From positions 550,479 through 614,478 of the forward strand of contig JACPEJ010000001.1 of the NCBI GenBank assembly GCA_016183565.1: 64,000 bases of DNA, given 5' to 3'. The stretch is from Candidatus Blackburnbacteria bacterium. Its GTDB lineage: Bacteria; Patescibacteriota; Microgenomatia; UBA8517; UBA10165. The notes under the pieces are model-generated. The model was not told the DNA's origin, made no database searches, and saw only the letters and a program-made list of their open reading frames with translations. Numbering within the stretch: position 1 is the stretch's first letter; every line of letters starts with the position of its first letter. Positions 1 through 64,000 of the stretch are shown one piece after another. Position numbers and translations under genes: made by a program.

Positions 1-83
1 CAAGAAGGATATGGCGAGAACTTCCCAATTGAACAGAACAGGGGGTATATTATAAAGGTAGGGAAAGAAGTGGAATTTACACC

Positions 84-1259
84 ATGACTAAGAAAAAATG
101 GTTTGGTTTAGTAGGGTTTTTTATACTGCTTGCCGGCCTTCCCGCCGGTGCTTATCTTGTTTCCCAGCGTACAGGCTTGTTTACCCAAGCTTCGCCTGAG
201 GAAACTCCAAAAGAAATAAAAATTACCAATATTTCCGATAATTCGTTTACAGTTTCGTTTATAACACCTGACAAGGCAGTGGTGGGATATGTTGGTTATG
301 GGGAGACGGAGAAATTGGGAAGTTCTTCCTCTGATGATCGGGATTCTAGTAGACAAACTCCTAGATTTACGCACCATATTACAGTTAAAAATCTCGATCC
401 GGCCACAAAGTATTATTTCAAGATCGGGTCTGGAAAAAGTGTCTACGACAACGGTGGGACGTCTTACGTTGTAACGACAGCGCCTACTACCAATGACCCT
501 CCGGCAGTTGCAGACCCTGCGTACGGGAAAATAAAAACTGCAACAGGGATTGCGCCCCTAGAAGCACTAGTTTACCTAACGGCAGCCGGCGGGACACCGC
601 TTTCTTCTTACACAAGAGAGACTGGCAATTGGCTAATTACGCTTAACAATGCACGGACAGCCGACCTTTCAAGGTATGTGCAAATAAAGGAAAATAGTTT
701 GATCAACATTTCTGTACAGGCAGGCAAGGACGGAATAGCCTCTGGAACCACCGACACTAGCAATAGAGCTCCTATCCCTGACATAACTTTGGGGAAACCC
801 TTTGCGTTTGCAGCTTTGACTATACCAACTCCAATAACACCACCAGCGTTTTCACTTACACCTGTTGGCCAAGTTACTGAAAGTAAAGTTCCACTGGAAA
901 TCAAGACTCCCACCGACGGAGGGAGCGTGACTTCAACAAAGCCTACGTTTACTGGAACCGGCGAGCCGGGCACAATAATTACTGTTACAATAGAAAGTCC
1001 GCAAAAGATAACTGCGCAAGTAACTGTTGGCCCGAACGGGACCTGGAGCTATACACCAACAGAAAATCTGATAACAGGTAATCATACAATAACTATTGCT
1101 CAAGGTGGGCAGACTGTCGGGAGTCAATTTTCAGTAAAGGGGACGCTGACGGCAACTCCAACTTTGCCGGTAGCGGGGAGTGCAGAAACTACATTTATTA
1201 TTATTGCAGCTGGGTTGGTTATTGTTTTGCTTGGTTTTTTGGGTGCAGTTTTGTTGTAG
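84..1259 (+). CDS. Membrane-anchored surface protein with fibronectin-III-like and Ig-like regions; C-terminal LPVAG followed by a hydrophobic stretch
   Basis: N-terminal hydrophobic segment, Thr/Pro-rich repeats, and a C-terminal TLPVAGSAETT plus hydrophobic tail that resembles a sortase-type sorting signal without a charged tail. Domain calls are from sequence style only. Confidence 0.45.
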   Translation: MTKKKWFGLVGFFILLAGLPAGAYLVSQRTGLFTQASPEETPKEIKITNISDNSFTVSFITPDKAVVGYVGYGETEKLGSSSSDDRDSSRQTPRFTHHITVKNLDPATKYYFKIGSGKSVYDNGGTSYVVTTAPTTNDPPAVADPAYGKIKTATGIAPLEALVYLTAAGGTPLSSYTRETGNWLITLNNARTADLSRYVQIKENSLINISVQAGKDGIASGTTDTSNRAPIPDITLGKPFAFAALTIPTPITPPAFSLTPVGQVTESKVPLEIKTPTDGGSVTSTKPTFTGTGEPGTIITVTIESPQKITAQVTVGPNGTWSYTPTENLITGNHTITIAQGGQTVGSQFSVKGTLTATPTLPVAGSAETTFIIIAAGLVIVLLGFLGAVLL

Positions 1260-1277
1260 AATTGGGTAAGGCCTGCC

Positions 1278-3614
1278 ATGGACAAATATATACTCCCCTT
1301 TATTGAGATCGATAAAGATAGTATTCCCCAAGCCGGGGGGAAAGGCGCGAATTTAGGAGAGATGACTCAAGCCGGATTTCCGGTTCCTCCGGGTTTTGTA
1401 ATTACCTCAAATGCGTATAAACTTTTTTTGGAAGAAAACAAGTTAACGGGGGTAATACGAGAGGCCTTAAAAACTTCGAATTTGGGGTTGGGTAAGAATG
1501 CTCAGGATCATCCTGAAAGGTTTCAACAAGCTTCAGAGAAAATAGTTCGGCTAATGCGCAAAGGGAGTATACCAACTGCAGTTAAAACAGAGATTTTGCG
1601 TTCGTATGACAAATTGGGTTCCCTTTGGAGGCTTCCTTTAGTTGCAGTTCGTTCGTCAGCTACTGCTGAGGATCTTCCTGATGCTTCTTTTGCTGGACAG
1701 CAGGCAACTTATCTTAATATAAAGGGAGATAATAATCTTTTGGAGGCTGTAAGAGATTGTTGGGCCTCGCTTTTTACTGCACGCGCGATTTTCTATAGGC
1801 AAGAGAAGAAATTTGATCATTTTAAGGTTGGTATTGCGGTGGTTGTGCAAAAAATGATCCAGCCTGAGGTTTCGGGAATTGCTTTTACTCGGGACCCAAT
1901 AACTCAAGACAAGCATAAGATGGTAATTGAGGCTGTTTGGGGATTGGGTGAGTTTGCGGTTCAAGGGACAGTTACTCCTGATAGGTATGGAGTTGAGCGG
2001 CATTCTTTGAGCATACTTGGTATTTTTCAACATCCGCAGAAGACGCAGCTTGTCAAGGTTGGGGCCAAGACTCTTGAGCGTAAGGTGCCGGTTTATCGAA
2101 GGAATAGGCAGAAGTTGTCCGAGGCAAAGATAAAAGAGCTGGGGCGAATTTTGCAGAAAATTCATAATCACTATTTCTTCCCGCAAGACATAGAGTGGGC
2201 GTATACAGGAGGGAAGTTTTACATAATTCAGGCAAGGCCGATAACAACCCTTCGACTCGCTGACGCTCGCTCAGGGCAAGCTGGGCAAAACGAAGAACGA
2301 GAAACGAAAAACGAAGAACCTTTGCATGTTGGTGAGATTATCCTTCGGGGGCAGGGGGCGAGTCCGGGTATTGTTACGGGGGTTGTCAAAATTGTTTCAA
2401 GCCCTAAAAATCTTTCAAAGGTTCGTAAGGGGGATATTTTAGTAGCGAAAATGACTTCCCCTGATTATGTTCCTGCAATGAAGAAGGCTCTAGCGATAGT
2501 TACAGATGAAGGTGGGGTAACATCGCATGCTGCGATTGTCTCTCGTGAGCTGGGTGTGCCGAGTGTTGTAGGAACAAAAGAAGCTACAAGTAAGCTTCAT
2601 GATGGGTTGGTGGTAACTGTGAATGGGAAAGAGGGGGTGGTATATAAGGGTAAAGCGAGAAGCGGAAAGGGGGAAGGGGGGCAAGATACAGATAAAGATA
2701 CAGATATAGAAAGGGTAGAGATTACTTCACAAGTTAGAACTGCGACGAGGATTTATGTCAATCTTGCAGAACCTGAGCGGGCAGAGGAGATAGCAAAATT
2801 GCCGGTTGATGGAGTAGGGTTACTGCGAGCAGAATTTATGATTGCACAAATAGGAGTTCACCCCAAACATCTTATTGCACAAAGAAGACAACAGGTTTTT
2901 ATTGAAAAATTGGAAAAAGGAATCTTGCAGTTTTGTCAAAGTTTTAATCCCCGTCCGGTTATTTACCGCACAACGGATTTTAAAACGAACGAATATAGAA
3001 ATCTTGACGGAGGTAAAGCATACGAGCCGGAAGAACCAAACCCAATGCTTGGGTTTAGGGGAGCTTATAGGTATATTGCAGACCCCGATGTCTTTGAACT
3101 TGAGTTGGCGGCTATTAAGAAAGTACGTGAACAGTATAAAAATCTTTGGGTTATGATTCCTTTCGTTCGCTCACCTGAAGAGCTTTTACAAGTTAAAAGA
3201 ATAATGGCTGCGTCAGGACTTATTAGGTCTCCGTCATTTAAACTTTGGCTTATGGTTGAGTTGCCGATAAACGTTATTTTAATTGAGGATTATATTAAGG
3301 TTGGTATTGATGGCGTTTCAATTGGATCTAATGATTTGACGATGTTGACTCTTGGAACGGATCGAGATAACGGAGAGGTGGCTCCTGCTTTTAATGAGAT
3401 GAGCCCTGCTGTTTTAAAGCTTTTGGAGAAAACTATTAGGGCTTGTGATAAGTTTGGAGTGACATCTTCTATTTGTGGACAAGCACCAAGTATATACGAT
3501 GAGCTTGTTGATTATCTTGTAAAACTTGGTATAACAAGTATGTCTATCAATCCGGATAGTTTAGGGAGAGTGCAAAAGGTGGTTGCCGAAGCAGAAAGAA
3601 GACTGCTTCGGTAG
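1278..3614 (+). CDS. ppsA: Phosphoenolpyruvate synthase (pyruvate, water dikinase)
   Basis: 778 aa. N-terminal PEP/pyruvate-binding dikinase region; central phosphohistidine motif GGVTSHAAIVSRELGVPSVVG; C-terminal PEP-utilising TIM-barrel region. Confidence 0.85.
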   Translation: MDKYILPFIEIDKDSIPQAGGKGANLGEMTQAGFPVPPGFVITSNAYKLFLEENKLTGVIREALKTSNLGLGKNAQDHPERFQQASEKIVRLMRKGSIPTAVKTEILRSYDKLGSLWRLPLVAVRSSATAEDLPDASFAGQQATYLNIKGDNNLLEAVRDCWASLFTARAIFYRQEKKFDHFKVGIAVVVQKMIQPEVSGIAFTRDPITQDKHKMVIEAVWGLGEFAVQGTVTPDRYGVERHSLSILGIFQHPQKTQLVKVGAKTLERKVPVYRRNRQKLSEAKIKELGRILQKIHNHYFFPQDIEWAYTGGKFYIIQARPITTLRLADARSGQAGQNEERETKNEEPLHVGEIILRGQGASPGIVTGVVKIVSSPKNLSKVRKGDILVAKMTSPDYVPAMKKALAIVTDEGGVTSHAAIVSRELGVPSVVGTKEATSKLHDGLVVTVNGKEGVVYKGKARSGKGEGGQDTDKDTDIERVEITSQVRTATRIYVNLAEPERAEEIAKLPVDGVGLLRAEFMIAQIGVHPKHLIAQRRQQVFIEKLEKGILQFCQSFNPRPVIYRTTDFKTNEYRNLDGGKAYEPEEPNPMLGFRGAYRYIADPDVFELELAAIKKVREQYKNLWVMIPFVRSPEELLQVKRIMAASGLIRSPSFKLWLMVELPINVILIEDYIKVGIDGVSIGSNDLTMLTLGTDRDNGEVAPAFNEMSPAVLKLLEKTIRACDKFGVTSSICGQAPSIYDELVDYLVKLGITSMSINPDSLGRVQKVVAEAERRLLR

Positions 3615-3623
3615 TTTTGATCT

Positions 3624-4898
3624 ATGTCCAAGATTACTCAGATCTGGTCCAGAGAAATTTTAGATAGTCGGGCAGTACCGACTATAGAGACTGCTATAAA
3701 GCTTGATACGGGTCATGTGGCTGTAGCATCTATACCGACTGGGGCTTCAACCGGGAAGTTTGAAGCTCTTGAGCTTCGAGATAATGATCCTAAAAGATTT
3801 AACGGCAAGGGAGTTTTAAAGGCCATATCTAATGTTCACGAGAAGATAGCTCCGGCGATTATTGGCTACGATCCAATAAATCAGTTTGAGATTGATCAGA
3901 AGATGATTACCCTGGATGGAACTCCGAATAAAGATAATTTGGGTGCGAATGCTATTCTTTCTGTTTCCTTGTGTGTTGCAAAGGTTGCGAGTGTTGCGGT
4001 TGGGCAATCTCTTTATAAATGGATAAACCAGCTTGCCCAGGCTTATAAGGCAGTTACATCTGATCCAATGACCCATATTCCTACGCCTGTTTTTAATATG
4101 ATAAACGGAGGTTTACATGGAGCGGGGAACCTGGATTTTCAGGAATTCCAAGTGATCCCGCGCACTTCGAAACCTTACCACTTAGCACTTCGAAGTGGGG
4201 CGGAAGTTTACAATGCAATTCGTAATTCCTTAATTCGGCGTGGGGCGATTCATTCTACGGGAGATGAGGGGGGTTATGCGCCAAATTTATTTACTAACGC
4301 GGATGCTTTAGAGATTAATGTGGAAGCAATAAATGAGAGTGGATACAAGATTGGTCAGGATTTTTTCCTTGGTCTTGACGTTGCTGCTAATACAATACAT
4401 AAGAATGGAGGGTACTCAATTCGGGATCGTTCCAATGCTTTGAATACTTCCTCTTTAATCGAGTTTTATCAATCTATAAATGAAGAATATCGGTTAACAT
4501 ATCTTGAGGATCCTTTCTACGAAGAAGATTGGGATGGTTGGAAGCAAATAACTTCTAAACTTGGTGATAATATGATGATAGTTGGTGATGATCTTTTGGT
4601 TACCAACCCCGAAAAAGTCAAGAAGGCAATTTCTGAGAAAGCTTGTAATGCGATTCTTGTGAAGCCAAATCAGATTGGAACAGTTACGGAAACTTTAGAG
4701 GTTATTAAACTTGCTCGAGAGGCTCTTTGGAAAGTTATAGTTTCTCATCGTTCTGGGGAAACTAATGATTGGTTTATTGCTGATTTTGCAGTTGGGGTTA
4801 GGAGTGATTATGTGAAGTTTGGAGCACCGGCAAGGGGGGAGAGGGTGGCAAAATATAATAGACTTCTTAGTATAGAGGCGGAGTTGGCAACAAAATAA
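3624..4898 (+). CDS. eno: Enolase (phosphopyruvate hydratase)
   Basis: 424 aa. N-terminus SKITQIWSREILDSRAVPTIE and a C-terminal barrel typical of enolase. Confidence 0.95.
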   Translation: MSKITQIWSREILDSRAVPTIETAIKLDTGHVAVASIPTGASTGKFEALELRDNDPKRFNGKGVLKAISNVHEKIAPAIIGYDPINQFEIDQKMITLDGTPNKDNLGANAILSVSLCVAKVASVAVGQSLYKWINQLAQAYKAVTSDPMTHIPTPVFNMINGGLHGAGNLDFQEFQVIPRTSKPYHLALRSGAEVYNAIRNSLIRRGAIHSTGDEGGYAPNLFTNADALEINVEAINESGYKIGQDFFLGLDVAANTIHKNGGYSIRDRSNALNTSSLIEFYQSINEEYRLTYLEDPFYEEDWDGWKQITSKLGDNMMIVGDDLLVTNPEKVKKAISEKACNAILVKPNQIGTVTETLEVIKLAREALWKVIVSHRSGETNDWFIADFAVGVRSDYVKFGAPARGERVAKYNRLLSIEAELATK

Positions 4899-4928
4899 AT
4901 TTTCAATTTTCAATTTACAATTTACGCG

Positions 4929-4966
4929 CATCGACTTGTAGAACAAGTCGGCATTGAATTTTCAAT
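4929..4966 (+). terminator. Putative intrinsic terminator after eno
   Basis: Perfect 7-bp stem cgacttg-tagaa-caagtcg followed by a T-rich run, flanked by aattttcaatttt repeats. Confidence 0.3.
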
Positions 4967-5039
4967 TGATTAATTTTCAATGAGAAATGAAAACTCGTTC
5001 GGATTTAGTGCTTAGAGTTTCGAATTTCTCTCCTACCAT

Positions 5040-6674
5040 ATGAACATCCCACTCGTAGTTTTAATAATCATGGACGGTTGGGGGATTGCTCCTCCGGGTA
5101 GTGGCAATGCAATTTCTCTTTCTAATACTTCAAACTTCAATAAATTTTGGGCTGCATTTCCTCATACTACTCTTGCTGCCTCGGGGGAGGCGGTCGGGTT
5201 GCCTAAAGGAGAAGCTGGTAACACAGAGACGGGGCATCTTAATCTAGGGGCTGGCAGAATTGTTTATCAGGATTTGGCAAGGATTAATATGTCTATTGCT
5301 GATGGATCTTTTTTCAGAATTCCTGCTTTTTTGGGTGCAATTGAGCATGCTAAGAAAAATTCATCAAACATGCATTTAATGGGGTTGGTTGGGACTGGAG
5401 GAGTACATTCTAATATCGAGCACCTTTTTGCACTGTTACGAATTTGTAAAGACCAAGAATTTAATCGGGTCTACGTGCATCTTTTTACGGACGGGCGAGA
5501 TTCTCCGCCAACAGCTTCCATGAATTATGTGTCGCAAGTTGAGGCAGCGACCCAGCGGGAAGGTGTGGGTAGGATTGCAACGATGATGGGGCGTTATTGG
5601 GCTATGGATAGGGATTTTAGGTGGGAGAGAACGGAGAAAGCATATCGGGCTTTGACTTCCGGTGTGGGGCAGTTTGTAAATACACCCCAGGAGGCAATAG
5701 AAAAATCATATAACGCGAATATAACCGATGAGTTTATAAATCCTACTATTATTGTTTCTCAGGGTAAACCAGTTGGTTTGATTCAACCAAATGACGCAGT
5801 AGTTTTTTTCAACTTTAGGATTGACCGACCCAGGCAGCTAACTCGTGCTTTTGTACTTCCAGACTTTGAAAGCCAGGCGGTGGAGAAAGTTTACACTGAT
5901 CCATATGCTGAGAAGTACTATAAAAAACATATTGTTGAGACTCCGCATACTACGCCTTTTTTGCGTGGGCCAAAAGTAGAAAATTTGTACTTTGTTACTA
6001 TGACTGAGTATGACAAGTCTCTTTCGGAATATGCTGTTTCGGCTTTTCCGCCGAGTGTAATTAAATTACCTTTGAGTGGACTTATTTCTTCGAGAAATAT
6101 GCGGCAATTGAAACTTGCAGAATCTGAGAAAGAGCGATTTGTAACTTATTATTTTAATGGACAACAGGAACTTTCCTTTCCTGGGGAGTATAGAAAAATT
6201 ATTCCTTCTCCACATGTGCCAACTTATGATATGGCTCCTGAGATGTCTGCCCGCAGTGTCACACATACTTTGCTGGATGCTTTGGCAAACAACAATGCGG
6301 GAGAGTATTCTCTTGTTGTTGTGAATTTTGCTAACGCTGATATGGTAGGGCATACTGGGAATATCGAGGCTGCTCGGGTAGCGTGCAGTACCGTTGATGA
6401 ATGTGTGGGGCAAATTGTGCGGAAAGTAAATATGCTTGGGGGTGCGACCGTAATTACGGCTGATCATGGCAATGCCGAGGAGATGAAAAATTCTGAGGGG
6501 AAGATGGAGACTGAACATAGCCGCAATCCTGTGCCGCTTATTGTTACTGGGAATTCTTTTTTGGGAAATTCAGAAAACTTACCGACGGGAATTTTGGCTG
6601 ATGTTGCACCGACGATACTGAAACTTCTTGGGTTGCCACAACCGACGGAGATGAGTGGGAGAAGTCTTTTGTGA
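5040..6674 (+). CDS. gpmI: 2,3-bisphosphoglycerate-independent phosphoglycerate mutase
   Basis: 544 aa. N-terminal MDGWGIAPPGSGNAI metalloenzyme motif and iPGM-like length and organisation. Confidence 0.9.
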   Translation: MNIPLVVLIIMDGWGIAPPGSGNAISLSNTSNFNKFWAAFPHTTLAASGEAVGLPKGEAGNTETGHLNLGAGRIVYQDLARINMSIADGSFFRIPAFLGAIEHAKKNSSNMHLMGLVGTGGVHSNIEHLFALLRICKDQEFNRVYVHLFTDGRDSPPTASMNYVSQVEAATQREGVGRIATMMGRYWAMDRDFRWERTEKAYRALTSGVGQFVNTPQEAIEKSYNANITDEFINPTIIVSQGKPVGLIQPNDAVVFFNFRIDRPRQLTRAFVLPDFESQAVEKVYTDPYAEKYYKKHIVETPHTTPFLRGPKVENLYFVTMTEYDKSLSEYAVSAFPPSVIKLPLSGLISSRNMRQLKLAESEKERFVTYYFNGQQELSFPGEYRKIIPSPHVPTYDMAPEMSARSVTHTLLDALANNNAGEYSLVVVNFANADMVGHTGNIEAARVACSTVDECVGQIVRKVNMLGGATVITADHGNAEEMKNSEGKMETEHSRNPVPLIVTGNSFLGNSENLPTGILADVAPTILKLLGLPQPTEMSGRSLL

Positions 6675-6695
6675 GTCTAAGAATACAGTCTAAGT

Positions 6696-7442
6696 CTAAG
6701 AATTTTTCTTTCTTAGACTTGTACTTAGACTTAGACTGAGAAGTATTACGAACTCTCCCCTCGGTTTTGTTTTTGTAAAGTGTTCTATTGATTTTGATAC
6801 TTTTTCTCGTCTGATTTCTTCGTGCAGTTTTGTTAGTTCGCGCGCTACAGCTACCTCAACATCTCCGAAAATCTCTTTAGTTAAATAAAGTGTTTTAAGT
6901 ATTCTGTGTGGACTCTCATAAAAAATTACAGTTTTTAATGGCAGTCCAGATATGCAGTTCTTCATTTGATTAAACCACTTTTTGACGTGCGTTTCCTTCC
7001 TTGGTAAAAATCCAAGAAAAACAAAGGCGTTAGGTGGTAATCCAGAAATGGTGAGCGCTGCAATCAATGCTGTAGGCCCTGGAATAGTTTCTACAGGTGT
7101 GTGTAACTTTATACACTCCCGAACAAGTTTGTAACCTGGATCTGAGATAAGCGGAGTTCCCGACTCGGAAAGTAAGCTTATATTTTTACCTTCTTTAAGA
7201 AGTGCAATAGCGAGATTTATTTTGCGCTCTTCGTTCCCTTCAAAAAATGATTCCAAATTTTTGCCTTGGATTCCATAGTGGTTGAGAAGTTGAGCAGTTG
7301 TGCGTGTATCTTCCGCTAGAATCAGGTCAGCTTCTCCTAAGACTCTTATTGCACGCAGGGTTATATCTTCCAGATTTCCGATTGGTGACGATACTATTGA
7401 CAATTTGCCCATAGGAACTGTTAACTTGTATAATATACTCAA
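6696..7442 (-). CDS. rsmI: 16S rRNA (cytidine1402-2'-O)-methyltransferase RsmI
   Basis: The motif LSIVSSPIGNLEDITLRAIRVLGEADLILAEDTR is typical of the tetrapyrrole-methylase-fold RsmI. The extreme C-terminus overlaps a gtctaag/cttagac inverted-repeat region. Confidence 0.8.
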   Translation of the reverse strand: MSILYKLTVPMGKLSIVSSPIGNLEDITLRAIRVLGEADLILAEDTRTTAQLLNHYGIQGKNLESFFEGNEERKINLAIALLKEGKNISLLSESGTPLISDPGYKLVRECIKLHTPVETIPGPTALIAALTISGLPPNAFVFLGFLPRKETHVKKWFNQMKNCISGLPLKTVIFYESPHRILKTLYLTKEIFGDVEVAVARELTKLHEEIRREKVSKSIEHFTKTKPRGEFVILLSLSLSTSLRKKNS

Positions 7443-7548
7443 CTTACTTGGATTTGCAATTTTTTAAAGTTGAGTAGAACCCAAAATACTATTCTGAAAG
7501 TTACAAACTAATGTATTTTGGGTATAGTATATACAAAGCGCGCACTAA

Positions 7549-8802
7549 ATGTTTAAGAGGATCAAGAGATTGCTCAAGATAGTTGGTCCTGGAGTTATAA
7601 CTGGGGCCTCAGATGATGATCCGTCGGGTATAGCAATTTATTCTCAAACAGGGGCGCAGGGTGGGACCCAGCTTCTTTGGACAGCTCCGTTTCTTTTGCC
7701 ATTTATGGTTACGATGCAGGAAATGTGCGCAAGAATTGGCATGGTAACCGGAAAGGGACTTATTGGGGCAATGCGCAACCACTATCCATCTATCTTGCTT
7801 TGGATTACAGCAACAACGGTTTTGGTTGCAAATACTGTCAATATTGGCGCGGATTTGTTGGCAATGGCCGCCTCTACGCGTCTTCTTTTTCCTATTGATC
7901 TTCGCCTAATGGCTGTTCTTTACGCATTGGTAATAATTGTTTTTTTGGTATTTTTTCCTTATAAAACTCTTGCCAAGATTCTTAAGTGGTTGACCTTGTC
8001 GCTTTTTGCTTACATTTTTACTTTGTTTATAATCAATCCTTCTTGGACGGAAATCTTGAAAAGCACGTTTATTCCAACTGTCCAGTTTAATCGTGAAAGT
8101 ATACTTCTTGTAGTTGCTCTTATGGGTACAACTATTTCTCCCTATCTTTTTTTCTGGCAGGCGTCTCAGGAGGCAGAGGAAGAGGGGGCAAAAGGGATGA
8201 TAGATAATAGGCGTAAAGTGCAGATTGTCTCGAAAGGTCAAATAAGGGTTATGGAGCAGGATGTTACGATTGGTATGTTTTTCTCTAATCTAGTGATGTT
8301 TTTTATTATCGCAACAACAGGCTCTACGCTTTTTAAGGCTGGAATTTTTGAGATACAGACCGCTGAGCAAGCTGCGAGTGCTCTTCGGCCTCTTGCTGGA
8401 GATGCCTCTTTTCTTTTGTTCACGCTTGGCATTTTAGGAACCGGATTTTTAGCAATCCCTATACTTGCTGGCGCAGGTGCATATGCTATGTCAGAGATTT
8501 TTGGCTTCCGGGAAGGATTTAATGGGAATATTGCGAGATCAAAACTTTTCTATGCTGTTATTTTTCTTTCTATCTTAGCTGGGTTATTGTTTACATTGTT
8601 TAATATTCCTCCGTTTCGTGCCTTGTTTATCACGGGAGTTTTTTACGGAATACTCTCGCCGGTTTTAATTGTCATAATTCTTGATATTTCTAATCGGGAG
8701 TCGATAATGGGAAATTACCGAAATGGTATGTTGTCAAATATTTTAGGGGTAACTACTTTTGTCTTAATGACACTTGCCGCCATAGGGGCGATGATACTTT
8801 AG
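7549..8802 (+). CDS. mntH: NRAMP-family divalent metal (Mn2+/Fe2+) transporter
   Basis: GPGVITGASDDDPSGIAIYSQTGAQGGTQLLW and QEMCARIGMVTGKGL match the Nramp signature GPG..DPGN / ..LSARLGIVTG. Polytopic, 417 aa. Confidence 0.8.
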   Translation: MFKRIKRLLKIVGPGVITGASDDDPSGIAIYSQTGAQGGTQLLWTAPFLLPFMVTMQEMCARIGMVTGKGLIGAMRNHYPSILLWITATTVLVANTVNIGADLLAMAASTRLLFPIDLRLMAVLYALVIIVFLVFFPYKTLAKILKWLTLSLFAYIFTLFIINPSWTEILKSTFIPTVQFNRESILLVVALMGTTISPYLFFWQASQEAEEEGAKGMIDNRRKVQIVSKGQIRVMEQDVTIGMFFSNLVMFFIIATTGSTLFKAGIFEIQTAEQAASALRPLAGDASFLLFTLGILGTGFLAIPILAGAGAYAMSEIFGFREGFNGNIARSKLFYAVIFLSILAGLLFTLFNIPPFRALFITGVFYGILSPVLIVIILDISNRESIMGNYRNGMLSNILGVTTFVLMTLAAIGAMIL

Positions 8803-8809
8803 GAAAGTA

Positions 8810-9424
8810 TCAATTATACCTTCTTATTAGTCCAACAACTTTTCCTTGGACGGTTACATTTTTTGCAAAAATTGGGGACATTGAGCGGTTTGCTGGTTCT
8901 AGCCGTACTCGAGTTGCTTCTTTGAAGTACTTTTTTAAAGTTGCCATGCCATTGTCGAGGAGTGCAACTACGATTTCACCGTTTTGGGCTGCGTCTTGTT
9001 GTTCGATAACAACATAGTCACCATCGTTTATACCAACCTCGATCATTGATTCTCCCCTTACTTGGAGCACAAAGATTCTTTTTGTTGAAGTAAACATAGA
9101 AGGAGGGATACCTAAAGTTGCGTTTGGGTCTACGTAGGGCTCAATTGGGGAACCTGCTGCAATAAAACCGAGTATGGGAACTTCTATACCTTCTGTTGGT
9201 TTTGTAAATACTTTAGTAAGCTCAATTCCTCTTGTGTCACCTATTCTTTTTTTAATAAGCCCCTTTTTTTCTAGAGCTTGAAGGTGTTCGTGGACAGTTG
9301 CCAGGGAAGAGACTCCAATTGCTTGCGCTATTTGTTTTAAGGTTGGTGCATAACCGCTTGCATCAATGAATTGACTTATGAAGTCTAAGATCTGTCTTTG
9401 TCTTGCGTAAACTACCGGAGGCAT
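8810..9424 (-). CDS. lexA: LexA repressor (SOS regulator, S24 peptidase)
   Basis: N-terminal winged-HTH (LKQIAQAIGVSSLATVHEHLQALEKKGLI). C-terminal S24 region with VRGESM and the Ala-Gly cleavage context. Divergent from uvrB. Confidence 0.9.
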   Translation of the reverse strand: MPPVVYARQRQILDFISQFIDASGYAPTLKQIAQAIGVSSLATVHEHLQALEKKGLIKKRIGDTRGIELTKVFTKPTEGIEVPILGFIAAGSPIEPYVDPNATLGIPPSMFTSTKRIFVLQVRGESMIEVGINDGDYVVIEQQDAAQNGEIVVALLDNGMATLKKYFKEATRVRLEPANRSMSPIFAKNVTVQGKVVGLIRRYN

Positions 9425-9440
9425 GGTCTTAGGTTACCCC

Positions 9441-9470
9441 AAGAAAACCCGTATGTCAATACCCAATTTT
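9441..9470 (+). promoter_or_regulatory. Putative uvrB promoter with embedded TACC-N9-GGTA dyad (candidate repressor operator)
   Basis: tgtcaa-N16/17-tagaat lies upstream of uvrB, with the palindromic ends tacccaattttgtggta between the -35 and -10. An SOS-box role is inference only. Confidence 0.2.
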
Positions 9471-9501
9471 GTGGTAGAATATACAAAGCAGATTACAGAT
9501 T

Positions 9502-11523
9502 ATGGAATTCAAACTTCGTAGTCCATATAAGCCTACAGGGGATCAGCCACAGGCCATTGATAAGTTGGTGGCTGGGATTAAAAGCGGTAAAAAAGATCAG
9601 GTACTTTTGGGAGTTACAGGTAGCGGCAAGACCTTCGCTGTTGCAAATGTTATTGAAAGGTTGCAGATACCAACTTTGGTAATTTCGCACAACAAAACTT
9701 TGGCTGCTCAGCTTTATCAAGAACTGAGAGAGTTTTTTCCAGAAAATGCTGTGTCTTACTTTGTTTCTTACTATGATTATTACCAACCGGAAGCGTATAT
9801 TCCTCAAACGGATACTTATATTGAGAAAGAGACTGATATAAACCGCGAAATCGATAAGTTAAGGCTTAGAGCAACGACTAATCTTATGACTCGTAATGAT
9901 GTTATTGTTGTTGCTTCTGTTTCCTGTATCTACAATATAGGTTCTCCTTTAGAATATGGAAACTTTGTTTTAGAGCTTGAGGTGGAAAAGACGTACGAAC
10001 AGCAAGAAATAGGTAAAAGACTGGTTGAACTTCATTATGGGCGCTCGGATTTTGGTTTCCATAGAGGAACTTGGAGGGTTAGAGGGGATGTGGTTGATAT
10101 TTTTCCTGCGTACGAAGACACTGCAATCCGATTAGAGTTTAAAGGAAATGTATTGGTAAAACTTGTTGAACTGGATCCTATAAATGGGAAAAGAATTAAG
10201 GATTTAAATAGGGCGGTTGTTTATCCGGCTAAACATTATATGATGGATCCCAAGAAGCAGCAAGGAGTTTTTAAGTTAATACGAGATGATCTTTTTAAAC
10301 AAGTCCAACTTTTTAAATCTGCCGGTCGAGAGCTTGAGGCATATAGAATTGAAAGGCGTGTAACTTACGACTTGGAGATGATTGAGGAAGTGGGGTATGT
10401 GAATGGTATTGAGAATTATTCAAGGTATTTTGATGGGCGGGAGAGCGGGAATCCTCCTTATACTTTACTTGAGTACTTTAGACAAGCTTATAAGGACAAT
10501 TTTCTTATTATTGTTGATGAGTCACATATGACTATTCCTCAGATAGGAGGAATGTACAATGGGGATCAGGCTCGCAAGAAGACTCTTGTAGATTTCGGTT
10601 TCAGACTTCCGGCGGCATTTGATAACAGACCCTTGAAGTTTGACGAGTTTTTACGGCGTGTTCCAAGAGCAATTTATACTAGTGCAACTCCGGGTCCTTG
10701 GGAGGTAAATCAATCCAAATCGGAGGGGATTATTCAACAGTTGATTCGTCCGACAGGGATTCCAGATCCTCAAATTAGTGTTCGGCCTACACGTGGCCAA
10801 ATTGATGACTTGATGAAAGAGATTTTAGGACGAGTAGAGAGAGCTCAGCGAACTCTTGTTACAACTTTAACTAAGCGAATGGCGGAGGATTTAAGCACCT
10901 ATCTTAAAGAAAAGGGGATTAAAGTTCATTATCTTCACTCAGATATAGCAACACTTGATCGAACTGATATTTTAGATGAGCTGCGCGCTGGAGAATACGA
11001 TGTGTTAGTTGGTATCAACCTTTTGCGAGAGGGTCTTGATCTTCCAGAGGTTTCGCTTGTTGCAATTTTAGATGCGGACAAGGAAGGTTTTTTACGTTCA
11101 GGGACTTCTCTTATACAAGTTATGGGGCGGGCTGCTAGGCATATCGAAGGACAGGTAATTATGTATGCAGATAACATGACTGGTTCTATGCAAAGAGCAA
11201 TTTCCGAGGTGGAAAGGCGTAGAAAATTTCAACTTAATTACAATAAAAAACACGGGATTACGCCTAAGACAATCGTCAAGCCAATCCGTGAGAAACTGGT
11301 CGAACGGGGGAAAGAGGAAGCCGAACCCGTTCTTTATGGAATTGAACGACAAGTAATCCAAACCCTCGACCAAATCAATCCTGTTGAGCTAACACCGCAA
11401 GACAAGAGGAAAATGGTCATGAAGTTGCGGCGAGCTATGACCGAAGCGGCGAAAGACTTAAACTTTGAACTTGCAGCGCGTTTCCGAGATAGGATTCGGG
11501 AAATTGAGGCATCTGCGGTTTAG
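9502..11523 (+). CDS. uvrB: Excinuclease ABC subunit B
   Basis: 673 aa. Walker A GVTGSGKTF, helicase motifs, and a C-terminal UVR domain (RRAMTEAAKDLNFELAARFRDRIREIE). Confidence 0.95.
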   Translation: MEFKLRSPYKPTGDQPQAIDKLVAGIKSGKKDQVLLGVTGSGKTFAVANVIERLQIPTLVISHNKTLAAQLYQELREFFPENAVSYFVSYYDYYQPEAYIPQTDTYIEKETDINREIDKLRLRATTNLMTRNDVIVVASVSCIYNIGSPLEYGNFVLELEVEKTYEQQEIGKRLVELHYGRSDFGFHRGTWRVRGDVVDIFPAYEDTAIRLEFKGNVLVKLVELDPINGKRIKDLNRAVVYPAKHYMMDPKKQQGVFKLIRDDLFKQVQLFKSAGRELEAYRIERRVTYDLEMIEEVGYVNGIENYSRYFDGRESGNPPYTLLEYFRQAYKDNFLIIVDESHMTIPQIGGMYNGDQARKKTLVDFGFRLPAAFDNRPLKFDEFLRRVPRAIYTSATPGPWEVNQSKSEGIIQQLIRPTGIPDPQISVRPTRGQIDDLMKEILGRVERAQRTLVTTLTKRMAEDLSTYLKEKGIKVHYLHSDIATLDRTDILDELRAGEYDVLVGINLLREGLDLPEVSLVAILDADKEGFLRSGTSLIQVMGRAARHIEGQVIMYADNMTGSMQRAISEVERRRKFQLNYNKKHGITPKTIVKPIREKLVERGKEEAEPVLYGIERQVIQTLDQINPVELTPQDKRKMVMKLRRAMTEAAKDLNFELAARFRDRIREIEASAV

Positions 11524-11548
11524 TCGCGGAGAAGTTTAATTATTAGTC

Positions 11549-11559
11549 TGTGCTATAAT
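11549..11559 (+). promoter_or_regulatory. Extended -10 element (TGcTATAAT) upstream of uvrA
   Basis: tgtgctataat lies ~125 nt upstream of the uvrA start. No convincing -35. Confidence 0.25.
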
Positions 11560-11637
11560 TTCAGGTAATCGCCGTAAATCGAGCGAGGTTTGATGTGGGA
11601 TTCTCACTTACTGTTAGACCAGAGGTGCCAACCTAAT

Positions 11638-11675
11638 TCACCTTAGAGGTGGTTTTATATTGACACCTCGGGTAA
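11638..11675 (+). repeat. REP-like hairpin element (ttgacacctcgg family)
   Basis: ccttagaggtgg...ttgacacctcgggtaaaacag shares ttgacacctcgg(g)taaaa(c)ag with the copy at 56360-56380 and, reversed, with 15510-15526. Confidence 0.5.
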
Positions 11676-11682
11676 AACAGAC

Positions 11683-14670
11683 ATGCAAGATAAAATCGTA
11701 ATCAGAGGTGCTAGAGAACATAACCTGAAGAATATTGATGTTGAGATCCCGAAAAACAAACTTGTTGTTTTTACGGGAATCTCGGGTAGTGGAAAGAGCT
11801 CTTTGGCTTTTGACACGATTTACGCCGAAGGACAAAGGCGGTATGTTGAAAGTTTGTCGGCGTATGCGCGGCAGTTTTTGGGGATAATGAACAAGCCTGA
11901 TGTTGATACTATCGAAGGGCTTTCTCCGGCAATTTCAATTGAGCAAAAAACAACTTCTCATAATCCTCGATCAACAGTTGGTACAGCAACAGAAATTTAT
12001 GATTATTTAAGATTGCTTTTTGCAAGAATCGGGCATCCTCATTGTCCTATTTGCGGTAAGGAAATTGTTCAACAATCTGTAGAGACTATAACTCGAAGTG
12101 TACTTCAGTCTATTAAAGAGGCTCTCGCAACAAAACAGGTTGCGAAGTTTATTGTTTTCTCACCTGTTGTTAGAGGTAAAAAGGGGGAGTTTACAAATTT
12201 GTTTAGTAATCTTTTAGCGAAGGGGTATACAAGAGTTAGAGTGGACAACCGAATGTTTGGATTGGACGAAGACCTGTTTCTTATAAAAACTAACAAGCAT
12301 GATATTGATGTGGTTGTTGATCGAATTGCGGTTGAGAAAAAACAGATAAGGGACCAGGTGGCCTTAGATAATTTGCGTTCAAGATTGTCAACTTCGATTG
12401 AACAAGGGCTTGCTCTTTCCGATGGTCTGGTGATGCTTTCTGAGGTTTTAGATGCGGGCTTTGATATACCAGACAATCCTAAAAATCTTCAAGATCATCT
12501 TTATTCGGAACGATTCACTTGTCCGGTTGATAATTTAAGCTTTCCTGAGATTGAACCGCGGACTTTTTCTTTTAACTCTCCCCATGGTGCTTGTCCAACG
12601 TGCTCTGGTATAGGTACTCTTTTGAAGATCGATCCCACCAGAATTTTTAACCCTGAACTTACAATTGCCGAGGGCGGGATACTTCCTATGTCAAATATGT
12701 TCGAAAATGATACTTGGTATTCTCGCATTATAAAAACTGTGGTAGAAGCGAATGGTTTTAGTGTTCAGGTTCCGATTAAAAATTTGACTATCGAGCAAAG
12801 AAAAATTCTTCTTGAGGGAACAGGGAGTCAGATTTATAGGGTTCGTGGTCCTAATCGTGAGCGGCGTATGACAACAATTTTGGAGAAGTTTCCGGGGATT
12901 GTAAGGGAGCTTGAGCGGCGTCACTCTGAAACGGAATCGGAGTATGTTAGGCGTGAGATTGAGAAATATATGATTGAGCAGGTTTGTCCGGATTGTAAAG
13001 GCGCAAGATTAATGCCTGAGGCATTATCAATAACAATTGCAAATCATTCAATTGTTGATGTAACTAGAAAGCAAATAACTGATGCTTTGGGATTTATCGA
13101 ATCCTTGAGTGGGTCTGACACCCATTCGGCAGATTCGATAGACTCACTGCAAGCTGGCTCAGGGCAAGCATCTTTAACAAGGCGCGAGCAAGAAATTGCT
13201 CGGCTTATTTTGCGAGAAATATTCTCTCGTTTGCGGTTTCTTGTTTCTGTTGGTCTTGAATATTTAACACTTGATCGTGCGTCAGGAACTTTAGCAGGTG
13301 GGGAGGCGCAGAGAATTCGGCTTGCCTCACAAATTGGGTCTGGGTTGACAGGGGTATTGTATGTGCTTGATGAACCTACGATTGGTCTTCATCAACGAGA
13401 TAATCGTAGGCTTATAAAAACCTTGCAGGATTTGCGCGACTTGGGAAACACAGTTATTGTTGTTGAACATGATCGGGAAATGATGGAATCGGCTGATTGG
13501 ATTTTGGATTTTGGTCCAGGGGCGGGGAAAGCAGGAGGAGATGTGGTTGCAGAAGGCAGTTTGGAGGTTTTACAGAAAAACCCAAACTCTGTAACGAGTA
13601 AATATCTGTTGGGTAAAAAGGATCTTTGGGTGAATAAAAATAATCACGTAACGATGCTTGAGGATCAGGCTGTGACCCTTCATGGGGTGAACGTTCACAA
13701 TCTTAAAAATTTGACTGCTTCTTTTCCGTTGCATAAATTTGTTTGTATAACGGGTGTCTCAGGATCTGGGAAGTCAACACTTTTGGTTGATACACTTTAT
13801 CCTGCACTAAAAAAGGCGATTGATCCACCTCGGTTATTTTCTTCTGTGGGTAGTAACTCGAGTTGGGAAAGATTGGAAGGAGCGGACAGTATTAGGCGAT
13901 TGGCGCTTCTTGATCAGTCTCCAATAGGGCGCACCCCACGGAGTAATCCTGTTACCTACACAGGGGTCTTCACTGATATACGCGATTTATTTGCTCAGGC
14001 TCCTGAGGCTCGGGTACGAGGCTATAAACAAGGGAGATTTTCATTCAATGTTAAGGGTGGGCGATGTGAGGCTTGTGAAGGGCAAGGTGTAAACAAGATC
14101 GAAATGCATTTTCTTTCGGATGTTTATGTAACTTGTGATATATGTGAAGTTACTCGTTATAACCGAGAAACTTTAGAAGTCGAGTGGCATGGCAAAAATA
14201 TTGCCGATGTTTTGAAAATGACAGTTGCAGAAGCTCAAGAGTTTTTTGCAAATATACCGAGTATTTCTGACAAGCTACAGACTCTTTCGGACGTAGGACT
14301 TGATTACATAGAACTGGGACAATCTGCACCGACTCTCTCAGGAGGAGAAGCGCAAAGGATTAAGCTTTCAACAGAGCTTATGAAACGTTCTGGCGGTTCG
14401 ACTTTTTATATTCTTGACGAGCCGACAACTGGGCTTCACTTTCAGGATATAGAGAAGTTATTAGGGTGTCTTTTGAGACTTGTTGAGATGGGGAATACGG
14501 TTGTTGTGATTGAACATAACTTGGATGTTATTAAGAATGCAGATTGGGTGGTAGACCTTGGGCCTGAGGGGGGAGAGAAAGGTGGAGAGATTATTGCTCA
14601 AGGGACTCCGAAGGATATAGCAAAGGTTAAAAGTTCCTATACTGGCCAGTTTCTGGCGAAGATTTTGTGA
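11683..14670 (+). CDS. uvrA: Excinuclease ABC subunit A
   Basis: 995 aa. Two ABC ATPase modules ([12 protein letters not shown] / [11 protein letters not shown]), zinc-finger Cys clusters, and LSGGE signature motifs. Confidence 0.95.
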
Positions 14671-14723
14671 TTTGTGATATTTATTTGCTATTCCACCTTT
14701 CCACCTCCACCGCCTCCAGCCTC

Positions 14724-15526
14724 CACCTCGGGAGTGGCCGCTCGGGTTGTCGCATGTGTCATGAATGATAAATTTGGCGTAATCGGAAGCGACACTCCCG
14801 AGGTGTAGGTTCGAGGTGTAGGTTTAGAACTCTTCCATATCCAATAGCTGGTGTTTGATTCTCTCCAGAGTTTCCCCATACGAAATCTGATCTTCTAGGA
14901 AACTTTTATACTTTTTAGATGAATTGGAGAAAAATGATAAGATTTCACTAACTTCGCACAACTTGCTATTCCCTATCATAAAATCTTGATAAGAAGACCA
15001 TGGGTACTCGCCCAAACTTTTGGTTAGATGAGAGACAATTGGGTTAAGATGGATATATCTGGATACGTGGAGAAATTGATCTTCGCTTTCGACCCGTACA
15101 GCCTTAAACCTGCCTTGGAAAAGGGGCCCTATTTTCCTATGTTTTGTATTAAAGTACTTTACATAGCTGTTGGACAACTGACCTACGAATTTTGAGATAC
15201 CGCCATCTTGTAGTTGTTGCACCAGAAGGTGGAAATGGTTAGGCATTAGACAATATGAGAAAATTTTTACTATTTTCTTTTTATCTGATAATTTAATAGG
15301 TAGTAGAGTACCGTGTGTAAATTTGGAAAATTTAGGTTTGGGCCCTTCGATATAATAATAAGAAGTAGTCTGTAGGAACCTTTTATAATCCCTCTGTAGT
15401 AAGAAAATATCTTGCTTGTTAGCACCACGATTAAAAATGTGGTATGTTTCATTGGTTATAAGTGGAGTTAATCTACCAGGCATTATTTTTAATTATGAGC
15501 GGCCACTCCCGAGGTGTCAATATCGG
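14724..15526 (-). mobile_element. REP-associated tyrosine transposase (IS200/IS605 TnpA-like, RAYT) unit with flanking inverted REP hairpins
   Basis: The CDS 14824..15483 has the HUH motif (PNHFHLLVQQ) and an IS200-like N-terminus. The 20-nt sequence gagcggccactcccgaggtg at 15497-15516 is the exact reverse complement of 14724-14743. An additional REP-like copy lies at 14790-14825. Confidence 0.75.
14824..15483 (-). CDS. IS200-like Y1 (HUH) transposase, REP-associated (RAYT)
   Basis: 219 aa. YHIFNRG..., ...CLMPNHFHLLVQQ (HUH) and a downstream Tyr-containing helix. Paralog at 56402..57076. Confidence 0.8.
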   Translation of the reverse strand: MPGRLTPLITNETYHIFNRGANKQDIFLLQRDYKRFLQTTSYYYIEGPKPKFSKFTHGTLLPIKLSDKKKIVKIFSYCLMPNHFHLLVQQLQDGGISKFVGQLSNSYVKYFNTKHRKIGPLFQGRFKAVRVESEDQFLHVSRYIHLNPIVSHLTKSLGEYPWSSYQDFMIGNSKLCEVSEILSFFSNSSKKYKSFLEDQISYGETLERIKHQLLDMEEF

Positions 15527-15552
15527 AAATGAGCTATGTGATATGATAAGGT

Positions 15553-17460
15553 GTGCGACTGCTCACTGCTGCTAGAATCTTAATCTTCAATACTTTTTTC
15601 CTTCTTGTTGCTTGTCTGTTACCTATTACTGTTTCTGCTCAACAGGAATTTAAGACCGAATATCAGACTGTTTATACGGTTCTAGAAAACGGGGATGCGC
15701 AAGTTTCGCAAGACATAACTCTTACCAATAATTTTTCAACTATTTACGCAACTTCGTACACATTGTCTCTTGAGAGTAAAAAACCTGAGAAGATTGAGGC
15801 TTACAGCGGGAAACGAATATTCGAAACAAACACAGAAGAGATAGATCAGATAACAAAAATCACTATATCTTTTCCGGATTCTTTGGTCGGCCGTGGTAAG
15901 TCGAGAACGTTTACCGTAAAATACACGATTCCCGCGCTTGCGAGCCAAAATGGCCAGGTTTGGGAATTAGCCGTGCCCAGGCTTGCCTCTCCTGAATTAT
16001 TGGATTCTTATAATCTCACATTAAGGGTACCAGGGAAATTTGGGAAACTCGCATACGTTTCACCTAACGCAAAAGAAGAGGGCTTGGCGGATGGTTTCAG
16101 AACTTTCTTTTTTGAGAAAGATTCTCTCAGTCGTGCGGGAGTTGTCGCTGCGTTTGGTGATTTTCAGGTTTTTTCTTTCCAAATAAATTATCACCTTCAA
16201 AATCCATTCAAGGATAGGTTGGGTAAAACTTCGATTGTGTTAGTCCCCGATACTGCTTTTCAAAAGGTTTACTACGAAACCTTAGATCCCAAGCCTGAGA
16301 GTATAGAACTTGATGAAGACGGGAACTGGGTAGCAACTTACTACATTGAGGCAGAGGAAAAAATTACAGTGAATGCTCGGGGCTCTGTTCAAATTTTCGC
16401 AACACCTCAAGAGCATTATATGAATGTTGATCCTAAAAGCAAACCATACTATCTTTCAGAAGGAAACTATTGGGAAGTAAATGATCCTGAAATTGTGAAG
16501 ATTGCTAAGGATTTTAGGAGTACACGAGAGATATATGATTTTGTTGTGAATACGCTAACTTATGATTACGAGCGGGTTCGGGAGGGTGTAGAAAGATTAG
16601 GGGCAAAGAGAGCTTTGAATTCTGCCCAGAATGCGGTTTGCATGGAATTTACTGATCTTTTTGTTGCTCTTACTCGTGCTAAAGGTATTCCTGCTCGGGA
16701 AGTAAACGGGTATGCCTATACTGAGAACCCTCGTGTACAACCACTTTCTTTGGTTGCTGATGTTTTGCATGCATGGCCCGAATATTGGGATGAAGATGTG
16801 CAAATTTGGCGTCCGGTTGATCCAACGTGGGGAAACACAACCGGTGGTGTTGATTTTTTTGACAAGTTTGATCTTTCTCATATTACTTTTGCTATCCACG
16901 GTAAAAATTCTGAGTCACCGGCTGCTGCGGGGTCTTATAAAGCTCCAGGAATCCCCCAGAAAGATGTAATAGTAGAGTTTGGCCAACTTCCGCAGAAGAG
17001 AACTTCAACTCCTCAAATACAAGCTTCGTCACCTGATGTGTCCTTTCCTTTCTTCCCCTCTTATTTAACTGTAAAGGTTTCAAATTCTGGACCTGTGGCT
17101 TTATACCATCAAAAAGTGAATATCTCTGGGACTATTCGAGATCTTAAACCTGTGGAAATGAGTAATTCATCTGAGGTGGAATTTCTTGCACCATTTACTT
17201 CACAAATATTAACTTTTTCCTATAGGGCTTCATTTTTTGCTTTCGGGAAACAGAATCAAGTGAATGCACAAGTAGGAGATGTTGCAATTGTTTATGTTCT
17301 TCCTGAATCTAAAAATCAGATACTTGGCTTGGTGCTAATATTTGGCAGTCTGTGTTTGCTTGCGCTAATGGGTGCTGGGGTTGTAAAATTGTGGGCGAGA
17401 AAGCGGGCTTCATGTGCTTCTAATGATCACGCTTCACGAACAGGCGCAGATTCTGCCTAA
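15553..17460 (+). CDS. Transglutaminase-like (cysteine protease fold) membrane-anchored protein
   Basis: Signal/TM at the N-terminus. NAVCMEFTDLFVALTRAKGIPAREVNGYAY is the transglutaminase-core Cys motif. C-terminal TM plus basic tail. Confidence 0.65.
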   Translation: MRLLTAARILIFNTFFLLVACLLPITVSAQQEFKTEYQTVYTVLENGDAQVSQDITLTNNFSTIYATSYTLSLESKKPEKIEAYSGKRIFETNTEEIDQITKITISFPDSLVGRGKSRTFTVKYTIPALASQNGQVWELAVPRLASPELLDSYNLTLRVPGKFGKLAYVSPNAKEEGLADGFRTFFFEKDSLSRAGVVAAFGDFQVFSFQINYHLQNPFKDRLGKTSIVLVPDTAFQKVYYETLDPKPESIELDEDGNWVATYYIEAEEKITVNARGSVQIFATPQEHYMNVDPKSKPYYLSEGNYWEVNDPEIVKIAKDFRSTREIYDFVVNTLTYDYERVREGVERLGAKRALNSAQNAVCMEFTDLFVALTRAKGIPAREVNGYAYTENPRVQPLSLVADVLHAWPEYWDEDVQIWRPVDPTWGNTTGGVDFFDKFDLSHITFAIHGKNSESPAAAGSYKAPGIPQKDVIVEFGQLPQKRTSTPQIQASSPDVSFPFFPSYLTVKVSNSGPVALYHQKVNISGTIRDLKPVEMSNSSEVEFLAPFTSQILTFSYRASFFAFGKQNQVNAQVGDVAIVYVLPESKNQILGLVLIFGSLCLLALMGAGVVKLWARKRASCASNDHASRTGADSA

Positions 17461-18736
17461 GACTCCTGGAGTATATACTTTTAAAGATAAACAGGGGAAG
17501 GTGTTGTATGTGGGAAAGAGCATTAGTGTGCGGGATAGGGTGGTTTCTCATTTGGCTGCTAAGGACGGAAAAAGTCGGGCAATTTCGGAAAATTCCACGA
17601 GTGTTACTTCTATTCCTGTAACTAACGAACTTGAGGCCTTGCTTTTGGAGGCAGAACTTATAAAGAAGTATTTACCTCCCTATAATGCTCGCGCCAAAGA
17701 TGATAAGCACGCTTTGTATATTGAAATTACAAAAGAGGAGTTTCCTAGGATTCTAACCTCACGTAAGGAGGATAACCCCATATCAGTATTTTTTGGTCCT
17801 TTTCCAGCTTCTTCGACTGTTAAGCAAGTTTTAAGACAGATAAGAAAGATTTTTCCTTATTGTTCTCAAAATCCAGGGGCAAAAAAGGCGTGTTTTTATT
17901 CTCACCTGGGGCTTTGCGACCCATGTCCTGCGTCCATACGAAGGGAGGCCGATTCGGGAAAGCGAAAACAATTAAAAGCCGAATATGCAGGAAATATTCG
18001 AAGGATACGCCTTTTGTTAGACGGTAAAAAAGATACGTTGCAGAAAAAACTTGAAGCTGAGATGAAAAAACAGGCAACTTTCGAGAATTTCGAGAAGGCA
18101 AGTTTTATTCGGGATCAATTGCGGAAACTAAGTTACATAACCCAACCTTATAATAAGATCTCTCTCTATTTAGAGAACCCGAATCTTTTGCAGGATATTA
18201 GAGAAAAAGAGATGAGCCTTCTTTATAAATATCTCAGGCCTTACTTTGCTAATCTTACTTTACCCAGAAGAATAGAGTGTTTTGATGTTGCGCACACCGG
18301 AGGAGAAGCTGCGACTTGTTCTCTTGTTACTTTTGTTGAAGGTGAGGCAGAAAAAAATCTTTATCGACGTTTTCGTGTTCGCGGGCTTAAGACCCGGGAT
18401 GATTTTGCAATGCTTAGCGAAACCGTCACAAGACGACTAAATCATTTAAAAGATTGGGGAACACCGGACTTGATTCTTGTTGATGGAGGAAGGGGGCAGG
18501 TTAGTGTTGTTAGACAAGTGTTGGATAAAAACAAAGTCAGTATCCCGGTTGTTGGACTGGCCAAACGTTTTGAGCAGGTTATAATACCATTGCCTTTTCC
18601 GCAGGGGTTTAAAGTTTTGCGTTTATCACGTGATAATCCAGCTTTGATGTTATTGCAAAGATTACGGGATGAAGCGCATCGTTTTGCTCGTGTTTATCAC
18701 TTTAAATTGCGGTTGCGAGAGCTTTTAAGAACTTGA
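17414..18736 (+). CDS. uvrC: Excinuclease ABC subunit C (short form lacking the C-terminal HhH2 domain)
   Basis: GIY-YIG N-terminus (GVYTFKDKQGKVLYVGKS), UVR domain (FEKASFIRDQLRKL), and RNase-H-like endonuclease domain. It ends at ~440 aa with no helix-hairpin-helix tail. The 5' end overlaps the upstream gene by ~45 nt. Confidence 0.8.
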   Translation: MLLMITLHEQAQILPKTPGVYTFKDKQGKVLYVGKSISVRDRVVSHLAAKDGKSRAISENSTSVTSIPVTNELEALLLEAELIKKYLPPYNARAKDDKHALYIEITKEEFPRILTSRKEDNPISVFFGPFPASSTVKQVLRQIRKIFPYCSQNPGAKKACFYSHLGLCDPCPASIRREADSGKRKQLKAEYAGNIRRIRLLLDGKKDTLQKKLEAEMKKQATFENFEKASFIRDQLRKLSYITQPYNKISLYLENPNLLQDIREKEMSLLYKYLRPYFANLTLPRRIECFDVAHTGGEAATCSLVTFVEGEAEKNLYRRFRVRGLKTRDDFAMLSETVTRRLNHLKDWGTPDLILVDGGRGQVSVVRQVLDKNKVSIPVVGLAKRFEQVIIPLPFPQGFKVLRLSRDNPALMLLQRLRDEAHRFARVYHFKLRLRELLRT

Positions 18737-18772
18737 CAGCAACCCACCAACGCGCAATACTAGAGATGGTAT

Positions 18773-19174
18773 ATGAAACGCCTGATCAGATCGTTTGCTA
18801 TTTATCTTTTTGCTCTTTGGCTTATTACGGCCAACGTAGGGGGTATTGACTATAATAACTCTTTTCAAAATTTGGCACTTGGAGCGTTGGCCCTTTCTAT
18901 TGCAGAGGCTCTGTTGAAACCTCTTGTTAATCTTTTATTATTGCCTTTTAATTTAGTAACTTTGGGTATATTCCGCTGGGTTTCGAGTGTTATAACGCTT
19001 TATGTGGCAACTACTCTTGCCCCGGGTTTCTCTGTAGTATCTTTTACTTATCCTGGTTTTTCCTCTAACTTATTTATAGTCCCTGAAGTTCATTTTCCTC
19101 TTTTTGCTGCGTATATAGTGGTTTCATTCTTACTCTCTTTAATGACTTCGTTTTTATTCTGGCTTTCGCACTGA
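18773..19174 (+). CDS. Small polytopic membrane protein (hypothetical; holin-4-like topology)
   Basis: 133 aa with 3-4 predicted TM helices. No recognisable catalytic motif. Confidence 0.35.
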   Translation: MKRLIRSFAIYLFALWLITANVGGIDYNNSFQNLALGALALSIAEALLKPLVNLLLLPFNLVTLGIFRWVSSVITLYVATTLAPGFSVVSFTYPGFSSNLFIVPEVHFPLFAAYIVVSFLLSLMTSFLFWLSH

Positions 19175-19185
19175 TATAATAAACA

Positions 19186-19285
19186 AAACTCAAAAGTTAA
19201 AAGTCAAAGGTCAAAAGTTTAGAATGTTTCTACTTTTGAATTTTAACTTGCGATTTTGACTTTTGCATTTTGAATTTTGACTTTT
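19186..19285. repeat. AT-rich palindromic repeat built from aaagtcaaaa units
   Basis: caaaagttaaaagtcaaaggtcaaaagt ... acttttgaattttaacttgcgattttgacttttgcattttgaattttgactttt. Long imperfect dyad centred near 19225. Confidence 0.4.
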
Positions 19286-19504
19286 TATCCAATGAGTATA
19301 CTGACTATCCTACAAACAATTCTTGCGGTTTTCTTGGTTGTTTTTATTTTGTTCCAAAACAGAGGAGCTGGTTTGGGGTCAAGTTGGGGAGGGAGCGGGG
19401 AATTTTATTCCACACGGCGAGGTTTTGAAAAGATCTTTTTTAAAGCAACAATTGTTGTGGCAGCTTTTTTCATTATTGTTTCTTTCTTGTCACTTTTAAT
19501 TTAG
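19277..19504 (+). CDS. secG: Preprotein translocase subunit SecG-like
   Basis: 75 aa. Two TM helices separated by the Gly-rich loop QNRGAGLGSSWGGSGEFYSTRRGFEK, typical of SecG. An alternative start at 19292 (MSILT...) is possible. Confidence 0.55.
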   Translation: MTFYPMSILTILQTILAVFLVVFILFQNRGAGLGSSWGGSGEFYSTRRGFEKIFFKATIVVAAFFIIVSFLSLLI

Positions 19505-19522
19505 TTATTTAATTAATGTGCA

Positions 19523-20866
19523 ATGCGTACTCTTCGATATTGGGCAAGGTTCTCGGCGACTTTTTTAAAAAGGTTTAAAAGGATCCTTTTTGCTAGCATA
19601 TTTTTGGGGATTTTGGGCTTCCTTTTTTATTCTCAGGCGAGTAAGGTTTTCTCACTTTTTAATCGGGGTGAGGTTATAGGCATTGTCGGTAAGCTTTCTT
19701 TGACTGATTTGCCTTCAGAAATTCAATCAAAGGTAAGCCTTGGACTAACTACTTTGGATGAAAACGACAATGTTAAGCCTGGAATTGCAACTTATTGGGA
19801 AAGCCAGGAAGAAGGTAGGGTTTGGATTTTCAAACTCGGAGATTATACTTGGCAAGATGGTTCGCGAATTCGCGCTTCGGATATAAATTATCAATTTTCC
19901 GATGTAACTAAAGAAATTTTGGATGATAGAACTATCAAATTTACTCTAAAAGATCCTTTTGCTCCGTTTCCTTCTGTTGTTTCAAGACCGATATTTAAGC
20001 AGGGTCTTTTGGGGGCAGGGGAATGGGAAGTTCAAAAATTATCTTCACTTAGTTCGCAGTTGACTCAATCAATTCAGTTAGTTAGTAAAAAAACGGGGAA
20101 AAAACAAACCTATCGTTTTTATCAAACTGAGGATGCTCTTAGAACTGCATATAAGCTAGGTCAGATAAACAAATTGATGGGAATAATGGACACCCGAGAA
20201 CTTTCTGGTTGGCCCAATAGTGTTGTTGAGGAATATACCCACGAGGATAGATATGTGGGGATTTTTATAAACACCGAAGATCCTATTCTTTCTTCAAAAA
20301 GTGCAAGACAAGCTTTGGCATACGCAATAAATAAAGACAATTTTCCTCAAAAGAGGGCAATAAGTCCTATTTCCCCGAATTCATGGGCGTTTAATCCGCA
20401 GGTAAAACAATATAATTATAATTTAGATCGAAGCCGCGAGCTTCTTAAGACATTACCAGAACAAGTTAAAAAAGACCTCAACATTAATCTTGTAACCTCA
20501 CCAAGTCTTTTACATATTGCTGATAAGATTAAGTCGGACTGGGAGGTGGTTGGGGTGAAAACTCATATTCAAGTATCTAATGCGCCACCGCAAAGTTTCC
20601 AAACTTTTCTTGCGATACAAGCAATTCCATATGATCCGGATCAATACAGTTTTTGGCATTCGACACAGACTGCTACAAACATAACAAGATATAGTAAAAA
20701 AGAGAAAGAAAGCCAAAGGATTGACAAGCTTTTGGAGGATGGTAGAAAAACATTGGATGCGGAGGAGCGCAAGAAGATTTATTTTGATTTCCAAAGGTTC
20801 TTACTTGAAGACCTTCCTGTTATTCCTCTTTTTCACCCGGTTACTTATACTATTTCGAGGAAGTAG
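19523..20866 (+). CDS. Membrane-anchored solute-binding-protein family 5-like protein
   Basis: N-terminal TM. ATYWESQEEGRVWIFKLGDYTWQDGSRIRASDINYQF and ARQALAYAINKD resemble SBP_bac_5 (Dpp/Opp-like) motifs. Truncated relative to full-size SBPs. Confidence 0.45.
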   Translation: MRTLRYWARFSATFLKRFKRILFASIFLGILGFLFYSQASKVFSLFNRGEVIGIVGKLSLTDLPSEIQSKVSLGLTTLDENDNVKPGIATYWESQEEGRVWIFKLGDYTWQDGSRIRASDINYQFSDVTKEILDDRTIKFTLKDPFAPFPSVVSRPIFKQGLLGAGEWEVQKLSSLSSQLTQSIQLVSKKTGKKQTYRFYQTEDALRTAYKLGQINKLMGIMDTRELSGWPNSVVEEYTHEDRYVGIFINTEDPILSSKSARQALAYAINKDNFPQKRAISPISPNSWAFNPQVKQYNYNLDRSRELLKTLPEQVKKDLNINLVTSPSLLHIADKIKSDWEVVGVKTHIQVSNAPPQSFQTFLAIQAIPYDPDQYSFWHSTQTATNITRYSKKEKESQRIDKLLEDGRKTLDAEERKKIYFDFQRFLLEDLPVIPLFHPVTYTISRK

Positions 20867-20898
20867 TAAAGCAGGGTGCTCTAACCGAGCAGGTTCCC

Positions 20899-20933
20899 GA
20901 TGTGCAAACCTGTTCCACTCCCGATGTGGAATG
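20899..20933 (+). repeat. REP-like element (GATGTGCAAAnCTnTTCCAC-loop-GTGGAA family)
   Basis: gatgtgcaaacctgttccactcccgatgtggaatg is near-identical to copies at 52521-52555 and 57084-57117. Confidence 0.6.
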
Positions 20934-20997
20934 TATCTCTCGTTTTGCCATAGTGTTTATTGTAATTTTCTGTACATTTCTGTAGATAACTGTCAAT

Positions 20998-21072
20998 TGG
21001 AGCGGGTGATGGGAATCGGACCCACTGTCTCCTCCTTGGCAAGGAGGCATTTTACCGGTAAACTACACCCGC
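20998..21072 (-). tRNA. tRNA-Gly (GCC)
   Basis: The reverse complement folds as a cloverleaf: acceptor GCGGGTG/CACCCGC, anticodon loop TTGCCAA, T-loop TCCGATT, encoded CCA. Confidence 0.85.
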
Positions 21073-21077
21073 CTGTG

Positions 21078-21150
21078 TGCCGAGCTCCGGAATCGAACCG
21101 ACATCTGATCTTCTTCAGAGACCCGCCGTGACCAACTTGGCTAGCTCGGC
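21078..21150 (-). tRNA. tRNA-Phe (GAA)
   Basis: The reverse complement GCCGAGCTAGCC...GGTCTCTGAAGAAGATC... has anticodon loop CTGAAGA, T-loop TTCGATT and acceptor GCCGAGC/GCTCGGC. No encoded CCA. Confidence 0.75.
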
Positions 21151-21213
21151 TTAATATTTTTTAGTGGTTTCTTTGTTGTCTTCAGATCTATAATGCCTTT
21201 TGTTTGGCATGTG

Positions 21214-21287
21214 TGGACACTGAGGGACTTGAACCCCCGACCTTCTCAGTGTAAATGAGACGCTCTAGCCAACTGAGCTAAGTGTCC
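21214..21287 (-). tRNA. tRNA-Val (TAC)
   Basis: The reverse complement GGACACTTAGCTCAGTTGGCTAGAGCGTCTCATTTACACTGAGA... has anticodon loop TTTACAC, T-loop TTCAAGT and an encoded CCA. Confidence 0.85.
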
Positions 21288-21434
21288 TTAAGTATCCCCA
21301 ATTCTATTTCATTTTGGTATTTTTTTCAAGGAAAATTGGTGCGGGAGGTGTTGTACCCGCCTGCCGGACGGGCAGGTCTGTTCCACCGGTTCGGCTGAGC
21401 TCACGGTCGAAGTCTTTCAGGTGGAATTAAGGTT

Positions 21435-21455
21435 ACACCTCGGGGGTGGCCGCTC
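21435..21455 (+). repeat. REP-like element (copy of the RAYT-flanking repeat)
   Basis: acacctcgggggtggccgctc differs by one base from the repeat at 14724-14743 and 15497-15516. Confidence 0.55.
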
Positions 21456-21477
21456 TAACTCTAAACTAAACTATACA

Positions 21478-22215
21478 TCAATTGAGGATATCCGAGAGGA
21501 GACGTTTTGCTATATCATCTGTCCTTTGCGCAATTAGTCCCGGTTGTTCTTGAACATGGAGCGGAATGTCCTTTGCAACCTGGAAAAACTGGTAAGTACG
21601 CAATAGCGGGGGATGGGTTTCAATTACGGTATGTGAACCAAATTTACCCGCAATAAATTGCATTACAATAGAGCGTAACTCACGAATTCTAAGAAAAAAC
21701 TCACGGGTGGTAAATGGTGGGGCCAGAGCAGCGCGTCTTGAAAAACCCTTAGGCAAGAAACGGGAAGTAGCCATGTCCGGTAGAACAGAAAAGGTAACTA
21801 ACGCAAAACCAAAGGCTTCGTCTGTTTCCCGCGGACTTGGTTTTCCACTTCTTTGGGCTATTTCCATAAACCGCTGATAGTCAAAGGCATCTATTTTCCC
21901 TGTTCTGTCTATCTTGTTCAGGTTTTTCAGAAATCCGTTTTCTGCATCCAATAAATAATCTAATGTTTCACCAGCAAGATAGCCTAAGGCTGGTTGTTTA
22001 TCTGGAAGCCAATCTATCAAGCACAAATCCATCAAAAAAGCGGTATTGCGTGCCACAACAACTGGAGTTGGATTATCCCGAGTAATAACTATATCAGAAG
22101 AAGGTTCACCACGTTCTACTATCATAGATACCTTATAGCATACAGAAGATTGTATTTGCAAGCTGAAAAAATGATGGCCAGTGCACCTTTTCCCCTCTGG
22201 GTTGAAAAGACACAC
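21478..22215 (-). CDS. Hypothetical protein, co-oriented and operonic with the PRTase
   Basis: 245 aa ORF with a 12-nt gap to the upstream PRTase gene. No motif I can assign. Confidence 0.45.
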   Translation of the reverse strand: MCLFNPEGKRCTGHHFFSLQIQSSVCYKVSMIVERGEPSSDIVITRDNPTPVVVARNTAFLMDLCLIDWLPDKQPALGYLAGETLDYLLDAENGFLKNLNKIDRTGKIDAFDYQRFMEIAQRSGKPSPRETDEAFGFALVTFSVLPDMATSRFLPKGFSRRAALAPPFTTREFFLRIRELRSIVMQFIAGKFGSHTVIETHPPLLRTYQFFQVAKDIPLHVQEQPGLIAQRTDDIAKRLLSDILN

Positions 22216-22227
22216 TGGCCGGATGGG

Positions 22228-22866
22228 TTAGGGGAGAGCACCAAGACGACGTAGGAGGAACTCACGCCCTTTGCCAATGTCTGTGTTGATCGGCACGCCT
22301 TGGGCGCACAGCGGACAGTCCGCTTCATTCCATGCGTCCATCGTCACATCAACAAGCGATACGAGCTTTGGCACGTATGCTAGATCCTCTGGCGTGACCC
22401 CTCTGCGATTGCAGAGGACACCAAGACCGGCGACGTTCCCGCCGATTGCCCGCGTGACTTCGATAACCTTTCGGGCCAAGCCGCCGGTGGTGAGAACATC
22501 TTCCACTACGAGGACGTTCCTGCCTTGGATGAGCTTGTCGTAGCCACGCCTGATTGCGAATCCGTCTCCTTCCTTATCAGCGTAGACGCCGAGTACTTCT
22601 TGGCCGGTTATCAGGGTTAGGTGGTGGGCTGTCCACTGTGAGAGAATCACGCCGCCAACTGCCGGAGCGATGACTACCCTCACCTTGTCGTCCGCGAACT
22701 GCTCGGCGATTGCGCGGCACAGGCGAGACGTTTCTACAGTGTGTGGGTAGACCGCATCCTTGTTGACGTAGGCCGTGCCGTGCTTGCCGGAAGTGTAGAC
22801 GATGTGGCTATTCGTGATCACTGCGCCGACTCTCCCGAGCACTTCCAGGACTTCCGCTTCGGTCAC
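22228..22866 (-). CDS. Type I phosphoribosyltransferase (orotate/purine PRTase-like)
   Basis: PRPP-binding loop VLVVEDVLTTGGL, ~210 aa, with an AAGGAGGAG RBS 4 nt upstream. The local sequence is visibly GC-richer than its surroundings. Confidence 0.8.
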   Translation of the reverse strand: MTEAEVLEVLGRVGAVITNSHIVYTSGKHGTAYVNKDAVYPHTVETSRLCRAIAEQFADDKVRVVIAPAVGGVILSQWTAHHLTLITGQEVLGVYADKEGDGFAIRRGYDKLIQGRNVLVVEDVLTTGGLARKVIEVTRAIGGNVAGLGVLCNRRGVTPEDLAYVPKLVSLVDVTMDAWNEADCPLCAQGVPINTDIGKGREFLLRRLGALP

Positions 22867-23408
22867 ATCTCCTCCTTGTTTTCAAGGTGTGTGTCCAACA
22901 CATCTGCACTGGTCAGTATTGGGCAGCTACCTCTTGGACTTGGTCGGGTGTCAGCTCTCCGAGCCAGAACTTATAATGTGTTTTGCCAGGAAGGAAGTCT
23001 TGCATACCCAGAGCAGTAGCCACAGCGGAGATGCCTTCCAAGCTAACCGGAAAGTCTTGGATTAGGACATGTACCTTACCTGAACCAGGTTGGTGAAGTC
23101 CGAAAAGGTATTGTCATACCTCACCTTCGGTATACTCCAGCCTGTATCTTCCCGATACTCGGACCTCACCTTCGATGTCTCCCAGAATCTGGGCGGGTGA
23201 GAGAGGGGTATCACCGGATTTTATTGCTATCTCGCTGGCAGGTATCCGTGGAGGCGTGTAGGGAAACTCTGGGTCAAAGATGGGCCTTCTCGTGTGCCGA
23301 GTCTGCATGGGGCGCGATCTCCTTTCAAAGTGCGTTTGTCCGACGCGTAAATCCTATTCCTATGAGTTTTGTCAGACTGAGCTAAGTATATGCCGAAGAA
23401 CGGACAAG

Positions 23409-23942
23409 TCAACGGGGTATTATTTTTTTAAGTCCCTTGGTTGCTGCTCTTTGTTCTATTTCGTCTGGGCCAGAGTTGCATGTCATAGGAGCCTTGCTAT
23501 TGTGAGGAACCAAAAATTTAGGGGTCGAACTAAACAAACAGATGCCTTGAGGGTCTTGGGGTATATTTATTTGGGCTCTGCCGTTAGCTTGAGGTAAAAG
23601 TTGCGCGATTGCTCCTGCGTCTTCTTTAGATACAAAAAGGGGGCATGTTTCGCAATTTTTTGTTACATATCTGTGGTCCCAGTCCCAGCGAGATGTTTTT
23701 CCAAGCACTACTTCCACAGGCTTTCCCAAAACAGTATAGGCTGTTACCTGTGTAATTTCAGTTTCAGCTTTTCCTGTAGTAGCTTTTCTTCTTTTTGGAC
23801 GGATTCTTTCGGGATAGTAGGATACTGGTAAGACTCTGTGGTCTTCTAGCCATTGGTCCCACTCGTGGGGTTTTACAAGATCACGATAGGGTGTAGTAAG
23901 CCCTCGTTCCTTTTGCATTAGGGGGATTATATCACACACCAC
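23409..23942 (-). CDS. Hypothetical protein
   Basis: 177 aa ORF ending next to the tRNA-Leu cluster. No recognisable motif. Confidence 0.35.
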   Translation of the reverse strand: MVCDIIPLMQKERGLTTPYRDLVKPHEWDQWLEDHRVLPVSYYPERIRPKRRKATTGKAETEITQVTAYTVLGKPVEVVLGKTSRWDWDHRYVTKNCETCPLFVSKEDAGAIAQLLPQANGRAQINIPQDPQGICLFSSTPKFLVPHNSKAPMTCNSGPDEIEQRAATKGLKKIIPR

Positions 23943-23970
23943 CTGAATTTGGTGGTATAATTGTCTACTT

Positions 23971-24054
23971 GGGCAAGTGGCGGAATTGGCAGACGCGTAC
24001 GGTTCAGGGCCGTATGGGTTTACACCTGTGGAGGTTCGAGTCCTCTCTTGCCCA
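23971..24054 (+). tRNA. tRNA-Leu (CAG)
   Basis: GGGCAAGTGGCGGAATTGGCAGACGCGTACGGTTCAGGGCCGTA... has anticodon loop TTCAGGG, a long variable arm, T-loop TTCGAGT and acceptor GGGCAAG/CTTGCCC. Confidence 0.85.
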
Positions 24055-24163
24055 CAGTTTTACATATACAACTCGTTTCAAAACTCAGAGATTAGCTTTG
24101 CTAAAATTTTTGAAACGAGATTGGAGAAGCTGTTTTGAAACAGCTTCATAATCTAAAACCTAA

Positions 24164-24249
24164 GCCAGGGTGGAGAAATTTGGTAAACTCGCTATCTTGA
24201 GGAGGTAGTGCCGAAAGGCTTGCAGGTTCAAGTCCTGTCCCTGGCACCA
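24164..24249 (+). tRNA. tRNA-Leu (GAG)
   Basis: GCCAGGGTGGAGAAATTTGGTAAACTCGCTATCTTGAGGAGGTAG... has anticodon loop TTGAGGA, a long variable arm, T-loop TTCAAGT and an encoded CCA. Confidence 0.8.
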
Positions 24250-24265
24250 GGATTTTGAAGCACAT

Positions 24266-24336
24266 TGCGGGATCGTCTAGTGGTAGGACACGGGTCTTTG
24301 GAGCCCGGTACCATGGTTCGAATCCATGTCCCGCAG
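24266..24336 (+). tRNA. tRNA-Gln (TTG)
   Basis: TGCGGGATCGTCTAGTGGTAGGACACGGGTCTTTGGAGCCCG... has the U1:A72 pair and G73 characteristic of bacterial tRNA-Gln, anticodon loop CTTTGGA, and T-loop TTCGAAT. Confidence 0.75.
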
Positions 24337-24566
24337 CATATTTTTTGGGCCATCTCGTAGGCCGAAGACTCCGCAGTTAAAAAAACCTATAACCTCAAAG
24401 CTAATTTGACACTGGTTACGGAAAAGGTGTTCAATGATGGGGTGGACGATACCGAACAGCAGGAAGTACCTAAATTACCCACAACTTGATAAGGGGTTGG
24501 ATACTCCTGAGAATGCCAGAAAACCAGATATTGAAAGAATACAACGTAAGCTCGGTACGATTTAAG

Positions 24567-25340
24567 TTATCGAACTACTATCCAAAAAAGAACTGCGAGG
24601 ATTATTCTGTAAACCCCGAATGGTACAAAAGTGTGGGTTTGGACAAATTTTAAGAAGTATTTAACTGTTATTAGAGCTACAGTAAATGTCCCCATAAAAC
24701 CAACTGCGAGAAGCAAATACTCCTCACCCGTAAAAGCAAGATCGCTTTTTATCAAATCTAGACTTGTTGCAGCAAGCATTGTTGGGATAGCAAGCAAAAA
24801 AGAAAACTCAACTGCGGATCGTCTATCTAAACCTAATATCATTCCGCCAAAAATGGTTGCTGCGGCTCGCGATACACCTGGAATCATAGAAAAAGACTGA
24901 AAAATGCCAATAAGAACTGCTTGACGAAGGCTCATACTCTTTATCTGTAATTGTGTTTTTTCTTCTTTGGGTTTCCAGAGTTTTTCAAAAAGAATAATAA
25001 AAATTCCCCCAATAAAAAGTGCAGCAAGAGTAACTGCTTCGTTTCCCAATAGAACACGTTTTATGAATCCATAGAGAAGAAACCCCAAGATTCCTGTTGG
25101 AATAAATGCCCCCAACACACGAAGCCAGATTTTTTTCTCAATAAGAATTGTCCGGCCATATAAGGCAACAACAGCTAAAATTGCACCAAGTTGAATGCTT
25201 ATCTCGAAACTTTTGACAAAGTCTGTTTGAGTGATATTCAAAATCTTGCTTGCTAAGACAAGATGTCCGGTGGAGGAGATGGGAAGAAACTCCGAAAGAC
25301 CTTCGACAATGCTAAGTATTAAGACATCTAACAAATCCAC
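24567..25340 (-). CDS. uppP: Undecaprenyl-diphosphate phosphatase
   Basis: 257 aa. N-terminal MDLLDVLILSIVEGLSEFLPISSTGHL BacA/UppP signature; 8 TM helices. Confidence 0.9.
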   Translation of the reverse strand: MDLLDVLILSIVEGLSEFLPISSTGHLVLASKILNITQTDFVKSFEISIQLGAILAVVALYGRTILIEKKIWLRVLGAFIPTGILGFLLYGFIKRVLLGNEAVTLAALFIGGIFIILFEKLWKPKEEKTQLQIKSMSLRQAVLIGIFQSFSMIPGVSRAAATIFGGMILGLDRRSAVEFSFLLAIPTMLAATSLDLIKSDLAFTGEEYLLLAVGFMGTFTVALITVKYFLKFVQTHTFVPFGVYRIILAVLFWIVVR

Positions 25341-25406
25341 AGTTAATATGATACAAGATTTGGTAGAATGGAAACAATGATAATTTCAATTTTCAATTTT
25401 TAAATT

Positions 25407-27029
25407 ATGGCTTTCTTCAAAAAACTACTCAAGAAGAATCGAAATGTGGTAATTCTCTTTTGTATTGTAGGATTTGCATTATATGTTAATACCTTTCCTA
25501 ACAAGATGTTCTGGGATGATGAAGATAATGTTTTATTTAATACTTATGTTCAAGATTGGAAATACTTTCCTAAATATTTTACTGAAAACGTTGTTGCAGG
25601 TAGGGGACTCTCAAGTAATTATTGGCGTCCGGTTGTTTTAATGTTTTGGTCTTTGGAGTGGCACCTTTGGGAGGGTTGGGCACCTGGGTATCATTTTGCA
25701 CAAATGATATTGCATATAACTGCTGCCTCTTTGTTGTTTTTTGCATTGCTTTCTCTTTTTAATCGAAGAGTGCTCGCACTTCTTGCTGCTTTGGTTTTTC
25801 TTGTACACCCTGTGCAAACGGAGGCAATTACTTATGCGACTGGCACAAGCGATCCCTTATCGAGTATTTTTGTTTTTCTTGCAATTATTTTTTATCTTAG
25901 ATTCCGAAGATCGGGTAAACCATTTTTTTCCTCCCGAAGCTATTGGGTGGCCCTTTTAATATATCCTATCCTTCTTATGACTCGAGAAACCACGATAATT
26001 CTTATTGCACAGTTAGCTTTGGTCGATTTCGTTTTTCTTTGTCAGAAACAGGCAAGTTCTTTCTTGACTCTTTTTAAAAAGATTTCAATACCACTTTCTC
26101 CTCATATTCTTGTTGCTAGTTTTTATCTTCTTCTTCGAGGAACTGTTCTTAATTTTCAAAATACGTTCAATATTTACGAGGAACAAAACGAGTTTACTGT
26201 AAATCCGATCTTTCGTCTTTTCACTTTCTTTAGAGTTGTTTCGATGTATATACAAACTCTTTTTTGGCCTTTTGGTTTGCATATGGAAAGAGAGGTTGAG
26301 ATTGCAAAATCACTTTTTGCTCCCGACGTATTAAGTGGCGGAATTTTGCTTTTGGGTTCTTTAATTCTTTTGTTAATTTTTGCTTGGAAATATGAACCAA
26401 AATATTCAATTCCTCTTTTTGGGATTGCGTGGCTTTGGTTTGGACTTTTCCCAACATCCAACCTAATTATTCCTGTTAACGGGTTAATGTTTGAACACTG
26501 GCTTTATCTACCAATAATGGGTTTTGCGCTTACATTAATTTGGCTAGCTTATAGAGCTATACAAACGGCACCTGTTCCACAGAGTATTTCACTTCCCAGT
26601 TTTCTTTTTCTCTATCTCTTGCTCCTACTTTTCTTTTCTGTCCGCACTATTCAACGAAATAAAGAATGGCGGGACCCTGTTACTTTTTACAATCAAGTTT
26701 TAGAATATTCTCCGAATAGTTATCGAATTGTAAATAATTTGGGGATGGCGTATGCAGATAAAAATGATCATATGAAAGCAGAAGAAACGTACAAGCGAGC
26801 AATTAGTTTACAACCAAGTAATGCAGTTGCACATCACAATCTTGGCAATACTTACAAGGGGCAGGGGAAATATGACTTGGCAGCAGAAGAATTCAAAACA
26901 GCGATAAAATTGCAGCCGGATTTCTTCTTTTCTTATAACGCTTTAGCTGATCTCTATCTACGACAAGGGAATCCTGAAGCAGCAAGGGAGGTTCTAAATG
27001 AAATTAAGCATATTGATCCCAGTCTTTAA
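25407..27029 (+). CDS. Polytopic membrane protein with C-terminal TPR repeats (TMTC/DUF1736-like putative GT-C glycosyltransferase)
   Basis: ~10 TM helices followed by TPR-like repeats (AYADKNDHMKAEETYKRAISLQPSNAVAHHNLGNTYKGQGKYDLAAEEFKTAIKLQPDF). Confidence 0.6.
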   Translation: MAFFKKLLKKNRNVVILFCIVGFALYVNTFPNKMFWDDEDNVLFNTYVQDWKYFPKYFTENVVAGRGLSSNYWRPVVLMFWSLEWHLWEGWAPGYHFAQMILHITAASLLFFALLSLFNRRVLALLAALVFLVHPVQTEAITYATGTSDPLSSIFVFLAIIFYLRFRRSGKPFFSSRSYWVALLIYPILLMTRETTIILIAQLALVDFVFLCQKQASSFLTLFKKISIPLSPHILVASFYLLLRGTVLNFQNTFNIYEEQNEFTVNPIFRLFTFFRVVSMYIQTLFWPFGLHMEREVEIAKSLFAPDVLSGGILLLGSLILLLIFAWKYEPKYSIPLFGIAWLWFGLFPTSNLIIPVNGLMFEHWLYLPIMGFALTLIWLAYRAIQTAPVPQSISLPSFLFLYLLLLLFFSVRTIQRNKEWRDPVTFYNQVLEYSPNSYRIVNNLGMAYADKNDHMKAEETYKRAISLQPSNAVAHHNLGNTYKGQGKYDLAAEEFKTAIKLQPDFFFSYNALADLYLRQGNPEAAREVLNEIKHIDPSL

Positions 27030-27684
27030 CGAGGAGCGTACAATAGAAAAGTTACTGAAAAAAGTAATAAGTGCACCGATAAGAGGGTGGAGAAAAGAAA
27101 TTGTGGTCGTTGATGATTGTTCAACTGATAAAACACACAAGATCTTGGCAGCGCTCACGCAAAAATACAAGTTTAAGCTAATAAAGCATGGTATGAACAC
27201 GGGCAAGGGTGGTGCAGTAAAGACAGCTCTTAAATACGCAACAGGAGATATTGTTTTAACTCAGGATGCTGACTTGGAATATGATCCAAAGGATTATAAA
27301 ATTTTACTTTCTGCATATGGCTTCAAAAATCCGGTGGTGTATGGGTCAAGAAATTTGGGGGCCACAAACAGGGGATATCTTATTTGTTATCTTTGCGGGC
27401 GGTGTTTAACTTTACTAAACAATCTGCTTTACGGATCAAGTATTACTGACATAAATACGGGTTACAAACTTTTTAGAGCAGACATAATTAAAAACGCAAA
27501 TCTTCAAGTTGATGGGTTTGATTTTTGTCATGAGATAACTGCGAAGGTACTTCGGTCTGGTTATAAGATAAAAGAAGTTCCAATAAACTACTATCCACGA
27601 AGTTATTCTGAAGGGAAGAAGGTAAAAGTTCGTGATGCGATTTTGGATCTCTGGACAACTATTAAATATAGATTTGTAAAGTGA
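26998..27684 (+). CDS. Family 2 glycosyltransferase (polyprenol-phosphate sugar transferase-like)
   Basis: ILIPVFNEE...VVVDDCSTDKT...DADLEYDP are GT-A DxD-fold hallmarks. Overlaps the upstream gene by ~30 nt. Confidence 0.85.
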   Translation: MKLSILIPVFNEERTIEKLLKKVISAPIRGWRKEIVVVDDCSTDKTHKILAALTQKYKFKLIKHGMNTGKGGAVKTALKYATGDIVLTQDADLEYDPKDYKILLSAYGFKNPVVYGSRNLGATNRGYLICYLCGRCLTLLNNLLYGSSITDINTGYKLFRADIIKNANLQVDGFDFCHEITAKVLRSGYKIKEVPINYYPRSYSEGKKVKVRDAILDLWTTIKYRFVK

Positions 27685-27753
27685 GGGTTGGGGAGTGGCG
27701 ACACTGCGACAGATGCCATCAAAAAACAAAATTGCCAAAACGGGGTTTTCTTT

Positions 27754-28266
27754 TTACTTCAATATGTCTCCACAGGCTACGTACACCTTAGCTTGGGGAA
27801 CGGATTTGTGGACACTTAGCACAAGAGGTAGAGAGCTTTTTAGAGTATCTAAATTTATATCGAGCAGGGTTTCGGATTTGCCGTCTACTACGTTTGAAAG
27901 GGGATATTTCACAGCTCCTATGGTAGGACAGGTACCTAAATGAATATGCGCCGGTTGGGGGTTTTTAGGACTTCCACTTAGACTTAGTACAACAACTACT
28001 TTGCCGTCTTTCTCGGTAATTGTAGCTGTACCGTATTCTCCGGATTTATTTTGCTGTTCTAAAGAAACTGTAAGTTCTTCCGGTTGTCTTGCAATGCTTA
28101 CTAAATCTGAACTTTTGCGATCTTTAAGATAGACAAAACCAGCGATTGCGATAAGTAAGGCCACTCCAAGAACCATGATATTTTGGGTAGAAGAGCTTGT
28201 TGTTTTGCGATAGGTAGTTTTAGCGGGAGTTTTTGTAGTTTTTGTGGTTTTTCTTTTGGCAGGCAT
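27754..28266 (-). CDS. Membrane-anchored CHRD-domain-like protein
   Basis: Lys/Thr-rich N-terminus plus a TM helix. The C-terminal PAHIHLGTCPTIGAVKYPL resembles the CHRD HIH.G signature. Confidence 0.45.
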   Translation of the reverse strand: MPAKRKTTKTTKTPAKTTYRKTTSSSTQNIMVLGVALLIAIAGFVYLKDRKSSDLVSIARQPEELTVSLEQQNKSGEYGTATITEKDGKVVVVLSLSGSPKNPQPAHIHLGTCPTIGAVKYPLSNVVDGKSETLLDINLDTLKSSLPLVLSVHKSVPQAKVYVACGDILK

Positions 28267-28343
28267 ACATTATTAGAACCGAGAGTGTATATTTATGTCA
28301 AGCCCCAATACATCCTTTAAAATTTATTGCTACAATACAAAAT

Positions 28344-30074
28344 ATGACTCTTCGAAAGTTGCTTGGCTTAGTACCCAGTCCAGTTCTATTTATTTTTCTT
28401 CTCGCATTTTTTCTTCGAACCTATAAATTAGCAGAATTACCAGTTGGCTTTCATGCTGACGAAGTAAGAGTTGGTTGGAATGCTTATTCGATTTTGAAAA
28501 CTGGGCGGGATGATTGGGGGAATAGATTACCGCTTTACTACAACACATTCGGCGACTTTCGCCCAACGGGATACTTCTATCTTACGATTCCATCAATAAT
28601 AGCCTTTGGCACAACCGAATTTGCAGTTAGATTCCCAGGGGCTTTATTCGGCGCATTGACTATTGTATCGCTTTATTTTTTTGTTAGACAATGTGTTTCA
28701 AAAAGTATACTGCGTTCTAGATACTTCACACTTGATACTGCTAGTGCCTCCGCACTCCTACTTGCACTTTCACCTTGGCATATCTCGCTTTCTCGTGCCA
28801 CCTCTGAAGGTATAGTTGCAGTCTTTTTAGTCATCACTGGTTTAAGTTTACTTATTTATTATCTACACACCAGGCGTGCGTTATTTTTACTACCTGCACT
28901 ACTTTTACTACTTTCTTCGTATCTTTTTTACCACTCAGCCCGTCTTCTTGTTCCATTGCTCGCGACAACAACTGCAGGCTATTTCTGGTGGCAATATTAC
29001 AAAAATACCCGAGGTGCCAACGTATTCCACCTCCCAGGTGGAAAATATGCACTCTTGCTTTTACTCTTGCTCTTTTTGGTAACACTTGCTTTTAGTCTAA
29101 ATAAAGAAGCCCGTGCTCGTTTTTCTCAAGTCTCAATTATCCATGACTTAGATGTTAAATTTGAACTTGATAAAATGCCTTTTGAGGAAGGTCCCAATAG
29201 GGTTTTTATTGCACGATTCTTTCATAACAAACCTAGTGTGTGGGCCCGACGGTTTATCGATGAGTACATGCAATATATAAGTGCAAAATTCTTCCTTGTC
29301 CCGAAGGAGGCCAAGCCTTTGCGCTATGCAACTGTTGGCATGGGAATTTTAACTTATGCTGAGTTTGCGCTTCTTATTTTAGGACTCGTTGCTTTAGCTC
29401 AAAAGAAGAATTACACCTCTGTTCTATTTCTATTTTTATTTCTTCTTTCTCCCTTACCTGCAGCAATAACAACCGAGGATGCGCCCAATATGCACCGAGC
29501 ACTTTTTATGGCTCCGTTTGTATCTGTACTCAGTGCTTTTGGCCTGTTTTATCTAATGAACACCCAAAGACATTCCACTTTGCTGCGTAATGCTGCCTTT
29601 GTGGTTGTGGGTTTGAATTTTATTTTCTTTTCCCACATGTACTTAACTCACAATCGTGTTAATAATCCTCTCTATAGAAATGTAGGGGCAAAAGAACTTG
29701 CGATGAAAATTGATACTATAAAAGATGTGTATGATGAGATTTTGATCACTAATATTCCAGATAGTCCATATCCTTGGATTGCGTATTTTGCTAACCAAGA
29801 TCCCAAAGTCTTCAACACAGATGCTCAAGCAAGAGATAAAGGAGTTTGGACAAGCAACAACTTAGTTTTTACGGGAATGCGTTGTCCATCAAGAGATGCT
29901 TTCAAACAAGATTCGGAAAATGAGCTTAATAAAGTTAAAAAGTTGCTGGTTGTAGATGCCGAGGCTTGTGAGGCTGAGGCGTATAAGTACAATTATGGTG
30001 AAAATGTAACTATATTAGATCAAATCAAAAGACCCGACGGAACCATAGTGTATACTCTGTGGGCCCGAGAATAG
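28344..30074 (+). CDS. GT-C fold glycosyltransferase, ArnT/PMT (GT39/GT83)-like
   Basis: The start is chosen at the internal Met (MTLRKLLGLVPSPVLFIFLLAFFLRTYKLAELPVGFHADE...), the typical ArnT/PMT N-terminus with a DE motif in loop 1. The longer ORF begins at 28242. Confidence 0.7.
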   Translation: MTLRKLLGLVPSPVLFIFLLAFFLRTYKLAELPVGFHADEVRVGWNAYSILKTGRDDWGNRLPLYYNTFGDFRPTGYFYLTIPSIIAFGTTEFAVRFPGALFGALTIVSLYFFVRQCVSKSILRSRYFTLDTASASALLLALSPWHISLSRATSEGIVAVFLVITGLSLLIYYLHTRRALFLLPALLLLLSSYLFYHSARLLVPLLATTTAGYFWWQYYKNTRGANVFHLPGGKYALLLLLLLFLVTLAFSLNKEARARFSQVSIIHDLDVKFELDKMPFEEGPNRVFIARFFHNKPSVWARRFIDEYMQYISAKFFLVPKEAKPLRYATVGMGILTYAEFALLILGLVALAQKKNYTSVLFLFLFLLSPLPAAITTEDAPNMHRALFMAPFVSVLSAFGLFYLMNTQRHSTLLRNAAFVVVGLNFIFFSHMYLTHNRVNNPLYRNVGAKELAMKIDTIKDVYDEILITNIPDSPYPWIAYFANQDPKVFNTDAQARDKGVWTSNNLVFTGMRCPSRDAFKQDSENELNKVKKLLVVDAEACEAEAYKYNYGENVTILDQIKRPDGTIVYTLWARE

Positions 30075-30092
30075 TCTGCTTGTGGCGAAAAT

Positions 30093-31391
30093 ATGCTTAA
30101 AACTCTTACATTAAAAAACGGAATTTGTGTTGCAACTTATAATCTCCCAAATGTTCGTTCGTTTCATTTTCGTATCACTGCCAAGGGTGGTTCTATTGTT
30201 GAACCTATAAAAACTCAGGGTCTTGCACATTTTATGGAGCATATGCTTCTTCAGGGTATTCCTTCTTTCCCAACAGTTGAGCTTTTATCCGAATATATAG
30301 AAAGTCTTTCTGGAACTTATAACGCAGTAACTAGCCAACATTTGATAAGTTTTTATACAACTCTTCCAGTAACCCACACTGAAGATGCAGTTAAAATTTC
30401 AAGCGAAGTCTTTTTTGAGTCGCTTTTCCCAGAAGTTGCGCTTGAAAAAGAAAGACGGGTGATTTTAGAAGAAATAAGGCAGGGGATGGATTCGACCGGT
30501 TATAGACTAACAAAGTTTTTTAAAGAAACTAGGTTTCGGAAGGGGAGTCAATTGACTGCGGTTGGGGGTGGTTCCACTCGCGCAATTGCAAAATTCACAC
30601 GAGAAAATTTGATGGATTACTGGAAAAAATATTTAATACCGAAGAATACTTATATCCTTGCAATAGGTAAATTTGATTCTGAAAATCTCCTTAAACTTTT
30701 GGAAAAATACTTTGGTCGTTACGAGGAAGAAAGGAGTTTTGACGGATTTCCCATGTTTTCAAAGGATCATTTTTCTGCAAGACAAGTGGCCTTGCGTTTC
30801 GATCCAAAACTTCGGTCGAATTATATTGATATTACTTTTCCTTCTTTGCCTGCCGAGTTACCTTTAAAATTGCGGCTTCAGCAATCTTTGCTTCTTACTA
30901 TACTTAGTAATCTTTCCCGAAGCCGTCTTTTTAAGTTATTGCGTCATCAGCTTGGGATAGTATACGGAGTTAGCGCTGGATCGTATACAACCGATGGTCT
31001 AGGTTACGTTCAAATAAGTTCTGAGGCGGCAAGTGGTAATCTTGAGCAGGTAATATCACTTATTACTCAAGAGCTGTCCGGGTTTGTCAAGAATGGTCCG
31101 ACTGAGGAGGAGTTAGGAGTTGCAAAGGAGTTTTTGTCCAATCGTTGGTTGATGTTGTTTGACCATCCGACTTCTATCGCGGGTTGGGTTGAAAATGATC
31201 TTTTGTGGGAGGAGCGGGTAAGACTTCCTGAGGAGATAATAGAGCTTATAAAAAACACAGATGTAGGAGAGTTAATTTCGCTTATGGAAAAGTATTGGGA
31301 TTTTTCAAAACTAAACTTGAGTATTCAGGGTGCAGTAAGGAATACAAGAGAAAACGTCCAGAAGTTTTCGGAGATTTTGGAGGTGTTGTGA
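30093..31391 (+). CDS. M16-family (pitrilysin-like) zinc peptidase
   Basis: Inverted zinc-binding motif HFMEH (HxxEH) near the N-terminus. 432 aa. Confidence 0.7.
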   Translation: MLKTLTLKNGICVATYNLPNVRSFHFRITAKGGSIVEPIKTQGLAHFMEHMLLQGIPSFPTVELLSEYIESLSGTYNAVTSQHLISFYTTLPVTHTEDAVKISSEVFFESLFPEVALEKERRVILEEIRQGMDSTGYRLTKFFKETRFRKGSQLTAVGGGSTRAIAKFTRENLMDYWKKYLIPKNTYILAIGKFDSENLLKLLEKYFGRYEEERSFDGFPMFSKDHFSARQVALRFDPKLRSNYIDITFPSLPAELPLKLRLQQSLLLTILSNLSRSRLFKLLRHQLGIVYGVSAGSYTTDGLGYVQISSEAASGNLEQVISLITQELSGFVKNGPTEEELGVAKEFLSNRWLMLFDHPTSIAGWVENDLLWEERVRLPEEIIELIKNTDVGELISLMEKYWDFSKLNLSIQGAVRNTRENVQKFSEILEVL

Positions 31392-31392
31392 G

Positions 31393-31477
31393 TGCCGGGG
31401 AGAGGACTCGAACCTCCACGTTCCAGTTGGAACAAGGGCTCTTAAGGCCCTCGCGTCTACCATTCCGCCACCCCGGC
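31393..31477 (-). tRNA. tRNA-Leu (TAA)
   Basis: The reverse complement GCCGGGGTGGCGGAATGGTAGACGCGAGGGCCTTAAGAGCCCT... has anticodon loop CTTAAGA, a long variable arm and T-loop TTCGAGT. Confidence 0.85.
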
Positions 31478-31510
31478 GTGCCTCTATTTTACCATTGCTT
31501 GCACATTAGC

Positions 31511-32065
31511 TCAAGCCAGATCTGTAAAGGAAAGGAGTGTAGGGAAACCTTCGCGAACGGTTCGATCTAGCATGTTGATGGTTAGTTTGTGTCTTTCGCT
31601 CTCTGTAACTGTGTCTAGGTCTTGTACTTCAAAATCTCCTCCGAGCAGTTCTGAGAACAGGTGGACTTTTTCCTTGCACTCTGGAAACTGAACAAATAAA
31701 CCTCCGACAGGATCTGTTAATATTTTTTTGTCCATTGCCAAAATAATATCTGCACGTTCTATGGTTTCGCGATCAATTGGTTGAGCAATGTGTGTCGAGA
31801 GATCAATTTCTAAGTTCCGCAAATGCGGTTCAGCCGCTTCGTACTCCTCTTTATAGAAGGTGAAATTTGGATGTTTTGGAGGGGGCAGTCCAGCAGAGCC
31901 TAAGATTCCTCTGGAGAGGCAATAGTACTTATTTTCAAGGCCTCTCTTTTTAATTTCTCGGTTAATTAAAAACGCAGCAGTGGGGGAACGCTGTATGTTT
32001 CCCCAGCAAACCGCAAGAACCAATTTCCTCTTGTCGTTTCCCATACCATATATTTTACTACACAC
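31511..32065 (-). CDS. Low-molecular-weight protein tyrosine phosphatase-like protein
   Basis: P-loop LVLAVCWGNIQRSPTA matches the C-X5-R(S) LMW-PTP/ArsC signature. Confidence 0.65.
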   Translation of the reverse strand: MCSKIYGMGNDKRKLVLAVCWGNIQRSPTAAFLINREIKKRGLENKYYCLSRGILGSAGLPPPKHPNFTFYKEEYEAAEPHLRNLEIDLSTHIAQPIDRETIERADIILAMDKKILTDPVGGLFVQFPECKEKVHLFSELLGGDFEVQDLDTVTESERHKLTINMLDRTVREGFPTLLSFTDLA

Positions 32066-32090
32066 TCCGAGAGTTTTTCTTCACCTACAG

Positions 32091-33182
32091 CTATGGAGCA
32101 ACATCAGCTACCGAGGGCAAACCATCTTCAAGCCCACTGATTCTAACTCCTACAAGCCGTACTGGTTTACCATTCAAATACGGCAGCAATAACTTAAGAG
32201 CAAGTCTTTTTGCGTTGGCTGTAGTCAGTAGACCTTCAGCTGTAGTCTGTGAACTATGTGTTTCAAACCAAGCATAACGAACAATCACAGTAAGCGTTTT
32301 GCCTCGCCAAGTCTGACTTGGTCGGGCTAAGTCTTCAAAAGTCTCTTTTAGTAATTCAAAAACAGTTTTAGTAATAATTCTTGGATCTTTAGTGTCGTTC
32401 TCGAAAGTAGTTTGTCGACCCACGGATTTCACTGTGTGTGTTTCTTCAATAGGTCGATCGTCTTTTCCGTGCGCCATTTCCCAAATATGGTTTCCGCTAA
32501 CTCCAAATCTATCTGTTAGCTTGTAAAGATAAGTGCCTCTAAGGTCTTTTACTGTTACAATTCCCATTTGGTTTAAAGCTTCTGCGGTTTTTGGTCCTAT
32601 GCCAGGTAAAACACGAACACTCATTGGATCCAGAAACTTCTGGATATTTTGAGGTTCAACAACTGTTAAGCCATTGGGCTTTTTAAAGTCTGAGGCAACT
32701 TTCGCAATTAATTTATTCGGCCCAATCCCAACAGAACAGGTTAATTTTTCCTTTATCTTTATCTGCTTCTTAATCTCCCCAGCAAGCCTTATTGCCACCT
32801 CATAGTTTGGCATTTGGCATTTATCATTTGTCATTTCTATATATGCTTCGTCTATCGACATCTGTTCCGTTTTGTATCCAAAACTTTTCAATTGACATAT
32901 AATACTTTCCGAAACTTCGTTATAGCGCTTGAAATTAACAGGAAGAAAAATTGCAGAAGGGCATGCTTTGTAAGCCCACGAAATAGGCATTGCGGATTTG
33001 ATGCCATATTTTCTTGCTTCGTAATTTGCAGTCGAAACAACACCTCGGCCGAAACCATTTTTAGGGTCAGCTCCGACTATAATGGGTTTTCCATTGAATT
33101 GAGGACTATCTCGTTCTTCGATAGCTGCAAAAAATGCATCCATGTCAACATGTAATACTACTCTACCCGAAGAAAATCCCAT
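32091..33182 (-). CDS. dinB: DNA polymerase IV (Y-family translesion polymerase)
   Basis: VVLHVDMDAFFAAIEERD N-terminus, SIDEAYIE catalytic motif, little-finger domain. 363 aa. Confidence 0.9.
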   Translation of the reverse strand: MGFSSGRVVLHVDMDAFFAAIEERDSPQFNGKPIIVGADPKNGFGRGVVSTANYEARKYGIKSAMPISWAYKACPSAIFLPVNFKRYNEVSESIICQLKSFGYKTEQMSIDEAYIEMTNDKCQMPNYEVAIRLAGEIKKQIKIKEKLTCSVGIGPNKLIAKVASDFKKPNGLTVVEPQNIQKFLDPMSVRVLPGIGPKTAEALNQMGIVTVKDLRGTYLYKLTDRFGVSGNHIWEMAHGKDDRPIEETHTVKSVGRQTTFENDTKDPRIITKTVFELLKETFEDLARPSQTWRGKTLTVIVRYAWFETHSSQTTAEGLLTTANAKRLALKLLLPYLNGKPVRLVGVRISGLEDGLPSVADVAP

Positions 33183-33401
33183 ATATCAGATATATTCGGG
33201 TATTGTTTGGAGTAAGTCAAGCACCGCTTTTATGGCCGATCTAAATAGCATGCAACACAAAAGGCTATATGAGATCTATGATCGATCTTGCTTCCACATC
33301 AGCGGGGCGCAGATCCCGTAGACACGCCCTTCGGCTGCGTGGATGTAAACCACGAGACGAAGTAAGTGTTCTACTGGGATCAAGGGGTCAAATTATATCA
33401 T

Positions 33402-34934
33402 TTAAAGAACCGGAGAGGGTACGAGTTGTAGACAATTTTCGAGTCGCGACCGCAAGCTCCTCAATTTATCTTCATTTTTCTTCAAAAATTCATAAGCTTT
33501 ATTGTCTGATGAAACCCATGCTCCAATTTTTCTTAGGCCTTTTTCTTGGTTTTTTTCGAGAGTAGAAAGTCGAAACTCTAAGTTTGATATTGCGTCAAAT
33601 CCGTCCCCGTCGCAAGAGGTTGAGTAATAGTCTAAAGCGTCTTCCCAACCTAACCAAGCATCGTTTGAGATGTCAGGTCGAGTAACATAGGCGTGATCTA
33701 CTTTATATCCTAGGTTTGGCTTTTTAACTATTCCCACAAGATAATCAGTATTGGCAAAATTCATAATAAAAGCAACAAGGACTGTGTTGAGAAATACTAA
33801 ACCAGCAATCTTTTCTTGGGCAATTTTTCCGTACAATCTTGCCAAAAACACAAGGAGGACTCCCAAAAGCCAAATACTTAGGAATATCCCCAAAACTCGT
33901 GCTTGAGTAAAACCAAATTCGGCTTGGTAAAGGTAAACTCTTCTAAAAGCAGAACCCAGAAGGAGAAGGACTTCAAAGATGAAAAGATAGGCAACTCCCA
34001 ACTCGCCAAAAATTTTCTTACCGCCTTCAGTCTTTTGTACCAAAACATAAACCAAAGGCAAACTTACAAAACTAACTAAGATTAGCTCGAAAAATCCTTT
34101 CCTGGTGTACTCAGAAAGGCTAATTTGCATTTTTTCTAAGAGATCCTTGCCTGCAAAAAGTTCTTGGGCTTGTACTAAAAGAAAAAGTGCAATAATAAGT
34201 GAGGCCGCGGTAGTAGCAACAAGAACTGATACTTTGTGTTTTCCGATCTCTTTAATCAAAGAAAATTCTTTAAAACTGTCTTTTTGAGGGCGCAATAGAG
34301 TTGAGAATAGCCCGAAGACAAAAATACTTTCTATTATTCTCTTGAGTGCTCTTGTGGACAGCTCTAATTTAAAATTGCTTAAGATGTTTTGAAAATATCT
34401 TGCAAAGAGTGGGTCCGCTTGGATAAATAAATAGGTAAATAGAAAAACCAAAATTGTGCCCAAAAGGGCTCCTCCTAAAAGTTGAGAGATATTTATAGGA
34501 CATCTTTTGGAAGCAGGGATCTTATTAATAGCAGGCACAAGGTCACTCCAGGAGTGCCCGATTTGCACAATTGCTCGCACGATGTAAAGAATTGGGGCAA
34601 GGATTAGTGTTTTAATGGTTAGTGGCTCATCTGGTTCTCTTGAGCGAACTATTGCTAAAACATTTAGGAGATAAACTAAAACAATTGTTATAAATCTTCC
34701 GGGCTCAAAGCTTCTGAACGCAAGAAATATAGACAGTCCAACGCTTGCTAACAAGTAAAATGCGCTTTTTTTATTTTCCCCAACTTGTGGAATAAAAATA
34801 AGTAAGGACAACACAAAGAGGGAATTTAAGATAGGAAGGCCTAAACCCCAACGATTATCAAGAAGGAACAAGATATAAAAAAGAGTTAGGAGAAGTACAA
34901 CAACAAGCCGCGTTTTTCCCTTACCCTTTATCAA
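33402..34934 (-). CDS. Polytopic membrane protein with C-terminal extracytoplasmic domain (hypothetical)
   Basis: ~12 TM helices followed by a soluble C-terminal region. No catalytic motif assigned. Confidence 0.45.
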   Translation of the reverse strand: MIKGKGKTRLVVVLLLTLFYILFLLDNRWGLGLPILNSLFVLSLLIFIPQVGENKKSAFYLLASVGLSIFLAFRSFEPGRFITIVLVYLLNVLAIVRSREPDEPLTIKTLILAPILYIVRAIVQIGHSWSDLVPAINKIPASKRCPINISQLLGGALLGTILVFLFTYLFIQADPLFARYFQNILSNFKLELSTRALKRIIESIFVFGLFSTLLRPQKDSFKEFSLIKEIGKHKVSVLVATTAASLIIALFLLVQAQELFAGKDLLEKMQISLSEYTRKGFFELILVSFVSLPLVYVLVQKTEGGKKIFGELGVAYLFIFEVLLLLGSAFRRVYLYQAEFGFTQARVLGIFLSIWLLGVLLVFLARLYGKIAQEKIAGLVFLNTVLVAFIMNFANTDYLVGIVKKPNLGYKVDHAYVTRPDISNDAWLGWEDALDYYSTSCDGDGFDAISNLEFRLSTLEKNQEKGLRKIGAWVSSDNKAYEFLKKNEDKLRSLRSRLENCLQLVPSPVL

Positions 34935-34992
34935 TGTGTATTAACTATACCAGTCTTGGTCAACCTGCCGCAAGAAAGTTGCTACAATCTTG

Positions 34993-35046
34993 AGGTGTCG
35001 TATCTGATCCACCCCCGAGGTGGATTTCGCCTTACACCTCTGGAGC
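34993..35046 (+). repeat. REP-like element pair (gtgtcgtatctgatccacc-hairpin family)
   Basis: gaggtgtcgtatctgatccacccccgaggtggatttcgccttacacctctgg. The 19-nt core is shared with the intragenic copy at 55470-55505. Confidence 0.5.
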
Positions 35047-35125
35047 CAGAAGATTTTCTAATGTGACGATTATATTATTAAGGGTAAAAAGAGAGTCATA
35101 TTTATGGTATACTAACAGGTGGAAT

Positions 35126-35199
35126 CGGGGAGTAGCTCAGTTGGCTAGAGTGCGCGGTTTGGGACCGTGAGGTCGGAGGTTCGAGTCCTCTCTCCCCGA
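35126..35199 (+). tRNA. tRNA-Pro (TGG)
   Basis: CGGGGAGTAGCTCAGTTGGCTAGAGTGCGCGGTTTGGGACCGTG... has anticodon loop TTTGGGA, T-loop TTCGAGT and acceptor CGGGGAG/CTCCCCG. Confidence 0.85.
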
Positions 35200-36889
35200 C
35201 TGAAAGTGAATCCGCAAAATTGAGCCTGGAGTGGCTCTGCGCGGGAGGGGTCGCGCAGAGCTCTGCAAAGCCACTTTTATACGAGACTGCAAGTTGCCGA
35301 TTAGTCAAAAAGAAGTTCGAGCCGACAGTTTTTCCGAAGAATGCTAATTCTTCGGATGTATTTTTTGTGCGCGCGATTTTTGCGCACGAAAGTGCGCTAC
35401 CAATGAAGTTTTTGAAAGGTTCGAGCCAACTCGAACCATTTTGTTTTATTTTTTAATTTTTCTTCGAAAAATTCGTTCTTTTTATTTTTATAAACATCAG
35501 GTTCAATAATTCCTTCTAAGTAACAATCAAGTAGTTTATTAAGTTTTATATCCAAGTCTTTTAATTTTGTTTGGAGTTTTTCAATGTTCTCATGAATGGA
35601 TACAGTTTCTAATTTTTCATCTTCATCTAACCATTTATACCAATCCTTAGCCCAAGTTTCTGGTAGAGCTACATCATCAATGGCTTTTCTAAATTGGGTT
35701 TCAAGTTCTGGCTCGGAGATGTAGGGCTGATTACAAGGTTTTATTTTCTTAGTACATCTATAGTAGATATACTCAACAGTTCGATTTGTCCCTTTATAGA
35801 ATTTTTTGTGGGATTCAGCAGTGATAGTTGCTCCACACTCACCACATCTCATTAAACCCATAAAAGCAAAATTATACCTTCTTTTTTTACGCCTGTCTTT
35901 AAACTCAAGTTGTTTCTGGACTTGCTGAAAAAGCTCTTTAGAGATTGCTACTTTATGAGTACCTTCGTGATATTCCCCGTTATATTCCATAATGCCAACA
36001 TAAAATCTATTAGCTAAAATTCTGCGGATTTCATTGATATGCAAGGGCTTACTATTTTTTCTTTTAAGGTTGAATTTATGGAGAAGAAAGGCAATATCAG
36101 TAAATGTTTTATTTCCCTCCGCAAACAGTTCAAACGCTTTTTTAATAGCTCTTAATTTCTCTGGTTCAACATCTATCCCTCTAGTTTTTGGATTATTGAT
36201 ATATCCAAAAGGAGCTTTACCAGGATAAACACCATTTCTTAATTTTTGTCTTAGCCCTCTTTTTACATTTTCTGATAAGTTGTCTACATAATATTTTGAT
36301 TGGCCAAAAGCGATATTTAACATGAATTTTCCTTGAGGAGTATTCTCGAACCAAGAAGTTGGAAATTTTAAGTCCTTCAATTTCCCAGTATCTAAAAGGT
36401 AAATTATTTTTCCACCATCAATACTATTTCTTGCCAATCGGTCGGGATGCCACGCAATAATCCCACTTACTTGTTGTTTTTCAATCTTCTTTAATACTTC
36501 AGCAAATTTCTCTCTGCCCGGAACTTTAGCAGTTTTTTCTTCTTCAACAAATTCAGTAATTTCTAAATGTTCTCTTTTAGCATATTCTTTTAGCTCGGCA
36601 ATTTGAGCCTGTATGGACAGAATTTGTTTATCTTTTTCTTCCCTGGACTTTCTACAGTAAGCAATATATTTCATAAAATTATCTCTCTCTTAAAAGTTCT
36701 TTAAGCGAGCTTGCGAGCAGGAATTTCTTTTCTAAGAAATTCCAAAATTTTCGCGTCCTCCCGTTTTTTGTTCTTTTTCACTACGGCAACTTGCAGTCTC
36801 GTATAAAAGTGGCTTTGCAGAGCTCTGCGCGACCCCTCCCGCGCAGAGCCACTCCAGGCTCAATTTTGCGGATTCACTTTCAGTCGACC
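35197..36889. mobile_element. Serine-recombinase module bounded by perfect ~104-bp inverted repeats
   Basis: 35197-35300 is the exact reverse complement of 36786-36889 (cgactgaaagtgaatccgcaaaattgagcctggagtggctctgcgcgggaggggtcgcgcagagctctgcaaagccacttttatacgagactgcaagttgccg). The left repeat starts in the last 3-4 nt of tRNA-Pro. The only gene inside is the recombinase. Confidence 0.7.
35397..36674 (-). CDS. Large serine recombinase (resolvase/invertase catalytic domain + recombinase domain + zinc ribbon)
   Basis: N-terminal MKYIAYCRKSREEKDKQ...IIAWHPDRLARN catalytic domain, a central recombinase domain, and the zinc ribbon CGECGATIT...YYRCTKK. 425 aa. Confidence 0.85.
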   Translation of the reverse strand: MKYIAYCRKSREEKDKQILSIQAQIAELKEYAKREHLEITEFVEEEKTAKVPGREKFAEVLKKIEKQQVSGIIAWHPDRLARNSIDGGKIIYLLDTGKLKDLKFPTSWFENTPQGKFMLNIAFGQSKYYVDNLSENVKRGLRQKLRNGVYPGKAPFGYINNPKTRGIDVEPEKLRAIKKAFELFAEGNKTFTDIAFLLHKFNLKRKNSKPLHINEIRRILANRFYVGIMEYNGEYHEGTHKVAISKELFQQVQKQLEFKDRRKKRRYNFAFMGLMRCGECGATITAESHKKFYKGTNRTVEYIYYRCTKKIKPCNQPYISEPELETQFRKAIDDVALPETWAKDWYKWLDEDEKLETVSIHENIEKLQTKLKDLDIKLNKLLDCYLEGIIEPDVYKNKKNEFFEEKLKNKTKWFELARTFQKLHW

Positions 36890-36975
36890 TTTATCGAAAA
36901 ATCCGAACTCGCTTCAAGTCGAATCGGTAGGCCCGCCAGAGGCGGGCCATCTTATCCGCTCAGCCTTCGGCCCAA
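36886..36975 (+). repeat. Inverted repeat X (left copy); partner at 39046..39140
   Basis: gtcgacctttatcgaaaaatccgaactcgcttcaagtcgaatcggtaggcccgccagaggcgggccatcttatccgctcagccttcggcc is the reverse complement of 39046-39140. It contains the perfect hairpin ggcccgcc-agag-gcgggcc. Confidence 0.7.
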
Positions 36976-37231
36976 ACTCTTAAACTGTCGGCTCGAACGG
37001 GTTGCTTTAGCAACCCCAAAAAACGCGAAAATTTTTTAAAGAACTTTTTCCTTTTTGTTTTTCACTTAAAAGGCGCAACCGGTGGACTCAACAAGAATTG
37101 TGTTCTGTTGTCCGATTGCGCCATTAAAAAACACAATTCATAAAATGTTGAGTCCATGAAAAATATATACTGAAGAATGATAAATTTCAACTGGGATTAT
37201 TTATATCAAAACTAAACAAATAAAAATAACA

Positions 37232-37633
37232 ATGGAACTTAAAACATCTTTGTGCAATACTAAATTTGTGAAGTATAAACTTGTACTAACATTGGCTTTA
37301 ACATTTGGCATTATACCTTCTCTACTTTTGCATAGATTTATTTACGGAATTTCTCATGAAAGTGCTGTATATCTAGAATGCAGATTATTATCAAGCTGTT
37401 CGCATTATTACGAGGGTCTAGCACTAAAATTTGTTTCACTTGTTTATTTAATTTTGTATAGCATAACAGTGCTATACTTTCCTTATAAAATAGCAAGAAA
37501 GGAGAGTACGTCTCTTCTTTCATTGCAAACCATCAAAGAAATGGATCTCAAAAGTATTCTAATCGTAATTTTTGTAAGTTTACTATATCTACCGTTAATC
37601 TTTTTTCTGAGTTCCTCAAATAATCCCTTGTGA
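37232..37633 (+). CDS. Small membrane protein (hypothetical) inside the IR-flanked cassette
   Basis: 133 aa with 3 TM helices. Very AT-rich. Confidence 0.4.
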   Translation: MELKTSLCNTKFVKYKLVLTLALTFGIIPSLLLHRFIYGISHESAVYLECRLLSSCSHYYEGLALKFVSLVYLILYSITVLYFPYKIARKESTSLLSLQTIKEMDLKSILIVIFVSLLYLPLIFFLSSSNNPL

Positions 37634-37705
37634 TGGGTTTTTCCGTCTCTTAATGGCTTTTAACTGAAATTTGACTTTTCCAATAAAATATGTGTAAATT
37701 AAATA

Positions 37706-38044
37706 ATGGCTAATAATAGTGTGAATTCTTCTAGTAGTAAATCCTCGGGCATTAAAACAATAGTCACTATTATAATGTTGTTCTTGCTTTACCCGGTAGG
37801 TGTAATTATGATGTTTGTATGGATGAAGTGGCCAATATGGGTAAAAATTATAACGACCCTTGTAATGTTTTATGTTTTTTTTGTAATTATTGGGGCAGTA
37901 GCGGGGTTAGTAGTTCAGGTAACTGATCCTTATGGAAAAATATTTGAAGCACAGCGTAGGCAATGTACAGCTCAATGCGAAAATGTCCCTAATGCAACTG
38001 CCTGTATGACTGAATGTCTAGAGAAGTTGCGAGCTCCGAAATAA
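37706..38044 (+). CDS. Small membrane protein with Cys-rich C-terminus (hypothetical)
   Basis: 112 aa with 2 TM helices. C-terminal CTAQCENVPNATACMTEC. Confidence 0.4.
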   Translation: MANNSVNSSSSKSSGIKTIVTIIMLFLLYPVGVIMMFVWMKWPIWVKIITTLVMFYVFFVIIGAVAGLVVQVTDPYGKIFEAQRRQCTAQCENVPNATACMTECLEKLRAPK

Positions 38045-38051
38045 ATTTAGA

Positions 38052-38771
38052 TTAAACTACCAAAAAGTATTTTTTAAAAGGTAAGGATATTTGACCTTCT
38101 TCATTTACAAATTTATCCGTAGACAAAGATAAGCATGCAATTTTAGATTTACCATATAGAAATAATAAATGACCACTGTTAGAAGTTGCTGTTAACCAAG
38201 ACTTTTTAATTACTTCAACATTGTGAACTTGCCAAAATAGCTGAAATAAAGTTATTGGGATCATAAGAATTAGTATCATATTGATAACAAATTTAATTGT
38301 TGATAAATCATTAATACCTGTAAATTTATTTAAGAGAAAAGGTCCAAAGAAATATAAGGAGATGCCAATAAGGATCGCGTTTACTAGGTTTTGCAAACGT
38401 CTGTCTACAAAATAATTATTATTAGTCTCTATTAAGAAGGCAGGAACTGGAAATAACTTAAGTTCAAAGCAAAGCTTCTTAGATATAAGTTGGTCATCTG
38501 GGTAAACTTGTCTAATTAGAACTTCAATCGGCCGAAATGGAATAAAGTTATAAAGCCAATCTTTGAATGTAATAATTCCAGATTCTTTAGATTTGAATTT
38601 TTTAATAGCATCCTTGATAGTTTTAGTAGTAAAAAATATTGGAACACCGATAAAAATGACTACAGACATTATTATAAGAACTATTGTTGCTAAATCACGA
38701 AGTTGTTTGTTAGAGGTGGGATTAGAAATTATGATTGCTCCACCAAAAAGCACTATCACAACTAATAACAC
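38052..38771 (-). CDS. Polytopic membrane protein (hypothetical), convergent with the two genes above
   Basis: 239 aa with 5-6 TM helices. Confidence 0.4.
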   Translation of the reverse strand: MLLVVIVLFGGAIIISNPTSNKQLRDLATIVLIIMSVVIFIGVPIFFTTKTIKDAIKKFKSKESGIITFKDWLYNFIPFRPIEVLIRQVYPDDQLISKKLCFELKLFPVPAFLIETNNNYFVDRRLQNLVNAILIGISLYFFGPFLLNKFTGINDLSTIKFVINMILILMIPITLFQLFWQVHNVEVIKKSWLTATSNSGHLLFLYGKSKIACLSLSTDKFVNEEGQISLPFKKYFLVV

Positions 38772-39045
38772 CAGAATAAAAGTTAATAGAAAAGATTTTA
38801 TAGCTTTAGTATAGCAAATCTACTATCTATAATTCTCTAAAAAAAGAGAAGATAAAATCAGTACCGTTCCCCTTAAAATTTCTGCTACAATATCAGGGGG
38901 AGAAAAGTTTTCGCGCACGGGAGGGCGGGGCAAGAAAACATTAAATTGTTTTTGTGTCCTTGTCCGCCATAGGCGGACTATAAATAATAAAAATCGCGCG
39001 CATTTAAAATACTTTCTAAGTATTTTGCAAAAAATACATAGAGCG

Positions 39046-39140
39046 AGGCCGAAGGCTGAGCGGATAAGATGGCCCGCCTCTGGCGGGCCTACCGATTCGA
39101 CTTGAAGCGAGTTCGGATTTTTCGATAAAGGTCGACTAAT
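39046..39140 (-). repeat. Inverted repeat X (right copy)
   Basis: Exact reverse complement of 36886-36975. Ends 8 nt before tRNA-Gly(TCC). Confidence 0.7.
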
Positions 39141-39147
39141 TCAAAGT

Positions 39148-39221
39148 GCGGGTGTAGTTCAATGGTAGAACACCACCCTTCCAAGGTGGATGTGGCAGTT
39201 CGATTCTGCTCACCCGCTCCA
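39148..39221 (+). tRNA. tRNA-Gly (TCC)
   Basis: GCGGGTGTAGTTCAATGGTAGAACACCACCCTTCCAAGGTGG... has anticodon loop CTTCCAA, T-loop TTCGATT and an encoded CCA. Confidence 0.85.
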
Positions 39222-39327
39222 AACCGGACATAAGTCCGGTTTTTTTTGTTTTAGCCAAGGAATACACTTTTCCCCGAGTTCGAGCCTAAATTTTTACTAA
39301 AATTGTTTTAGCCTGGAGAGTTGCAAT

Positions 39328-39348
39328 ACCGGTAATGGGAATCGAACC
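39328..39348 (-). other. tRNA 3'-end-like fragment (T-loop + acceptor 3' strand) without a tRNA body
   Basis: The reverse complement reads aGGTTCGATTCCCATTACCGGTa. The T-loop/T-stem is identical to that of tRNA-Gly(GCC), but no 5' half is present. Possible att-site remnant. Confidence 0.35.
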
Positions 39349-39362
39349 TAAAAGTTAGTTAA

Positions 39363-40133
39363 CTATTTACTCTTCTCTAATTTAAAAAAGTGTTCTTCTA
39401 TCTTTTCTGCTTTTCTCATAACCATTTCATAAACTAAGATTAATGGTGTAATTGTAAGAAGAATTTGTCCGACCTCATCTTCACGCATGCAAGCAATATC
39501 TTTTTGATAGACCATTTTGCCATCAATTATTCCCCAATATGGCTCGAGAGCAAGGTAATTTGGATGGGTAAACTCAGAGAAAAAATCATAACTTTCCAAA
39601 ATATAATCTTTATTTTTTGATCCTATTGCAGTTAGCTGGGCATTCAGTAATTTGTTTACTTCTCTTACATAATCTGCTGAATGGAAAATCTGTGGTGCCT
39701 TAGAAAAAGTAGTTTTGCCAGACATTGTTTTAGTGTTCTGACCCATGGTTGCAACATATAATATTTCCCAAACTTCTTCATGGTTAGTCATTTTTTTATT
39801 GATCTTACGAACCATATGTGCAAGTGCACCAATTGTTTCTATGCATGAGCGAACCATACTGGCCGCTTCTGGATTTTGAGCATTGATTCCAGAAATTAAT
39901 AAGTTCAATTGATGAATTAATTTTATATGAATAATGTTGGTGTAATGAGAAAAATGGTGATACAAGTCGACACTTTTATTACCCGTAGGTTCAGGAGGTG
40001 GAACTATCTTTCTCCTCTTCTTTAGTTGCTTATAAAGACTATCCAATTCAATAAGTTGTTTTTTAAATGAATGGTATTTTTGCCAAGTTTTTTTCATTTT
40101 ATAACAGCGATCCCTATGGCTAAGATGGATCAC
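39363..40133 (-). CDS. Hypothetical protein, divergent from the SIR2-like gene
   Basis: 256 aa with no recognisable motif. Probable start at the internal MKKTWQKY. Confidence 0.4.
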   Translation of the reverse strand: MIHLSHRDRCYKMKKTWQKYHSFKKQLIELDSLYKQLKKRRKIVPPPEPTGNKSVDLYHHFSHYTNIIHIKLIHQLNLLISGINAQNPEAASMVRSCIETIGALAHMVRKINKKMTNHEEVWEILYVATMGQNTKTMSGKTTFSKAPQIFHSADYVREVNKLLNAQLTAIGSKNKDYILESYDFFSEFTHPNYLALEPYWGIIDGKMVYQKDIACMREDEVGQILLTITPLILVYEMVMRKAEKIEEHFFKLEKSK

Positions 40134-40317
40134 TTGTGGGCCATCAGCTCTCTAAAAGTAAGATACCTTCACCACAGCGATCATTCGGTACTAGTATTTT
40201 AACATTTAACTAGGCCTCTTCATAACTAAAGGCTTAAAAAGCCAACAAAACTATGCGATTGATTAACTCTTTGAGTTATATAACGATTTCTAGCTGAGCA
40301 AGCTATAATATGGACAA

Positions 40318-41316
40318 ATGGAAGATTATAAGAAACATATGAGTAATCAGATACCCAAGGAGAAAAACCTAACTATGGGCGCGCCTCATTTAGTTCTCTT
40401 GGGCGCCGGAGCTAGTAAAGCTGCTTTCCCAAATGGTGACGCAAATGGTAAAGAATTGCCATTAACTAAAGACTTGGCTAGAGTATGCAAGCTTGGAGAG
40501 ATTGACCCCCAAGCAGAAAAGGCAAAGGACTTTGAAAGTTACTACTCCGATTTAACAGACACAAAAATCAAAAGCGCAATGGAATCAAGAATATTCGACT
40601 ATTTTTCTTCTTTAAGGTTGCCTACTGAACCTACAATTTACGATTACTTAGTACTTTCACTTAGAAAAAAGGATGTAATTGCCACATTTAATTGGGACCC
40701 CTTTTTATCTCAAGCGGGGCAAAGAAACCATCAAATAGGCTCTATGCCGCAAGTTTTATATTTACACGGCTCGGTGTTTGTTGGATACTGCATGAAAGAT
40801 AAGACAATGGGTATGGCTGGCTACCCATGTAGTAAATGCAATAAACCCTTTACCAGACCTGATTTACTTTATCCCGTTAAAGAAAAGAACTATCAAAAAG
40901 ACGAAATCATAAAAACAAATTGGGACTATTTACAAAAAGTTCTGAAACGGGCCTACATTTTTACAATTTTTGGTTACAGTGCACCGAAAACTGATGTTGA
41001 AGCTATTGATTTACTCAAGAAAGGCTGGGGCGACAAAGCAAAAAGAAATCTTGAAGAAGTAGAAATCATAAATCGACCCGGGGCCGATAAAGACAAGTTA
41101 AGAGAGGTATGGGACGAATTTATACATACACACCATTATGGAGTCATTGATGATTTTTTTAACTCCTGGCTGATAAAACACCCCAGACGAAGTTGTGACG
41201 CTATGTGGGAAACTTTAATGATGGTAAGGCCATATAAAGAAACGCCACCACCGATAACGAAAAATTTGAATGAGCTACAAAAATGGTTTTCAGATAGACT
41301 TACTCAATACGAATAG
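40318..41316 (+). CDS. SIR2-family (sirtuin-like NAD-binding) protein, defence-type SIR2_2-like
   Basis: LVLLGAGASKAAFPNGD (GAGxS Rossmann motif), ATFNWDPFL (cf. TQNIDGL), LYLHGSVFVGYCMKDK...YPCSKC (zinc CxxC pair), IFTIFGYSAPKTD (GTS-like). Confidence 0.65.
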   Translation: MEDYKKHMSNQIPKEKNLTMGAPHLVLLGAGASKAAFPNGDANGKELPLTKDLARVCKLGEIDPQAEKAKDFESYYSDLTDTKIKSAMESRIFDYFSSLRLPTEPTIYDYLVLSLRKKDVIATFNWDPFLSQAGQRNHQIGSMPQVLYLHGSVFVGYCMKDKTMGMAGYPCSKCNKPFTRPDLLYPVKEKNYQKDEIIKTNWDYLQKVLKRAYIFTIFGYSAPKTDVEAIDLLKKGWGDKAKRNLEEVEIINRPGADKDKLREVWDEFIHTHHYGVIDDFFNSWLIKHPRRSCDAMWETLMMVRPYKETPPPITKNLNELQKWFSDRLTQYE

Positions 41317-41606
41317 ACCAAATTTGGCGTTTTTCGTAAAGCGAGAGTCGTCAGTTATGATGACTCTCTACTTATGATTTAAACTGTGTATAGTGTTTAT
41401 TAAAAACCTCATAACTTGGGATATTTAGATATTCTTTCAATTCATTAAGTTGTACAATTAACTTAGGAGTAATGTAGTACCGTAAGCCGATTTTAATGAA
41501 AGAAATAAACGGCAAATCTGGTTGAAGTAGGTATTGTTTGATATATTCATCCAGGCTAAACAGGTTCGAGCAAAGTACGGTGACCAGCTCTGAAAAGTGA
41601 ATAACT

Positions 41607-42443
41607 ATGAAAAAGAATACCTCACTGGCAATTTTTGAGAACTTTAAGATACGCCGTGTTTATGTTGAAAAAACCGAGACATGGTATTTCTCGGTAGTGG
41701 ATATTATTCATGCATTAGATGTAAGTTCTGATGCTAGGAATTATTGGAAAGTATTAAAAAGCAATTTGAGAAAAGAAGGAAGTGAGGTGGTTACAAAAAT
41801 TAACCAACTGAAAATGACAGCCTCTGATGGAAAAAGCTATAAGACAGATGCCACTAACACAGAAACCATCCTTCGCCTTATCCAATCTGTTCCCTCCAAA
41901 AAAGCAGAACCCATAAAACTCTGGCTTGCAAAAGTTGGCTATGAACGTATGCAGGAAATGACTGATCCGGAAAAGGCTCTCAACCGCTCAAGAGAATATT
42001 GGCAAAAGCAAGGCCGAAGTGAAAAGTGGATACAGCAGCGGATGATGAGTCAGGAAACACGAAATAAGCTAACGGACTATTGGAGTGGGCATGGGGTCAA
42101 AAAAGACCAGGAATTTGCTATTCTTACCAATATTATTCATCAGGAGTGGTCTGATCTGTCAGTCAAAGATCACAAAAATTTGAAAGGGTTAAAGACCCAG
42201 AATCTTAGAGATCATATGAGCGAAGCTGAACTAATTTTTACTGCCTTGGCCGAACTTTCTACTCGGCAAATCGCCGAACGCGTCCGGGCAGAAGGGTTTG
42301 ATCAGAATAAAATTCCAGCCAAAAAGGGTGGGAAGATTGCCAAAGATGCCAGAATGGCACTTGAAGAAAAAACAGGGAAATCAGTAATCACCGGAGAAAA
42401 TTTCTTGCCTCACTCAAAAAAAGAAAAGGCGAAGTTTAAATAA
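41607..42443 (+). CDS. Bro-N domain protein (DinD/phage antirepressor-like)
   Basis: The N-terminal AIFENFKIRRVYVEKTETWYFSVVDIIHAL resembles the Bro-N fold. 278 aa. A frameshifted paralog lies at 42857-43431. Confidence 0.55.
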   Translation: MKKNTSLAIFENFKIRRVYVEKTETWYFSVVDIIHALDVSSDARNYWKVLKSNLRKEGSEVVTKINQLKMTASDGKSYKTDATNTETILRLIQSVPSKKAEPIKLWLAKVGYERMQEMTDPEKALNRSREYWQKQGRSEKWIQQRMMSQETRNKLTDYWSGHGVKKDQEFAILTNIIHQEWSDLSVKDHKNLKGLKTQNLRDHMSEAELIFTALAELSTRQIAERVRAEGFDQNKIPAKKGGKIAKDARMALEEKTGKSVITGENFLPHSKKEKAKFK

Positions 42444-42454
42444 AGTAAAATACG

Positions 42455-42736
42455 ATGTGTGAACGAGAGGGCTATCCAATTACCGAAACTCAAATTGAAG
42501 AAGTTAGACCTGATTTAGTTGCTTTAAAATTGCCAAGAGGAGTTTATAGTATGGGTATGGGTGGTGCTCAATTTTATCAAGAAGCAAATGCTGATTGGAA
42601 ACAATCTAATAGAGTCGACAAACCATTTGCTCTTGGCTATAATGACGTAGTTAGGATTGAGGGAAATGCTAATGAGCTTTGGCAAAACGTTAACTATAAT
42701 TGGGATGGAACCCCCAAGAAAACTGATTCGCGCTGA
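42455..42736 (+). CDS. Hypothetical small protein
   Basis: 93 aa ORF starting 12 nt after the Bro-N gene. No motif. Confidence 0.3.
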   Translation: MCEREGYPITETQIEEVRPDLVALKLPRGVYSMGMGGAQFYQEANADWKQSNRVDKPFALGYNDVVRIEGNANELWQNVNYNWDGTPKKTDSR

Positions 42737-42856
42737 TAAATAACTTCATTAACTTCAGGATGATTCTCTTTGTTATCAATATTGTGTAATACAGCTACAC
42801 CAAGAATAACTTCTGGGTATTGCTTAAATATTTCGTCTTTTATAATCAGATTCATG

Positions 42857-43431
42857 TTATTTCTTCAGTAACTTTCTACCCTTCTTCTTGGGTAAATAAT
42901 TTTGTGCAGTTATTACTTTTCTTCCAGTTTCTTTTTCCAAATTAGATCTAGCATCCCCGGCAATTTTACCACCACGTTTTGAGACTTGTTTGTTTTTCTC
43001 AAAACCTTGAGGATGTTCTGTTTTGGTAATTTCTGTGGTGGCTGCTTCACCAAGCTGAGAGAATAAAAGCTCCAGATCGTTCATATGATCTCGCAGATTT
43101 TCCCTCCTAAATCTTTTTATACTGCGATGGAGTAACGCCAAATGTTGCTCTGGATAATTCGGAAAATTCCCTCAGTATTGGCGCAATTCATCTTCTGTTT
43201 ACCACCGCTGGTTTCTATTGCAAGGGTATGTACAATTTGTACCCACCCCTTAGAGAGCTCTGGGTCACGAATTCTCATACGCTGGATATATTGCTTTGAG
43301 TCACTTGAGTCAATCAGTGCTAAAACTACATCCTCAACTACAAACCACCACTCATTTTTATGTATAGTCTTTCTTATTTTTCTATTTCGAAAGATAGCTA
43401 TTTTAGTTGTTTGTACTGTTTCTTGATTCAT
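42857..43431 (-). pseudogene. Split/frameshifted Bro-N (DinD-like) paralog
   Basis: ORF 43117..43431 is a Bro-N domain (IFRNRKIRKTIHKNEWWFVVEDVVLALI). ORF 42857..43141 matches the C-terminal part of 41607..42443 (NLRDHM..ELLF..L.E....EI.....GF..NK...K.GGKIA.DAR..LE..TG..VIT..N.LP). The two halves lie in different frames and overlap by 25 nt. Confidence 0.55.
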
Positions 43432-43463
43432 GAAATTATCATCACAATCTCTATATTACACCG

Positions 43464-43513
43464 CTTAATTAAAAATTGTTATTGCACTTTATTGTGCAAA
43501 GAAAACCCGCAAC
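43464..43513 (-). promoter_or_regulatory. Conserved promoter/operator-like block (cttaattaaaaat.gttattg.actttatt.t.ca..aaaacccg)
   Basis: Near-identical to 61939-61988, with a partial copy at 63475-63489. All three lie just upstream of minus-strand genes (Bro-N fragment, Xis-like HTH, brnT). Confidence 0.45.
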
Positions 43514-43682
43514 AATAAAGAGTTAGCAGGGAGAAAAAGTAACTTATTTTGAATTAGCAAGAAACTTCAAGGCTAAATTAGGCTCCAATCCGTACAAAAA
43601 AACTGGTAGAATTGCAGAGGAGCTAAATTCTTGAATGAACCCTGGCAGTCTGTGTAAGATTCGTTCAGGAGCTCAGGCAAAC

Positions 43683-44042
43683 TTAATACTTTAACTCCTG
43701 AATGAGGATGCTTTTGGGGGAGAAGAGTTCGATAATTGGTCGAAGGGAATCAAATCTAAGTCCTTCAGAGCAGGTCATTAAATCAAGATGAATAAAGTTG
43801 TTCTCTGGCCATGTGTGGCAAATTAGATGTGATTGAGAGAGCACGAGTACACGAGTTAAACCCCCACCAGGAAAATCGTGGTCAACTTCTTGGACAACCT
43901 TAAGGTTCAGTACTTCAACAATTTTTTCTAAAAGACTACTTACAAATAGTTTATCTATTTCCTGGTTTTCAGCGAAGACCAGTTTTATTGCTAAGTGGTC
44001 AAAATAGGGCAAACTAGTCACAAAAAACATGATACCACACAT
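43683..44042 (-). CDS. speH: S-adenosylmethionine decarboxylase proenzyme (small bacterial/archaeal SpeH type)
   Basis: VLVLSQSHLICHTWPE matches the AdoMetDC self-processing / pyruvoyl-forming Ser motif (..SESHI.IHTWPE). Confidence 0.7.
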   Translation of the reverse strand: MCGIMFFVTSLPYFDHLAIKLVFAENQEIDKLFVSSLLEKIVEVLNLKVVQEVDHDFPGGGLTRVLVLSQSHLICHTWPENNFIHLDLMTCSEGLRFDSLRPIIELFSPKSILIQELKY

Positions 44043-44066
44043 ACTTTAGTCGTGCTATATTAAGGT

Positions 44067-45587
44067 ATGTTTTCTTCGGTTGGTCTTAGGAGATTTTTAC
44101 CTCTTTTAATAATTTTTGCTTTGTTTTTTCTGCCAACTTTGGACACAGATTTAGGTTGGCATCTTCGCTATGGTGAGCACTTCTTAAATACCGGCAAGAT
44201 TCTTCAGGAAAACACTCTCACTTATTACCTTGCTGACTATAATTGGGCACACCCGTACACTCTTTACCAAATAGCAACCGCCTTAATTTACCGAGGCGGT
44301 GGCCTTTTTCTCTTAAGCCTTAGCTTGTCGCTGTTAGTAGTAGTCACATACATCATCTTTGAAAAAATAAACCCAGAGCTGACTTTTATAAATCTTGCCG
44401 GCTTCTTAGCAATAACAACCTTCGGGTGGAATGTCTTTTATCTTGGTTGGCGCGCACAAGTCTTTACTGTTGTCGGACTGATATTAACTTTTTATTTGCT
44501 CAAGAAACTCCAAGAACTACCACAAAGATATTTTCTCTTACTCTTTCTATTACTCTTACTTTTTGCTCTCTGGGCAAATTTCCATGGAGGATTTGTTTCC
44601 GGCTTAGTTGTTTTAGCAGCATCAACTCTTAATGCAGCATGGCAACGCAATTGGGTAGTCGCACGTCGTCTTGCCCTCGCCACACTTACTGCCACGGCGG
44701 CGGTACTTATCAACCCCTATGGTATACAAAACTACTATTGGGTAGCAGATCATGCAAGAGTGCCGCTGCAAAACTTAATTGCAGAATGGGTTCCTCCGAG
44801 CGATGCAATTAAAGCTTTGCTTCTTGTTATTGCAAATATAATTGTTTTCTTTCTGCTTACTCGAAAAACACAACAAAAGATTTTTTGGCTTCTGGTGGTA
44901 ATTTCTGCAACAGTTTTGACAATTCAGGCGAGAAGAAATTATCCGATATTTGCTTTAGTTTCAACTCTTGCGTTAATTGATGTATTTAAGGATAAACTAG
45001 AGGTAATAGAAAAACATGAGATTGTACAAAAAGGTTTTGTTGTTCTTTCGGGGGTAGCGCTTGCGACTTTCGCGATAGTCAATTTTCCTAAAACTACAAG
45101 AATAGATACAGACTGGAAAAGCTATTGCAATGATGGTATTCGTATCCTCCCGTGTCGTGCCACAGAATATATTCGTGCATATCTACCTCAGGGTGAAAAT
45201 GTTTATACGGCCTATGAATGGGGTGGTTTTCTTGAGTGGCAGTTACCTCAATACAAGTATTTTGTTGACGGGAGGATGCCAGCGTGGACGACATCGGAAA
45301 ATAAAACAAATCAGAATTTGTCTTCAACTGACGTAGCAGGTCATTCCCTTCGGGAATGGAAAACAAATCAGAATTTGTCTTCAACTTCGTATAAAAGCCC
45401 GTATACAATTTATCTGGAATTAATCCAAGCCCAATCTGGTTATAAAGAACGTCTAGATAAATACGGCACAGACTGGCTTTTTATTGGTAGTGGTACATTT
45501 CTTGATATAGAGCTTACGAACAACAAGGCTTCTCCTTGGAAAGAGATATATCGGGACGAAGTTGCAGTGATATATACAAAGAAGTAA
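44067..45587 (+). CDS. Polytopic membrane protein, putative GT-C glycosyltransferase; contains an in-frame repeat insertion
   Basis: ~12 TM helices and a C-terminal periplasmic-type domain. A 27-bp direct repeat with a palindromic spacer lies at 45303-45386, inside the reading frame. Confidence 0.5.
   Translation: MFSSVGLRRFLPLLIIFALFFLPTLDTDLGWHLRYGEHFLNTGKILQENTLTYYLADYNWAHPYTLYQIATALIYRGGGLFLLSLSLSLLVVVTYIIFEKINPELTFINLAGFLAITTFGWNVFYLGWRAQVFTVVGLILTFYLLKKLQELPQRYFLLLFLLLLLFALWANFHGGFVSGLVVLAASTLNAAWQRNWVVARRLALATLTATAAVLINPYGIQNYYWVADHARVPLQNLIAEWVPPSDAIKALLLVIANIIVFFLLTRKTQQKIFWLLVVISATVLTIQARRNYPIFALVSTLALIDVFKDKLEVIEKHEIVQKGFVVLSGVALATFAIVNFPKTTRIDTDWKSYCNDGIRILPCRATEYIRAYLPQGENVYTAYEWGGFLEWQLPQYKYFVDGRMPAWTTSENKTNQNLSSTDVAGHSLREWKTNQNLSSTSYKSPYTIYLELIQAQSGYKERLDKYGTDWLFIGSGTFLDIELTNNKASPWKEIYRDEVAVIYTKK
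45303..45386 (+). repeat. 27-bp direct repeat (aaaacaaatcagaatttgtcttcaact) x2 flanking a 30-bp palindromic spacer, inside a CDS
   Basis: Copies at 45303-45329 and 45360-45386. The spacer gacgtagcaggtcattcccttcgggaatgg contains cattccc-ttcg-ggaatg. It encodes the in-frame peptide duplication KTNQNLSST...KTNQNLSST. Confidence 0.7.
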
Positions 45588-45614
45588 GGTCACAAAATAG
45601 TGTAATATTGTTTT

Positions 45615-47108
45615 GTGGGGAGAATTTCAAAACAACTTCAACAAAGACACATTTTGCTTCTTTTGATAATTCTCGGGTTAAGTCTTTTCTTGCGTACATA
45701 CCAGATTGTAGATAGACTTGGATTTGATCATGATGGTGATCTTTTTTCTTGGATTGTTAAAGATATTGTTATTGATAAACACCTTCGTTTGATTGGGCAA
45801 CTAACTTCAGCTGATGGAATCTTCATAGGCCCGCTTTTTTACTATATGCTTATACCTTTCTTCCTCCTTTTTAGGATGGATCCAATTGGGGGAGTGGTGC
45901 CAATTACTGCAATAGGAGTTTTAACAACACTAAGCTATTACATTGTGTTTTCTCAATTATGGAATAGAAAAGCTGGTTTGATTGGAGCGTTTTTCCATGC
46001 CGTACTTCTTTCATCTGTTTATTTTGACCAAAGAGTAGTGCCAAGCACCCTTACTAATCTTTGGACAATTTGGTATTTCTATACATTGATAAATATTGCT
46101 CGGGGTAATTTTAGGCCCCTTTGGTTACTTGGAATTTTGACAGGTTTAATTTGGCATATTCATATTGCCCTTTTTCCAGCGTTAGTTGCAGTACCATTTG
46201 CGCTACTTGTTGCCAAAAAGCGACCCGATAAAAAAGCGGTTGTGCTTTTTGTTATTATTCTTATTCTTACTTCTCTGCCACTTTTAGCTTTTGAAGTACG
46301 TCATGATTTTTCGCAAACTCAAAGTCTTATACAAAATTTTAAAACTCCTCACAATGTCGAGAGTCCTGGTATTAGTAAGCTTAATCATGTGATTTTGAAA
46401 GTGACAGGTAACGTGGTACGACTTTTCTTTTATCCCCAAAATCCGCCCTTTAATCACAAACTTCTTCTTGTTGCATTGTTGTTGTCTCCCGTGCTTCTAA
46501 ATACAAAAAAACTGCTTAGTTTTAAAGAGGTTTCTGTGTTTTATGTTTGGATATTTGGCGTGATGATGTTTTTCAGTTTTTCTTCCAGCATCTTATCTGA
46601 GTACTATTTTGCCAATATAGAAGTTATATTTTTAGCAAGTTGTAGTTTGACTTTGCTGTTTTTATTAAACTCTTCCCGGGTAGGAAAATATTTGGTATTA
46701 GGGTTACTGGGCATAATTCTTGTTAAGAATATGGTGTTTTTAGTAACGTATGAAATATACCAAAAGGGATACAGTGAACGTAAAGCAATCGCAAACTATA
46801 TTACATCTGATTCTAAAACAAAAGGTTACCCTTGTGTTTCTGTTTCTTATATAACTCCACCAGGTGAGAATGTGGGTTTTCGTTACTTTTTTTGGTTAAA
46901 CAAACTTCATGTTAATCAACCTTCAAGTGGGGCGCCTGTTTATACAATTGTTCATCCTATTGAATTGGCCCCAGAAAATATTACGTTTAGAAGTGGGCAA
47001 ATAGGGGTAATTCTTCCAGAGCGAATGCCTCCGGAGGAGAGCTTGAAAAAAAGCTGTAGCGGTGAAAATGCCAATTTGACAGACTCTATGTTTGGGTTTA
47101 CGAGGTAG
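45615..47108 (+). CDS. Polytopic membrane protein, ArnT/PMT-like GT-C glycosyltransferase (putative)
   Basis: N-terminal TM followed by FDHDGDLFSW (a DxD-like loop-1 motif) and ~11 TM helices. 497 aa. Confidence 0.5.
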   Translation: MGRISKQLQQRHILLLLIILGLSLFLRTYQIVDRLGFDHDGDLFSWIVKDIVIDKHLRLIGQLTSADGIFIGPLFYYMLIPFFLLFRMDPIGGVVPITAIGVLTTLSYYIVFSQLWNRKAGLIGAFFHAVLLSSVYFDQRVVPSTLTNLWTIWYFYTLINIARGNFRPLWLLGILTGLIWHIHIALFPALVAVPFALLVAKKRPDKKAVVLFVIILILTSLPLLAFEVRHDFSQTQSLIQNFKTPHNVESPGISKLNHVILKVTGNVVRLFFYPQNPPFNHKLLLVALLLSPVLLNTKKLLSFKEVSVFYVWIFGVMMFFSFSSSILSEYYFANIEVIFLASCSLTLLFLLNSSRVGKYLVLGLLGIILVKNMVFLVTYEIYQKGYSERKAIANYITSDSKTKGYPCVSVSYITPPGENVGFRYFFWLNKLHVNQPSSGAPVYTIVHPIELAPENITFRSGQIGVILPERMPPEESLKKSCSGENANLTDSMFGFTR

Positions 47109-47149
47109 CAAATGGGGGTTGAAAATGGTAAAATGTGTGCTAGAATCTT

Positions 47150-47225
47150 GCGCCCATAGCTCAATGGATAGAGCAGGAGTGTTCTAAACTCAAGGTTGGG
47201 GGTTCGACTCCCTCTGGGCGCGCCA
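47150..47225 (+). tRNA. tRNA-Arg (TCT)
   Basis: GCGCCCATAGCTCAATGGATAGAGCAGGAGTGTTCTAAACTCA... gives anticodon TCT with canonical numbering, T-loop TTCGACT and an encoded CCA. Confidence 0.8.
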
Positions 47226-47253
47226 GGTCAAACTTGGTTACACTAGGAGAAAT

Positions 47254-47544
47254 ATGCCAGATCCATTTGATCTAAACAAGCAAAAACAGGCGCCAGGTGA
47301 GGACGTTGTTGAAGAAGGGCAGGATGAACGGCCTCCGACTCAATCTCCAGATGACTCAGGGGAAGGAGAAGCAAGTGGCTCAGCGCCAATCCCCACATCT
47401 GACGATGATGTTTTGGACATGGTCAAAGAAACAATTGGCGAAGAACCAAAAGAGGGGGAAACAGTTGCGGACATGGTAAATAAAGCCGAAAGAGATCGAA
47501 GGATTGGTCCAGACGAGGAAGAAACAAAAGAAGAGAGGCAATAA
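47254..47544 (+). CDS. Highly acidic small protein (hypothetical)
   Basis: 96 aa, Asp/Glu-rich and low-complexity, lying between two tRNAs. Coding status uncertain. Confidence 0.3.
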   Translation: MPDPFDLNKQKQAPGEDVVEEGQDERPPTQSPDDSGEGEASGSAPIPTSDDDVLDMVKETIGEEPKEGETVADMVNKAERDRRIGPDEEETKEERQ

Positions 47545-47545
47545 T

Positions 47546-47621
47546 GGTGGCTGTAGCTCAGAAGTAGAGCGCTTGCCTGTGGAGCAAGAGGTGGCGGGAG
47601 CGTTACCCGTTAGCCACCCCA
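47546..47621 (+). tRNA. tRNA-His (GTG) with G-1
   Basis: GGTGGCTGTAGCTCAGAAGTAGAGCGCTTGCCTGTGGAGCAAG... has the extra 5' G pairing with C73, anticodon loop CTGTGGA and an encoded CCA. The T-loop reads AGCGTTA, which is non-canonical. Confidence 0.65.
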
Positions 47622-47692
47622 AATTAACCTTAATAATGTCAGCGTAGTTAGACAATTATTACTTCACTGTAGTAAACTCCTCATACAGCGCG

Positions 47693-49453
47693 ATGTTTAA
47701 GACCAAAAGGTCATTTTTTCTTTTATTGTTTTTGGTGGTTATGTTCGGGCTTCTTAAGCCCCGGCAGATTATTGCTTCACTAAATCCAATCAGTATTCCC
47801 AATAATAAATTTGGTGTCCATATTAGTGCTCCGGGTAAAGAAGAAATACTTCAAGCTGCTGACCTTGTTAATTCACAGGGTGGTGATTGGGGGTATGTAA
47901 CAGTTGTTATTCAATCAAATGATCGGGACAAAACTAAGTGGCAAAACTTTTTTGACGAGCTCAGGCGATCTCATCTTATACCCATAGTTCGGATTGCTAC
48001 AAAACCAGTGGGGGATTATTGGGAGATTCCAGTTGACAATGATTCTTTAGAGTGGGCTAATTTTTTGGATTCTTTAAACTGGCCGACTGTAAATCGGTAT
48101 GTTGTAATCTATAACGAACCGAACCACGGTCAAGAATGGGGGACTGCTGTAGATCCTGCTTCTTATGCGAAAATACTTGATAAAACCATAGATTCCCTAA
48201 GAGCAAAGTCTTCTAACTTCTTTGTTTTAAATGCCGGCTTAGACGCTTCAGTGCCACATCAACCACCAAACTATTATGATGCAGCTCGGTTTGTTGTGGA
48301 GATGGAAAATGCTGTACCGGGAATTTTGGAGAAACTTGATGGCTGGACTTCACATTCCTACCCAAATCCAGATTTTAAAAGCAGTCCTTATAAAACAGGG
48401 AGAGGGAGTGTGCGTACTTTTGAATGGGAACAGGGTTTGCTTTCTAGTCTTGGCTTAAAGAAAAACTTGCCTATTTTTATTACTGAAACTGGTTGGAAAC
48501 ACGCGGAAGGAGTTGAGTATGATAGTTTCTTGCCCACCTCGAAGGAAATCGGGCAATATTTTAGAATTGCTTTTCAGGATGTTTGGAACAATCCTAATAT
48601 TGTTGCTATCACTCCTTTTATTCTCAACTACACAGATTATCCTTTTGATCATTTTTCTTTTAAGAGAGTAGAAAAAGAGGACGATAGTCTTTCTCGGGTA
48701 TTGGGAGAAAAATTTCCTAATTATTATCCTCAATATGATTCATTAAAAGAAATAGTGAAAGTAAAAGGTGAGCCGGTTCAAGAAGATAAATTTGAAGTTG
48801 TGGATGCCAACTTCCAAAAAATTATTACTACCGATCAGGTGTATTCTTTTGACTTTACTCTAAAAAATACAGGTCAATCTATTTGGAATGAGTTTGGAGG
48901 AGTAAAACTTGGTCTTTTAAAAACAATTGAAAATCTTGAAATTCAGGATGCGACTTTGCCAATCGAGAAAAAAATAGAACCCGGACAAGATTACATTTTT
49001 AAGATCCAGGTTAAAGCCATAAGAAACGGAACATATGAAGTTCCTCTTAGTTTGTTTAAACAAAGTGAAGTGTTCCAAAATAAACCTATTCGTTTATATA
49101 TTGAAGTAAATGACCCGGTCATGCTTTCTGTTAATGTAAAAACAAGATTCGGCAAAATCGATGGTGTTTACTCACTTGAATTTAAAACCGAAGATCAGAT
49201 TGTAAACGATGCTCTTGCAGTAAGTTCCATGGGTGAATCTGAAAAAATTAAACAACCACGAATTTCTCCCGGTACCTCATATAAAATTACAATAAGGAAA
49301 TCTTTTTATAAATCCAAAACCGTAATACAAACTCTAAACTCAGGTGAAAATAAAATAGAATTTGGTGTGTTAGATATTGATTTTAAGGAGGTATCAAGGG
49401 AGTTTTTAAGAAAGATTGCTTTATTTTTCTCTTTGGACAAAAAATCTTCTTGA
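47693..49453 (+). CDS. Secreted glycoside hydrolase family 5-like protein with C-terminal beta-rich domains
   Basis: Signal peptide. VVIYNEPNHG (the GH5 NEP acid/base motif) and IFITETGW (nucleophile Glu motif) are ~130 aa apart, as in clan GH-A. Confidence 0.6.
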   Translation: MFKTKRSFFLLLFLVVMFGLLKPRQIIASLNPISIPNNKFGVHISAPGKEEILQAADLVNSQGGDWGYVTVVIQSNDRDKTKWQNFFDELRRSHLIPIVRIATKPVGDYWEIPVDNDSLEWANFLDSLNWPTVNRYVVIYNEPNHGQEWGTAVDPASYAKILDKTIDSLRAKSSNFFVLNAGLDASVPHQPPNYYDAARFVVEMENAVPGILEKLDGWTSHSYPNPDFKSSPYKTGRGSVRTFEWEQGLLSSLGLKKNLPIFITETGWKHAEGVEYDSFLPTSKEIGQYFRIAFQDVWNNPNIVAITPFILNYTDYPFDHFSFKRVEKEDDSLSRVLGEKFPNYYPQYDSLKEIVKVKGEPVQEDKFEVVDANFQKIITTDQVYSFDFTLKNTGQSIWNEFGGVKLGLLKTIENLEIQDATLPIEKKIEPGQDYIFKIQVKAIRNGTYEVPLSLFKQSEVFQNKPIRLYIEVNDPVMLSVNVKTRFGKIDGVYSLEFKTEDQIVNDALAVSSMGESEKIKQPRISPGTSYKITIRKSFYKSKTVIQTLNSGENKIEFGVLDIDFKEVSREFLRKIALFFSLDKKSS

Positions 49454-49598
49454 CAGCACGAAAGAAACAACGGTATAGTCAATATGGCCCGCCTGATCTT
49501 AGCATTCGGCTTTTCAATTCTATTCGAATACGCCTCATGCTGCGATCTTAGGCGGACTGCGCTCCGCAGAACGGAGCTTGAAGGGGGGTGAGAAAAAT

Positions 49599-50150
49599 AT
49601 GATAGCAACGCTAGTTAACGAAGTAAAAGATGGAGTCATTGCCACAATAAGAGGCACCAACGAAATCACAACCGAAGCAACCAAGCTTGTACGCGATACG
49701 GTCGTTAATACTCTTCGAGCAGGAGGTGATATTACAACAACAGCAACAGAGGTTGCAGCAAGTGCGGTTAGTGGTGTAATTTTGGCTGCAAGTGCAACCG
49801 GCACCTCACTAGTCACAGCATCAAAACACAGCGTTAAAGCCGTAATAGGAGGAGTAGCTGAGGTAGGAGGTGACACAACCGAAGCTGCATCACACGCCGT
49901 GCGCACTGCAATTAAAGAGTCCGCACAAATTGGTGGGGATGTTGCAGGAGTTGCACAAGCTGCCGTAGAAGGTGCAGTCGACGCAACAAAAGAAATAGGT
50001 GGGGATGTTGCAAAAACAACGGAACGGGCTGTTTTGGGTGCAATAGAGGCAGCTGAGGAAGTGAGCGTGGAAACAGCACACGCTGTCAAAGAGACACTCA
50101 GAGCCACAATTCAAGGTGCGAAAGAAATAATTGAAGCACCTTTAAAGTAG
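49599..50150 (+). CDS. Ala/Thr/Val-rich repeat protein with ~19-aa GGD-containing repeats (hypothetical)
   Basis: Four repeats (AGGDITTTATEVAASAVSG / VGGDTTEAASHAVRTAIKE / IGGDVAGVAQAAVEGAVDA / IGGDVAKTTERAVLGAIEA). RBS GGGGGTGAG precedes the ATG at 49599 (the ORF track starts at 49578). The opposite-strand ORF 49535..50107 is judged an antisense artefact. Confidence 0.45.
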   Translation: MIATLVNEVKDGVIATIRGTNEITTEATKLVRDTVVNTLRAGGDITTTATEVAASAVSGVILAASATGTSLVTASKHSVKAVIGGVAEVGGDTTEAASHAVRTAIKESAQIGGDVAGVAQAAVEGAVDATKEIGGDVAKTTERAVLGAIEAAEEVSVETAHAVKETLRATIQGAKEIIEAPLK

Positions 50151-50292
50151 GGCATCTTGCAAGAGGAAAGTAACTCCACTTTTGTGGAGGGTGTGTAGTT
50201 GTTGTTGTCAGAAAAATACTAAATAGGAGGAGTGGGATGATCCAGAAACACTTTTAACCGCAAAAGGACTCTTGCTTTGGGAAGTAGACTCT

Positions 50293-50499
50293 CTACTGTG
50301 GATCTTCCCAGCTGGTTAGCTTTGATTTCACTTCGGCTGGGGTAAAATACTCACGATTGGGAAGCTTTGTTAAAGCGGAGATTACGTTGTCTGCTGCTCC
50401 CATTTGCAAAGCATAGTCAACAAGTTCGCTTTTCCATGCCGGATATTCTAATTTGCTTAAATATTCTTTCATTAGGATAACTCTTGCCATATTTATCAC
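50293..50499 (-). CDS. Small conserved protein (DUF2795-like); paralog of 54322..54579
   Basis: Shared pattern YPA.K..L..YA.Q..A.DN...AL..LP...Y....EV with the paralog. The family label is from memory. Confidence 0.4.
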   Translation of the reverse strand: MINMARVILMKEYLSKLEYPAWKSELVDYALQMGAADNVISALTKLPNREYFTPAEVKSKLTSWEDPQ

Positions 50500-50682
50500 C
50501 TCCTTAGGGGTGCACAGCCCTAACCCATACCTTCAGTAATCATGTTATGTTAGCTCTTTGATAATTGTTTAAGGGAAATGTAATAAATAGGAAAGAAACC
50601 TTTGATTTTCTTCCGGAGGATCGCAAGTGTCAGTTTTTAACACACTAGTTGTGCCTGTTTTTACTGCTGCTCAAACAGATTT

Positions 50683-52194
50683 TCAAGCGTGATGCCAAAT
50701 ATCTTCCTTTCTTGAGCCGTTATCTGAAAGAATTGATGAAATCAGGAATGCGCTCTCGGGTTCGATAATTTGCCAAGGGTTCCCTTGTTTGTGGGTGTAT
50801 AACGTTTCTCCATACTTATCTTCAATGCGCAAAATGGAGGTTATGTCATTTCGAGCCCCACTGTTGGCAAAAACAGAATATGCATTTGTTAGTTCCAGCA
50901 AACTGACTTCGCCCGCACCTAAGACTAGAGACAACCCGAATCTTGAAGGGTCATCAAGTGTTGTAATGCCAAAACTTTGGGCTGTATCCAGGGCTCTGTC
51001 TTCAAATGCGGCTGCGTAAACGATTGGCTTAAAACCGGAGCCTGGTTGCCGAGGTGCGAGGGCAGCGTTGAATTTTCCGAATTCAGCATCCTGCCAATCC
51101 CCACTTCCAACCATTGCCATAATTTCACCTGTTTGGGGGTTTATTACCACTACAGCGCCATTTGAGACTCTTTCTAGCGCAAGAAGCCTAACTTGCTGTT
51201 CAACTACCTCTTCGGCATATTTTTGCCAATCAAGATCGATGGTTGTACGGACCTTAAGCCCAGAACGAGCAACCGCTTCTTCTCCATACATCTTTACCAG
51301 TTGGTCTTTAACGTATAAGGCGAAGTGTGGAGCGGTGTAGTTTAGGTCGTTTTCTGTTTGTTTAAAATGTAGTTCTTCTGCTTCGGCTTTTTGTTTTTCT
51401 GAGGCCGTGATATATCCTTGCTCAAGCATTTTTTCTAAAACCAACTTTTGTCTTTTTTGGGCAAAAGCTAAGCCTCCTGAAGAAAGGTAGTATTTGGATG
51501 GTGCAGGTAAAATACCTGCGAGGAAGGCAGATTCATTAAGGGTCAGATCACGGGAGCTTTTGCCAAAATACATTTGAGATGCTTGCTCTATTCCGAATGC
51601 CCACCGTCCCCAATAAACTGAGTTTAAATACATTTCTAAAATTTCGTCTTTTGGGAAGTTTTTTTCTATTTCTCTTGCTACGACAAGTTCTTTGTATTTA
51701 CGCAAAAAGTCTTTGTTAGGACTTAGGAAGGCGTTTTTTGCAAGCTGTTGTGTAATTGTTGATCCACCATATTTCAAACCACCTTCAAGTAAGTTGTTAA
51801 ATGCTGCTCGTAACATTGATTTTACTGAAAATCCTGGATGGGAATAAAAGTTTTTGTCTTCTACGGCAACTACGGCATCTTTGGTGTGTTGCGGGATTCC
51901 AGAGAGGGGAACAAAGACTTTGTTTTTACCGTCATAGAAAGTGAAGAATGGTTTTTCGTATCTGTCTAATAACACGACTCCTGTATCTTTGTGATTCATG
52001 ATGCTTTCGCGACTTGTTATGTCTGGCGAAAAATAGAGATAGATAATGAGCGCACCGACAGCTACGATAGCGATAGTTAATACCAAAAATATAAATAACC
52101 ATCCAACAAGTGTGCGTATGAAAACCAAAAAATGTTTACCAAACGATGAAATTGGTTGGGGAAAATTTAAGTATATTTGCCCTTCGGGGAACAT
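50683..52194 (-). CDS. Class A penicillin-binding protein (GT51 transglycosylase + transpeptidase), C-terminally truncated before the KTG motif
   Basis: GT51 motifs EDKNFYSHPG, GGSTITQQLAKN, KDEILEMYLNSVYWG. Transpeptidase motifs SGFK (SxxK) and SDN (SxN) are present, but the ORF stops ~15 aa after SxN. No K(T/S)G-containing continuation is found in any frame of 50500-50682. Confidence 0.7.
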   Translation of the reverse strand: MFPEGQIYLNFPQPISSFGKHFLVFIRTLVGWLFIFLVLTIAIVAVGALIIYLYFSPDITSRESIMNHKDTGVVLLDRYEKPFFTFYDGKNKVFVPLSGIPQHTKDAVVAVEDKNFYSHPGFSVKSMLRAAFNNLLEGGLKYGGSTITQQLAKNAFLSPNKDFLRKYKELVVAREIEKNFPKDEILEMYLNSVYWGRWAFGIEQASQMYFGKSSRDLTLNESAFLAGILPAPSKYYLSSGGLAFAQKRQKLVLEKMLEQGYITASEKQKAEAEELHFKQTENDLNYTAPHFALYVKDQLVKMYGEEAVARSGLKVRTTIDLDWQKYAEEVVEQQVRLLALERVSNGAVVVINPQTGEIMAMVGSGDWQDAEFGKFNAALAPRQPGSGFKPIVYAAAFEDRALDTAQSFGITTLDDPSRFGLSLVLGAGEVSLLELTNAYSVFANSGARNDITSILRIEDKYGETLYTHKQGNPWQIIEPESAFLISSILSDNGSRKEDIWHHA

Positions 52195-52520
52195 GCATCC
52201 TAGTCTAAAAAGAACTGGATACAGGGTAGTAATAATTTAGTAAGAACCTTGTCAGAACAAGAACCTTGCTTTAGCTTCGCTGGGAAGCTACACAAAAGTA
52301 AGAATCTTGTCAGAACAGGGATCTTGTGATGTTTATTCCTGTGCTTGGTTTTCAGTGGGTTTCCACTCACCACGTTCAAACTCTTCTAAGAACTCTTGTT
52401 CTTCTTTGTCTAATTCATAATATTTCATTTTTGTTTGCCTTGCCTCCTTGTTTTGGGTAAGGTTTTGTTGCCTTTCTGCTGGGAAATATAGTTTTAAGGA
52501 ATATTTTCTCTTCATCTCCC

Positions 52521-52555
52521 GATGTGCAAAGCTATTCCACTCCCGATGTGGAATG
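52521..52555 (+). repeat. REP-like element (GATGTGCAAAGCTATTCCAC-loop-GTGGAA)
   Basis: Near-identical to 20899-20933 and 57084-57117. Confidence 0.6.
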
Positions 52556-52763
52556 GAATGAGTCAAAAAAGGTTTGCACTACAACACTAAGCCAACATGG
52601 GTGGGTAGAAAGCCATTGACTTAAAGCTTGTTGGACAGTTTGGGCATAGGGAAATTCGACTCCAAATGTTTGCATCATAATTGCCCAATAAAACGCTAAG
52701 AAACCCAAGACGAATGGTTTCCAGTTGACAGATGAAACAATGTCCACCATGGAGTTCATTAGA

Positions 52764-54149
52764 TTAAATATTGTTCTCATTTCGAGCTATATCACCTCCT
52801 ACCTGTTTTACTCCAAATTTTTCATTCAGGAGCTTCCACATCTCACTACTACCAGAGTCAAATCCAAGTGCCCACATTCCAACTCCGCCTAAACTTTTAC
52901 TTTTAGCAAAGTCGTATTTAATCCCAAGAGATTTTGCATCTTCCAAAAAGATCATTCTCCAAATTCCGCCTTTAAGATATGCACTCCAACCAACTTGTCC
53001 CAGTTCATCCCATCCAGTTTTGAATCCTGGTTGATCAGAGAGTACTTCGCCTCGGGCTAGTTCGTAGGTTTGGGCGTGTCGAGGGAAGCTTATGAAATTC
53101 CGGACTTGTCTTTTCCCCTTTTTTGTTTTAACCCAGGAGTAAACATAATATCCGCGGCGGGTTTCTGCTTTGTCTCCAGGCTCATAAACCGGATAGTTAT
53201 ATCCGTACCAAGGTAAACCTAGTATAAGTTTTTCTGCTTGCATTTCTTTTAGGAAATCATCAACAGCAGTTGAGATGTCGTACCAATATTTGCCCTCCTT
53301 GTGGCCATACAGGGGAGCTGTGGGCATGGCAACTTCGGCATTGGTCGTTGCGAAGTCGTAAGCCATCATAAAAATTCCATCACTGACTTTTGCTAGTTTG
53401 CCAATCTCATATATTTTGGGGTCTCGTGCAGATGAAGCATAGACAGATACTGTTACTTTTGAGTGTGGTACAGCTTTCTTCATCTCGTTTGTTAAGCTCG
53501 CAACAAAATTTGTGAATTGGCTTCTTTTTTCTTGACCAGGATTCCCGACATATTCAAAATCGATATTTACTCCGTCTATGCCACGTTCGCGTACCTCGTT
53601 TACTGCTTGGTCAATGGCGCGTTTTTGAGCAGCGGGGTTTTCAAGCAACCTATTGATTTCTCCGTTGTTCATCTGTGTTAAGGTCAAAACTATTCTTGTA
53701 TTGCGCTCGTGGGCCTTTAAAAAAACCTCAGTCGCACTGTCGCTTTTGAAAGTTGTGTACCCTTGATTTCTTTTGTCCAGATTTCCATCTCCTTTTACTG
53801 GAACACCAAAGTAGGCAAGAGTTGTCAAAACATTGAAGTCGACGTTTTCCAGTTTATTTATAGTCCAGTAGGGAGCAAACCCGAAAACTTCTTGGGAATC
53901 TTTTTCTTCTGTTAGGGGTTTAAGATTCTGTTTGCCTAGAGGAGAAAGCATTTCAGGAGTATAGGGGAGAGAATTTAGTATGAGAATGAAGATAACAGCT
54001 ATAGCTCCCCAAAAAATTCCTACAGCATGTTTGTTATCAGGTAATAGTGGGGTGTGCTTCGTTCTGTAAATTGCTACTTTCGCTAAAAGTATTAAAAGCC
54101 GCAAAATTACCACTACGAAAGGAATCTTCATTAAAGAGTGACCCTTCAT
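52764..54149 (-). CDS. Membrane-anchored glycoside hydrolase family 18-like protein
   Basis: N-terminal TM. DGVNIDFEYV matches the GH18 DxxDxDxE catalytic motif. 461 aa. Confidence 0.65.
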   Translation of the reverse strand: MKGHSLMKIPFVVVILRLLILLAKVAIYRTKHTPLLPDNKHAVGIFWGAIAVIFILILNSLPYTPEMLSPLGKQNLKPLTEEKDSQEVFGFAPYWTINKLENVDFNVLTTLAYFGVPVKGDGNLDKRNQGYTTFKSDSATEVFLKAHERNTRIVLTLTQMNNGEINRLLENPAAQKRAIDQAVNEVRERGIDGVNIDFEYVGNPGQEKRSQFTNFVASLTNEMKKAVPHSKVTVSVYASSARDPKIYEIGKLAKVSDGIFMMAYDFATTNAEVAMPTAPLYGHKEGKYWYDISTAVDDFLKEMQAEKLILGLPWYGYNYPVYEPGDKAETRRGYYVYSWVKTKKGKRQVRNFISFPRHAQTYELARGEVLSDQPGFKTGWDELGQVGWSAYLKGGIWRMIFLEDAKSLGIKYDFAKSKSLGGVGMWALGFDSGSSEMWKLLNEKFGVKQVGGDIARNENNI

Positions 54150-54321
54150 TCACCAACACCCGCCGTGTGGTTAATTGCCGAGGAGTGGCAGGGTTTTCGA
54201 GCGAAGAATTTACCGGGTCACAAGTTCCGGACTATACCAGAAGCGCACTCTTTCTGTCAAGCCGAGTGCAAGAAATGAAATCAAAAAATGGTAAGAAATT
54301 GGTAAGAACCTTTCAGGCTGT

Positions 54322-54579
54322 TTACTCGATTTCCTCTTCGTCTGTTTCGAGGGGACCTATTAGCTCTTGTTCTGAGAGGGCGTCTTCCACCTCAGAGGAA
54401 CTTTCATAAGTTTCTTCAGGCAAGCGCTCAAGAATTGCAAGAATATTGTCATCAGCCCGTTGCTGTGTTGCATATTCTATTAGCTGGTCTTTTGTAGCAG
54501 GATATGTAATTCCTTCTAAAAACGCTTCAACTTCAGCGTAGGTTGGCATTGGGTTGGTATTGGTTAATTCATCATTCAT
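54322..54579 (-). CDS. Small conserved protein (DUF2795-like) with acidic tail
   Basis: Paralog of 50293..50499. Overlaps the sodC start by 8 nt. Confidence 0.4.
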   Translation of the reverse strand: MNDELTNTNPMPTYAEVEAFLEGITYPATKDQLIEYATQQRADDNILAILERLPEETYESSSEVEDALSEQELIGPLETDEEEIE

Positions 54580-55093
54580 GGTTTTTTACTTTATATACTA
54601 CACCGCAGGCAATTCTCGGCCCACCACTAATACCAGAGCCAGCAGGACCTCCTTTATAAGGATCAGGGTTCCCATGAATCATCAGGGCTGTCCCGTCTCT
54701 TCCCAAAATACTCAAAGGACCTGACGATAATGTAAATCGTGTAGTAATTGCCTCAAGTCGCCCCTCACCCTCTTCGTCAATCTCAATATTGGGAAGATCA
54801 CCCGCATGAAATGGATGATTAACATCAGGGTCAGTATTCCCTGCTGGCCCGGGATCAAAATGCCCCCCAGCACACTTAAAACCCCCTTCGCACGTTCCTT
54901 TCTCGTGAACGTGTACAGCATGTAAACCCGGAGTCAACTTTTCCACATCACCAGAAAGCCCAACAGTAACCTTAACAAATCTACCCGTTCCAACTTTATA
55001 TTCTATAAAAATTGCTTCACCAGTTATCCCATCGCCCACAACATCAGCCCTTGCTCTTACGAACTCTTTGGGTTCCTTGCTAAACAGCTCCAT
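54572..55093 (-). CDS. sodC: Superoxide dismutase [Cu-Zn]
   Basis: GLHAVHVHEKGTCEGGFKCAGGHFDPG ... NHPFHAGDLPNIEIDEEGEG are copper/zinc-ligand His motifs of Cu/Zn SOD. No obvious signal peptide. Confidence 0.85.
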   Translation of the reverse strand: MELFSKEPKEFVRARADVVGDGITGEAIFIEYKVGTGRFVKVTVGLSGDVEKLTPGLHAVHVHEKGTCEGGFKCAGGHFDPGPAGNTDPDVNHPFHAGDLPNIEIDEEGEGRLEAITTRFTLSSGPLSILGRDGTALMIHGNPDPYKGGPAGSGISGGPRIACGVVYKVKNHE

Positions 55094-55161
55094 AGTTTTT
55101 GATACTTATTTGAGTTGATAACAGCTTAAGAGAAAGGTAAGAACTTGGCAAGAACCAAAAC

Positions 55162-56283
55162 CTAAAAAAATCTAACTTTCATTTTATCCTGAGCCTCTAT
55201 TGACAAGGAAACTATCTGTCCAGGGAATTTTGCTCCAGGTCCCCATATTTTTGCTGTATCTTTGTTTCCGGCAAATTCGGTTCCAATTTTCAACATTACA
55301 TCGGATAATTTATCTCCTTTGTGCATGATAATTAGTTCTTCAAAATTTTTCTTTTGTCCAGATTGAGCTAAAAAGACTCGTACTAAACCAAGCTTGTCCC
55401 ATAAAGCTTCGCGCAGTCGGTCTAGTCCTATGCCGGTTTCAGCACTAATTTGGATCACTTTTTCCATACGTGTCGTATCTGATCCACCTGAAAGGTGGAT
55501 TTCAGTAGAGGTTACATCGGCCTTGCTTGCAATATAAAGTGCTTGTGTGTAGATTCTATTAGTTGCTAGGCAATCAACTAATCGGTTTATGGTTAAGTGT
55601 TCTTTAAGTGTAACTTCTGCGTTGGAAAATCCGAATTCGCGCACTACTTCAATAATAGTTTCTCTGTCCAATTCTTGTGGAACCGTGGAATTAACTTTTA
55701 TTCCGCCACGAAGGATTTTTTTTATTTCTACTTTTGGTCTTTCTTCGTTAATTCTCACTCCGTTTAGATAAAGTTCTTGGTTTATTTGATTGAATTGTTT
55801 TTCTTTTCCTAAAGGAGCAATGACAAGCAAAAGGTCTGCACTTCGAACGACTGAAAGGACTTCGCGGCCACGACCTTTTCCTTGTGCTGCACCCTCAATA
55901 AGCCCGGGTACGTCCAGAGCCTGTATTTGTGCTCCTTTGTAGTTCATCATTCCCGGGATTACGTTTACTGTTGTGAAGGCGTATTCTGCAATAGAGGATT
56001 TGGCGTTTGTGAGTGCGTTAAGAAGTGTGGATTTTCCAACAGAGGGGAAACCTACAAGAACAATGGTTGCGTCTCCAAACTTTTTGATAGCAAAGCCTCC
56101 GCCACCACCCACACTACTTTTTGTTTGCTTTTCGGCAATTCTATCCTTGAGCTTGGCAATTCGGGCCCGCATTTTGCCAAAAAAATGTTCGGTCCCTTTG
56201 TGGTAGGGTGTTTCCTTAAGTTCCTTTTCAATTGCCTCGATTTGTCGTTGGATATCTTCCATAATTTTCGAATTGTCAAGCAA
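55162..56283 (-). CDS. Obg/DRG-family GTPase with C-terminal TGS domain
   Basis: G1 GFPSVGKSTLLNALT, G3 DVPGLIEGA, a coiled N-terminal helix and a TGS-like C-terminus. An REP-like hairpin is embedded at 55470-55505. Confidence 0.75.
   Translation of the reverse strand: MLDNSKIMEDIQRQIEAIEKELKETPYHKGTEHFFGKMRARIAKLKDRIAEKQTKSSVGGGGGFAIKKFGDATIVLVGFPSVGKSTLLNALTNAKSSIAEYAFTTVNVIPGMMNYKGAQIQALDVPGLIEGAAQGKGRGREVLSVVRSADLLLVIAPLGKEKQFNQINQELYLNGVRINEERPKVEIKKILRGGIKVNSTVPQELDRETIIEVVREFGFSNAEVTLKEHLTINRLVDCLATNRIYTQALYIASKADVTSTEIHLSGGSDTTRMEKVIQISAETGIGLDRLREALWDKLGLVRVFLAQSGQKKNFEELIIMHKGDKLSDVMLKIGTEFAGNKDTAKIWGPGAKFPGQIVSLSIEAQDKMKVRFF
55470..55505 (+). repeat. REP-like hairpin inside the GTPase coding sequence
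   Basis: gtgtcgtatctgatccacctgaaaggtggatttcag shares the 19-nt core gtgtcgtatctgatccacc and the ccacc-N5-ggtgg stem with 34995-35030. It is translated in frame as ..EIHLSGGSDTTR.. Confidence 0.5.
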
Positions 56284-56339
56284 ATTCCAATTTGTTTCTG
56301 CTTATATTTTACACTGAAACAATGATAACTGTTGTAGAT

Positions 56340-57117
56340 TTCCACCTGGGAGGTGGAATACGTTGACACCTCGGTAAAAGTTTTCTAAACTGGGTTTATA
56401 TATGCCGGGAAGACAGATACCATTAGTAACCGGTCAAATGTATCACGTTTTCAATCGGGGTCTAGATAACCGTTCTACTTTTACTGATAAACGGGAGTAT
56501 GTGCGTGCCGACATGGCAATAAGGTTTTATCGATTCGTCAATCCTCCTCTTAAGCTTTCTAGGTTTTTGGTTTTGCCAAAAGACGACAGGATGAAGCTCT
56601 TGCAGGAGACAGAGGCTCGACGAGAAAAACTTGTAGATATTCTCTGCTATTGTTTTATGCCAAACCATTTCCACTTACTTCTTCGTCAGCTTAGAGATGG
56701 TGGCATTTCGAAGTTTTTAGCTAATTATCAGAACAGTTATACTCGTTATTTTAATACTAAGCACGAAAGGTTAGGTACTTTGTTTCTTGATCAATTTAAG
56801 GCGGTGAGGGTGCAAAACGAGGAACAAATGGTTCATGTTAGCCGATATATTCACCTCAATCCGTATACCTCTTATGTAACAGAGGATTTGTTAAGCTTGC
56901 GTAGTTATAGATGGTCTTCTTTTAGGGAGTACCTGGGAATAGCTTCAGGAAATATTTGCGATACAGAAATAGTTCTGTCGTTTTTTAAAAATGAAGGTGA
57001 GTATGAGAAGTTTGTGTTTGATAATGCCGCTTACCAGAGAGAGCTTGACAGGATTAAGCATCTAGTTTTTGAGTAAAATACCGACGTGCAAAGCTGTTCC
57101 ACCTCCCAGGTGGAAGG
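56340..57117 (+). mobile_element. Second RAYT (IS200-like TnpA) unit flanked by inverted copies of one REP hairpin
   Basis: CDS 56402..57076 (HUH motif PNHFHLLLRQL). The 5' flank ttccacctgggaggtggaa (56340-56358) is the reverse complement of the 3' flank ttccacctcccaggtggaa (57098-57116). Confidence 0.75.
56402..57076 (+). CDS. IS200-like Y1 (HUH) transposase, REP-associated (RAYT), paralog of 14824..15483
   Basis: 224 aa. MPGRQIPLVTGQMYHVFNRG / CFMPNHFHLL mirrors MPGRLTPLITNETYHIFNRG / CLMPNHFHLL in the first copy. Confidence 0.8.
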   Translation: MPGRQIPLVTGQMYHVFNRGLDNRSTFTDKREYVRADMAIRFYRFVNPPLKLSRFLVLPKDDRMKLLQETEARREKLVDILCYCFMPNHFHLLLRQLRDGGISKFLANYQNSYTRYFNTKHERLGTLFLDQFKAVRVQNEEQMVHVSRYIHLNPYTSYVTEDLLSLRSYRWSSFREYLGIASGNICDTEIVLSFFKNEGEYEKFVFDNAAYQRELDRIKHLVFE

Positions 57118-57161
57118 ACGCTAAGTGTTTTTCATACCTCATCATGTAGTACAATCACATT

Positions 57162-57983
57162 ATGGAACCTGATGCACCCAAACCCTCTATGATTTTTGAG
57201 GGTTTGAAGAATACTCATGCTGTTTTATCTCAAATAACAGCCGTCGCCCCGGACACAGCAGAAAGTGGGAAAATCGCTTATCCTTTCGACTTTAAAGTCG
57301 GAGACGGAAACCGCGCAGAGGTAATAATTCACACTCCGCATGGCGACATAAGATTAAATAACTTTCTCCCGGAAAAGATTTTTCTCCAGCACATTGAAGA
57401 TACAAAAAGCCCAGTTGCAGTTAAAAGATGGGGTGTAAATAATAATCTAATCCAAATAAAAATATCTGTGGATATGGAGTGGGTAAAAGACCATCCGTCA
57501 GTAGGGATACCAGCCTTGGCCCACGAACTCGGCCATGCCCTAAGCACAGAAGGTAAAGAAATTCCTGAACTGCCAGAACTTCCTGATAACCCTAAAACTC
57601 CTGCAGACGTGGAGCAAATAGTCGAGTTTGCCTGCAATGCTGTCAGTGACGGACTAGAGGAGGAGATGGAATCGTGGAACTACGGAAAGTCAGTGGCAAC
57701 ACTTTTTGGGATGGACGAATCAGTATATGAAAGCAGAATGGAAGAACAGATGAGATCTTATAAAGAAGAATATTTTCTAAAACTTCAACAAATTCTTAAC
57801 GAATATGTTGGAAAGTACAACAGAAATACCCAAACGCAATTTCAAACTCCTAAATTATTTAAGGTCTATGATGTTGCGACCCAAGAGCGAGTGGATATGA
57901 ATTACGATCAATTAACCAAAATAGTCTCCGAAGCTTCGCAAGAAAAGGCCAACCGAGCCGCAGCCCCTCAACGTACGGTGTAA
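57162..57983 (+). CDS. Hypothetical protein with HExxH motif (putative zinc metallopeptidase)
   Basis: ALAHELGHAL is the only recognisable motif. 273 aa. Confidence 0.35.
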   Translation: MEPDAPKPSMIFEGLKNTHAVLSQITAVAPDTAESGKIAYPFDFKVGDGNRAEVIIHTPHGDIRLNNFLPEKIFLQHIEDTKSPVAVKRWGVNNNLIQIKISVDMEWVKDHPSVGIPALAHELGHALSTEGKEIPELPELPDNPKTPADVEQIVEFACNAVSDGLEEEMESWNYGKSVATLFGMDESVYESRMEEQMRSYKEEYFLKLQQILNEYVGKYNRNTQTQFQTPKLFKVYDVATQERVDMNYDQLTKIVSEASQEKANRAAAPQRTV

Positions 57984-58180
57984 ATATTGTGAGCCTTATG
58001 AAGAAGTTACTGTTGTATTGTGGTGGTTTTTCCTGCACTATTGGGGCCAAGTAAAGCTCTCAACTACTCAACACCAAATGAAGTACTTAACGTATACTTA
58101 AAAAGAGAGGGTGTTCGGATTCAAACTCGAATGTAGGATGCTTCGGATTTGAGGTTGTCTGTGTTAAAATATACTCGTAC

Positions 58181-58254
58181 GCGCCCTTAGCTCAATTGGA
58201 TAGAGTGCGTGGCTTCGGACCATGAGGTTAGAGGTTCGACTCCTCTAGGGCGCG
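58181..58254 (+). tRNA. tRNA-Arg (TCG)
   Basis: GCGCCCTTAGCTCAATTGGATAGAGTGCGTGGCTTCGGACCATG... has anticodon loop CTTCGGA, T-loop TTCGACT and acceptor GCGCCCT/AGGGCGC. Confidence 0.75.
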
Positions 58255-58259
58255 CACAC

Positions 58260-58332
58260 GGGCCGCTAGCTCAATTGGTAGAGCACCGCCCTCTTAAGGC
58301 GGGTGTTCAGGGTTCGAGTCCCTGGCGGCTCA
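58260..58332 (+). tRNA. tRNA-Lys (CTT)
   Basis: GGGCCGCTAGCTCAATTGGTAGAGCACCGCCCTCTTAAGGCGG... has anticodon loop CTCTTAA and T-loop TTCGAGT. It lies 5 nt after tRNA-Arg. Confidence 0.8.
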
Positions 58333-58409
58333 CCGAGTCTGACTCGGCTTTGCCCGAGGAAGACGAGGTAGGCAAGTTTGACTTGCCACTCAAAATTTAT
58401 ATTTTATCG

Positions 58410-58736
58410 ATGATCAAAATCAAGTCAGACTTGATCAAAACGTCAGACGTTTTGTTGAATAATAAATACTACATCTACGTTCTTTTTAGCATAAAAGACC
58501 ACAAGTTTTATGTTGGTTTTAGTACTAATCTTAAAAATCGTTTGAGAGAACACGCCAGCGGATTAGTTGTCTCTACCCGTAATCGAAGACCACTGAAGCT
58601 CATTCATTACGAATACTTTATTGATAAAGCAGATGCTAAAGCAAGAGAAGTTTTTTTGAAAAGCGGGTTTGGAAGAAGCCAGCTTAAGGAAGCATTAAAA
58701 AGAACACTGGTAAAACTCGGCTATAAGAGCTCATAA
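58410..58736 (+). CDS. Stand-alone GIY-YIG nuclease-family protein (YhbQ/UvrC-N-like)
   Basis: KYYIYVLFSIKDHKFYVGFSTNLKNRLREH is a GIY-YIG core. The start is taken at the internal Met because the long ORF 58209.. overlaps two tRNAs. Confidence 0.65.
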   Translation: MIKIKSDLIKTSDVLLNNKYYIYVLFSIKDHKFYVGFSTNLKNRLREHASGLVVSTRNRRPLKLIHYEYFIDKADAKAREVFLKSGFGRSQLKEALKRTLVKLGYKSS

Positions 58737-58741
58737 CCAAG

Positions 58742-58766
58742 AGACCGAGCGGGACTCGAACTGATG
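58742..58766 (-). other. tRNA 3'-end-like fragment (T-loop + acceptor 3' strand)
   Basis: The reverse complement reads CAGTTCGAGTCCCGCTCGGTCTC with no matching 5' half. Possible att remnant at an island boundary. Confidence 0.3.
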
Positions 58767-58785
58767 ATTGGATTGTTGTATCAAC

Positions 58786-58953
58786 CTTCTTTATTTTCCA
58801 AGTCCGGATCGCCCATATCCTCTTCCCAGTTGTCTCCATAAAAGTATTGCATTACTCCGCAACATAACTGATATACAAAAGTTTGTATTCCTTTTAATTC
58901 TTCATCAGATGCATTAGGATAATACTTTCTAATTACATCTAAGGGTAACATCT
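58786..58953 (-). CDS. Small hypothetical protein (55 aa) with strong RBS
   Basis: The reverse complement has GGAGGTGA 6 nt before the ATG. Translation: MLPLDVIRKYYPNASDEELKGIQTFVYQLCCGVMQYFYGDNWEEDMGDPDLENKEG. Not in the supplied ORF track (<60 aa). Confidence 0.3.
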
Positions 58954-59192
58954 AAAATCATCACCTCCCATCCATGACCAGAGTAACTCTATAAGGTAAT
59001 CAAATGATTAGTTGAAACAAAGGAGGTAAAAGACTTCAACAGCTTTTCGAAAAAGCGGGCATTAGGGGTAGGGAATGGTAGCCTGAAGAAAAATGATTGG
59101 TGACAAGTCAAAATGTTTCGTTTTTGGACTGTCTCTCAGTCTTTTTTAGGATCGTCCCTCAAGATATTTTTATGCCAAGGAAAGCATTAGCA

Positions 59193-59726
59193 TCATCTCT
59201 CACCACCAGCCATAGAATCCGTTCTACCGTCATTAAATTTAATATCTATAGTGCTTCTCCCTTTACCGAAGGAAATAAGGCCAATTGATTCTATTCCTGT
59301 TTTTGGCTTCAAAATTGGTTGATCTGATAAAACTTCGGTTAAGATATCTACAAAAGCTGACCAACCATTATCTTCAAATACACTTGTAGGTAAAGAATAT
59401 CTATCAAATAACTCTCTAAGTTCCTTCTTAAGTGCATTCATATTTAAAAAATCAAATATCCCATCGTCCTTGATTGGATGATGAGATGATGCAGGATAAC
59501 ACTCATCAATTTTATCTATTATCTCTTTTATTACTTCATGATTTTCTTTTGTTGTGTGTACTGTCCAATTACAATAAAATCTGGCCAATAGAAAATCTGG
59601 ATTGTTATCTCTATCTAACAATTTCCTAATCTCTACTAGAAGATACACGACATGACATTCCTCTTCAAATATAGGATATTTTGTTAAAAACTTATCTAGT
59701 TTTTCTATAATTTCTTCTCTTGCCAT
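59193..59726 (-). CDS. Hypothetical protein (operon gene 4)
   Basis: 177 aa with a 13-nt gap to the upstream gene. No motif. Confidence 0.4.
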   Translation of the reverse strand: MAREEIIEKLDKFLTKYPIFEEECHVVYLLVEIRKLLDRDNNPDFLLARFYCNWTVHTTKENHEVIKEIIDKIDECYPASSHHPIKDDGIFDFLNMNALKKELRELFDRYSLPTSVFEDNGWSAFVDILTEVLSDQPILKPKTGIESIGLISFGKGRSTIDIKFNDGRTDSMAGGER

Positions 59727-59739
59727 AGATTTTACTTAA

Positions 59740-60447
59740 TTAAACTGTAGAGACTTCGGAATTTATAACTATCTCAACTTCAGTTTCACTTTTAGTAAGT
59801 CTCTTTAAAAAATTAATAACTTCCGCCAAATTCATGGGATCCAATATCAAATTTGTATCTAGCTGAATAGTCAGATATACAATTCTCCGTATAGACTTAT
59901 CCGTCTGTAAATAATTTAGGAGCTGGTCTTTTGCTGACGTTATAGTGTTTGTAATTTTATTCTTTAATGCCTCAGACATTCCAGTTGCTACTTCCTGTAA
60001 GATTAATTCTGAACCTGAAAACATTCGCCTGCTGTTTTCTAGAATATAATTTCTTTCATCATCTGAAAAACCAATAGTTTTAGATTCTAATAAAACCGCT
60101 ACTTTCTGGGATTTACTGCCTTCTATATCTGGTGTTCTAACTGTGGTTTCTGGAATAAATTTTACATCTTCATACCCTTCATCAAGTAGAAAGCAAAATC
60201 CCATTACCTCTGATAAGGTATCAAAAAATTGAGCCCAACCCCTGACTGGATGTTTTTTTAATCTGCTTTGTAGTTTCTGTTTAATGAATTCCCAGTTGTC
60301 TGGATCTAATCTTTGTAAAGACTTTTCATAAGGCTCGAATGCCTGAGGAGCTTGTTTCAATCCCTCAGGAAGACGATTCTGGATATCATCAAGTGAAGTT
60401 GAGGGTGGAAGATTATTACAAAATTCTAGTAAACGCTTAAATTCCAT
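59740..60447 (-). CDS. Hypothetical protein (operon gene 3)
   Basis: 235 aa with a 25-nt gap to the upstream gene. No motif. Confidence 0.4.
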   Translation of the reverse strand: MEFKRLLEFCNNLPPSTSLDDIQNRLPEGLKQAPQAFEPYEKSLQRLDPDNWEFIKQKLQSRLKKHPVRGWAQFFDTLSEVMGFCFLLDEGYEDVKFIPETTVRTPDIEGSKSQKVAVLLESKTIGFSDDERNYILENSRRMFSGSELILQEVATGMSEALKNKITNTITSAKDQLLNYLQTDKSIRRIVYLTIQLDTNLILDPMNLAEVINFLKRLTKSETEVEIVINSEVSTV

Positions 60448-60472
60448 AAAAAACTTTGTCTAAATTATACAA

Positions 60473-61105
60473 TCATTCTTCTTTTTTGATCCAAGGTTCG
60501 GTAAAAGCAACCTGCCAATCATCTGCAACCGGTGTAAGTGAGCTATAACCAGATTGAGTAAGAAGTAATTGGTATTTTATCACGAGTGCTTCTATCTGAT
60601 TCATCGCATCTTTAATTTTTGTATAACTAATATTGGACGGAAACTTGCCAGTATTATCTTTATGTCCAACATTCTTATTTCTGAATTGTTTAATTTCCTT
60701 AGCAGCTCCCTCAAGATTTTTAATATCCTCACTTACTAACTTTGAATCTAAAAAATCTCCTTTGCCAAATTTTTCTTCGAACTCTTCTGATGATAAGACA
60801 TTGGGACCCTGAGATACCCACCAATTTTTGGTAATAAGTTTGTGATTACTTAGTAAATCCTTAAGTAGATTAATCAGGCTAAGTGAGTCGCTATCCGTAT
60901 CAATCTGGTGCCATATCTTTGAAATAATAAAAAATGTGTAGTTTAATTTGTAGTGCTCCCAAAAGGAACCTATATGTTGTTTCACAAAATCATTTTCTTT
61001 GATAATTTTCTCTAACTCATCAGCATGATATTTACTGTAAAGTAAATCTTCAACGTCACCAGTAATTTCCTCTATCTCTTTTTGCCATTTCTGTATCTTG
61101 TCCAT
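60473..61105 (-). CDS. Hypothetical protein with R-x5-H (HEPN-like) motif (operon gene 2)
   Basis: KEIKQFRNKNVGHKD gives R-x5-H in a predicted helical region. 210 aa. Starts 2 nt after the upstream stop. Confidence 0.4.
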   Translation of the reverse strand: MDKIQKWQKEIEEITGDVEDLLYSKYHADELEKIIKENDFVKQHIGSFWEHYKLNYTFFIISKIWHQIDTDSDSLSLINLLKDLLSNHKLITKNWWVSQGPNVLSSEEFEEKFGKGDFLDSKLVSEDIKNLEGAAKEIKQFRNKNVGHKDNTGKFPSNISYTKIKDAMNQIEALVIKYQLLLTQSGYSSLTPVADDWQVAFTEPWIKKEE

Positions 61106-61107
61106 AA

Positions 61108-61677
61108 TTAATTTAATTTCTCTCTTAATATGCGCATCTGTTCATAATCTAAACTGACAATCTGGTCATATCTCTTTTTAAAAAGTCCTCTTAACACTTC
61201 GCTATTATCTAATTCCTTCTCAAAGTCCTTTAATGCCTTCTTCGTGTATTCATAGAAATCTGGTACATTTAGAAAAAGTATTTCTTCACTCTGGCCGAGC
61301 ACTTTTCTTAAAAAATAATTATCCGCAAAATTCATATCGATAGCTGATGCTTTAGGGGACCATTGATGTGCCAAACCGTGTCTAAAAATATAATAAAACT
61401 GTTTTGAAAACTCTTTGTCCTTAAACTTATCGTAGTATTTAGAAAAGTATCTAACAAAGAAATCCGCAACAGTATTAGAGTTAGAGTCTGTCCCTTTAAA
61501 GTAACCTGAGCATAATTCAATTACAGTGAAAATTATTAGACATGAGGTGAAGTTTAAACCGCCCTTAAAACGAGTATCGCCAGACTGTTTTAACTTAGAT
61601 ACCAATAAACAACTATCTAAGTCATCACAGAAAAATTCCCAGATTTGCTGTTTAAATACATCATTATGCAATGCCAT
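61108..61677 (-). CDS. Hypothetical protein with R-x4-H (HEPN-like) motif (operon gene 1)
   Basis: YYIFRHGLAHQWSPK gives R-x4-H. 189 aa. Confidence 0.4.
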   Translation of the reverse strand: MALHNDVFKQQIWEFFCDDLDSCLLVSKLKQSGDTRFKGGLNFTSCLIIFTVIELCSGYFKGTDSNSNTVADFFVRYFSKYYDKFKDKEFSKQFYYIFRHGLAHQWSPKASAIDMNFADNYFLRKVLGQSEEILFLNVPDFYEYTKKALKDFEKELDNSEVLRGLFKKRYDQIVSLDYEQMRILREKLN

Positions 61678-61740
61678 ATTGATTCACTTCTATCGTCTTA
61701 ATTTACTCCGGCATTAGGCCGTAGAGTCTATAAACATAAT

Positions 61741-61938
61741 TTATATCCTTGTGATCAGTTTAATAATATCTTCTCTTCGGTATCGTCTTTCTCCAACTCC
61801 TTTTTTATTCCCCACCCGAATTGCTTTTAATTTTCCACTATTATCCCACCTTCTTAGTGTTGTAGGAACGACTCCTAGTATTTTTGCTACTTGGTTAATA
61901 TTTAAAAGTCTTGGCAATCTTATCATATTTTCTGCCAT
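61741..61938 (-). CDS. Excisionase/AlpA-family helix-turn-helix DNA-binding protein
   Basis: 65 aa. LLNINQVAKILGVVPTTLRRWDNSGKLKAIRVG is a MerR-like/Xis-type HTH. Confidence 0.6.
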   Translation of the reverse strand: MAENMIRLPRLLNINQVAKILGVVPTTLRRWDNSGKLKAIRVGNKKGVGERRYRREDIIKLITRI

Positions 61939-61988
61939 CTTAATTAAAAATAGTTATTGTACTTTATTATACAGAAAAAACCCGTACC
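61939..61988 (-). promoter_or_regulatory. Conserved promoter/operator-like block (copy 2)
   Basis: cttaattaaaaatagttattgtactttattatacagaaaaaacccgtacc vs 43464-43513 cttaattaaaaattgttattgcactttattgtgcaaagaaaacccgcaac. Confidence 0.45.
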
Positions 61989-62131
61989 GAGCTATGTTTA
62001 AAAGGCGATAGACAATAAAGAAAAATGGGTTAAGATTTAATTTTAGGAGTTTTTGAAGCTAATTCTGGTTGTAACCACCATATTAAATCTGGTAAACTAC
62101 TCATTGTAAGGAATTCCTGCGAGAATTCGCG

Positions 62132-62200
62132 CAGTCTGTGCAATATCCCGTGAGGATCACAAGTTAACAATTGTTAAAAATAGATGAAAGAAGTTAACAG
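62132..62200 (+). promoter_or_regulatory. Conserved ~70-bp block with near-palindromic GTTAACAATTGTTAA site upstream of a plus-strand gene (copy 1)
   Basis: cagtctgtgcaa...caagttaacaattgttaaaaatagatgaaagaagttaacag. The second copy is at 63561-63629 (gttaacagttgttaac). Confidence 0.5.
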
Positions 62201-62214
62201 AAAACATTAATATT

Positions 62215-62706
62215 ATGTCAATGATTCAACATTATAAACAGGTAACTCAAAACAAAATACTGGAGATAGATAAAAACACTTCTATCATTCCTAAAATCCT
62301 TCAAGACAATGAAAGCTATCCACAACTTAATATCGACAAATCTTGGGATGGAATTCATTTTCTACTAACTGGAAAAGCTACTGGAGATAAAGTTGATCAA
62401 TCTAATCCTCTAGAGTGGGTTATAGCAGGATGGGGTGAACAGGGACCAGAAGTTGGTTACGGACCTTCTCGTGTTGTAGCACCCAAAGAAGTTACACAAC
62501 TTGCACATATTCTGTCTAAACTCAAAGATGATGATTTTAAAAAAAGATTTGATCCAGTAAAAATGAATGACGTTGGAATTTATCCCGATGGAATTTGGGA
62601 TGAAGAAAATATTTTAGATTGGTTGGTAGACAATTTTCATCAAGTTAAGGATTTTTACATAGATGCAGCTAAAAAGGGTAATGCAGTTTTGATTTGGACT
62701 GATTAA
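62215..62706 (+). CDS. Hypothetical protein (YfbM/DUF1877-like)
   Basis: 163 aa. The WDGIHFLLTG-containing N-terminus is reminiscent of DUF1877. Low confidence. Confidence 0.35.
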   Translation: MSMIQHYKQVTQNKILEIDKNTSIIPKILQDNESYPQLNIDKSWDGIHFLLTGKATGDKVDQSNPLEWVIAGWGEQGPEVGYGPSRVVAPKEVTQLAHILSKLKDDDFKKRFDPVKMNDVGIYPDGIWDEENILDWLVDNFHQVKDFYIDAAKKGNAVLIWTD

Positions 62707-62882
62707 TTTCTGCTATAACTGTTTTTACCGAATGATCCTTGTGCCACCAGAGGCGAGCCTCGCCCTTTAGGCGGGGTGAAAGTATCCTTCGACTCTCTAC
62801 GCTCGCTCAGGACTTAGCCTTACTGTTAGGGAACGAATGTTGACACCAGATTTGGTGATTCATCTAAGCCACAGGGATCGAA

Positions 62883-63149
62883 TTAGACTCTCTGATTTAC
62901 TACGTAATAATCAATGAGCCTTCTAATCATTGCTTGATAGGAAGCTCCATGTTTTTTAGCAGCACTTTTAAAAAACTCTAAGCTTTTTTGAGAAAGTGTT
63001 AAAGTTACCTTTGTCCTCTTTTCTTTAAATATAAGATCATCTGGACTTGGCAAGAAATTTTCTATGACTCTTGCATTAATTGGTTCATCTTTGTACACGA
63101 TTTTTTTCTTCATAGATTTTTTTACCCTTTCTCCAATAGCCCGCACCAA
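62883..63149 (-). CDS. brnA: BrnA-type antitoxin (ribbon-helix-helix-like, type II TA)
   Basis: KVTLTLSQKSLEFFKSAAKKHGASYQAMIRRLIDYYV matches the BrnA C-terminal region. Overlaps the toxin gene. The start is possibly at the internal MKKKIVYKDEP. Confidence 0.65.
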   Translation of the reverse strand: MVRAIGERVKKSMKKKIVYKDEPINARVIENFLPSPDDLIFKEKRTKVTLTLSQKSLEFFKSAAKKHGASYQAMIRRLIDYYVVNQRV

Positions 63150-63372
63150 TTATCCTAATGCGGTTTTTTCTATATGTGAAACGGACAGTTAAAACACCTC
63201 CTTTCACTTTTCCGAAACAGTAGAATCTTTTTTCCTTTTGACTATGCTCTAGATCTTCAGCGATTACCTGACTTGGGTCAGCAAACGCGTATTGTGCTGT
63301 TTCAAAATTGACTCCGTGCTTTCTTAACTTCTCAGTATTTTTATCCTCATCCCACTCAAAACTTGTATTCAT
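63085..63372 (-). CDS. brnT: BrnT-type toxin (DUF497 RNase, type II TA)
   Basis: FEWDEDKNTEKLRKHGVNFETAQYAFADP...RIIGAGYW matches the BrnT/DUF497 signature. Confidence 0.7.
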   Translation of the reverse strand: MNTSFEWDEDKNTEKLRKHGVNFETAQYAFADPSQVIAEDLEHSQKEKRFYCFGKVKGGVLTVRFTYRKNRIRIIGAGYWRKGKKIYEEKNRVQR

Positions 63373-63560
63373 AAATATATTACCATACTGCCATACTTTT
63401 TACCATACACAAAATATGAGTTATTAATCAATATATTCATCATAACAAATCTGCAAAAGTTAAAAGGAGTTGGTGTACTTTATTGTGCATCTCTTAGACC
63501 AAATGTATAAACAAATTCCGAGTTTAGGTCGTCAGACAGGAATAAATCGATAAACTCATT

Positions 63561-63629
63561 CAGTCTGTGCAAGGTAGTAACGGGGTCGCAAGTTAACAGT
63601 TGTTAACAATAGATGAAAGAAATTAATAA
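63561..63629 (+). promoter_or_regulatory. Conserved ~70-bp block with near-palindromic GTTAACAGTTGTTAAC site (copy 2)
   Basis: Aligns with 62132-62200 across cagtctgtgcaa...caagttaaca.ttgttaa.aatagatgaaagaa.ttaa. Lies immediately upstream of the ORF starting at 63640. Confidence 0.5.
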
Positions 63630-63639
63630 AAAATTAGTA

Positions 63640-64000
63640 TGAAAAAAATCTTGATGATTCTTGTTCCCTTACTGTTGTTAGTTGCGGCAGTTTTGATTAG
63701 AACCTCTGTGCTTCAAAGCAATAGCAAGCAAGATTACAATAATGCGCGTAAACAATTTGCAGAACAAGTCAGGCAGTTTAAGGAAAAAGGAGAAATTCAA
63801 GTTGTAAAAATTTCAAAATATAACGGAATAAAAACATACAAGACAGTTTCTTCCAGTGAAAAGATTATTGCTTTGGAAATAGCTATTAAACCTAAAAATG
63901 CAGAACTCGATCTTGATGACCTGCAAATACTCTCAGAAGAGAAAAAAATGTTAGGATATGGATGGCCAGAAATTAATCTCGATGACATCAATAGAGATAA
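63640..64000 (+). CDS. Secreted/anchored hypothetical protein, 3'-partial at window end
   Basis: ATG at 63640 followed by MKKILMILVPLLLLVAAVLIRTSV (signal peptide or anchor). The ORF stays open to the end of the window. Confidence 0.4.

What the first reader, a model, noticed from the sequence alone, without database searches (positions are those of the whole stretch)
14724..57117. Two RAYT transposase copies and a dispersed family of REP-like hairpins (>=10 copies), including one inside a GTPase CDS
Two IS200-like HUH transposases (14824..15483 and 56402..57076) are each bracketed by inverted copies of a short hairpin. The first pair is 14724-14743 versus 15497-15516; the second is ttccacctgggaggtggaa versus ttccacctcccaggtggaa.
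Related elements built on ccacc-N5-ggtgg stems occur throughout the window:
- a conserved GATGTGCAAAGCTGTTCCAC flank at 20899, 52521 and 57084;
- gtgtcgtatctgatccacc at 34995;
- ttgacacctcgg at 11660, 15510 and 56360.
This is the REP/RAYT arrangement described in proteobacteria, here apparently in a small CPR-like genome with two distinct REP subfamilies. One copy (55470-55505) is translated in frame inside an Obg/DRG GTPase gene.
Basis: seen in the sequence. Interest (0 to 1): 0.6.

Follow-up and report, generated by a model that had tools for sequence, protein, structure and literature searches.

The report
REP-like hairpin repeats with transposases in CPR
A tiny-genome groundwater bacterium (Candidatus Blackburnbacteria) carries two old, single-copy tyrosine "transposase" genes, each bracketed by a ~40-base hairpin element. 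Copies of that element are scattered between genes, sit in frame inside two protein genes, and recur almost unchanged across many related lineages, which extends a system best known from proteobacteria to the candidate phyla radiation.

Summary
The window (Ca. Blackburnbacteria MAG, 39.8% GC) has two Y1/HUH transposase genes: 14824-15483(-) and 56402-57076(+), 44% identical. It also has a dispersed ~40-nt element: 5' box tCCCGAGGTG, an 8-9 nt spacer, then the hairpin TTCCACC-N5-GGTGGAA. There are seven strong copies and about seven degenerate ones. The hairpin core occurs 7 times against 0.01 expected.

RAYT-2 is flanked by inverted copies. RAYT-1 is flanked by a perfect 20-nt inverted repeat of a degenerate variant. 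Copies are enriched between genes. Both in-gene hairpins sit at the same position in other Blackburnbacteria orthologues.

The same element occurs in at least 174 Microgenomates stretches from genomes and metagenomes, and in no viral contig. It flanks all four homologues chosen by protein similarity alone. The upstream copy supplies a consensus -35 box (TTGACA-N17-TAnnnT, ending 4-12 nt before the ATG) in 37 of 47 homologues.

The best reading is a REP/RAYT-like system. Strict RAYT membership fails: the NCBIfam score is below cut-off, there is no NP(L/V)(R/K)xG motif and no GTAG foot. The motif signature fits TnpA-Y1 subclass 2.1 (TIRYT-like), which was reported as not REP-associated. I rate it a new variant of a known kind.

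The parts
56402..57076 (+). RAYT-2: Y1/HUH tyrosine transposase-like gene, 224 aa (HUH = NHFH; catalytic Tyr in RYIHLNP)
   Evidence: Pfam PF01797 at 34.7 bits. Alignment A4 has H89, H91 and Y149 invariant. The AF2 model (pLDDT 84.8) has 4ER8 TnpA-REP as its top hit, E 2.6e-5.
14824..15483 (-). RAYT-1: paralogous Y1/HUH gene, 219 aa, 44% identical to RAYT-2. It sits between uvrA and a transglutaminase-like gene.
   Evidence: An orthologue occupies the same uvrA-adjacent position in another Blackburnbacteria MAG (L062).
56338..56377 (-). REP unit upstream of RAYT-2, ordered hairpin distal and box proximal to the gene. Its box/spacer junction forms the -35 hexamer.
   Evidence: CM 44.6 bits. Inverted repeat I5. 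Promoter-like site at 56363-56391.
57078..57117 (+). REP unit 3 nt downstream of the RAYT-2 stop codon, inverted relative to the upstream unit
   Evidence: CM 48.2 bits. Flank analysis.
20894..20933 (+). Solitary REP unit (GAT variant) between the SBP_bac_5 gene and a tRNA cluster
   Evidence: CM 47.8 bits. It is 95% identical to 52517-52555, and the identity is sharply limited to the unit.
52516..52555 (+). Solitary REP unit (GAT variant). It overlaps the last codons of an unannotated 82-aa ORF.
   Evidence: CM 48.8 bits. A Logan contig of the same population ends here.
29006..29045 (+). REP unit in frame inside the GT39/PMT_2 glycosyltransferase gene 28344-30071(+). It encodes TRGANVFHLPGGK.
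   Evidence: CM 46.3 bits. Gene identity comes from homologues. Loop insertion is seen relative to non-Blackburnbacteria orthologues. The hairpin sits at the same place in the L063 orthologue.
55462..55502 (+). REP unit in frame, on the opposite strand, inside the DRG/Obg-like GTPase gene 55162-56283(-). It lies in the loop between G4 (SKAD) and G5 (ISA) and encodes EIHLSGGSDTTRM.
   Evidence: CM 39.5 bits. Translation. Orthologue alignment. A homologous REP is at the same place in L062.
34987..35045 (.). 'Double-foot' REP: box-spacer-hairpin-spacer'-box'. It lies about 80 nt upstream of tRNA-Pro.
   Evidence: CM 51 bits (+) and 27.7 bits (-) sharing one hairpin. The ssDNA fold is -14.7 kcal/mol, z -3.9.
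11617..11674 (.). Degenerate double-foot REP between uvrB and uvrA
   Evidence: CM 20.6 bits (-) and 10.2 bits (+). The fold is -15.4 kcal/mol, z -5.4.
14713..14816 (.). REPIN-like pair downstream of RAYT-1: two 24-nt inverted arms (88%) separated by 56 nt. It is preceded by a CCACC-rich tract at 14680-14722.
   Evidence: Inverted repeat I15. The fold is -27.1 kcal/mol, z -4.8.
15497..15523 (+). Upstream flank of RAYT-1: variant GAGCGGCCACTCCCGAGGTG, the perfect 20-nt inverted partner of 14724-14743, running into the box GGTGTCAAT
   Evidence: Inverted repeat I20.. The homologous flank is present at the L062 orthologue.
21414..21446 (-). Solitary degenerate copy of the RAYT-1-type variant (GAGCGGCCACCCCCGAGGTGTAACCTTAATTCCACC). 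Its 3' arm is missing.
   Evidence: CM 14.8 bits..
56363..56391 (+). Promoter-like site TTGACA-17-TAAACT for RAYT-2, ending 10 nt before the ATG
   Evidence: The same architecture is found in 37 of 47 distinct homologue upstream regions.
15492..15520 (-). Promoter-like site TTGACA-17-CATAAT for RAYT-1, ending 8 nt before the ATG

Best explanation
This is a REP/RAYT-like ('REPtron' or 'TIRtron'-like) system native to Microgenomates, a CPR lineage.

**Components.** Two old paralogous single-copy Y1/HUH tyrosine enzymes each sit between copies of a cognate ~40-nt element. The element reads tCCCGAGGTG (box), then 8-9 nt, then TTCCACC-loop-GGTGGAA (a 7-bp hairpin). The box is a direct copy of the loop plus 3' arm.

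**Proposed mechanism.** By analogy with TnpA-REP, IS608 and ISDra2, the enzyme binds the hairpin when the DNA is single-stranded, for example at the replication fork. It cleaves and rejoins next to it, with the box and the identical 3'-arm sequence as the likely cleavage or recognition sites. This occasionally copies, or by conversion homogenises, units at other places.

**Fate of copies.** Copies that land between genes, or in frame in tolerant protein loops, survive.

**Regulation.** The unit upstream of each enzyme gene also provides the -35 hexamer of a consensus promoter for a (near-)leaderless mRNA. Enzyme bound to its own hairpin or box could therefore repress its own gene.

**Shown here:** the anatomy, the gene-repeat association across genomes, the intergenic enrichment, the in-frame copies, the fold and catalytic motifs, and the promoter consensus.

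**Inferred, not shown:** DNA binding, cleavage, mobilisation, autoregulation, and any benefit to the host.
For: **The enzyme.**
- Y1_Tnp domain with invariant HUH and Tyr.
- The AF2 model's best PDB match is TnpA-REP bound to a REP hairpin, followed by IS608 and ISDra2 TnpA.
- The two paralogues are 44% identical, with no near-identical copies.
- RAYT-1 lies in the same uvrA-adjacent place in a second Blackburnbacteria genome, at 52% identity against 72% for UvrA.

**The element.**
- 7 strong copies against 0.01 expected.
- A discrete unit with sharp edges.
- ssDNA hairpins of -4 to -9 kcal/mol for the seven single units (two mirrored double units -15; the 121-nt pair by RAYT-1 -27).
- Compensatory stem variants ATCCACC/GGTGGAT, AACACC/GGTGTT and TTCACC/GGTGAA.

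**The association.**
- RAYT-2-like genes have an upstream(-)/downstream(+) unit at fixed distances in 26 of 36 scorable cases.
- All four homologues chosen by protein similarity alone are flanked by it.
- In L186 and L188 the two paralogues in one genome each have their own hairpin variant.

**Distribution.**
- 54 genome stretches and at least 120 metagenome stretches, essentially all Microgenomates-type.
- None in 2.9 M viral contigs.

**Location.**
- Intergenic enrichment with P = 0.008 in the window and 3e-23 in other loci.

**Sign of intragenomic copying.**
- 34995-35028 and 55470-55503 share an identical 19-nt spacer plus arm and a compensated A..T closing pair.
- In-gene copies carry the loop variant of their own genome's RAYT flank.

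**Promoter.**
Against: - There is no biochemical evidence.
- The whole genome could not be scanned, so copy number (roughly 1 strong copy per 9 kb here) is an extrapolation.
- No insertion polymorphism or empty site was found, so mobility is not demonstrated.
- Strict RAYT hallmarks are missing: NCBIfam below cut-off, no NP(L/V)(R/K)xG, no GT[AG]G foot.
- RAYT-1-like genes in other genomes mostly carry flanking units in direct, not inverted, orientation (9 of 17). That is the IS200-like geometry.
- The extreme conservation of the element across lineages whose enzymes are only 45-60% identical, and at orthologous in-gene positions, is unusual for selfish REPs. It could instead reflect a host function.
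- Most loci were retrieved with the hairpin pattern itself, which inflates apparent sequence conservation.
- My first genome scan used a 9-nt spacer and so missed the window's own 8-nt copies.
Confidence: 0.72

Rival explanations
1. The hairpin element is mainly a host-selected DNA or RNA signal, such as a protein-binding site, an mRNA 3' stabiliser or terminator, a promoter module, or a DNA-uptake-type sequence. It would be maintained by purifying selection. The Y1 proteins would then be domesticated enzymes that use it as a site for a housekeeping task such as replication or repair processing, not as a substrate for spreading it.
For: - Near-identical sequence in many Microgenomates lineages whose Y1 proteins are only 45-60% identical.
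- The hairpin core is conserved 14/15 at orthologous in-gene positions while flanking coding DNA is roughly half identical (counted from the printed alignments).
- The upstream copy doubles as a -35 box.
- The genes sit among housekeeping genes: uvrABC, gyrAB, ileS-ftsZ.
- Published view: group-1 / subclass-2.1 RAYTs are co-opted single-copy genes without REPINs.
Against: - No T-run follows the hairpin, and orientation relative to neighbouring genes is inconsistent.
- A density of about 1 per 9 kb is low for an uptake signal.
- The fixed geometry around the Y1 genes and paralogue-specific variants are what cognate transposase ends look like.
- Pairs of copies within one genome share variable spacer sequence, which indicates copying, not independent selection.
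- This rival overlaps with the best explanation rather than excluding it.
Confidence: 0.17
2. These are ordinary selfish IS200-like insertion sequences (gene plus left and right end hairpins), and the scattered units are their MITE-like or solo-end debris. Nothing is domesticated.
For: - RAYT-1-like genes in other genomes are usually flanked by units in direct orientation, as IS200/IS605 ends are.
- The Y1_Tnp domain is present.
- NCBI annotates the proteins as 'transposase'.
Against: - The Tyr motif is Y---NP (class 2), not the Y---Q of IS200 transposases.
- The proteins are about 220 aa, not about 150.
- The two copies in the window are only 44% identical, and no near-identical copies were seen.
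- Position is conserved next to uvrA in a second species.
- No tnpB partner is present.
- No viral contig carries the element.
Confidence: 0.09
3. Chance or compositional artefact: short GC-rich palindromes that happen to recur in an AT-rich genome.
For: The degenerate pieces scoring 5-15 bits are individually near noise.
Against: - 7 exact hairpin cores against 0.01 expected.
- 39-51-bit CM scores.
- 200 distinct units in unrelated contigs with the same box, spacer length and hairpin.
Confidence: 0.01

Closest known systems
REP/RAYT (TnpA-REP) systems, or 'REPtrons', of Proteobacteria (Nunvar 2010; Ton-Hoang 2012; Messing 2012, PDB 4ER8; Bertels & Rainey 2011)
   Same: - A single-copy Y1/HUH gene bracketed by inverted copies of a short palindromic element.
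- The element is also dispersed, mostly between genes.
- Class-2 Tyr motif Y---NP.
- The best structural match is 4ER8.
- Paralogue-specific cognate repeats.
- Conserved chromosomal position.
- The enzyme evolves faster than its neighbours.
   Different: - No GT[AG]G at the hairpin foot. Instead a 9-nt box lies 8-9 nt upstream and duplicates the loop plus 3' arm.
- The RAYT motifs (N-terminal Thr, NP(L/V)(R/K)xG) are absent.
- The NCBIfam REP_Tyr_transpos score is below cut-off.
- The protein is about 220 aa with an extra helical C-terminal region.
- The element is conserved across a class-level clade instead of being species-specific.
- The host is a CPR bacterium with a genome under 1 Mb.
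TnpA-Y1 subclass 2.1 (Quentin et al. 2018), equal to Bertels group 1, equal to the TIRYT/'TIRtron' of Di Nocera et al. 2013
   Same: - Motif signature: NH[YF]H, FQ in place of WQ, Y[IV]HLNP, and a conserved SS (WSS) in the tail.
- Length about 220-240 aa.
- Low copy number with low identity between copies.
- The gene is flanked by terminal inverted repeats.
- Some TIR families are moderately repeated in genomes.
   Different: - Published subclass 2.1 has no associated REP-like hairpins and usually a C-terminal HTH (DnaA_C, HTH_23 or HTH_28). No such Pfam domain is detected here.
- The published TIR consensus GGGGWSAS does not match.
- Here the flanks are true hairpin units and are dispersed.
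- Assignment is by motifs only. No phylogeny was run.
IS200/IS605 insertion sequences (IS608, ISDra2)
   Same: - Y1/HUH fold.
- Subterminal hairpins recognised as ssDNA, with cleavage sites at a set distance from the hairpin. This is the model for the box-to-hairpin spacing.
- Direct orientation of end hairpins, as seen around many RAYT-1-like genes.
   Different: - The Tyr motif is Y---Q in IS200 but Y---NP here.
- IS200 transposases are about 150 aa.
- IS200 elements are multi-copy and near-identical, often with tnpB. None of that is seen here.
Rickettsia palindromic elements (RPE) and intragenic REPs (cited in Di Nocera 2013; Quentin 2018, subclass 2.4)
   Same: Palindromic repeats inserted in frame in protein-coding genes, tolerated in loops. 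Here these are the GTPase G4-G5 loop and a GT39 loop, and large ORFs in other Microgenomates.
   Different: - RPEs are 100-150 bp, CGTC-tagged, and have no dedicated transposase.
- Here the unit is about 40-60 nt and has cognate Y1 genes.
- The in-gene hairpins are kept at the same position in orthologues about 60% identical, and are better conserved than the surrounding codons.

Membership tests
Y1/HUH tyrosine transposase superfamily (Pfam PF01797 Y1_Tnp) | Profile match above the curated cut-off | tested here: met
   40.2 and 34.7 bits against a cut-off of 23.
Y1/HUH tyrosine transposase superfamily (Pfam PF01797 Y1_Tnp) | His-hydrophobic-His motif and nucleophilic Tyr conserved | tested here: met
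   PNHFH (H89, H91) and RYIHLNP (Y149) are invariant in 31 homologues.
Y1/HUH tyrosine transposase superfamily (Pfam PF01797 Y1_Tnp) | HUH fold | tested here: met
   AF2 model pLDDT 84.8. Foldseek top hits are 4ER8, then 2A6M, 2XO6 and 2XM3. Sequence-only PDB searches were marginal, E 0.07-0.2.
RAYT / TnpA-REP sensu Nunvar 2010 | [quoted passage not shown] | tested here: met
   RAYT-2: units at 56338(-) and 57078(+). RAYT-1: 20-nt perfect inverted repeat. However, RAYT-1-like homologues elsewhere are mostly flanked in direct orientation.
RAYT / TnpA-REP sensu Nunvar 2010 | Flanking element belongs to a family dispersed in the genome, mostly extragenic | tested here: met
   7 strong copies in 64 kb, 5 of them outside long ORFs. 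The whole genome was not available.
RAYT / TnpA-REP sensu Nunvar 2010 | RAYT-specific motifs: conserved N-terminal Thr and NP(L/V)(R/K)xG after the Tyr | tested here: not met
   The N-terminal motif is YHVFNRG with no Thr. After the Tyr the sequence is NPYTSY or NPIVSH (motif definition from PMC2817692).
RAYT / TnpA-REP sensu Nunvar 2010 | NCBIfam NF047646 REP_Tyr_transpos equivalog cut-off | tested here: not met
   60.5 and 44.0 bits against a cut-off of 80.
RAYT / TnpA-REP sensu Nunvar 2010 | REP has a GT[AG]G tetranucleotide 0-2 nt 5' of the hairpin foot | tested here: not met
   The 4 nt before the foot are variable (ACAC, GCTA, TCTG, CGTA and others). The conserved box ends 8-9 nt upstream (definition from PMC6006769).
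RAYT / TnpA-REP sensu Nunvar 2010 | Single or low copy, vertically inherited, same chromosomal place in related genomes | tested here: met
   The paralogues are 44% identical. The RAYT-1 orthologue is next to uvrA in L062. No viral contig carries the element.
RAYT / TnpA-REP sensu Nunvar 2010 | Enzyme binds and cleaves its REP as ssDNA | not testable with these tools
   Needs biochemistry.
TnpA-Y1 subclass 2.1 / TIRYT (Quentin 2018; Di Nocera 2013) | Motif signature NH[YF]H, FQ/W[EQ], Y[IV]HLNP, SS; median length about 238 aa | tested here: met
   NHFH; LFQGRF (RAYT-1) and LFLDQF (RAYT-2); YIHLNP; WSS invariant; 219 and 224 aa (against Table 1). This is a motif comparison only, with no tree.
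TnpA-Y1 subclass 2.1 / TIRYT (Quentin 2018; Di Nocera 2013) | C-terminal HTH domain (Bac_DnaA_C, HTH_23 or HTH_28) | tested here: not met
   Pfam finds only Y1_Tnp at E<=0.01. The C-terminal 60 residues are helical in the model.
TnpA-Y1 subclass 2.1 / TIRYT (Quentin 2018; Di Nocera 2013) | Flanking TIRs with consensus GGGGWSAS; no REP-like hairpins nearby | tested here: not met
   The flanks are box-plus-hairpin units. Read by eye, the unit consensus and its complement hold no GGGGWSAS match; no scan was run.
IS200/IS605 insertion sequence | Y---Q Tyr motif, about 150 aa, multi-copy near-identical, often with tnpB | tested here: not met
   Y---NP; about 220 aa; 44% identity between the only two copies. 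The neighbours are uvrA, a transglutaminase-like gene, the GTPase and an unannotated 273-aa ORF.
Any Rfam family | Match at gathering threshold | tested here: not met
   Only 13 tRNAs were found in the window.

The most novel reading that the evidence does not exclude
A class-wide, vertically inherited partnership between Y1 enzymes of the 'non-REP' subclass 2.1 / group 1 and a cognate hairpin family has persisted through the Microgenomates radiation in genomes under 1 Mb.
- The element is kept uniform by enzyme-driven copying or conversion. In-gene copies at orthologous sites match each genome's own variant.
- It has been built into host biology: as the -35 box of the enzyme's own leaderless promoter, and as in-frame loop segments of essential proteins.
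- The duplicated box/3'-arm design would mean a single hairpin directs cleavage on both of its sides.

If so, group-1 / 2.1 'domesticated' RAYTs in general may have overlooked DNA substrates.
Probability: 0.35. Interest if true: 0.72.

Novelty: new variant of a known kind. Interest (0 to 1): 0.55.

Why it matters
CPR/Patescibacteria genomes are among the smallest and most streamlined known, and they are usually described as poor in repeats. A dispersed palindromic family with its own tyrosine enzymes, conserved across a whole class, is therefore unexpected there, especially one that is written into protein loops and into the enzyme's promoter.

It also gives a concrete, testable DNA substrate for a large group of Y1 proteins. 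That group has about 6,300 clusters in the protein database, and its nearest published relatives (subclass 2.1 / group 1) were thought to have no associated repeats.

The box that repeats the loop plus 3' arm offers a simple design for in vitro cleavage tests.

On the practical side, these 40-nt repeats break short-read assemblies of CPR genomes: Logan contigs end at two of them. They also mark rearrangement junctions between related genomes.

Tried and rejected
1. **Mis-specified genome scan.** My one genome-contig scan used a 9-nt spacer. Five of the window's copies have 8 nt, so the source genome itself was not retrieved and a whole-genome census was not possible.
2. **Source contig.** The look-up of encoding contigs for both RAYTs returned only short Logan contigs, not the 686-kb NCBI contig.
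3. **Sequence search of the PDB.** A single sequence found nothing. A profile gave only marginal hits, E 0.07-0.2. Fold comparison was needed.
4. **Rfam.** No family matched.
5. **Viral contigs.** No match.
6. **Alternative hairpin (box pairing with the 5' arm).** Rejected. In the GAT variant the co-varying base lies in the loop and cannot pair, so the box/3'-arm relation is a direct repeat, not a structure.
7. **Strand bias against replication direction.** Six of 7 strong copies are on the + strand, but GC skew is not uniformly positive across the window. Inconclusive.
8. **Clean 12-residue insertion in the GTPase.** This cannot be decided. The loop varies from roughly 10 to 30 residues (counted from the printed alignment) among orthologues, and the nearest orthologue without the element is only about 60% identical.
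9. **Covariation statistics on the stem.** These are weak, because retrieval fixed the stem. Only 28 unbiased hairpins were available, with a handful of compensated variants.
10. **TIRYT consensus GGGGWSAS.** No match, by eye on the consensus; not scanned.
11. **Stop-to-stop ORF counts.** Some 'in-ORF' counts are upstream read-through of the RAYT ORF itself. The 18% in-ORF figure is therefore an upper bound.

Full report
**1. Source and genes**

The window has 39.8% GC. Its proteins are identical to NCBI entries named Candidatus Blackburnbacteria bacterium, on a contig of 686,250 bp. Blackburnbacteria belong to the Microgenomates, part of the CPR.

ORFs 14824-15483(-) (219 aa, 'RAYT-1') and 56402-57076(+) (224 aa, 'RAYT-2') both match Pfam Y1_Tnp above its cut-off. 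They are 44% identical over their full length. NCBIfam's REP-associated tyrosine transposase model is their only meaningful hit, but it scores below its cut-off: 60.5 and 44 bits against 80.

**2. The repeated element**

Repeat finding, pattern scans and a covariance model built from 52 copies define a unit of about 40 nt. It consists of a 5' box tCCCGAGGTG, a spacer of 8 or 9 nt, and a hairpin TTCCACC-N5-GGTGGAA.

| Class | Positions |
|---|---|
| Strong copies, 39-51 bits | 20894-20933(+), 29006-29045(+), 34987-35027(+), 52516-52555(+), 55462-55502(+), 57078-57117(+), 56338-56377(-) |
| 'Double-foot' elements, with a second inverted box after the hairpin | 34987-35045 and 11617-11674 |
| Degenerate pieces | 14723-14737(-), 14795-14817(+), 15506-15523(+), 21414-21446(-) |

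- The hairpin core TCCACN7GTGGA occurs 7 times against 0.01 expected.
- As single-stranded DNA the seven single units fold at -4 to -9 kcal/mol, the two double-foot elements at about -15, and the 121-nt pair region 14705-14825 next to RAYT-1 at -27.
- No Rfam family matches.
- Copies 20894 and 52516 are 95% identical, and the identity stops sharply at the unit's edges.
- Copies 34995-35028 and 55470-55503 share an identical 19-nt spacer plus arm and a compensated A..T closing pair.

Together these indicate copying of a discrete unit within this genome.

**3. Relation to the two genes**

RAYT-2 has a unit 26 nt upstream in (-) orientation and a unit 3 nt downstream in (+) orientation. The boxes face the gene and the hairpins point outward.

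RAYT-1 is bracketed by a perfect 20-nt inverted repeat, 14724-14743 / 15497-15516. It is a variant, GAGCGGCCACTCCCGAGGTG, with only a short CCAC/GTGG stem. A third copy of this variant is at 21424-21446. Downstream of RAYT-1 the arms 14713-14736 and 14793-14816 form a REPIN-like pair. The RAYT-1 orthologue in another Blackburnbacteria MAG (L062) has homologous flanks carrying that genome's own loop variant.

**4. Other genomes**

- An exact-pattern scan of one genome per species found 54 stretches. They come from MAGs named Davies-, Roizman-, Shapiro-, Chisholm- and Gottesmanbacteria, Microgenomates and 'Patescibacteria group'.
- Some hits are in MAGs labelled 'uncultured Gammaproteobacteria' and one is labelled Omnitrophota. 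I could not check those labels.
- That scan used a 9-nt spacer by my mistake, so it missed the window's own 8-nt copies.
- Viral contigs gave none.
- Across 200 distinct units, conservation begins 7 nt before the box's GTG and ends with the hairpin. Flanks are AT-rich and unconserved. The spacer is 9 nt in 147 units and 8 nt in 53.
- The box co-varies with the loop plus 3' arm. GAT pairs with GAT in 18 units against 2+2 discordant (Fisher 2e-21, not corrected for relatedness). TAG goes with CAG, and GAG with GAG.
- In the GAT variant the varying base lies in the loop, so this is a direct-repeat relation, not an alternative helix.

**5. Test not biased by the pattern**

I fetched four RAYT-2 homologues chosen only by protein similarity: one in a Chisholmbacteria MAG, one in a Roizmanbacteria MAG, and two in metagenome contigs (the proteins are named Levybacteria and unnamed). 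I inspected their surroundings.

- All four are flanked by box-plus-hairpin units.
- The stems differ with compensation: ATCCACC/GGTGGAT, AACACC/GGTGTT, TTCACC/GGTGAA.
- Two of these loci carry a second, RAYT-1-like paralogue within 8 kb, each with its own hairpin variant.
- Over all loci, RAYT-2-like genes have upstream(-)/downstream(+) units in 26 of 36 scorable cases.
- RAYT-1-like genes mostly have both units in the same orientation (9 of 17), the geometry of IS200 ends.

**6. Position relative to genes**

In the window, 2 of 7 strong copies are spanned by an ORF of at least 150 aa, against 78% of random 41-nt positions (P = 0.008). In the first 54 foreign loci the figures are 19 of 72 against 81% (P = 3e-23). 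The consensus unit is open in 5 of 6 reading frames, which explains how in-gene copies can survive.

**7. In-frame copies**

*GTPase copy.* The GTPase 55162-56283(-) has MMR_HSR1 and MMR_HSR1_Xtn domains. It carries unit 55462-55502 on the opposite strand, encoding EIHLSGGSDTTRM between G4 (SKAD) and G5 (ISA). In 20 orthologues this loop varies from roughly 10 to 30 residues by my count of the printed alignment, so an insertion cannot be proven by alignment. However, a Blackburnbacteria orthologue (P0133, L062) has KLDHLPGGTDSPPGV there. At the DNA level this is a double-foot unit in the same place and orientation. The hairpin core is 14/15 identical, while flanking codons are roughly half identical by my count of the printed pairwise alignment.

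It encodes TRGANVFHLPGGK.

- Orthologues from other Microgenomates lack roughly 15-25 residues there, by my count.
- Blackburnbacteria orthologues have an insert.
- P0246 (L063) has YLDHLPGGTDSPPGV, encoded by a unit 36/37 identical to the one in the L062 GTPase.

In-gene units are therefore old or recurrent, are better conserved than their surroundings, and resemble the variant that flanks the Y1 gene of their own genome. In other genomes, units sit in ORFs of 479-747 aa. One is at what appears to be the same position of one gene in three MAGs (L043, L048, L057).

**8. The protein**

Alignment of 31 homologues shows invariant NHFH (HUH), RYIHLNP (Tyr) and WSS. An AlphaFold2 model (pLDDT 84.8) matches E. 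coli TnpA-REP bound to a REP hairpin best (4ER8, E 2.6e-5, TM 0.67 on the target). IS608, ISDra2 and IS200 transposases follow.

Against published definitions:
- The class-2 signature Y---NP is present (PMC6006769).
- The RAYT-specific N-terminal Thr and NP(L/V)(R/K)xG are absent (PMC2817692).
- The full signature (NH[YF]H, FQ, Y[IV]HLNP, SS, about 238 aa) is that of subclass 2.1, which corresponds to Bertels' group 1 and to the TIRYTs of Di Nocera.
- For subclass 2.1 no REP-like sequences were found. Bertels and Rainey state that only group 2 and 3 RAYTs are linked to REPINs.
- The published C-terminal HTH domain and the TIR consensus GGGGWSAS are not seen here.

I found no paper linking REP or RAYT to CPR bacteria in the held library.

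**9. Promoter**

The reverse complement of the box/spacer junction GTGTCAA is TTGACAC.
- RAYT-2 has TTGACA-17-TAAACT ending 10 nt before the ATG.
- RAYT-1 has TTGACA-17-CATAAT ending 8 nt before the ATG.
- Of 47 distinct homologue upstream regions, 37 have TTGACA, 16-18 nt, nAnnnT ending 4-12 nt before the start codon.

This explains why upstream units almost always carry the 'TCAA' spacer type. It predicts a (near-)leaderless mRNA and puts the box between -35 and -10, where bound enzyme could repress transcription. That last point is inference.

**10. Interpretation**

The anatomy and its conservation fit a REP/RAYT-like system: a hairpin-recognising Y1 enzyme with cognate ends that also exist as solitary units. 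Mobility, cleavage sites and any host role are inferred by analogy with TnpA-REP and IS608 (named families, established biochemistry). Nothing here shows activity.

Two features go beyond typical REPs. The element is unusually conserved across lineages and inside genes. It also has a promoter role. These leave room for a host-selected function, or for enzyme-driven homogenisation.

I file it as a new variant of a known kind. It works like REP/RAYT, but it fails strict RAYT membership, and by its motifs it belongs to a Y1 subclass that was thought to lack such repeats.

Noticed in passing
window 35197-39137: A large serine recombinase gene at 35397-36674(-) (Resolvase + Recombinase + Zn_ribbon_recom) is bracketed by 103-nt, 100% identical inverted repeats, 35197-35299 / 36784-36886. 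The first arm starts inside the 3' end of tRNA-Pro. The adjoining 2.1-kb segment of unannotated ORFs is bracketed by 91-nt perfect inverted repeats, 36882-36972 / 39047-39137, ending 10 nt before tRNA-Gly. It looks like a tRNA-adjacent integrated element or a pair of invertible segments.
   Followed up: partly
window 19523-20933 and 54572-56377, compared with L062 8355-12191: In another Blackburnbacteria MAG the SBP_bac_5 gene is followed directly by the GTPase and Sod_Cu genes. In the window these are 34 kb apart, and REP units (20894, 56338) sit at both junctions. This suggests a rearrangement with breakpoints at REPs.
   Followed up: partly
L001 and L004 (Logan contigs of the same population); window 52516 and 20894: Short-read contigs carrying the two RAYT genes start or end at or very near (by my estimate from gene positions) the REP units at 52516-52555 and 20894-20933. 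These 40-nt repeats appear to break assemblies of this genome.
   Followed up: no
window 55162-56283(-): By its MMR_HSR1_Xtn domain, and a TGS domain (PF02824) in many of its orthologues though not detected in this protein, the GTPase is a DRG-type 'ribosome-interacting GTPase', an architecture better known from archaea and eukaryotes. Homologues at 50-60% identity are common in Microgenomates.
   Followed up: no
window 43464-43509, 61939-61984, 63460-63489; also 62154-62204 and 63583-63633: Two further small intergenic repeat families are unrelated to the REP: TTAAAAATTGTTATTGCACTTTATTGTGCA (3 copies, 80-87%), and a 51-nt box with GTTAACAATTGTTAA palindromes (2 copies, 86%). They may be operator or promoter modules.
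   Followed up: no
L043 2265-2305, L048 7569-7609, L057 2669-2709: A REP unit lies in frame (KS(R/P)G(A/V)AT(I/L)PPP(R/M)WKF) in what appears to be the same position of one large gene (541-632 aa ORFs) in three different MAGs. The flanks look homologous, but the gene was not identified or aligned. If confirmed, it is a third case of an in-gene copy kept across genomes.
   Followed up: no
L062 7446-7467: A hairpin CACCTCCGAGGTGGAAG lies inside the uvrC coding region of the other Blackburnbacteria MAG. No counterpart exists at the matching place in the window's uvrC.
   Followed up: no
window 14680-14722: A tract of stacked CCACC half-sites (ttccacctttccacctccaccgcctccagcctccacc) lies directly after the uvrA stop codon and next to the RAYT-1 downstream repeat. 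It may be remnants of several 5' arms.
   Followed up: no
L186 and L188: In two other Microgenomates genomes the RAYT-1-like paralogue lies next to the BipA/TypA GTPase gene. In L186 the RAYT-2-like one lies inside a uvrA-transglutaminase-uvrC-SBP cluster like the one holding RAYT-1 in the window. The two paralogues therefore seem to occupy a small set of recurring neighbourhoods.
   Followed up: no

What the first reader, a model, noticed from the sequence alone, without database searches (positions are those of the whole stretch)
21435..23950. GC-rich ~2.5-kb insert between two tRNA clusters carrying a PRTase operon and a ~540-nt gene-free stretch
Between the tRNA-Gly/Phe/Val cluster plus a REP copy (21435) and the tRNA-Leu/Leu/Gln cluster, base composition shifts visibly toward G+C, especially 22230-23400. 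The insert holds a type I phosphoribosyltransferase (VLVVEDVLTTGGL, strong AAGGAGGAG RBS) and a 245-aa protein of unknown function 12 nt downstream.
It also holds a 540-nt region (22870-23410) with only short overlapping ORFs on both strands, and a 177-aa orphan. Composition and the tRNA flanks argue for horizontal acquisition. The gene-free GC-rich stretch could be a decayed gene or a structured RNA.
Basis: partly seen in the sequence, partly recalled or inferred. Interest (0 to 1): 0.55.

Follow-up and report, generated by a model that had tools for sequence, protein, structure and literature searches.

The report
Foreign pyrE cassette with broken leader gene
A 1.2-kb GC-rich stretch in a tiny-genome groundwater bacterium (Candidatus Blackburnbacteria) is a horizontally acquired two-gene unit: an orotate phosphoribosyltransferase gene (pyrE) and a small unique upstream gene. 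That upstream gene carries one premature stop codon in this strain, so the "gene-free" region is neither empty nor an RNA, and the case is an ordinary gene transfer.

Summary
The GC shift is real but narrower than reported. The best-fitting GC-rich segment is 22175-23350 (55.9% GC, against about 40% for the window).

The PRTase is a PyrE-type orotate phosphoribosyltransferase. Its relatives at 70-78% identity usually sit beside pyrF or pyrD. Its GC3 is 0.66, against 0.33 +/- 0.05 for the other long ORFs of the window.

The "540-nt gene-free stretch" is a 131-codon minus-strand ORF (23308-22913) with a good ribosome-binding site. One in-frame TGA (23116-23114) interrupts it. A near-identical contig from another sample reads GGA there and has the ORF intact. 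Five other contigs share the TGA. The ORF has no credible homologue.

No Rfam family matches, and folding energy on either strand equals that of shuffled sequence.

A sigma-70-like promoter (23412-23385) and a 20-pair hairpin with a U-tract (22220-22166) bracket the GC-rich segment. The downstream gene therefore starts at 22125 (215 aa) and is not in the operon. It and the 169/177-aa gene have host-like composition.

There is no integrase and no att repeat, and both tRNA clusters face the insert with their 5' ends. The closest named PyrE relatives are Parcubacteria, so a non-CPR donor is not supported.

Verdict: an ordinary horizontal acquisition, of low interest.

The parts
23385..23412 (-). 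Sigma-70-like promoter TTGACT-16 nt-TATACT. Its -35 box overlaps the TGA stop of the upstream 169/177-aa gene. It lies about 75 nt upstream of the orf131 ATG.
   Evidence: Consensus scan, 10 of 12 matches. It sits at the upstream end of the GC-rich segment. Function is inferred, not shown.
22913..23308 (-). orf131: a 131-codon ORFan with an ATG start and the ribosome-binding site GAAAGGAGA. In this genome it is cut to 64 codons by an in-frame TGA at 23116-23114. The sibling contig L001 reads GGA (Gly) there.
   Evidence: Single-frame translation. Intact ORF in L001 and the single G/T difference. TGA allele on 5 Logan contigs, GGA allele on 1. An ORF this long occurs in 1% of dinucleotide shuffles; GC1/2/3 = 0.64/0.43/0.50. 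No credible homologue.
22869..22877 (-). Ribosome-binding site AAGGAGGAG of pyrE, 2 nt before the GTG start at 22866-22864.
   Evidence: Read from the sequence.
22228..22866 (-). pyrE: orotate phosphoribosyltransferase of the TIGR01367-like subgroup, 212 aa, intact, GC 58.5%, GC3 0.66.
   Evidence: PF00156 at 39 bits. TIGR01367 at 118.7 bits over the full length, below its cut-off of 150.25. Best PDB match is the OPRTase 4paw_A, E = 4.6e-12. 3162 homologues; most examined loci are next to pyrF or pyrD. 79 of 81 near-invariant family columns are kept. Composition.
22166..22220 (-). Intrinsic-terminator-like element: a roughly 20-pair hairpin (22220-22176) followed by AUCAUUUUUU. It starts 8 nt after the pyrE stop codon.
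   Evidence: RNA fold of 22240-22120 (-): -34.6 kcal/mol, z = -2.9. The same hairpin explains the chance 'mir-316' match. It coincides with the downstream GC boundary at 22175.
21478..22125 (-). Neighbour, not part of the insert: a 215-aa hypothetical protein (NCBI HYU80_02935). The 245-aa reading from the GTG at 22215 runs through the terminator hairpin.
   Evidence: The exact 215-aa product is in NCBI. GC3 is 0.35. Two homologues at 52% identity lie in 38-39% GC contigs, next to tRNA genes and without pyrE.
23409..23942 (-). Neighbour, not part of the insert: a 177-aa ORF (169 aa as annotated, HYU80_02945), an ORFan with host-like composition.
   Evidence: GC3 is 0.34. No family or phage match. 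No close relative in metagenome contigs.
20998..21287 (-). tRNA-Gly(gcc), tRNA-Phe(gaa) and tRNA-Val(tac). The 5' end of tRNA-Val faces the insert.
   Evidence: ARAGORN and Rfam.
23971..24337 (+). tRNA-Leu(cag), tRNA-Leu(gag) and tRNA-Gln(ttg). The 5' end of tRNA-Leu(cag) faces the insert.
   Evidence: ARAGORN and Rfam.

Best explanation
A self-contained transcription unit of about 1.2 kb was acquired horizontally by a Candidatus Blackburnbacteria (Microgenomates, Patescibacteria) genome. In order it has a promoter, orf131, pyrE and a terminator. It now lies between two host-composition ORFan genes, in the spacer between two divergently oriented tRNA clusters.

pyrE encodes an orotate phosphoribosyltransferase (orotate + PRPP -> OMP + PPi) of the TIGR01367-like subgroup. 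The most likely source is another Patescibacteria lineage of higher GC, of the Parcubacteria type. In relatives the gene is usually paired with pyrF; here it arrived or survived without pyrF.

orf131 is a small upstream gene unique to this population. In the sequenced strain a GGA-to-TGA change truncates it to 64 residues, which made the region look gene-free. The intact allele persists in a sibling strain.

Shown: the composition, the gene identities, the nonsense polymorphism, the assembly-independent junctions, and the absence of any RNA-family or excess-structure signal.

Inferred: the direction and source of the transfer, use of the promoter and terminator, enzymatic activity, and whether orf131 makes a functional protein.
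For: Composition:
- The GC-rich segment is 22175-23350, at 55.9% GC. The maximum elsewhere in the window is 46%.
- pyrE GC3 is 0.66 and orf131 GC3 is 0.50. The other 48 long ORFs average 0.33 +/- 0.05 with a maximum of 0.44.

Identity of the PRTase:
- It matches PF00156, TIGR01367 over its full length, and the PDB OPRTase 4paw.
- Homologues at 71-78% identity lie next to pyrF and/or pyrD in L002, L003/4, L007/8, L009-11 and L025-27.
- 79 of 81 near-invariant family columns are kept.

Host: Ca. Blackburnbacteria, Microgenomates group.

Donor lineage: named close relatives are Taylorbacteria, a Parcubacteria-group bacterium and Paceibacterota.

orf131: one frame with one TGA. L001 reads GGA, and that is the only difference inside the four-gene block. 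The TGA allele is on 5 contigs and the GGA allele on 1. ORF length has p of about 0.01 against shuffles.

Unit boundaries: the promoter-like site and the terminator hairpin coincide with the GC boundaries.

Assembly: independent contigs cover 24016-22748 and 22791-21357 at 100% identity, so the MAG is not chimeric here.

Relatives: homologues of the 215-aa neighbour in 38-39% GC contigs have no pyrE upstream.
Against: - The closest PyrE in 5.8 billion proteins is only 78% identical. The window's protein is the most isolated member of an otherwise tight family. No donor is identified, and the timing is uncertain.
- No closely related Blackburnbacteria genome with an empty site was found.
- Solo pyrE genes occur in several other low-GC loci that are probably CPR (L005, L030, L032, L038, L040). 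Long residence in the lineage cannot be formally excluded.
- The TIGR01367 score is below the equivalog cut-off.
- Two near-invariant positions are changed: S130L in the PRPP loop and G155R.
- No pyrF lies within the 64 kb. Activity and physiological role are therefore unproven.
- orf131 has no homologues and no confident fold.
Confidence: 0.78

Rival explanations
1. The 22870-23410 stretch encodes a structured non-coding RNA, such as a leader, riboswitch or sRNA, rather than a protein.
For: The stretch is GC-rich in an AT-rich genome and NCBI left it unannotated. A 5-pair hairpin (CCUUG-AAAA-CAAGG) overlaps the pyrE ribosome-binding site.
Against: - No Rfam family matches at gathering score, or at E <= 10, within 22870-23410.
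- Minimum free energy equals that of dinucleotide shuffles on both strands (z = -0.02 and +0.05). The intercistronic segment has z = -0.97.
- One frame is open for 131 codons apart from a single polymorphic TGA. It has a ribosome-binding site and a coding-like GC1 > GC3 > GC2 pattern.
Confidence: 0.04
2. The stretch is the decayed remnant of a known donor gene. The obvious candidate is pyrF, which precedes pyrE in most relatives. On this view orf131 is an accidental open frame.
For: pyrF lies immediately upstream of pyrE in most close homologues. orf131 has no homologues. Its composition is intermediate between pyrE and the host.
Against: - tblastn with four PyrF proteins finds nothing better than E = 0.05 in 22800-24000 and nothing in the whole window.
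- Six-frame Pfam scans find nothing.
- The ORF has its own ribosome-binding site, and an ORF of this length arises in only about 1% of shuffles.
Confidence: 0.1
3. pyrE is vertically inherited in this lineage. Its high GC would reflect amino-acid constraint or gene-specific selection rather than transfer.
For: The protein is highly constrained (81 near-invariant columns). GC1 is 0.67 in all homologues whatever the host. Solo pyrE is common in low-GC loci. No close donor was found.
Against: - Synonymous-site GC (GC3 0.66) is about twice the host value and more than 7 SD above the other ORFs. Amino-acid constraint cannot explain that.
- Some homologues have host-like GC3 (L038 0.35, L007 0.53 against 0.51), so high GC3 is not intrinsic to the gene.
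- The non-homologous orf131 and the 5' UTR share the shift.
- Relatives of the adjacent 215-aa gene lack pyrE.
Confidence: 0.1
4. The in-frame TGA in orf131 is decoded (as glycine under genetic code 25, as selenocysteine, or by programmed read-through), so the gene is intact in this strain as well.
For: The alternative allele is GGA (Gly), which is the meaning of TGA in code 25, used by some Patescibacteria (the code assignment is from general knowledge). The TGA allele is the commoner one among sampled contigs.
Against: - 17 of 49 long ORFs in the window end with TGA, including orf131 itself and both neighbours, and long conserved genes are open under code 11.
- GGA is one of only eight sense codons that are one substitution away from TGA, so the coincidence is weak.
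- No SECIS-like Rfam match was found.
Confidence: 0.02
5. The whole 2.7-kb inter-tRNA block (169-aa gene, orf131, pyrE, 215-aa gene) is one genomic island, integrated at a tRNA gene by a site-specific recombinase.
For: The block is flanked by tRNA clusters and all four genes are on one strand. Three of them are ORFans. The 215-aa homologues also lie next to tRNA genes.
Against: - No integrase or transposase lies in the block or among ten flanking ORFs.
- No att-like direct repeats flank the block.
- The block abuts the 5' ends, not the 3' ends, of both tRNA clusters.
- The two outer genes have host codon composition.
- There are no phage or plasmid matches.
Confidence: 0.08

Closest known systems
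Orotate phosphoribosyltransferase PyrE, TIGR01367 ('pyrE_Therm') subgroup of type I phosphoribosyltransferases
   Same: The match to TIGR01367 covers the full length (residues 6-194 of the protein against positions 2-182 of 187). The PRPP motif VLVVEDVLTTGG is present. The C-terminal CPLC motif is shared with the PDB OPRTase 4paw. Identity is 70-78% to more than 100 protein clusters, and most sampled members sit next to pyrF or pyrD.
   Different: The score is below the equivalog cut-off (118.7 against 150.25). No pyrF partner lies within 64 kb. Codon composition is foreign to the host. Two near-invariant positions are changed (S130L, G155R).
The rph-pyrE operon of Escherichia coli, where the K-12 rph-1 frameshift lowers pyrE expression (from general knowledge, not tested here)
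   Same: pyrE is the distal gene of a two-gene unit. In one natural variant a premature stop in the upstream ORF ends translation well before pyrE.
   Different: The upstream gene here is an ORFan, not RNase PH. No attenuator-like terminator lies between orf131 and pyrE. An effect of the nonsense codon on pyrE expression is conjecture.
tRNA-associated genomic islands
   Same: A compositionally foreign segment lies next to tRNA genes.
   Different: There is no integrase and no att repeat. The segment is located at the tRNA 5' ends. Only about 1.2 kb is foreign.

Membership tests
Type I phosphoribosyltransferase (PF00156) | PRPP-binding motif (hydrophobic stretch, two acidic residues, then a T/A-G loop) and a Pfam score above the gathering threshold | tested here: met
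   VLVVEDVLTTGG is present. PF00156 scores 39.0 bits against a cut-off of 26.3.
Orotate phosphoribosyltransferase, TIGR01367 subgroup | Score at or above the NCBIfam equivalog cut-off | tested here: not met
   118.7 bits against a cut-off of 150.25. It is the best-scoring model by far and aligns over the full length.
Orotate phosphoribosyltransferase, TIGR01367 subgroup | Close homologues embedded in pyrimidine biosynthesis gene clusters (pyrF, pyrD) | tested here: met
   Homologues at 71-78% identity are adjacent to OMP decarboxylase and/or dihydroorotate dehydrogenase in L002, L003/4, L007/8, L009-11 and L025-27.
Orotate phosphoribosyltransferase, TIGR01367 subgroup | The gene's own linkage to pyrF, giving a functional orotate-to-UMP path | tested here: not met
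   No PyrF-like sequence in the 64-kb window at tblastn E <= 1, and no remnant upstream. The rest of the 686-kb contig could not be searched.
Orotate phosphoribosyltransferase, TIGR01367 subgroup | Retention of family-invariant residues | tested here: met
   79 of 81 columns that are at least 97% conserved in 118 homologues are retained. The exceptions are S130L and G155R. The other members have a median of 1 and a maximum of 6 such changes.
Orotate phosphoribosyltransferase, TIGR01367 subgroup | Catalysis of orotate + PRPP -> OMP | not testable with these tools
   Needs an enzyme assay or complementation of a pyrE mutant.
Integrase-mediated tRNA-targeted genomic island | Integrase or recombinase gene at one end | tested here: not met
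   No such domain in the four genes of the block or in ten flanking ORFs.
Integrase-mediated tRNA-targeted genomic island | Direct repeats (att) derived from the tRNA 3' end, flanking the island | tested here: not met
   No flanking direct repeat of 14 nt or more in 20800-24500. Both tRNA clusters face the block with their 5' ends.
Known structured RNA family (Rfam 15) | Covariance-model match, or thermodynamic stability beyond that of shuffled sequence | tested here: not met
   Only tRNAs reach gathering score. The four matches at E <= 10 are chance-level and lie outside 22870-23410. Fold z-scores are -0.02 and +0.05.
Alternative genetic code with TGA as a sense codon (codes 4 and 25) | TGA not used as a terminator; in-frame TGAs in conserved genes | tested here: not met
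   17 of 49 long ORFs end in TGA, and conserved genes (UvrC, BacA, SBP_5, GT2) are open under code 11.

The most novel reading that the evidence does not exclude
The TIGR01367-like pyrE may be a recurrently exchanged 'solo' gene among Patescibacteria. Its codon composition is decoupled from the host in many loci. It is too GC-rich in L005, L009, L030, L032 and this window, and too AT-rich in L003. It sits in a different context each time and is often near tRNA genes. Such a gene could let otherwise auxotrophic episymbionts use scavenged orotate or PRPP. On this reading orf131 is a recently born or fast-evolving leader ORF that is already being lost in most of the population.
Probability: 0.15. 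Interest if true: 0.4.

Novelty: new member of a known kind. Interest (0 to 1): 0.2.

Why it matters
The result corrects the annotation of this locus. An unannotated 131-codon ORF with a natural nonsense polymorphism lies upstream of pyrE. The downstream gene starts at 22125. The GC anomaly is a 1.2-kb promoter-to-terminator unit.

Biologically it adds one clear example of a nucleotide-metabolism gene acquired by a CPR bacterium, a group generally thought to lack de novo nucleotide synthesis. It also hints that this pyrE family moves between Patescibacteria lineages. It reveals no new mechanism or molecule.

Tried and rejected
- **Rfam:** scans of the whole window at gathering score and of 21280-24000 at E <= 10 gave only tRNAs and chance hits.
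- **Folding:** 22867-23411 on both strands, the orf131-pyrE spacer, and the 21288-21480 spacer showed no excess stability.
- **Family scans:** Pfam, PHROGs, NCBIfam and PADLOC found nothing for orf131, the 169/177-aa protein or the 215/245-aa protein. PADLOC also found nothing for the PRTase, so a defence-system PRTase is unlikely.
- **orf131 homologues:** the word-indexed search found none. The exhaustive search of 1.84 billion representatives found only short beta-strand motif matches to filamin/Ig-repeat proteins, judged not homologous.
- **Structure prediction:** AlphaFold2 gave pLDDT 37.7 for orf131 and 43.7 for the 215-aa family from a 3-sequence alignment. Both are too poor for fold search, which was not run.
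- **PyrF remnant:** none found.
- **Empty site:** looking for one through the BacA neighbour in GTDB species genomes gave relatives of only 57% identity or less, with no synteny. A metagenome scan with the 169-aa protein found nothing.
- **Mobile-element links:** a viral-contig scan for PyrE, phage tblastn for three proteins, and plasmid blastn for the cassette found nothing.
- **Small ORFs upstream of solo pyrE in L038 and L040:** not homologous to orf131.
- **Literature:** searches on CPR with OPRTase or pyrE, and on Blackburnbacteria, returned nothing relevant.
- **Contig L018:** its alternative junction inside tRNA-Leu does not form a valid tRNA, so it was treated as an assembly chimera.
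Full report
**Observation**

The window averages 39.8% GC. In 1-kb steps the only stretch above 50% is 22001-23000, at 53.7%. At 200-nt resolution GC is 51-60% from about 22200 to 23400 and falls to 41-49% on either side. A two-breakpoint likelihood fit inside the inter-tRNA region places the GC-rich segment at 22175-23350. That segment is 55.9% GC, against 43.3% for the rest of the inter-tRNA region. Windows of the same size elsewhere in the 64 kb never exceed 46%.

The flanking tRNA clusters are as described. Gly/Phe/Val lie on the minus strand at 20998-21287 and Leu/Leu/Gln on the plus strand at 23971-24337. The composition shift is therefore real and far beyond chance. It covers about 1.2 kb, not the whole 2.5 kb.

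**Host**

The exact PRTase protein and both neighbouring hypothetical proteins are in NCBI. They come from a MAG of Candidatus Blackburnbacteria, on a 686-kb contig, with locus tags HYU80_02935 to HYU80_02945. The lineage belongs to the Microgenomates group of Patescibacteria.

TGA terminates 17 of 49 long ORFs in the window, so the standard bacterial code applies.

**The PRTase is PyrE**

The 212-aa ORF (22866-22228, minus strand) has a GTG start and the ribosome-binding site AAGGAGGAG.
- It matches PF00156.
- It matches the orotate phosphoribosyltransferase model TIGR01367 over its full length, at 118.7 bits. This is below the equivalog cut-off of 150.25.
- Its best solved relative is the OPRTase 4paw, with which it shares a C-terminal CPLC motif.

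It has 3162 homologues, and the best 120 clusters are 70-78% identical. Genomic contexts settle the identity. Homologues lie directly after OMP decarboxylase (pyrF), sometimes followed by dihydroorotate dehydrogenase. This holds in a Taylorbacteria MAG, an Alphaproteobacteria MAG and several unnamed contigs.

The window's protein keeps 79 of 81 near-invariant family positions. The two exceptions are S130L in the PRPP loop and G155R. PADLOC finds no match to a defence system.

**The 'gene-free' stretch is a gene with one nonsense codon**

On the minus strand a single frame reads from the ATG at 23308 to the TGA at 22915-22913. It contains exactly one in-frame stop, the TGA at 23116-23114. A ribosome-binding site, GAAAGGAGA, precedes the ATG.

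A 2394-bp contig assembled independently from another sample (L001, SRR4343435) is identical across the four-gene block except at that position. There it reads GGA, which gives an intact 131-aa ORF that the gene caller recorded.

The truncated 64-aa product is recorded on five further contigs from the SRR12113xxx series. The TGA is therefore a real population variant and not an assembly error.

An ORF of this length arises in about 1% of dinucleotide shuffles of the region. Its GC1/GC2/GC3 values (0.64/0.43/0.50) look like those of coding sequence.

It has no credible homologue.
- The word-indexed search found nothing.
- The exhaustive HMMER search of 1.84 billion representatives returned only its own truncated allele plus short beta-strand matches to filamin/Ig-repeat proteins.
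- Pfam, PHROGs, NCBIfam, PADLOC and phage genomes gave nothing.
- A single-sequence AlphaFold model is unreliable, at pLDDT 37.7.

The region is not a decayed pyrF. Four PyrF proteins find nothing in it, and Pfam finds nothing in the other five frames.

**Not a structured RNA**

Rfam gives only tRNAs at gathering score, and no match in 22870-23410 even at E <= 10. The minimum free energy of 22867-23411 equals that of shuffles on both strands, with z = -0.02 and +0.05.

**Anatomy of the unit**

A sigma-70-like promoter, TTGACT-16 nt-TATACT, lies at 23412-23385 on the minus strand. It overlaps the stop codon of the upstream gene.

Eight nucleotides after the pyrE stop codon, a hairpin of about 20 pairs (22220-22176) is followed by AUCAUUUUUU. 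This hairpin also accounts for the spurious 'mir-316' match.

Both elements coincide with the GC boundaries. The foreign segment therefore reads as one unit: promoter, orf131, pyrE, terminator.

It follows that the '245-aa protein 12 nt downstream' is a mis-start, because its first 30 codons run through the terminator. NCBI's 215-aa product begins at the ATG at 22125. pyrE and that gene are not an operon.

No attenuator-like structure lies between orf131 and pyrE.

**Evidence for horizontal acquisition**

- pyrE GC3 is 0.66 and orf131 GC3 is 0.50. The other 48 long ORFs average 0.33, with SD 0.05 and a maximum of 0.44.
- The two flanking genes are host-like, with GC3 of 0.35 and 0.34.
- The 215-aa protein has only two homologues in 5.8 billion proteins, both at 52% identity. 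They lie on 38-39% GC contigs next to tRNA genes and have no pyrE upstream.
- The window contains no pyrF.
- Independent contigs cover 24016-22748 and 22791-21357 at 100% identity. Both junctions are therefore genuine.

**Donor**

The named close relatives of PyrE are from the Parcubacteria group: Taylorbacteria at 76% identity, plus a Parcubacteria-group bacterium and a Paceibacterota bacterium that belong to a cluster whose representative is 75% identical. There is also one Alphaproteobacteria MAG at 71%. A non-CPR donor is not indicated.

No close donor exists in the databases. The window's protein is the most isolated member of an otherwise tight family.

**Mechanism of insertion**

The mechanism is unknown.
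- No integrase or transposase lies in the block or in ten flanking ORFs.
- No flanking direct repeats were found.
- There are no phage, viral-contig or plasmid matches.
- Both tRNA clusters face the block with their 5' ends.

The tRNA flanks therefore add no mechanistic support for classical tRNA-targeted integration.

**What could not be settled**

- No closely related genome with an empty site was found. The closest BacA-bearing loci are only 57% identical or less and are not syntenic.
- It is unknown whether the host has pyrF elsewhere, whether PyrE with L130 is active, and whether the nonsense codon in orf131 lowers pyrE expression. The last idea rests on an analogy with E. coli rph-1/pyrE that comes from general knowledge and was not tested here.

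**In passing**

This pyrE family often has codon composition decoupled from its host in other loci, and it occurs alone in varied contexts. This hints at frequent exchange among Patescibacteria.

**Verdict**

The finding is a real compositional island with an ordinary explanation. It is a horizontally acquired pyrE transcription unit whose small ORFan leader gene carries a nonsense polymorphism. It is a new member of a known kind and of low interest.

Noticed in passing
window 24064-24150: An 87-bp segment between tRNA-Leu(cag) and tRNA-Leu(gag) is present here but absent from the otherwise near-identical sibling contig L001. It carries two hairpins: CTCGTTTCAAAA/TTTTGAAACGAG and GAAGCTGTTT/AAACAGCTTC. 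It is single-copy in the window and may be a small palindromic insertion or deletion.
   Followed up: partly
window 21435-21455; also 14724-14743, 15497-15517, 35009-35022: A REP-like GC-rich motif of about 20 nt (CACCTCGGGGGTGGCCGCTCT) recurs in intergenic positions. The surrounding 190-nt spacer (21288-21477) shows no excess folding stability.
   Followed up: partly
L005 2570-3202; L009 5001-5639; L030 6001-6609; L032 1-537; L003 3181-3810: Homologous pyrE genes in other contigs also have GC3 far from their surroundings. Values for pyrE against background are 0.75/0.39, 0.62/0.34, 0.54/0.37 and 0.58/0.32, and the reverse, 0.27/0.49, in the Alphaproteobacteria MAG. Several are solo, without pyrF, and near tRNA genes. 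This suggests frequent transfer of this gene family.
   Followed up: partly
window 22478-22480 (codon 130) and 22403-22405 (codon 155) of pyrE: The window's PyrE changes two positions that are at least 97% conserved in 118 homologues. These are S130L, in the PRPP-binding loop (TTGGS becomes TTGGL), and G155R. This may reflect relaxed constraint.
   Followed up: no
L018 1-289 (Logan SRR12113424) against window 24016: One sibling contig diverges from the window in the middle of tRNA-Leu(cag) and continues into unrelated sequence. The hybrid is not a valid tRNA, so this is probably an assembly chimera through a shared tRNA k-mer. Three other contigs end at the same point.
   Followed up: yes
window 21478-22125; L022 83-724; L023 2147-2788; L024 230-979: The 215-aa hypothetical protein belongs to a very rare family, with 3 members in 5.8 billion proteins. 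It has strongly conserved motifs (DEAFGF.LVTF, RFLPKGFS.R, APPFTTREFFLR, RTY.FFQV). In L022 and L023 it also lies beside tRNA genes. It matches no Pfam family, and its AlphaFold model is poor.
   Followed up: partly
window 37001-39000 and 59001-64000: These stretches have unusually low GC (31-34%, against a 40% mean) and ORFs with GC3 of 0.21-0.28. They were not examined.
   Followed up: no
window 23118-23185: orf131 contains an internal 23-nt direct repeat spaced 45 nt apart, encoding ..GDIEGEV.. and ..EYTEGEV... The polymorphic TGA/GGA codon directly follows the second copy.
   Followed up: no

What the first reader, a model, noticed from the sequence alone, without database searches (positions are those of the whole stretch)
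35197..36889. Serine recombinase gene enclosed by perfect 104-bp inverted repeats abutting tRNA-Pro
35197-35300 and 36786-36889 are exact reverse complements over ~104 nt. Each arm contains its own internal 9-bp hairpin, ctctgcgcg-ggagggg-cgcgcagag. The only gene between them is a 425-aa large serine recombinase with catalytic, recombinase and zinc-ribbon domains.
The left repeat begins inside the last 3-4 nt of tRNA-Pro(TGG). Perfect repeats of this length are not what phiC31-type att sites or short hix/gix invertase sites look like, and IS607-type serine-transposase elements have no terminal inverted repeats.
The layout suggests either a self-inverting segment or a compact mobile element whose ends are recombinase binding sites. 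The perfect identity implies recent activity or gene conversion.
Basis: seen in the sequence. Interest (0 to 1): 0.85.

Follow-up and report, generated by a model that had tools for sequence, protein, structure and literature searches.

The report
tRNA-targeting serine-recombinase element with duplicated attP
The perfect inverted repeat belongs to a 3.9-kb mobile element inserted at the end of a tRNA gene, one of a widespread and apparently undescribed family in ultra-small Patescibacteria that carries a second, flipped copy of its own attachment site.

Summary
The repeat is real: 35197-35299 and 36784-36886, 103 nt, 100% identical.

- **Left arm.** It is the 3' end of the recombinase gene. 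The 425-aa ORF is cut short by one frameshift, and the gene runs on, antisense, into tRNA-Pro.
- **Second repeat.** A 91-nt perfect pair (36882-36972 / 39047-39137) abuts the first and encloses 2 kb of cargo.
- **Family.** About 60 related Microgenomates loci share the layout: host flank | b' - cargo - b | a' - recombinase - a | tRNA.
- **Internal site.** The b|a' junction is the reverse complement of the a|b' joint that excision would form. It is therefore a second, inverted attP. Integration split the other copy, which produced both repeat pairs.
- **Crossover.** The three junctions share as little as 2 nt, as expected for a serine recombinase.
- **Mobility.** Recombinases over 90% identical sit at different tRNAs, and conserved tRNA clusters are occupied at different positions. 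Cargo is hypervariable.
- **Coding across the joint.** Read through a|b', the gene ends in a conserved 14-aa tail. The two arms are therefore one coding unit in the free form.

Evidence for inversion is rare and could be misassembly. I found no published description. The role of the internal attP is unresolved.

The parts
35126..35200 (+). tRNA-Pro(TGG), the integration target. Its 3' end, through the discriminator base, is kept intact.
   Evidence: ARAGORN and Rfam (62.9 bits). In related loci the same position holds tRNAs of 11 amino-acid identities.
35197..35201 (.). attR core. 'cgact' is the stretch shared by all three junctions, and the crossover lies within it.
   Evidence: Junction comparison. 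Across the family the shared stretch is 2-19 nt, most often 4, and only 2 nt ('GC') in L031.
35197..35299 (-). It is the element-side half of attR and codes for the last ~34 residues of the recombinase before the crossover (RQLAVSYKSGFAELCATPPAQSHSRLNFADSLSV). It contains a 10-bp hairpin.
   Evidence: The hairpin covaries across 48 loci: 82% of cells paired against 25-47% in slid controls, with 90 two-sided changes.
35102..36674 (-). Full extent of the large serine recombinase gene. The N-terminal frame runs 36674 down to 35397. The C-terminal 103 codons are in another frame, 35452 down to 35144. The reading frame then continues antisense through tRNA-Pro to a stop at 35102.
   Evidence: Pfam, alignment with 510-560-aa homologues, tblastn of P0003, translation.
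35449..35454 (.). T6/A6 homopolymer where the reading frame shifts by +1. This is either a recent inactivating mutation or a homopolymer sequencing error. A deletion of about 7 aa relative to homologues lies next to it.
36692..36756 (.). u' motifs (36692-36704 and 36744-36756) between arm a' and the start codon. They are inverted copies of u at 37023-37048 on the other side of the internal site.
   Evidence: the repeat finder pairs I6 and I7. An equivalent 20-27-nt pair occurs in many loci.
36784..36886 (+). It is half of the internal, inverted attP copy, 110 nt upstream of the recombinase start codon.
   Evidence: An equivalent arm lies roughly 35-420 nt (usually about 35-210 nt) upstream of the start codon in 63 of 81 loci.
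36784..36930 (+). Orphan 3' gene fragment carried by the internal attP copy. It is arm a plus the first 44 nt of arm b, read in frame: RQLAVSY...SLSV|DLYRKIRTRFKSNR followed by a stop. This is the family's conserved native C-terminal tail.
   Evidence: Translation. The tail is conserved with synonymous codon changes in 37 distinct loci.
36882..36886 (.). Core of the internal attP copy ('agtcg'). This is the 5-nt overlap between the A pair and the B pair.
36882..36972 (.). Proximal b arm, the other half of the internal attP. It carries the AATCCGAAC motif 13-22 nt from the core and a GC-rich hairpin.
36982..36998 (+). S2', a 17-nt exact inverted copy of gene sequence 35315-35331 (which codes KTVGSN). 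It lies just inside the proximal b arm. Its role is unknown.
   Evidence: The same motif follows b' in L103-L105.
36973..39046 (.). Cargo segment with three ORFs of unknown function and no Pfam match above threshold: 37232-37633 (+), 37706-38044 (+) and 38052-38771 (-).
   Evidence: Cargo in related elements is 0.6-5 kb and hypervariable.
38989..39024 (.). s', an inverted copy (36 nt, 81%) of gene sequence 35346-35381 (the AKIAR.KN region). It lies just inside the distal b arm.
   Evidence: the repeat finder pair I3. A 21-27-nt equivalent lies directly next to the distal b arm in most of the 22 loci examined.
39047..39137 (.). Distal b' arm, the element-side half of attL and the far end of the element.
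39133..39137 (.). attL core ('cgact').
39148..39221 (+). tRNA-Gly(TCC), host DNA 10 nt beyond the element. The reconstructed empty site is tRNA-Pro...ccccgact|aattcaaagt followed by tRNA-Gly.
   Evidence: In L085-L093 tRNA-Pro(tgg) and tRNA-Gly(tcc) are adjacent, 85 nt apart and unoccupied, and the element sits after tRNA-Gly instead.

Best explanation
Window 35197-39137 is an integrated copy of a small (2.4 to over 7 kb) site-specific integrative element. It is driven by a large serine recombinase (LSR).

**Layout.** In gene-sense orientation every family member reads: host flank Y | b' - s' - cargo - u - b | a' - u' - recombinase gene - s - a | antisense tRNA 3' end. The element's attachment site, attP (a|b'), lies across the 3' end of the recombinase gene. 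Arm a encodes the last ~35 residues before the crossover. Arm b' encodes a conserved ~14-residue tail and the stop codon.

**Origin of the repeats.** The element carries two copies of this ~190-bp attP region in inverted orientation. One lies at the gene's 3' end. The other lies between the cargo and the gene's 5' end. Integration cuts the first copy at a 2-bp crossover. That crossover falls at the last two base pairs of the tRNA acceptor stem. The cut separates a (now attR, next to the tRNA) from b' (now attL, at the far end). Each half remains an inverted repeat of the matching half of the uncut internal copy. This produces the two abutting perfect repeat pairs.

**Shown here:**
- the architecture and its conservation across the family;
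- that the internal site is the reverse complement of the predicted excision joint;
- the 2-nt minimum of shared core;
- insertion at many different tRNAs;
- the coding constraint on b'.

**Inferred:**
- that the element excises as a circle;
- that the recombinase itself catalyses integration at tRNA 3' ends;
- that integration replaces the native tail with tRNA-antisense residues.

**Unresolved:** what the internal attP copy does. My preferred reading has two parts, both held at low confidence. It may act as an operator, because it sits between the recombinase gene and a cargo that is mostly transcribed divergently. It may also serve as a spare complete 3' end to which rare inversion of the recombinase segment can reconnect the gene.

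The window copy is probably inactive or freshly damaged, because its gene carries one frameshift.
For: **Repeats in the window.**
- Both pairs are perfect and overlap by 5 nt.

**Gene structure.**
- Homologues are 500-570 aa. Their C-termini match the window's left arm and then continue as antisense tRNA.

**Conserved architecture.**
- 63 of 81 loci have the A pair. That count includes short and degraded matches; 53 pairs are 80 nt or longer. Among pairs of at least 80 nt the median is 105 nt at 97.9% identity.
- 32 loci have a B pair within 6 kb. Among pairs of at least 70 nt the median is 107 nt at 98.2%.
- In nearly every locus with enough upstream sequence, a' is followed by a b-type arm.
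- Element-by-element junction tables show that attR is a|T', the internal site is the reverse complement of a|b', and attL is Y|b'. Y is not conserved.
- The core shared by the three junctions is 2-19 nt, most often 4. It is exactly 2 nt in L031.

**Mobility.**
- 62 of 81 loci have an antisense tRNA directly after the gene. These tRNAs cover 11 amino-acid identities.
- Recombinases 90-92% identical sit at different tRNAs: Glu/Val/Lys, Leu/Arg, Val/Glu and Tyr/Leu.
- Several genomes carry 2-3 copies.
- In the cluster Leu(taa)-Pro(tgg)-Gly(tcc), the site after Pro is occupied in the window and L011. In L085-L093 the site after Gly is occupied instead. In the pair Arg(tcg)-Lys(ctt), the element sits between the two tRNAs in L031 and after Lys in L070. 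No recombinase accompanies that pair in the window.

**Cargo.**
- It is hypervariable: MFS transporters, SAM methyltransferases, a HindIII restriction-modification pair, LexA-like proteins, deformylase and sortase. No replication, capsid or conjugation genes were found.

**Coding across the joint.**
- Reading the gene through a|b' gives (L/V/I)(Y/F)x(K/Q)(I/V)RTxF(K/Q/R), then a stop, in 37 distinct loci.
- Synonymous codon families are used, and codon position 2 is the most conserved.
- The window's internal copy encodes DLYRKIRTRFKSNR followed by a stop.

**Protein family.**
- All three LSR domains are present. The nearest solved structure is the SPbeta integrase SprA/YokA.
Against: - No excised circle, and no empty site from the same species, was observed. 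The exact-protein look-ups for the window's genes returned nothing.
- The metagenome scan for a joined Pro-Gly site hit only unrelated high-GC bacteria.
- No recombination directionality factor is evident. The smallest elements have only about 600 nt of cargo. Excision would therefore have to be RDF-independent.
- A canonical LSR attP needs about 50 bp and only one copy. The model does not explain why a second, inverted, roughly 190-bp copy is kept nearly identical.
- The host side of attB (Y) shows no conservation. That is unusual for LSR attB sites.
- A few loci, such as L040, end at a sequence that is not a recognisable tRNA.
- The T-loop-like motif in b' may be conserved for coding reasons rather than for DNA recognition. 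GTT AGA ACC variants keep Val-Arg-Thr but break TTCGAAC.
Confidence: 0.78

Rival explanations
1. The recombinase cassette is mainly a self-inverting switch. The recombinase, or homologous recombination, flips 35300-36783 between arms a and a'. The flip would exchange the gene's C-terminus between a tRNA-antisense tail and the conserved native tail stored in the internal copy. It would also turn the gene from convergent with the tRNA to co-directional with it. Mobility would be secondary or ancestral.
For: - Perfect inverted repeats flank exactly the recombinase gene.
- The internal copy carries a complete, conserved 3' gene end with its stop codon.
- L069 shows tRNA-Trp(+) | a' | 5' end of the gene.
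- Five of 120 homologous proteins end with the b'-encoded tail. Their contigs read gene, a|b', then the flank of the proximal b arm.
- Many contigs break exactly at the arms.
Against: - The gene points into the tRNA in every one of the roughly 60 loci where a tRNA is seen, apart from L069. s' is always next to the distal b arm. Both segments therefore have an essentially fixed orientation.
- Ten assemblies of one population (L085-L094) all share one orientation.
- The exceptional contigs are short, 1.7-6.9 kb. They are exactly what a wrong assembler turn at a 100-nt repeat would produce.
- Inversion alone does not explain the second repeat pair, the variable cargo, or the many tRNA targets.
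Confidence: 0.15
2. Two independent terminal-inverted-repeat elements are inserted in tandem at the tRNA. One would be an IS-like recombinase element bounded by a/a'. The other would be a non-autonomous cargo element bounded by b/b', mobilised in trans.
For: - Each unique segment is bounded by its own near-perfect inverted repeat.
- Nearly identical b arms enclose unrelated cargo in L020, L023, L031, L041 and L068.
Against: - The b arm accompanies a' in nearly every locus with enough sequence. No solo recombinase segment was seen.
- a and b' form one continuous reading frame that ends in a conserved tail. They are therefore adjacent parts of one gene in the free form, not the ends of different elements.
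- The short motifs s/s' and u/u' link the two segments.
Confidence: 0.05
3. The repeat is an assembly artefact or a chance or dispersed repeat with no link to the recombinase.
For: The source is a metagenome-assembled genome, and some related contigs show obvious artefacts. L074, for example, has a 448-nt perfect terminal hairpin.
Against: - The same architecture occurs in more than 60 independent assemblies from many studies and assemblers.
- Only two copies occur in the window, against none in shuffles.
- The arms are locus-specific and are coding sequence of the adjacent gene.
Confidence: 0.01

Closest known systems
Serine-integrase (LSR) integrative elements: phiC31, Bxb1, A118, SPbeta SprA, and the CcrAB recombinases of SCCmec
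   Same: - Same three-domain recombinase: Resolvase, Recombinase and zinc ribbon.
- The nearest solved structure is SprA/YokA. The nearest NCBIfam models are CcrB and XisF, both far below their cut-offs.
- Hybrid junctions flank the insert, and they share as little as a 2-nt core.
   Different: - The target is the 3' end of tRNA genes of many identities. Mageeney et al. 2020 (PMC7192596) state that S-Int use of tRNA genes had not been reported, and they found only 14 of 297 candidates.
- attP lies inside the recombinase's own coding sequence.
- A second, inverted attP copy sits inside the element.
- No RDF, phage or conjugation genes were found.
- The host-side half of attB is not conserved.
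LSR transposons Tn4451/Tn4453 (TnpX) and Tn5397 (TndX)
   Same: From my own knowledge: these are compact elements moved by a large serine recombinase alone. They pass through a circular intermediate with a 2-bp crossover and need no RDF. That is the behaviour the smallest members of this family would need.
   Different: - Those transposons have short imperfect terminal repeats and no internal copy of the joint. They do not target tRNA genes.
- Here the two ends (b' and a) are not inverted repeats of each other.
Tycheposons and other small cargo-carrying tRNA islands of streamlined genomes (Hackl et al., bioRxiv 10.1101/2020.12.28.424599)
   Same: Small elements at tRNA genes in reduced genomes. 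They carry highly variable accessory cargo next to a site-specific recombinase.
   Different: - 910 of 937 of those elements use tyrosine recombinases, and many encode replication genes.
- This family is purely LSR-based and shows no replication genes.
- It has the double inverted-repeat architecture.
Yeast 2-micron circle (Flp/FRT in two inverted repeats) and plasmids with a recombinase plus long inverted repeats, such as pSM19035 with beta recombinase
   Same: From my own knowledge: these are circles divided into two unique segments by a pair of inverted repeats that contain the recombinase's target site. That is what the inferred free form of this element looks like.
   Different: - Those are replicating plasmids in which inversion is frequent and serves copy-number control or resolution.
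- Here no replicon was found, the free circle was not observed, and orientation is nearly fixed.
DNA invertase switches (Hin/Gin/Cin, the R64 shufflon) that swap protein C-termini
   Same: An inverted repeat lies inside coding sequence, so inversion would exchange the C-terminal end of a protein.
   Different: - Those systems use short (about 26-bp) sites and small invertases, or a tyrosine recombinase in the shufflon. They switch other genes, and both orientations are common.
- Here the recombinase would switch its own tail, and flipped states are rare or artefactual.

Membership tests
Large serine recombinases (serine integrases) | N-terminal resolvase catalytic domain, followed by the recombinase domain and the zinc beta-ribbon domain | tested here: met
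   PF00239 (1.1e-22), PF07508 (1.4e-13) and PF13408 (1.3e-10), all above their curated cut-offs. The SprA/YokA structure is matched over residues 4-409.
Large serine recombinases (serine integrases) | Recombination needs identity only at a central dinucleotide, so the junctions share a very short core | tested here: met
   The shared core is 2-19 nt across 30 elements, most often 4, and exactly 2 nt ('GC') in L031.
Large serine recombinases (serine integrases) | Catalyses attP x attB recombination, with directionality set by the coiled-coil motif and an RDF | not testable with these tools
No conserved small accessory gene was found in the cargo.
Site-specific integrative element (genomic island) | The insert is bounded by attL and attR, which are hybrids of an element site and a host site | tested here: met
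   attR is a|tRNA and attL is Y|b'. The internal site supplies the a|b' sequence, from which both hybrids can be derived.
Site-specific integrative element (genomic island) | Presence/absence polymorphism: empty sites and varying occupancy | tested here: inconclusive
   Different tRNAs of the same conserved clusters are occupied in different genera, and near-identical recombinases sit at different tRNAs. No empty site was found within the same species.
Site-specific integrative element (genomic island) | An excised circular form exists | tested here: inconclusive
   Five short contigs read the gene into a|b'. They fit a flipped isomer or a misassembly equally well. The coding constraint on the b'-encoded tail argues that the a|b' joint is expressed in some state.
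Invertible DNA segment (invertase switch) | Inverted-repeat recombination sites flank the segment | tested here: met
   The A pair is 103 nt at 100% and the B pair is 91 nt at 100%.
Invertible DNA segment (invertase switch) | Both orientations occur in populations | tested here: inconclusive
   One of about 60 loci is flipped (L069) and 5 of 120 proteins carry the alternative tail. Ten assemblies of one population share one orientation. Reads were not available.
IS or transposon with terminal inverted repeats (including LSR transposons and IS607) | The two termini of the mobile unit are inverted repeats of each other | tested here: not met
   The termini are b' and a, which are unrelated in sequence apart from short motifs. 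Each terminus pairs with an internal arm instead.
Prophage or conjugative/mobilisable element | Capsid, terminase, relaxase or type IV secretion genes | tested here: not met
   None appears among the 25 most frequent Pfam families for the 62 cargo proteins; 44 families matched in all. No close relatives were found in the viral contig collection; the best hit was 20% identical.
Tycheposon-like tRNA islands | A tyrosine recombinase, and a partial tRNA duplication at the far end | tested here: not met
   The recombinase is an LSR. The far junction shares only 2-19 nt with the tRNA end.

The most novel reading that the evidence does not exclude
The element may use its duplicated, inverted attP as a built-in directionality switch in place of an RDF.

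- In the resting integrated state the recombinase gene is convergent with the tRNA. Its conserved 14-residue tail is replaced by tRNA-antisense residues.
- Flipping the recombinase segment between a and a' would reconnect the gene to the stored native 3' end. It would also place the gene downstream of the tRNA promoter. This would produce the native enzyme that then excises or moves the element.
- The enzyme would find its targets through the near-universal T-loop/acceptor end of tRNA genes. Any tRNA gene would then be a potential landing site.
Probability: 0.22. Interest if true: 0.85.

Novelty: new variant of a known kind. Interest (0 to 1): 0.72.

Why it matters
- **Mobile DNA in ultra-small bacteria.** Patescibacteria (CPR) have tiny genomes, and their mobile elements are barely described. 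This family appears to be a common way for Microgenomates to shuttle single accessory genes or small operons. Cargo includes restriction-modification systems, transporters and methyltransferases. The scan found 137 related loci among species-representative genomes, and some genomes carry several copies.
- **Recombinase mechanism.** This is a whole clade of large serine recombinases dedicated to tRNA 3' ends. Such targeting was previously doubted for this enzyme class (PMC7192596). attP lies inside the enzyme's own coding sequence and is duplicated in inverted orientation. Neither feature is part of the textbook serine-integrase model.
- **Genome engineering.** The dataset gives dozens of natural attP, attB, attL and attR sets for compact (~520 aa) integrases. 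These may not need an RDF, and they recognise a sequence present in every genome.
- **Annotation and assembly.** The 100-nt repeat pairs break assemblies, and the gene's read-through into tRNA inflates ORF calls. Recognising the architecture would improve annotation of these metagenome-assembled genomes.

Tried and rejected
1. **Known RNA families.** Rfam found only tRNAs in the window. It found nothing in the loci whose target is not a recognisable tRNA.
2. **Dispersed repeat.** Rejected. Only two copies of the arm occur in the window.
3. **A second frameshift near 35373.** I first read one by eye. tblastn showed the C-terminal 103 codons are in a single frame, so there is only one frameshift.
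4. **Arms a and b as diverged copies of one sequence.** Alignment shows only the short s motif and GC-rich hairpins in common. RNAalifold found no consensus structure for the b arms.
5. **Free or viral forms.** The viral contig collection holds no close relatives; the best match is 20% identical.
6. **Same-species empty site.**
   - Exact-protein look-ups for the recombinase and both flanking genes returned nothing.
   - The single metagenome scan, for tRNA-Pro end + 1-30 nt + tRNA-Gly start, hit only unrelated high-GC bacteria. It shows merely that Pro-Gly tandems are common.
7. **Orientation polymorphism within one population.** Ten contigs carrying protein P0048 all have the same orientation.
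8. **A universal small accessory gene (RDF candidate).** Small ORFs near the internal site are XRE-type HTH proteins in 4 loci and a membrane peptide in 3. Otherwise they are unrelated.
9. **Promoter and terminator scans.** They gave nothing above the shuffle background.
10. **T-loop mimicry in b'.**
   - TCGAAC lies 16 nt from the core in b' and 13 nt in the tRNA.
   - I downgraded this from the main reason for b' conservation to a possibility. The codon alignment showed protein-level constraint.
11. **Literature.** Five full-text searches found no description of this family.
Full report
**1. The observation**

The repeat is present. Arms 35197-35299 and 36784-36886 are 103 nt long and 100% complementary. 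With a 2-nt indel the similarity extends to 118 nt at 97.5%. A 100-nt probe from the arm matches only these two places in the window, and none in 100 shuffles.

The arms are GC-rich islands (0.55) in DNA of about 0.30-0.35 GC. Each holds a 10-bp hairpin with an 8-nt loop.

tRNA-Pro(TGG) lies at 35126-35200 and overlaps the left arm by 4 nt. The ORF 35397-36674 (- strand, 425 aa) has the three LSR domains. The source is a Candidatus Blackburnbacteria metagenome-assembled genome on a 686-kb contig.

**2. The left arm is the end of the gene**

All close homologues are 500-570 aa. They cover 93-100% of the query and then continue. Their C-termini read ...KTVGSNFFLTNRQLAVSYKKGFAELCAPPPAQSQSRLNFADSLSVG. 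After that come residues typical of a translated antisense tRNA.

The window encodes the same sequence in another frame, from 35452 down to 35144, without a stop. It runs straight through the left arm into antisense tRNA-Pro. The frames are linked by a +1 shift in a T6/A6 run (35449-35454), beside a deletion of about 7 aa. The 425-aa ORF is thus a truncation caused by mutation or a homopolymer error. The left arm codes for the last ~34 residues before the tRNA junction.

**3. A second repeat pair and a conserved architecture**

A 91-nt perfect inverted repeat (36882-36972 / 39047-39137) starts inside the last 5 nt of the right arm. It ends 10 nt before tRNA-Gly(TCC).

A scan of species-representative genomes returned 80 loci, nearly all Microgenomates/Patescibacteria. 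Self-comparison gave these counts:
- An A pair, flanking the recombinase, occurs in 63 of 81 loci. That count includes short and degraded matches; 53 pairs are 80 nt or longer. Among pairs of at least 80 nt the median is 105 nt at 97.9% identity.
- A B pair whose proximal arm abuts the upstream A arm occurs in 32 loci. Among pairs of at least 70 nt the median is 107 nt at 98.2%.
- Where the distal partner is out of range, a b-type arm still follows a'.

Elements span 2.4-6.8 kb, and more where the distal arm lies beyond the 6 kb fetched.

Short extra inverted motifs recur. s/s' links the gene's AKIARAKN region to the inner side of the distal b arm. u/u' flanks the internal junction. The window has all of them.

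**4. What the three junctions mean**

In gene-sense orientation each locus reads Y | b' ... b | a' ... a | T'. T' is the antisense tRNA end and Y is unconserved host DNA. The reverse complement of the internal junction b|a' is a|b'. That is exactly the joint that recombination between Y|b' and a|T' would create. The internal site is therefore a second, inverted copy of the element's attP. The A and B pairs are the two halves of one ~190-bp inverted repeat, and integration split one copy of it.

The stretch common to all three junctions is 2-19 nt, most often 4. In L031 it is exactly 2 nt. This matches the dinucleotide crossover of serine recombinases. The crossover falls at the last two base pairs of the acceptor stem. 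Arm a restores the discriminator base and, in many loci, supplies CCA.

In the window the reconstructed empty site is tRNA-Pro...ccccgact|aattcaaagt, followed by tRNA-Gly.

**5. Evidence for mobility**

- An antisense tRNA directly follows the gene in 62 of 81 loci. These are Pro, Lys, Glu, Leu, Val, Gln, Ile, Arg, Trp, Tyr and Ser.
- Recombinases 90-92% identical sit at different tRNAs: L036 Glu / L042 Val / L047 Lys, L023 Leu / L031 Arg, and L049 Val / L050 Glu.
- Several genomes hold 2-3 copies.
- In the conserved cluster Leu(taa)-Pro(tgg)-Gly(tcc), the element follows Pro in the window and L011. In L085-L093 it follows Gly, and Pro and Gly are adjacent there.
- In the pair Arg(tcg)-Lys(ctt), the element lies between the two tRNAs in L031 and after Lys in L070. 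No recombinase accompanies that pair in the window.
- Most genes are intact. The window, L009, L051, L071 and L073 are broken.

I found no same-species empty site and no unambiguous circle.

**6. Cargo**

The segment between the b arms is 0.6-5 kb and hypervariable. Of 95 ORFs nearly all are singletons. Matches include:
- MFS and EamA transporters;
- SAM methyltransferases;
- a HindIII restriction enzyme with its methylase;
- LexA-like S24 peptidases;
- deformylase, sortase, aldo-keto reductase and endonuclease VII.

No replication, capsid or conjugation genes appear among the families listed. About two thirds of the cargo ORFs of 100 aa or more are transcribed away from the internal junction. 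Nearly identical b arms enclose unrelated cargo.

The window's three cargo ORFs have no significant family match.

**7. The arms form one coding unit in the joined state**

Read through a|b', the gene gives a conserved tail and then a stop: (L/V/I)(Y/F)x(K/Q)(I/V)RTxF(K/Q/R). In most loci it is about 11-16 codons long.

The codon alignment of 37 distinct loci uses synonymous codon families:
- Leu: CTT, TTA, CTA, TTG, CTG;
- Arg: CGA, AGA, CGT, CGG;
- Thr: ACN.

Position 2 is the most conserved, with mean entropy 0.54 against 0.87 (position 1) and 0.99 (position 3). This is protein-level constraint, so the a|b' joint must be translated in some state of the element.

In the integrated state the tail is replaced by variable tRNA-antisense residues. 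The window's internal copy carries the orphan fragment ...SLSV|DLYRKIRTRFKSNR with its stop, at 36784-36930.

**8. The hairpin**

The 10-bp stem in arm a is kept by compensatory changes across 48 loci. 82% of cells are paired, against 25-47% when partners are slid. There are 90 two-sided changes against 10-24, and no shuffle of 500 reaches the observed score. It is a selected structure inside coding sequence. Its role is not established. It may be a terminator or insulator between the tRNA and the convergent gene, or a recombination accessory.

**9. Inversion**

L069 shows tRNA-Trp(+) | a' | gene start. Five of 120 homologues end with the b'-encoded tail. Their contigs (L102-L106, 1.7-4.3 kb) start at the a' arm. 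They read gene, a|b', then the flank of the proximal b arm.

This is what flipping the recombinase segment would give. It is also what a wrong assembler turn at a 100-nt repeat would give. Everywhere else both segments have a fixed orientation. Inversion is therefore possible but rare, and it is unproven.

**10. Target recognition**

The consensus puts TCGAAC 13 nt from the core in the tRNA and 16 nt from the core in b'. This resembles the offset of zinc-ribbon-domain motifs between LSR attB and attP half-sites. That comparison rests on my own knowledge of the LI integrase work.

Because b' is coding, and some clades keep V-R-T while breaking the DNA motif, I treat the T-loop mimicry as a lead only.

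**11. Comparison with known systems, and novelty**

The enzyme is an LSR, and the element behaves like a minimal serine-integrase island. It differs from every described kind I could find in four respects:
- systematic tRNA targeting, which Mageeney et al. 2020 (PMC7192596) called unreported for S-Ints;
- attP embedded in the recombinase's coding sequence, with a state-dependent C-terminus;
- a second, inverted attP copy inside the element;
- no RDF and no transfer genes.

Tycheposons are the nearest ecological analogue, but they are tyrosine-recombinase elements. Five literature searches found no description of this family.

I rate it a new variant of a known kind. The window copy itself is a slightly damaged member.

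Noticed in passing
window 35333-35356 and 35418-35437 (+ strand): Two terminator-like hairpins, each followed by a T-run, lie on the tRNA-sense strand inside the recombinase's 3' coding region (residues SEELAFFG and GSSWLEP). They could stop read-through from tRNA-Pro into the convergent gene.
   Followed up: no
window 58181-58334: A tRNA-Arg(TCG)-tRNA-Lys(CTT) tandem, 4 nt apart. The same pair is occupied by family members in other genomes: between the two tRNAs in L031 and after Lys in L070. tblastn found no recombinase homologue here, so this may be an empty counterpart. I did not read the sequence downstream of 58334.
   Followed up: partly
window 39363-41316: The genes just beyond tRNA-Gly give weak matches to DUF5677 (E = 0.04) and to the AbiH abortive-infection family (E = 0.011). 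This may be a small defence or accessory islet next to the element.
   Followed up: no
L049 2771-2937 and 4048-4177; L029 2631-2734: Extra, more diverged copies of a|b'-like and b'-like arms lie upstream of the element. They look like remnants of earlier insertions at the same tRNA (tandem accretion).
   Followed up: partly
L040 7496-7620; L037 and L038 contig ends: Here arm a is followed by sequence that neither ARAGORN nor Rfam recognises as a tRNA. L040 and L037 share 'ggtggaacc'. Possible explanations are off-target integration, a rearranged site, or an unusual or intron-containing tRNA.
   Followed up: partly
L074 1-448 versus 715-1162: A 448-nt perfect inverted duplication at a contig end overlaps the recombinase start. 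It is most likely an assembly hairpin artefact.
   Followed up: no
L001, L003, L005, L011 and other 'binchicken' records: Many loci are labelled 'uncultured Gammaproteobacteria' or 'Pseudomonadales'. Their tRNA synteny and recombinases are those of Microgenomates, so the record taxonomy appears to be wrong.
   Followed up: no
L085-L087 1-4469: This family member carries cargo of more than 7 kb that looks like a defence system: an N6_N4 DNA methylase, an AAA/SMC-like ATPase and a ResIII helicase.
   Followed up: no
L005 5333-5638, L020 1734-1955, L026 5377-5601, L075 5345-5566: Small XRE-type HTH proteins are encoded in the cargo of four elements, next to the internal attP copy in three of them (L005, L026, L075). 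They could be element regulators or restriction-modification controller proteins. They are not universal in the family.
   Followed up: partly
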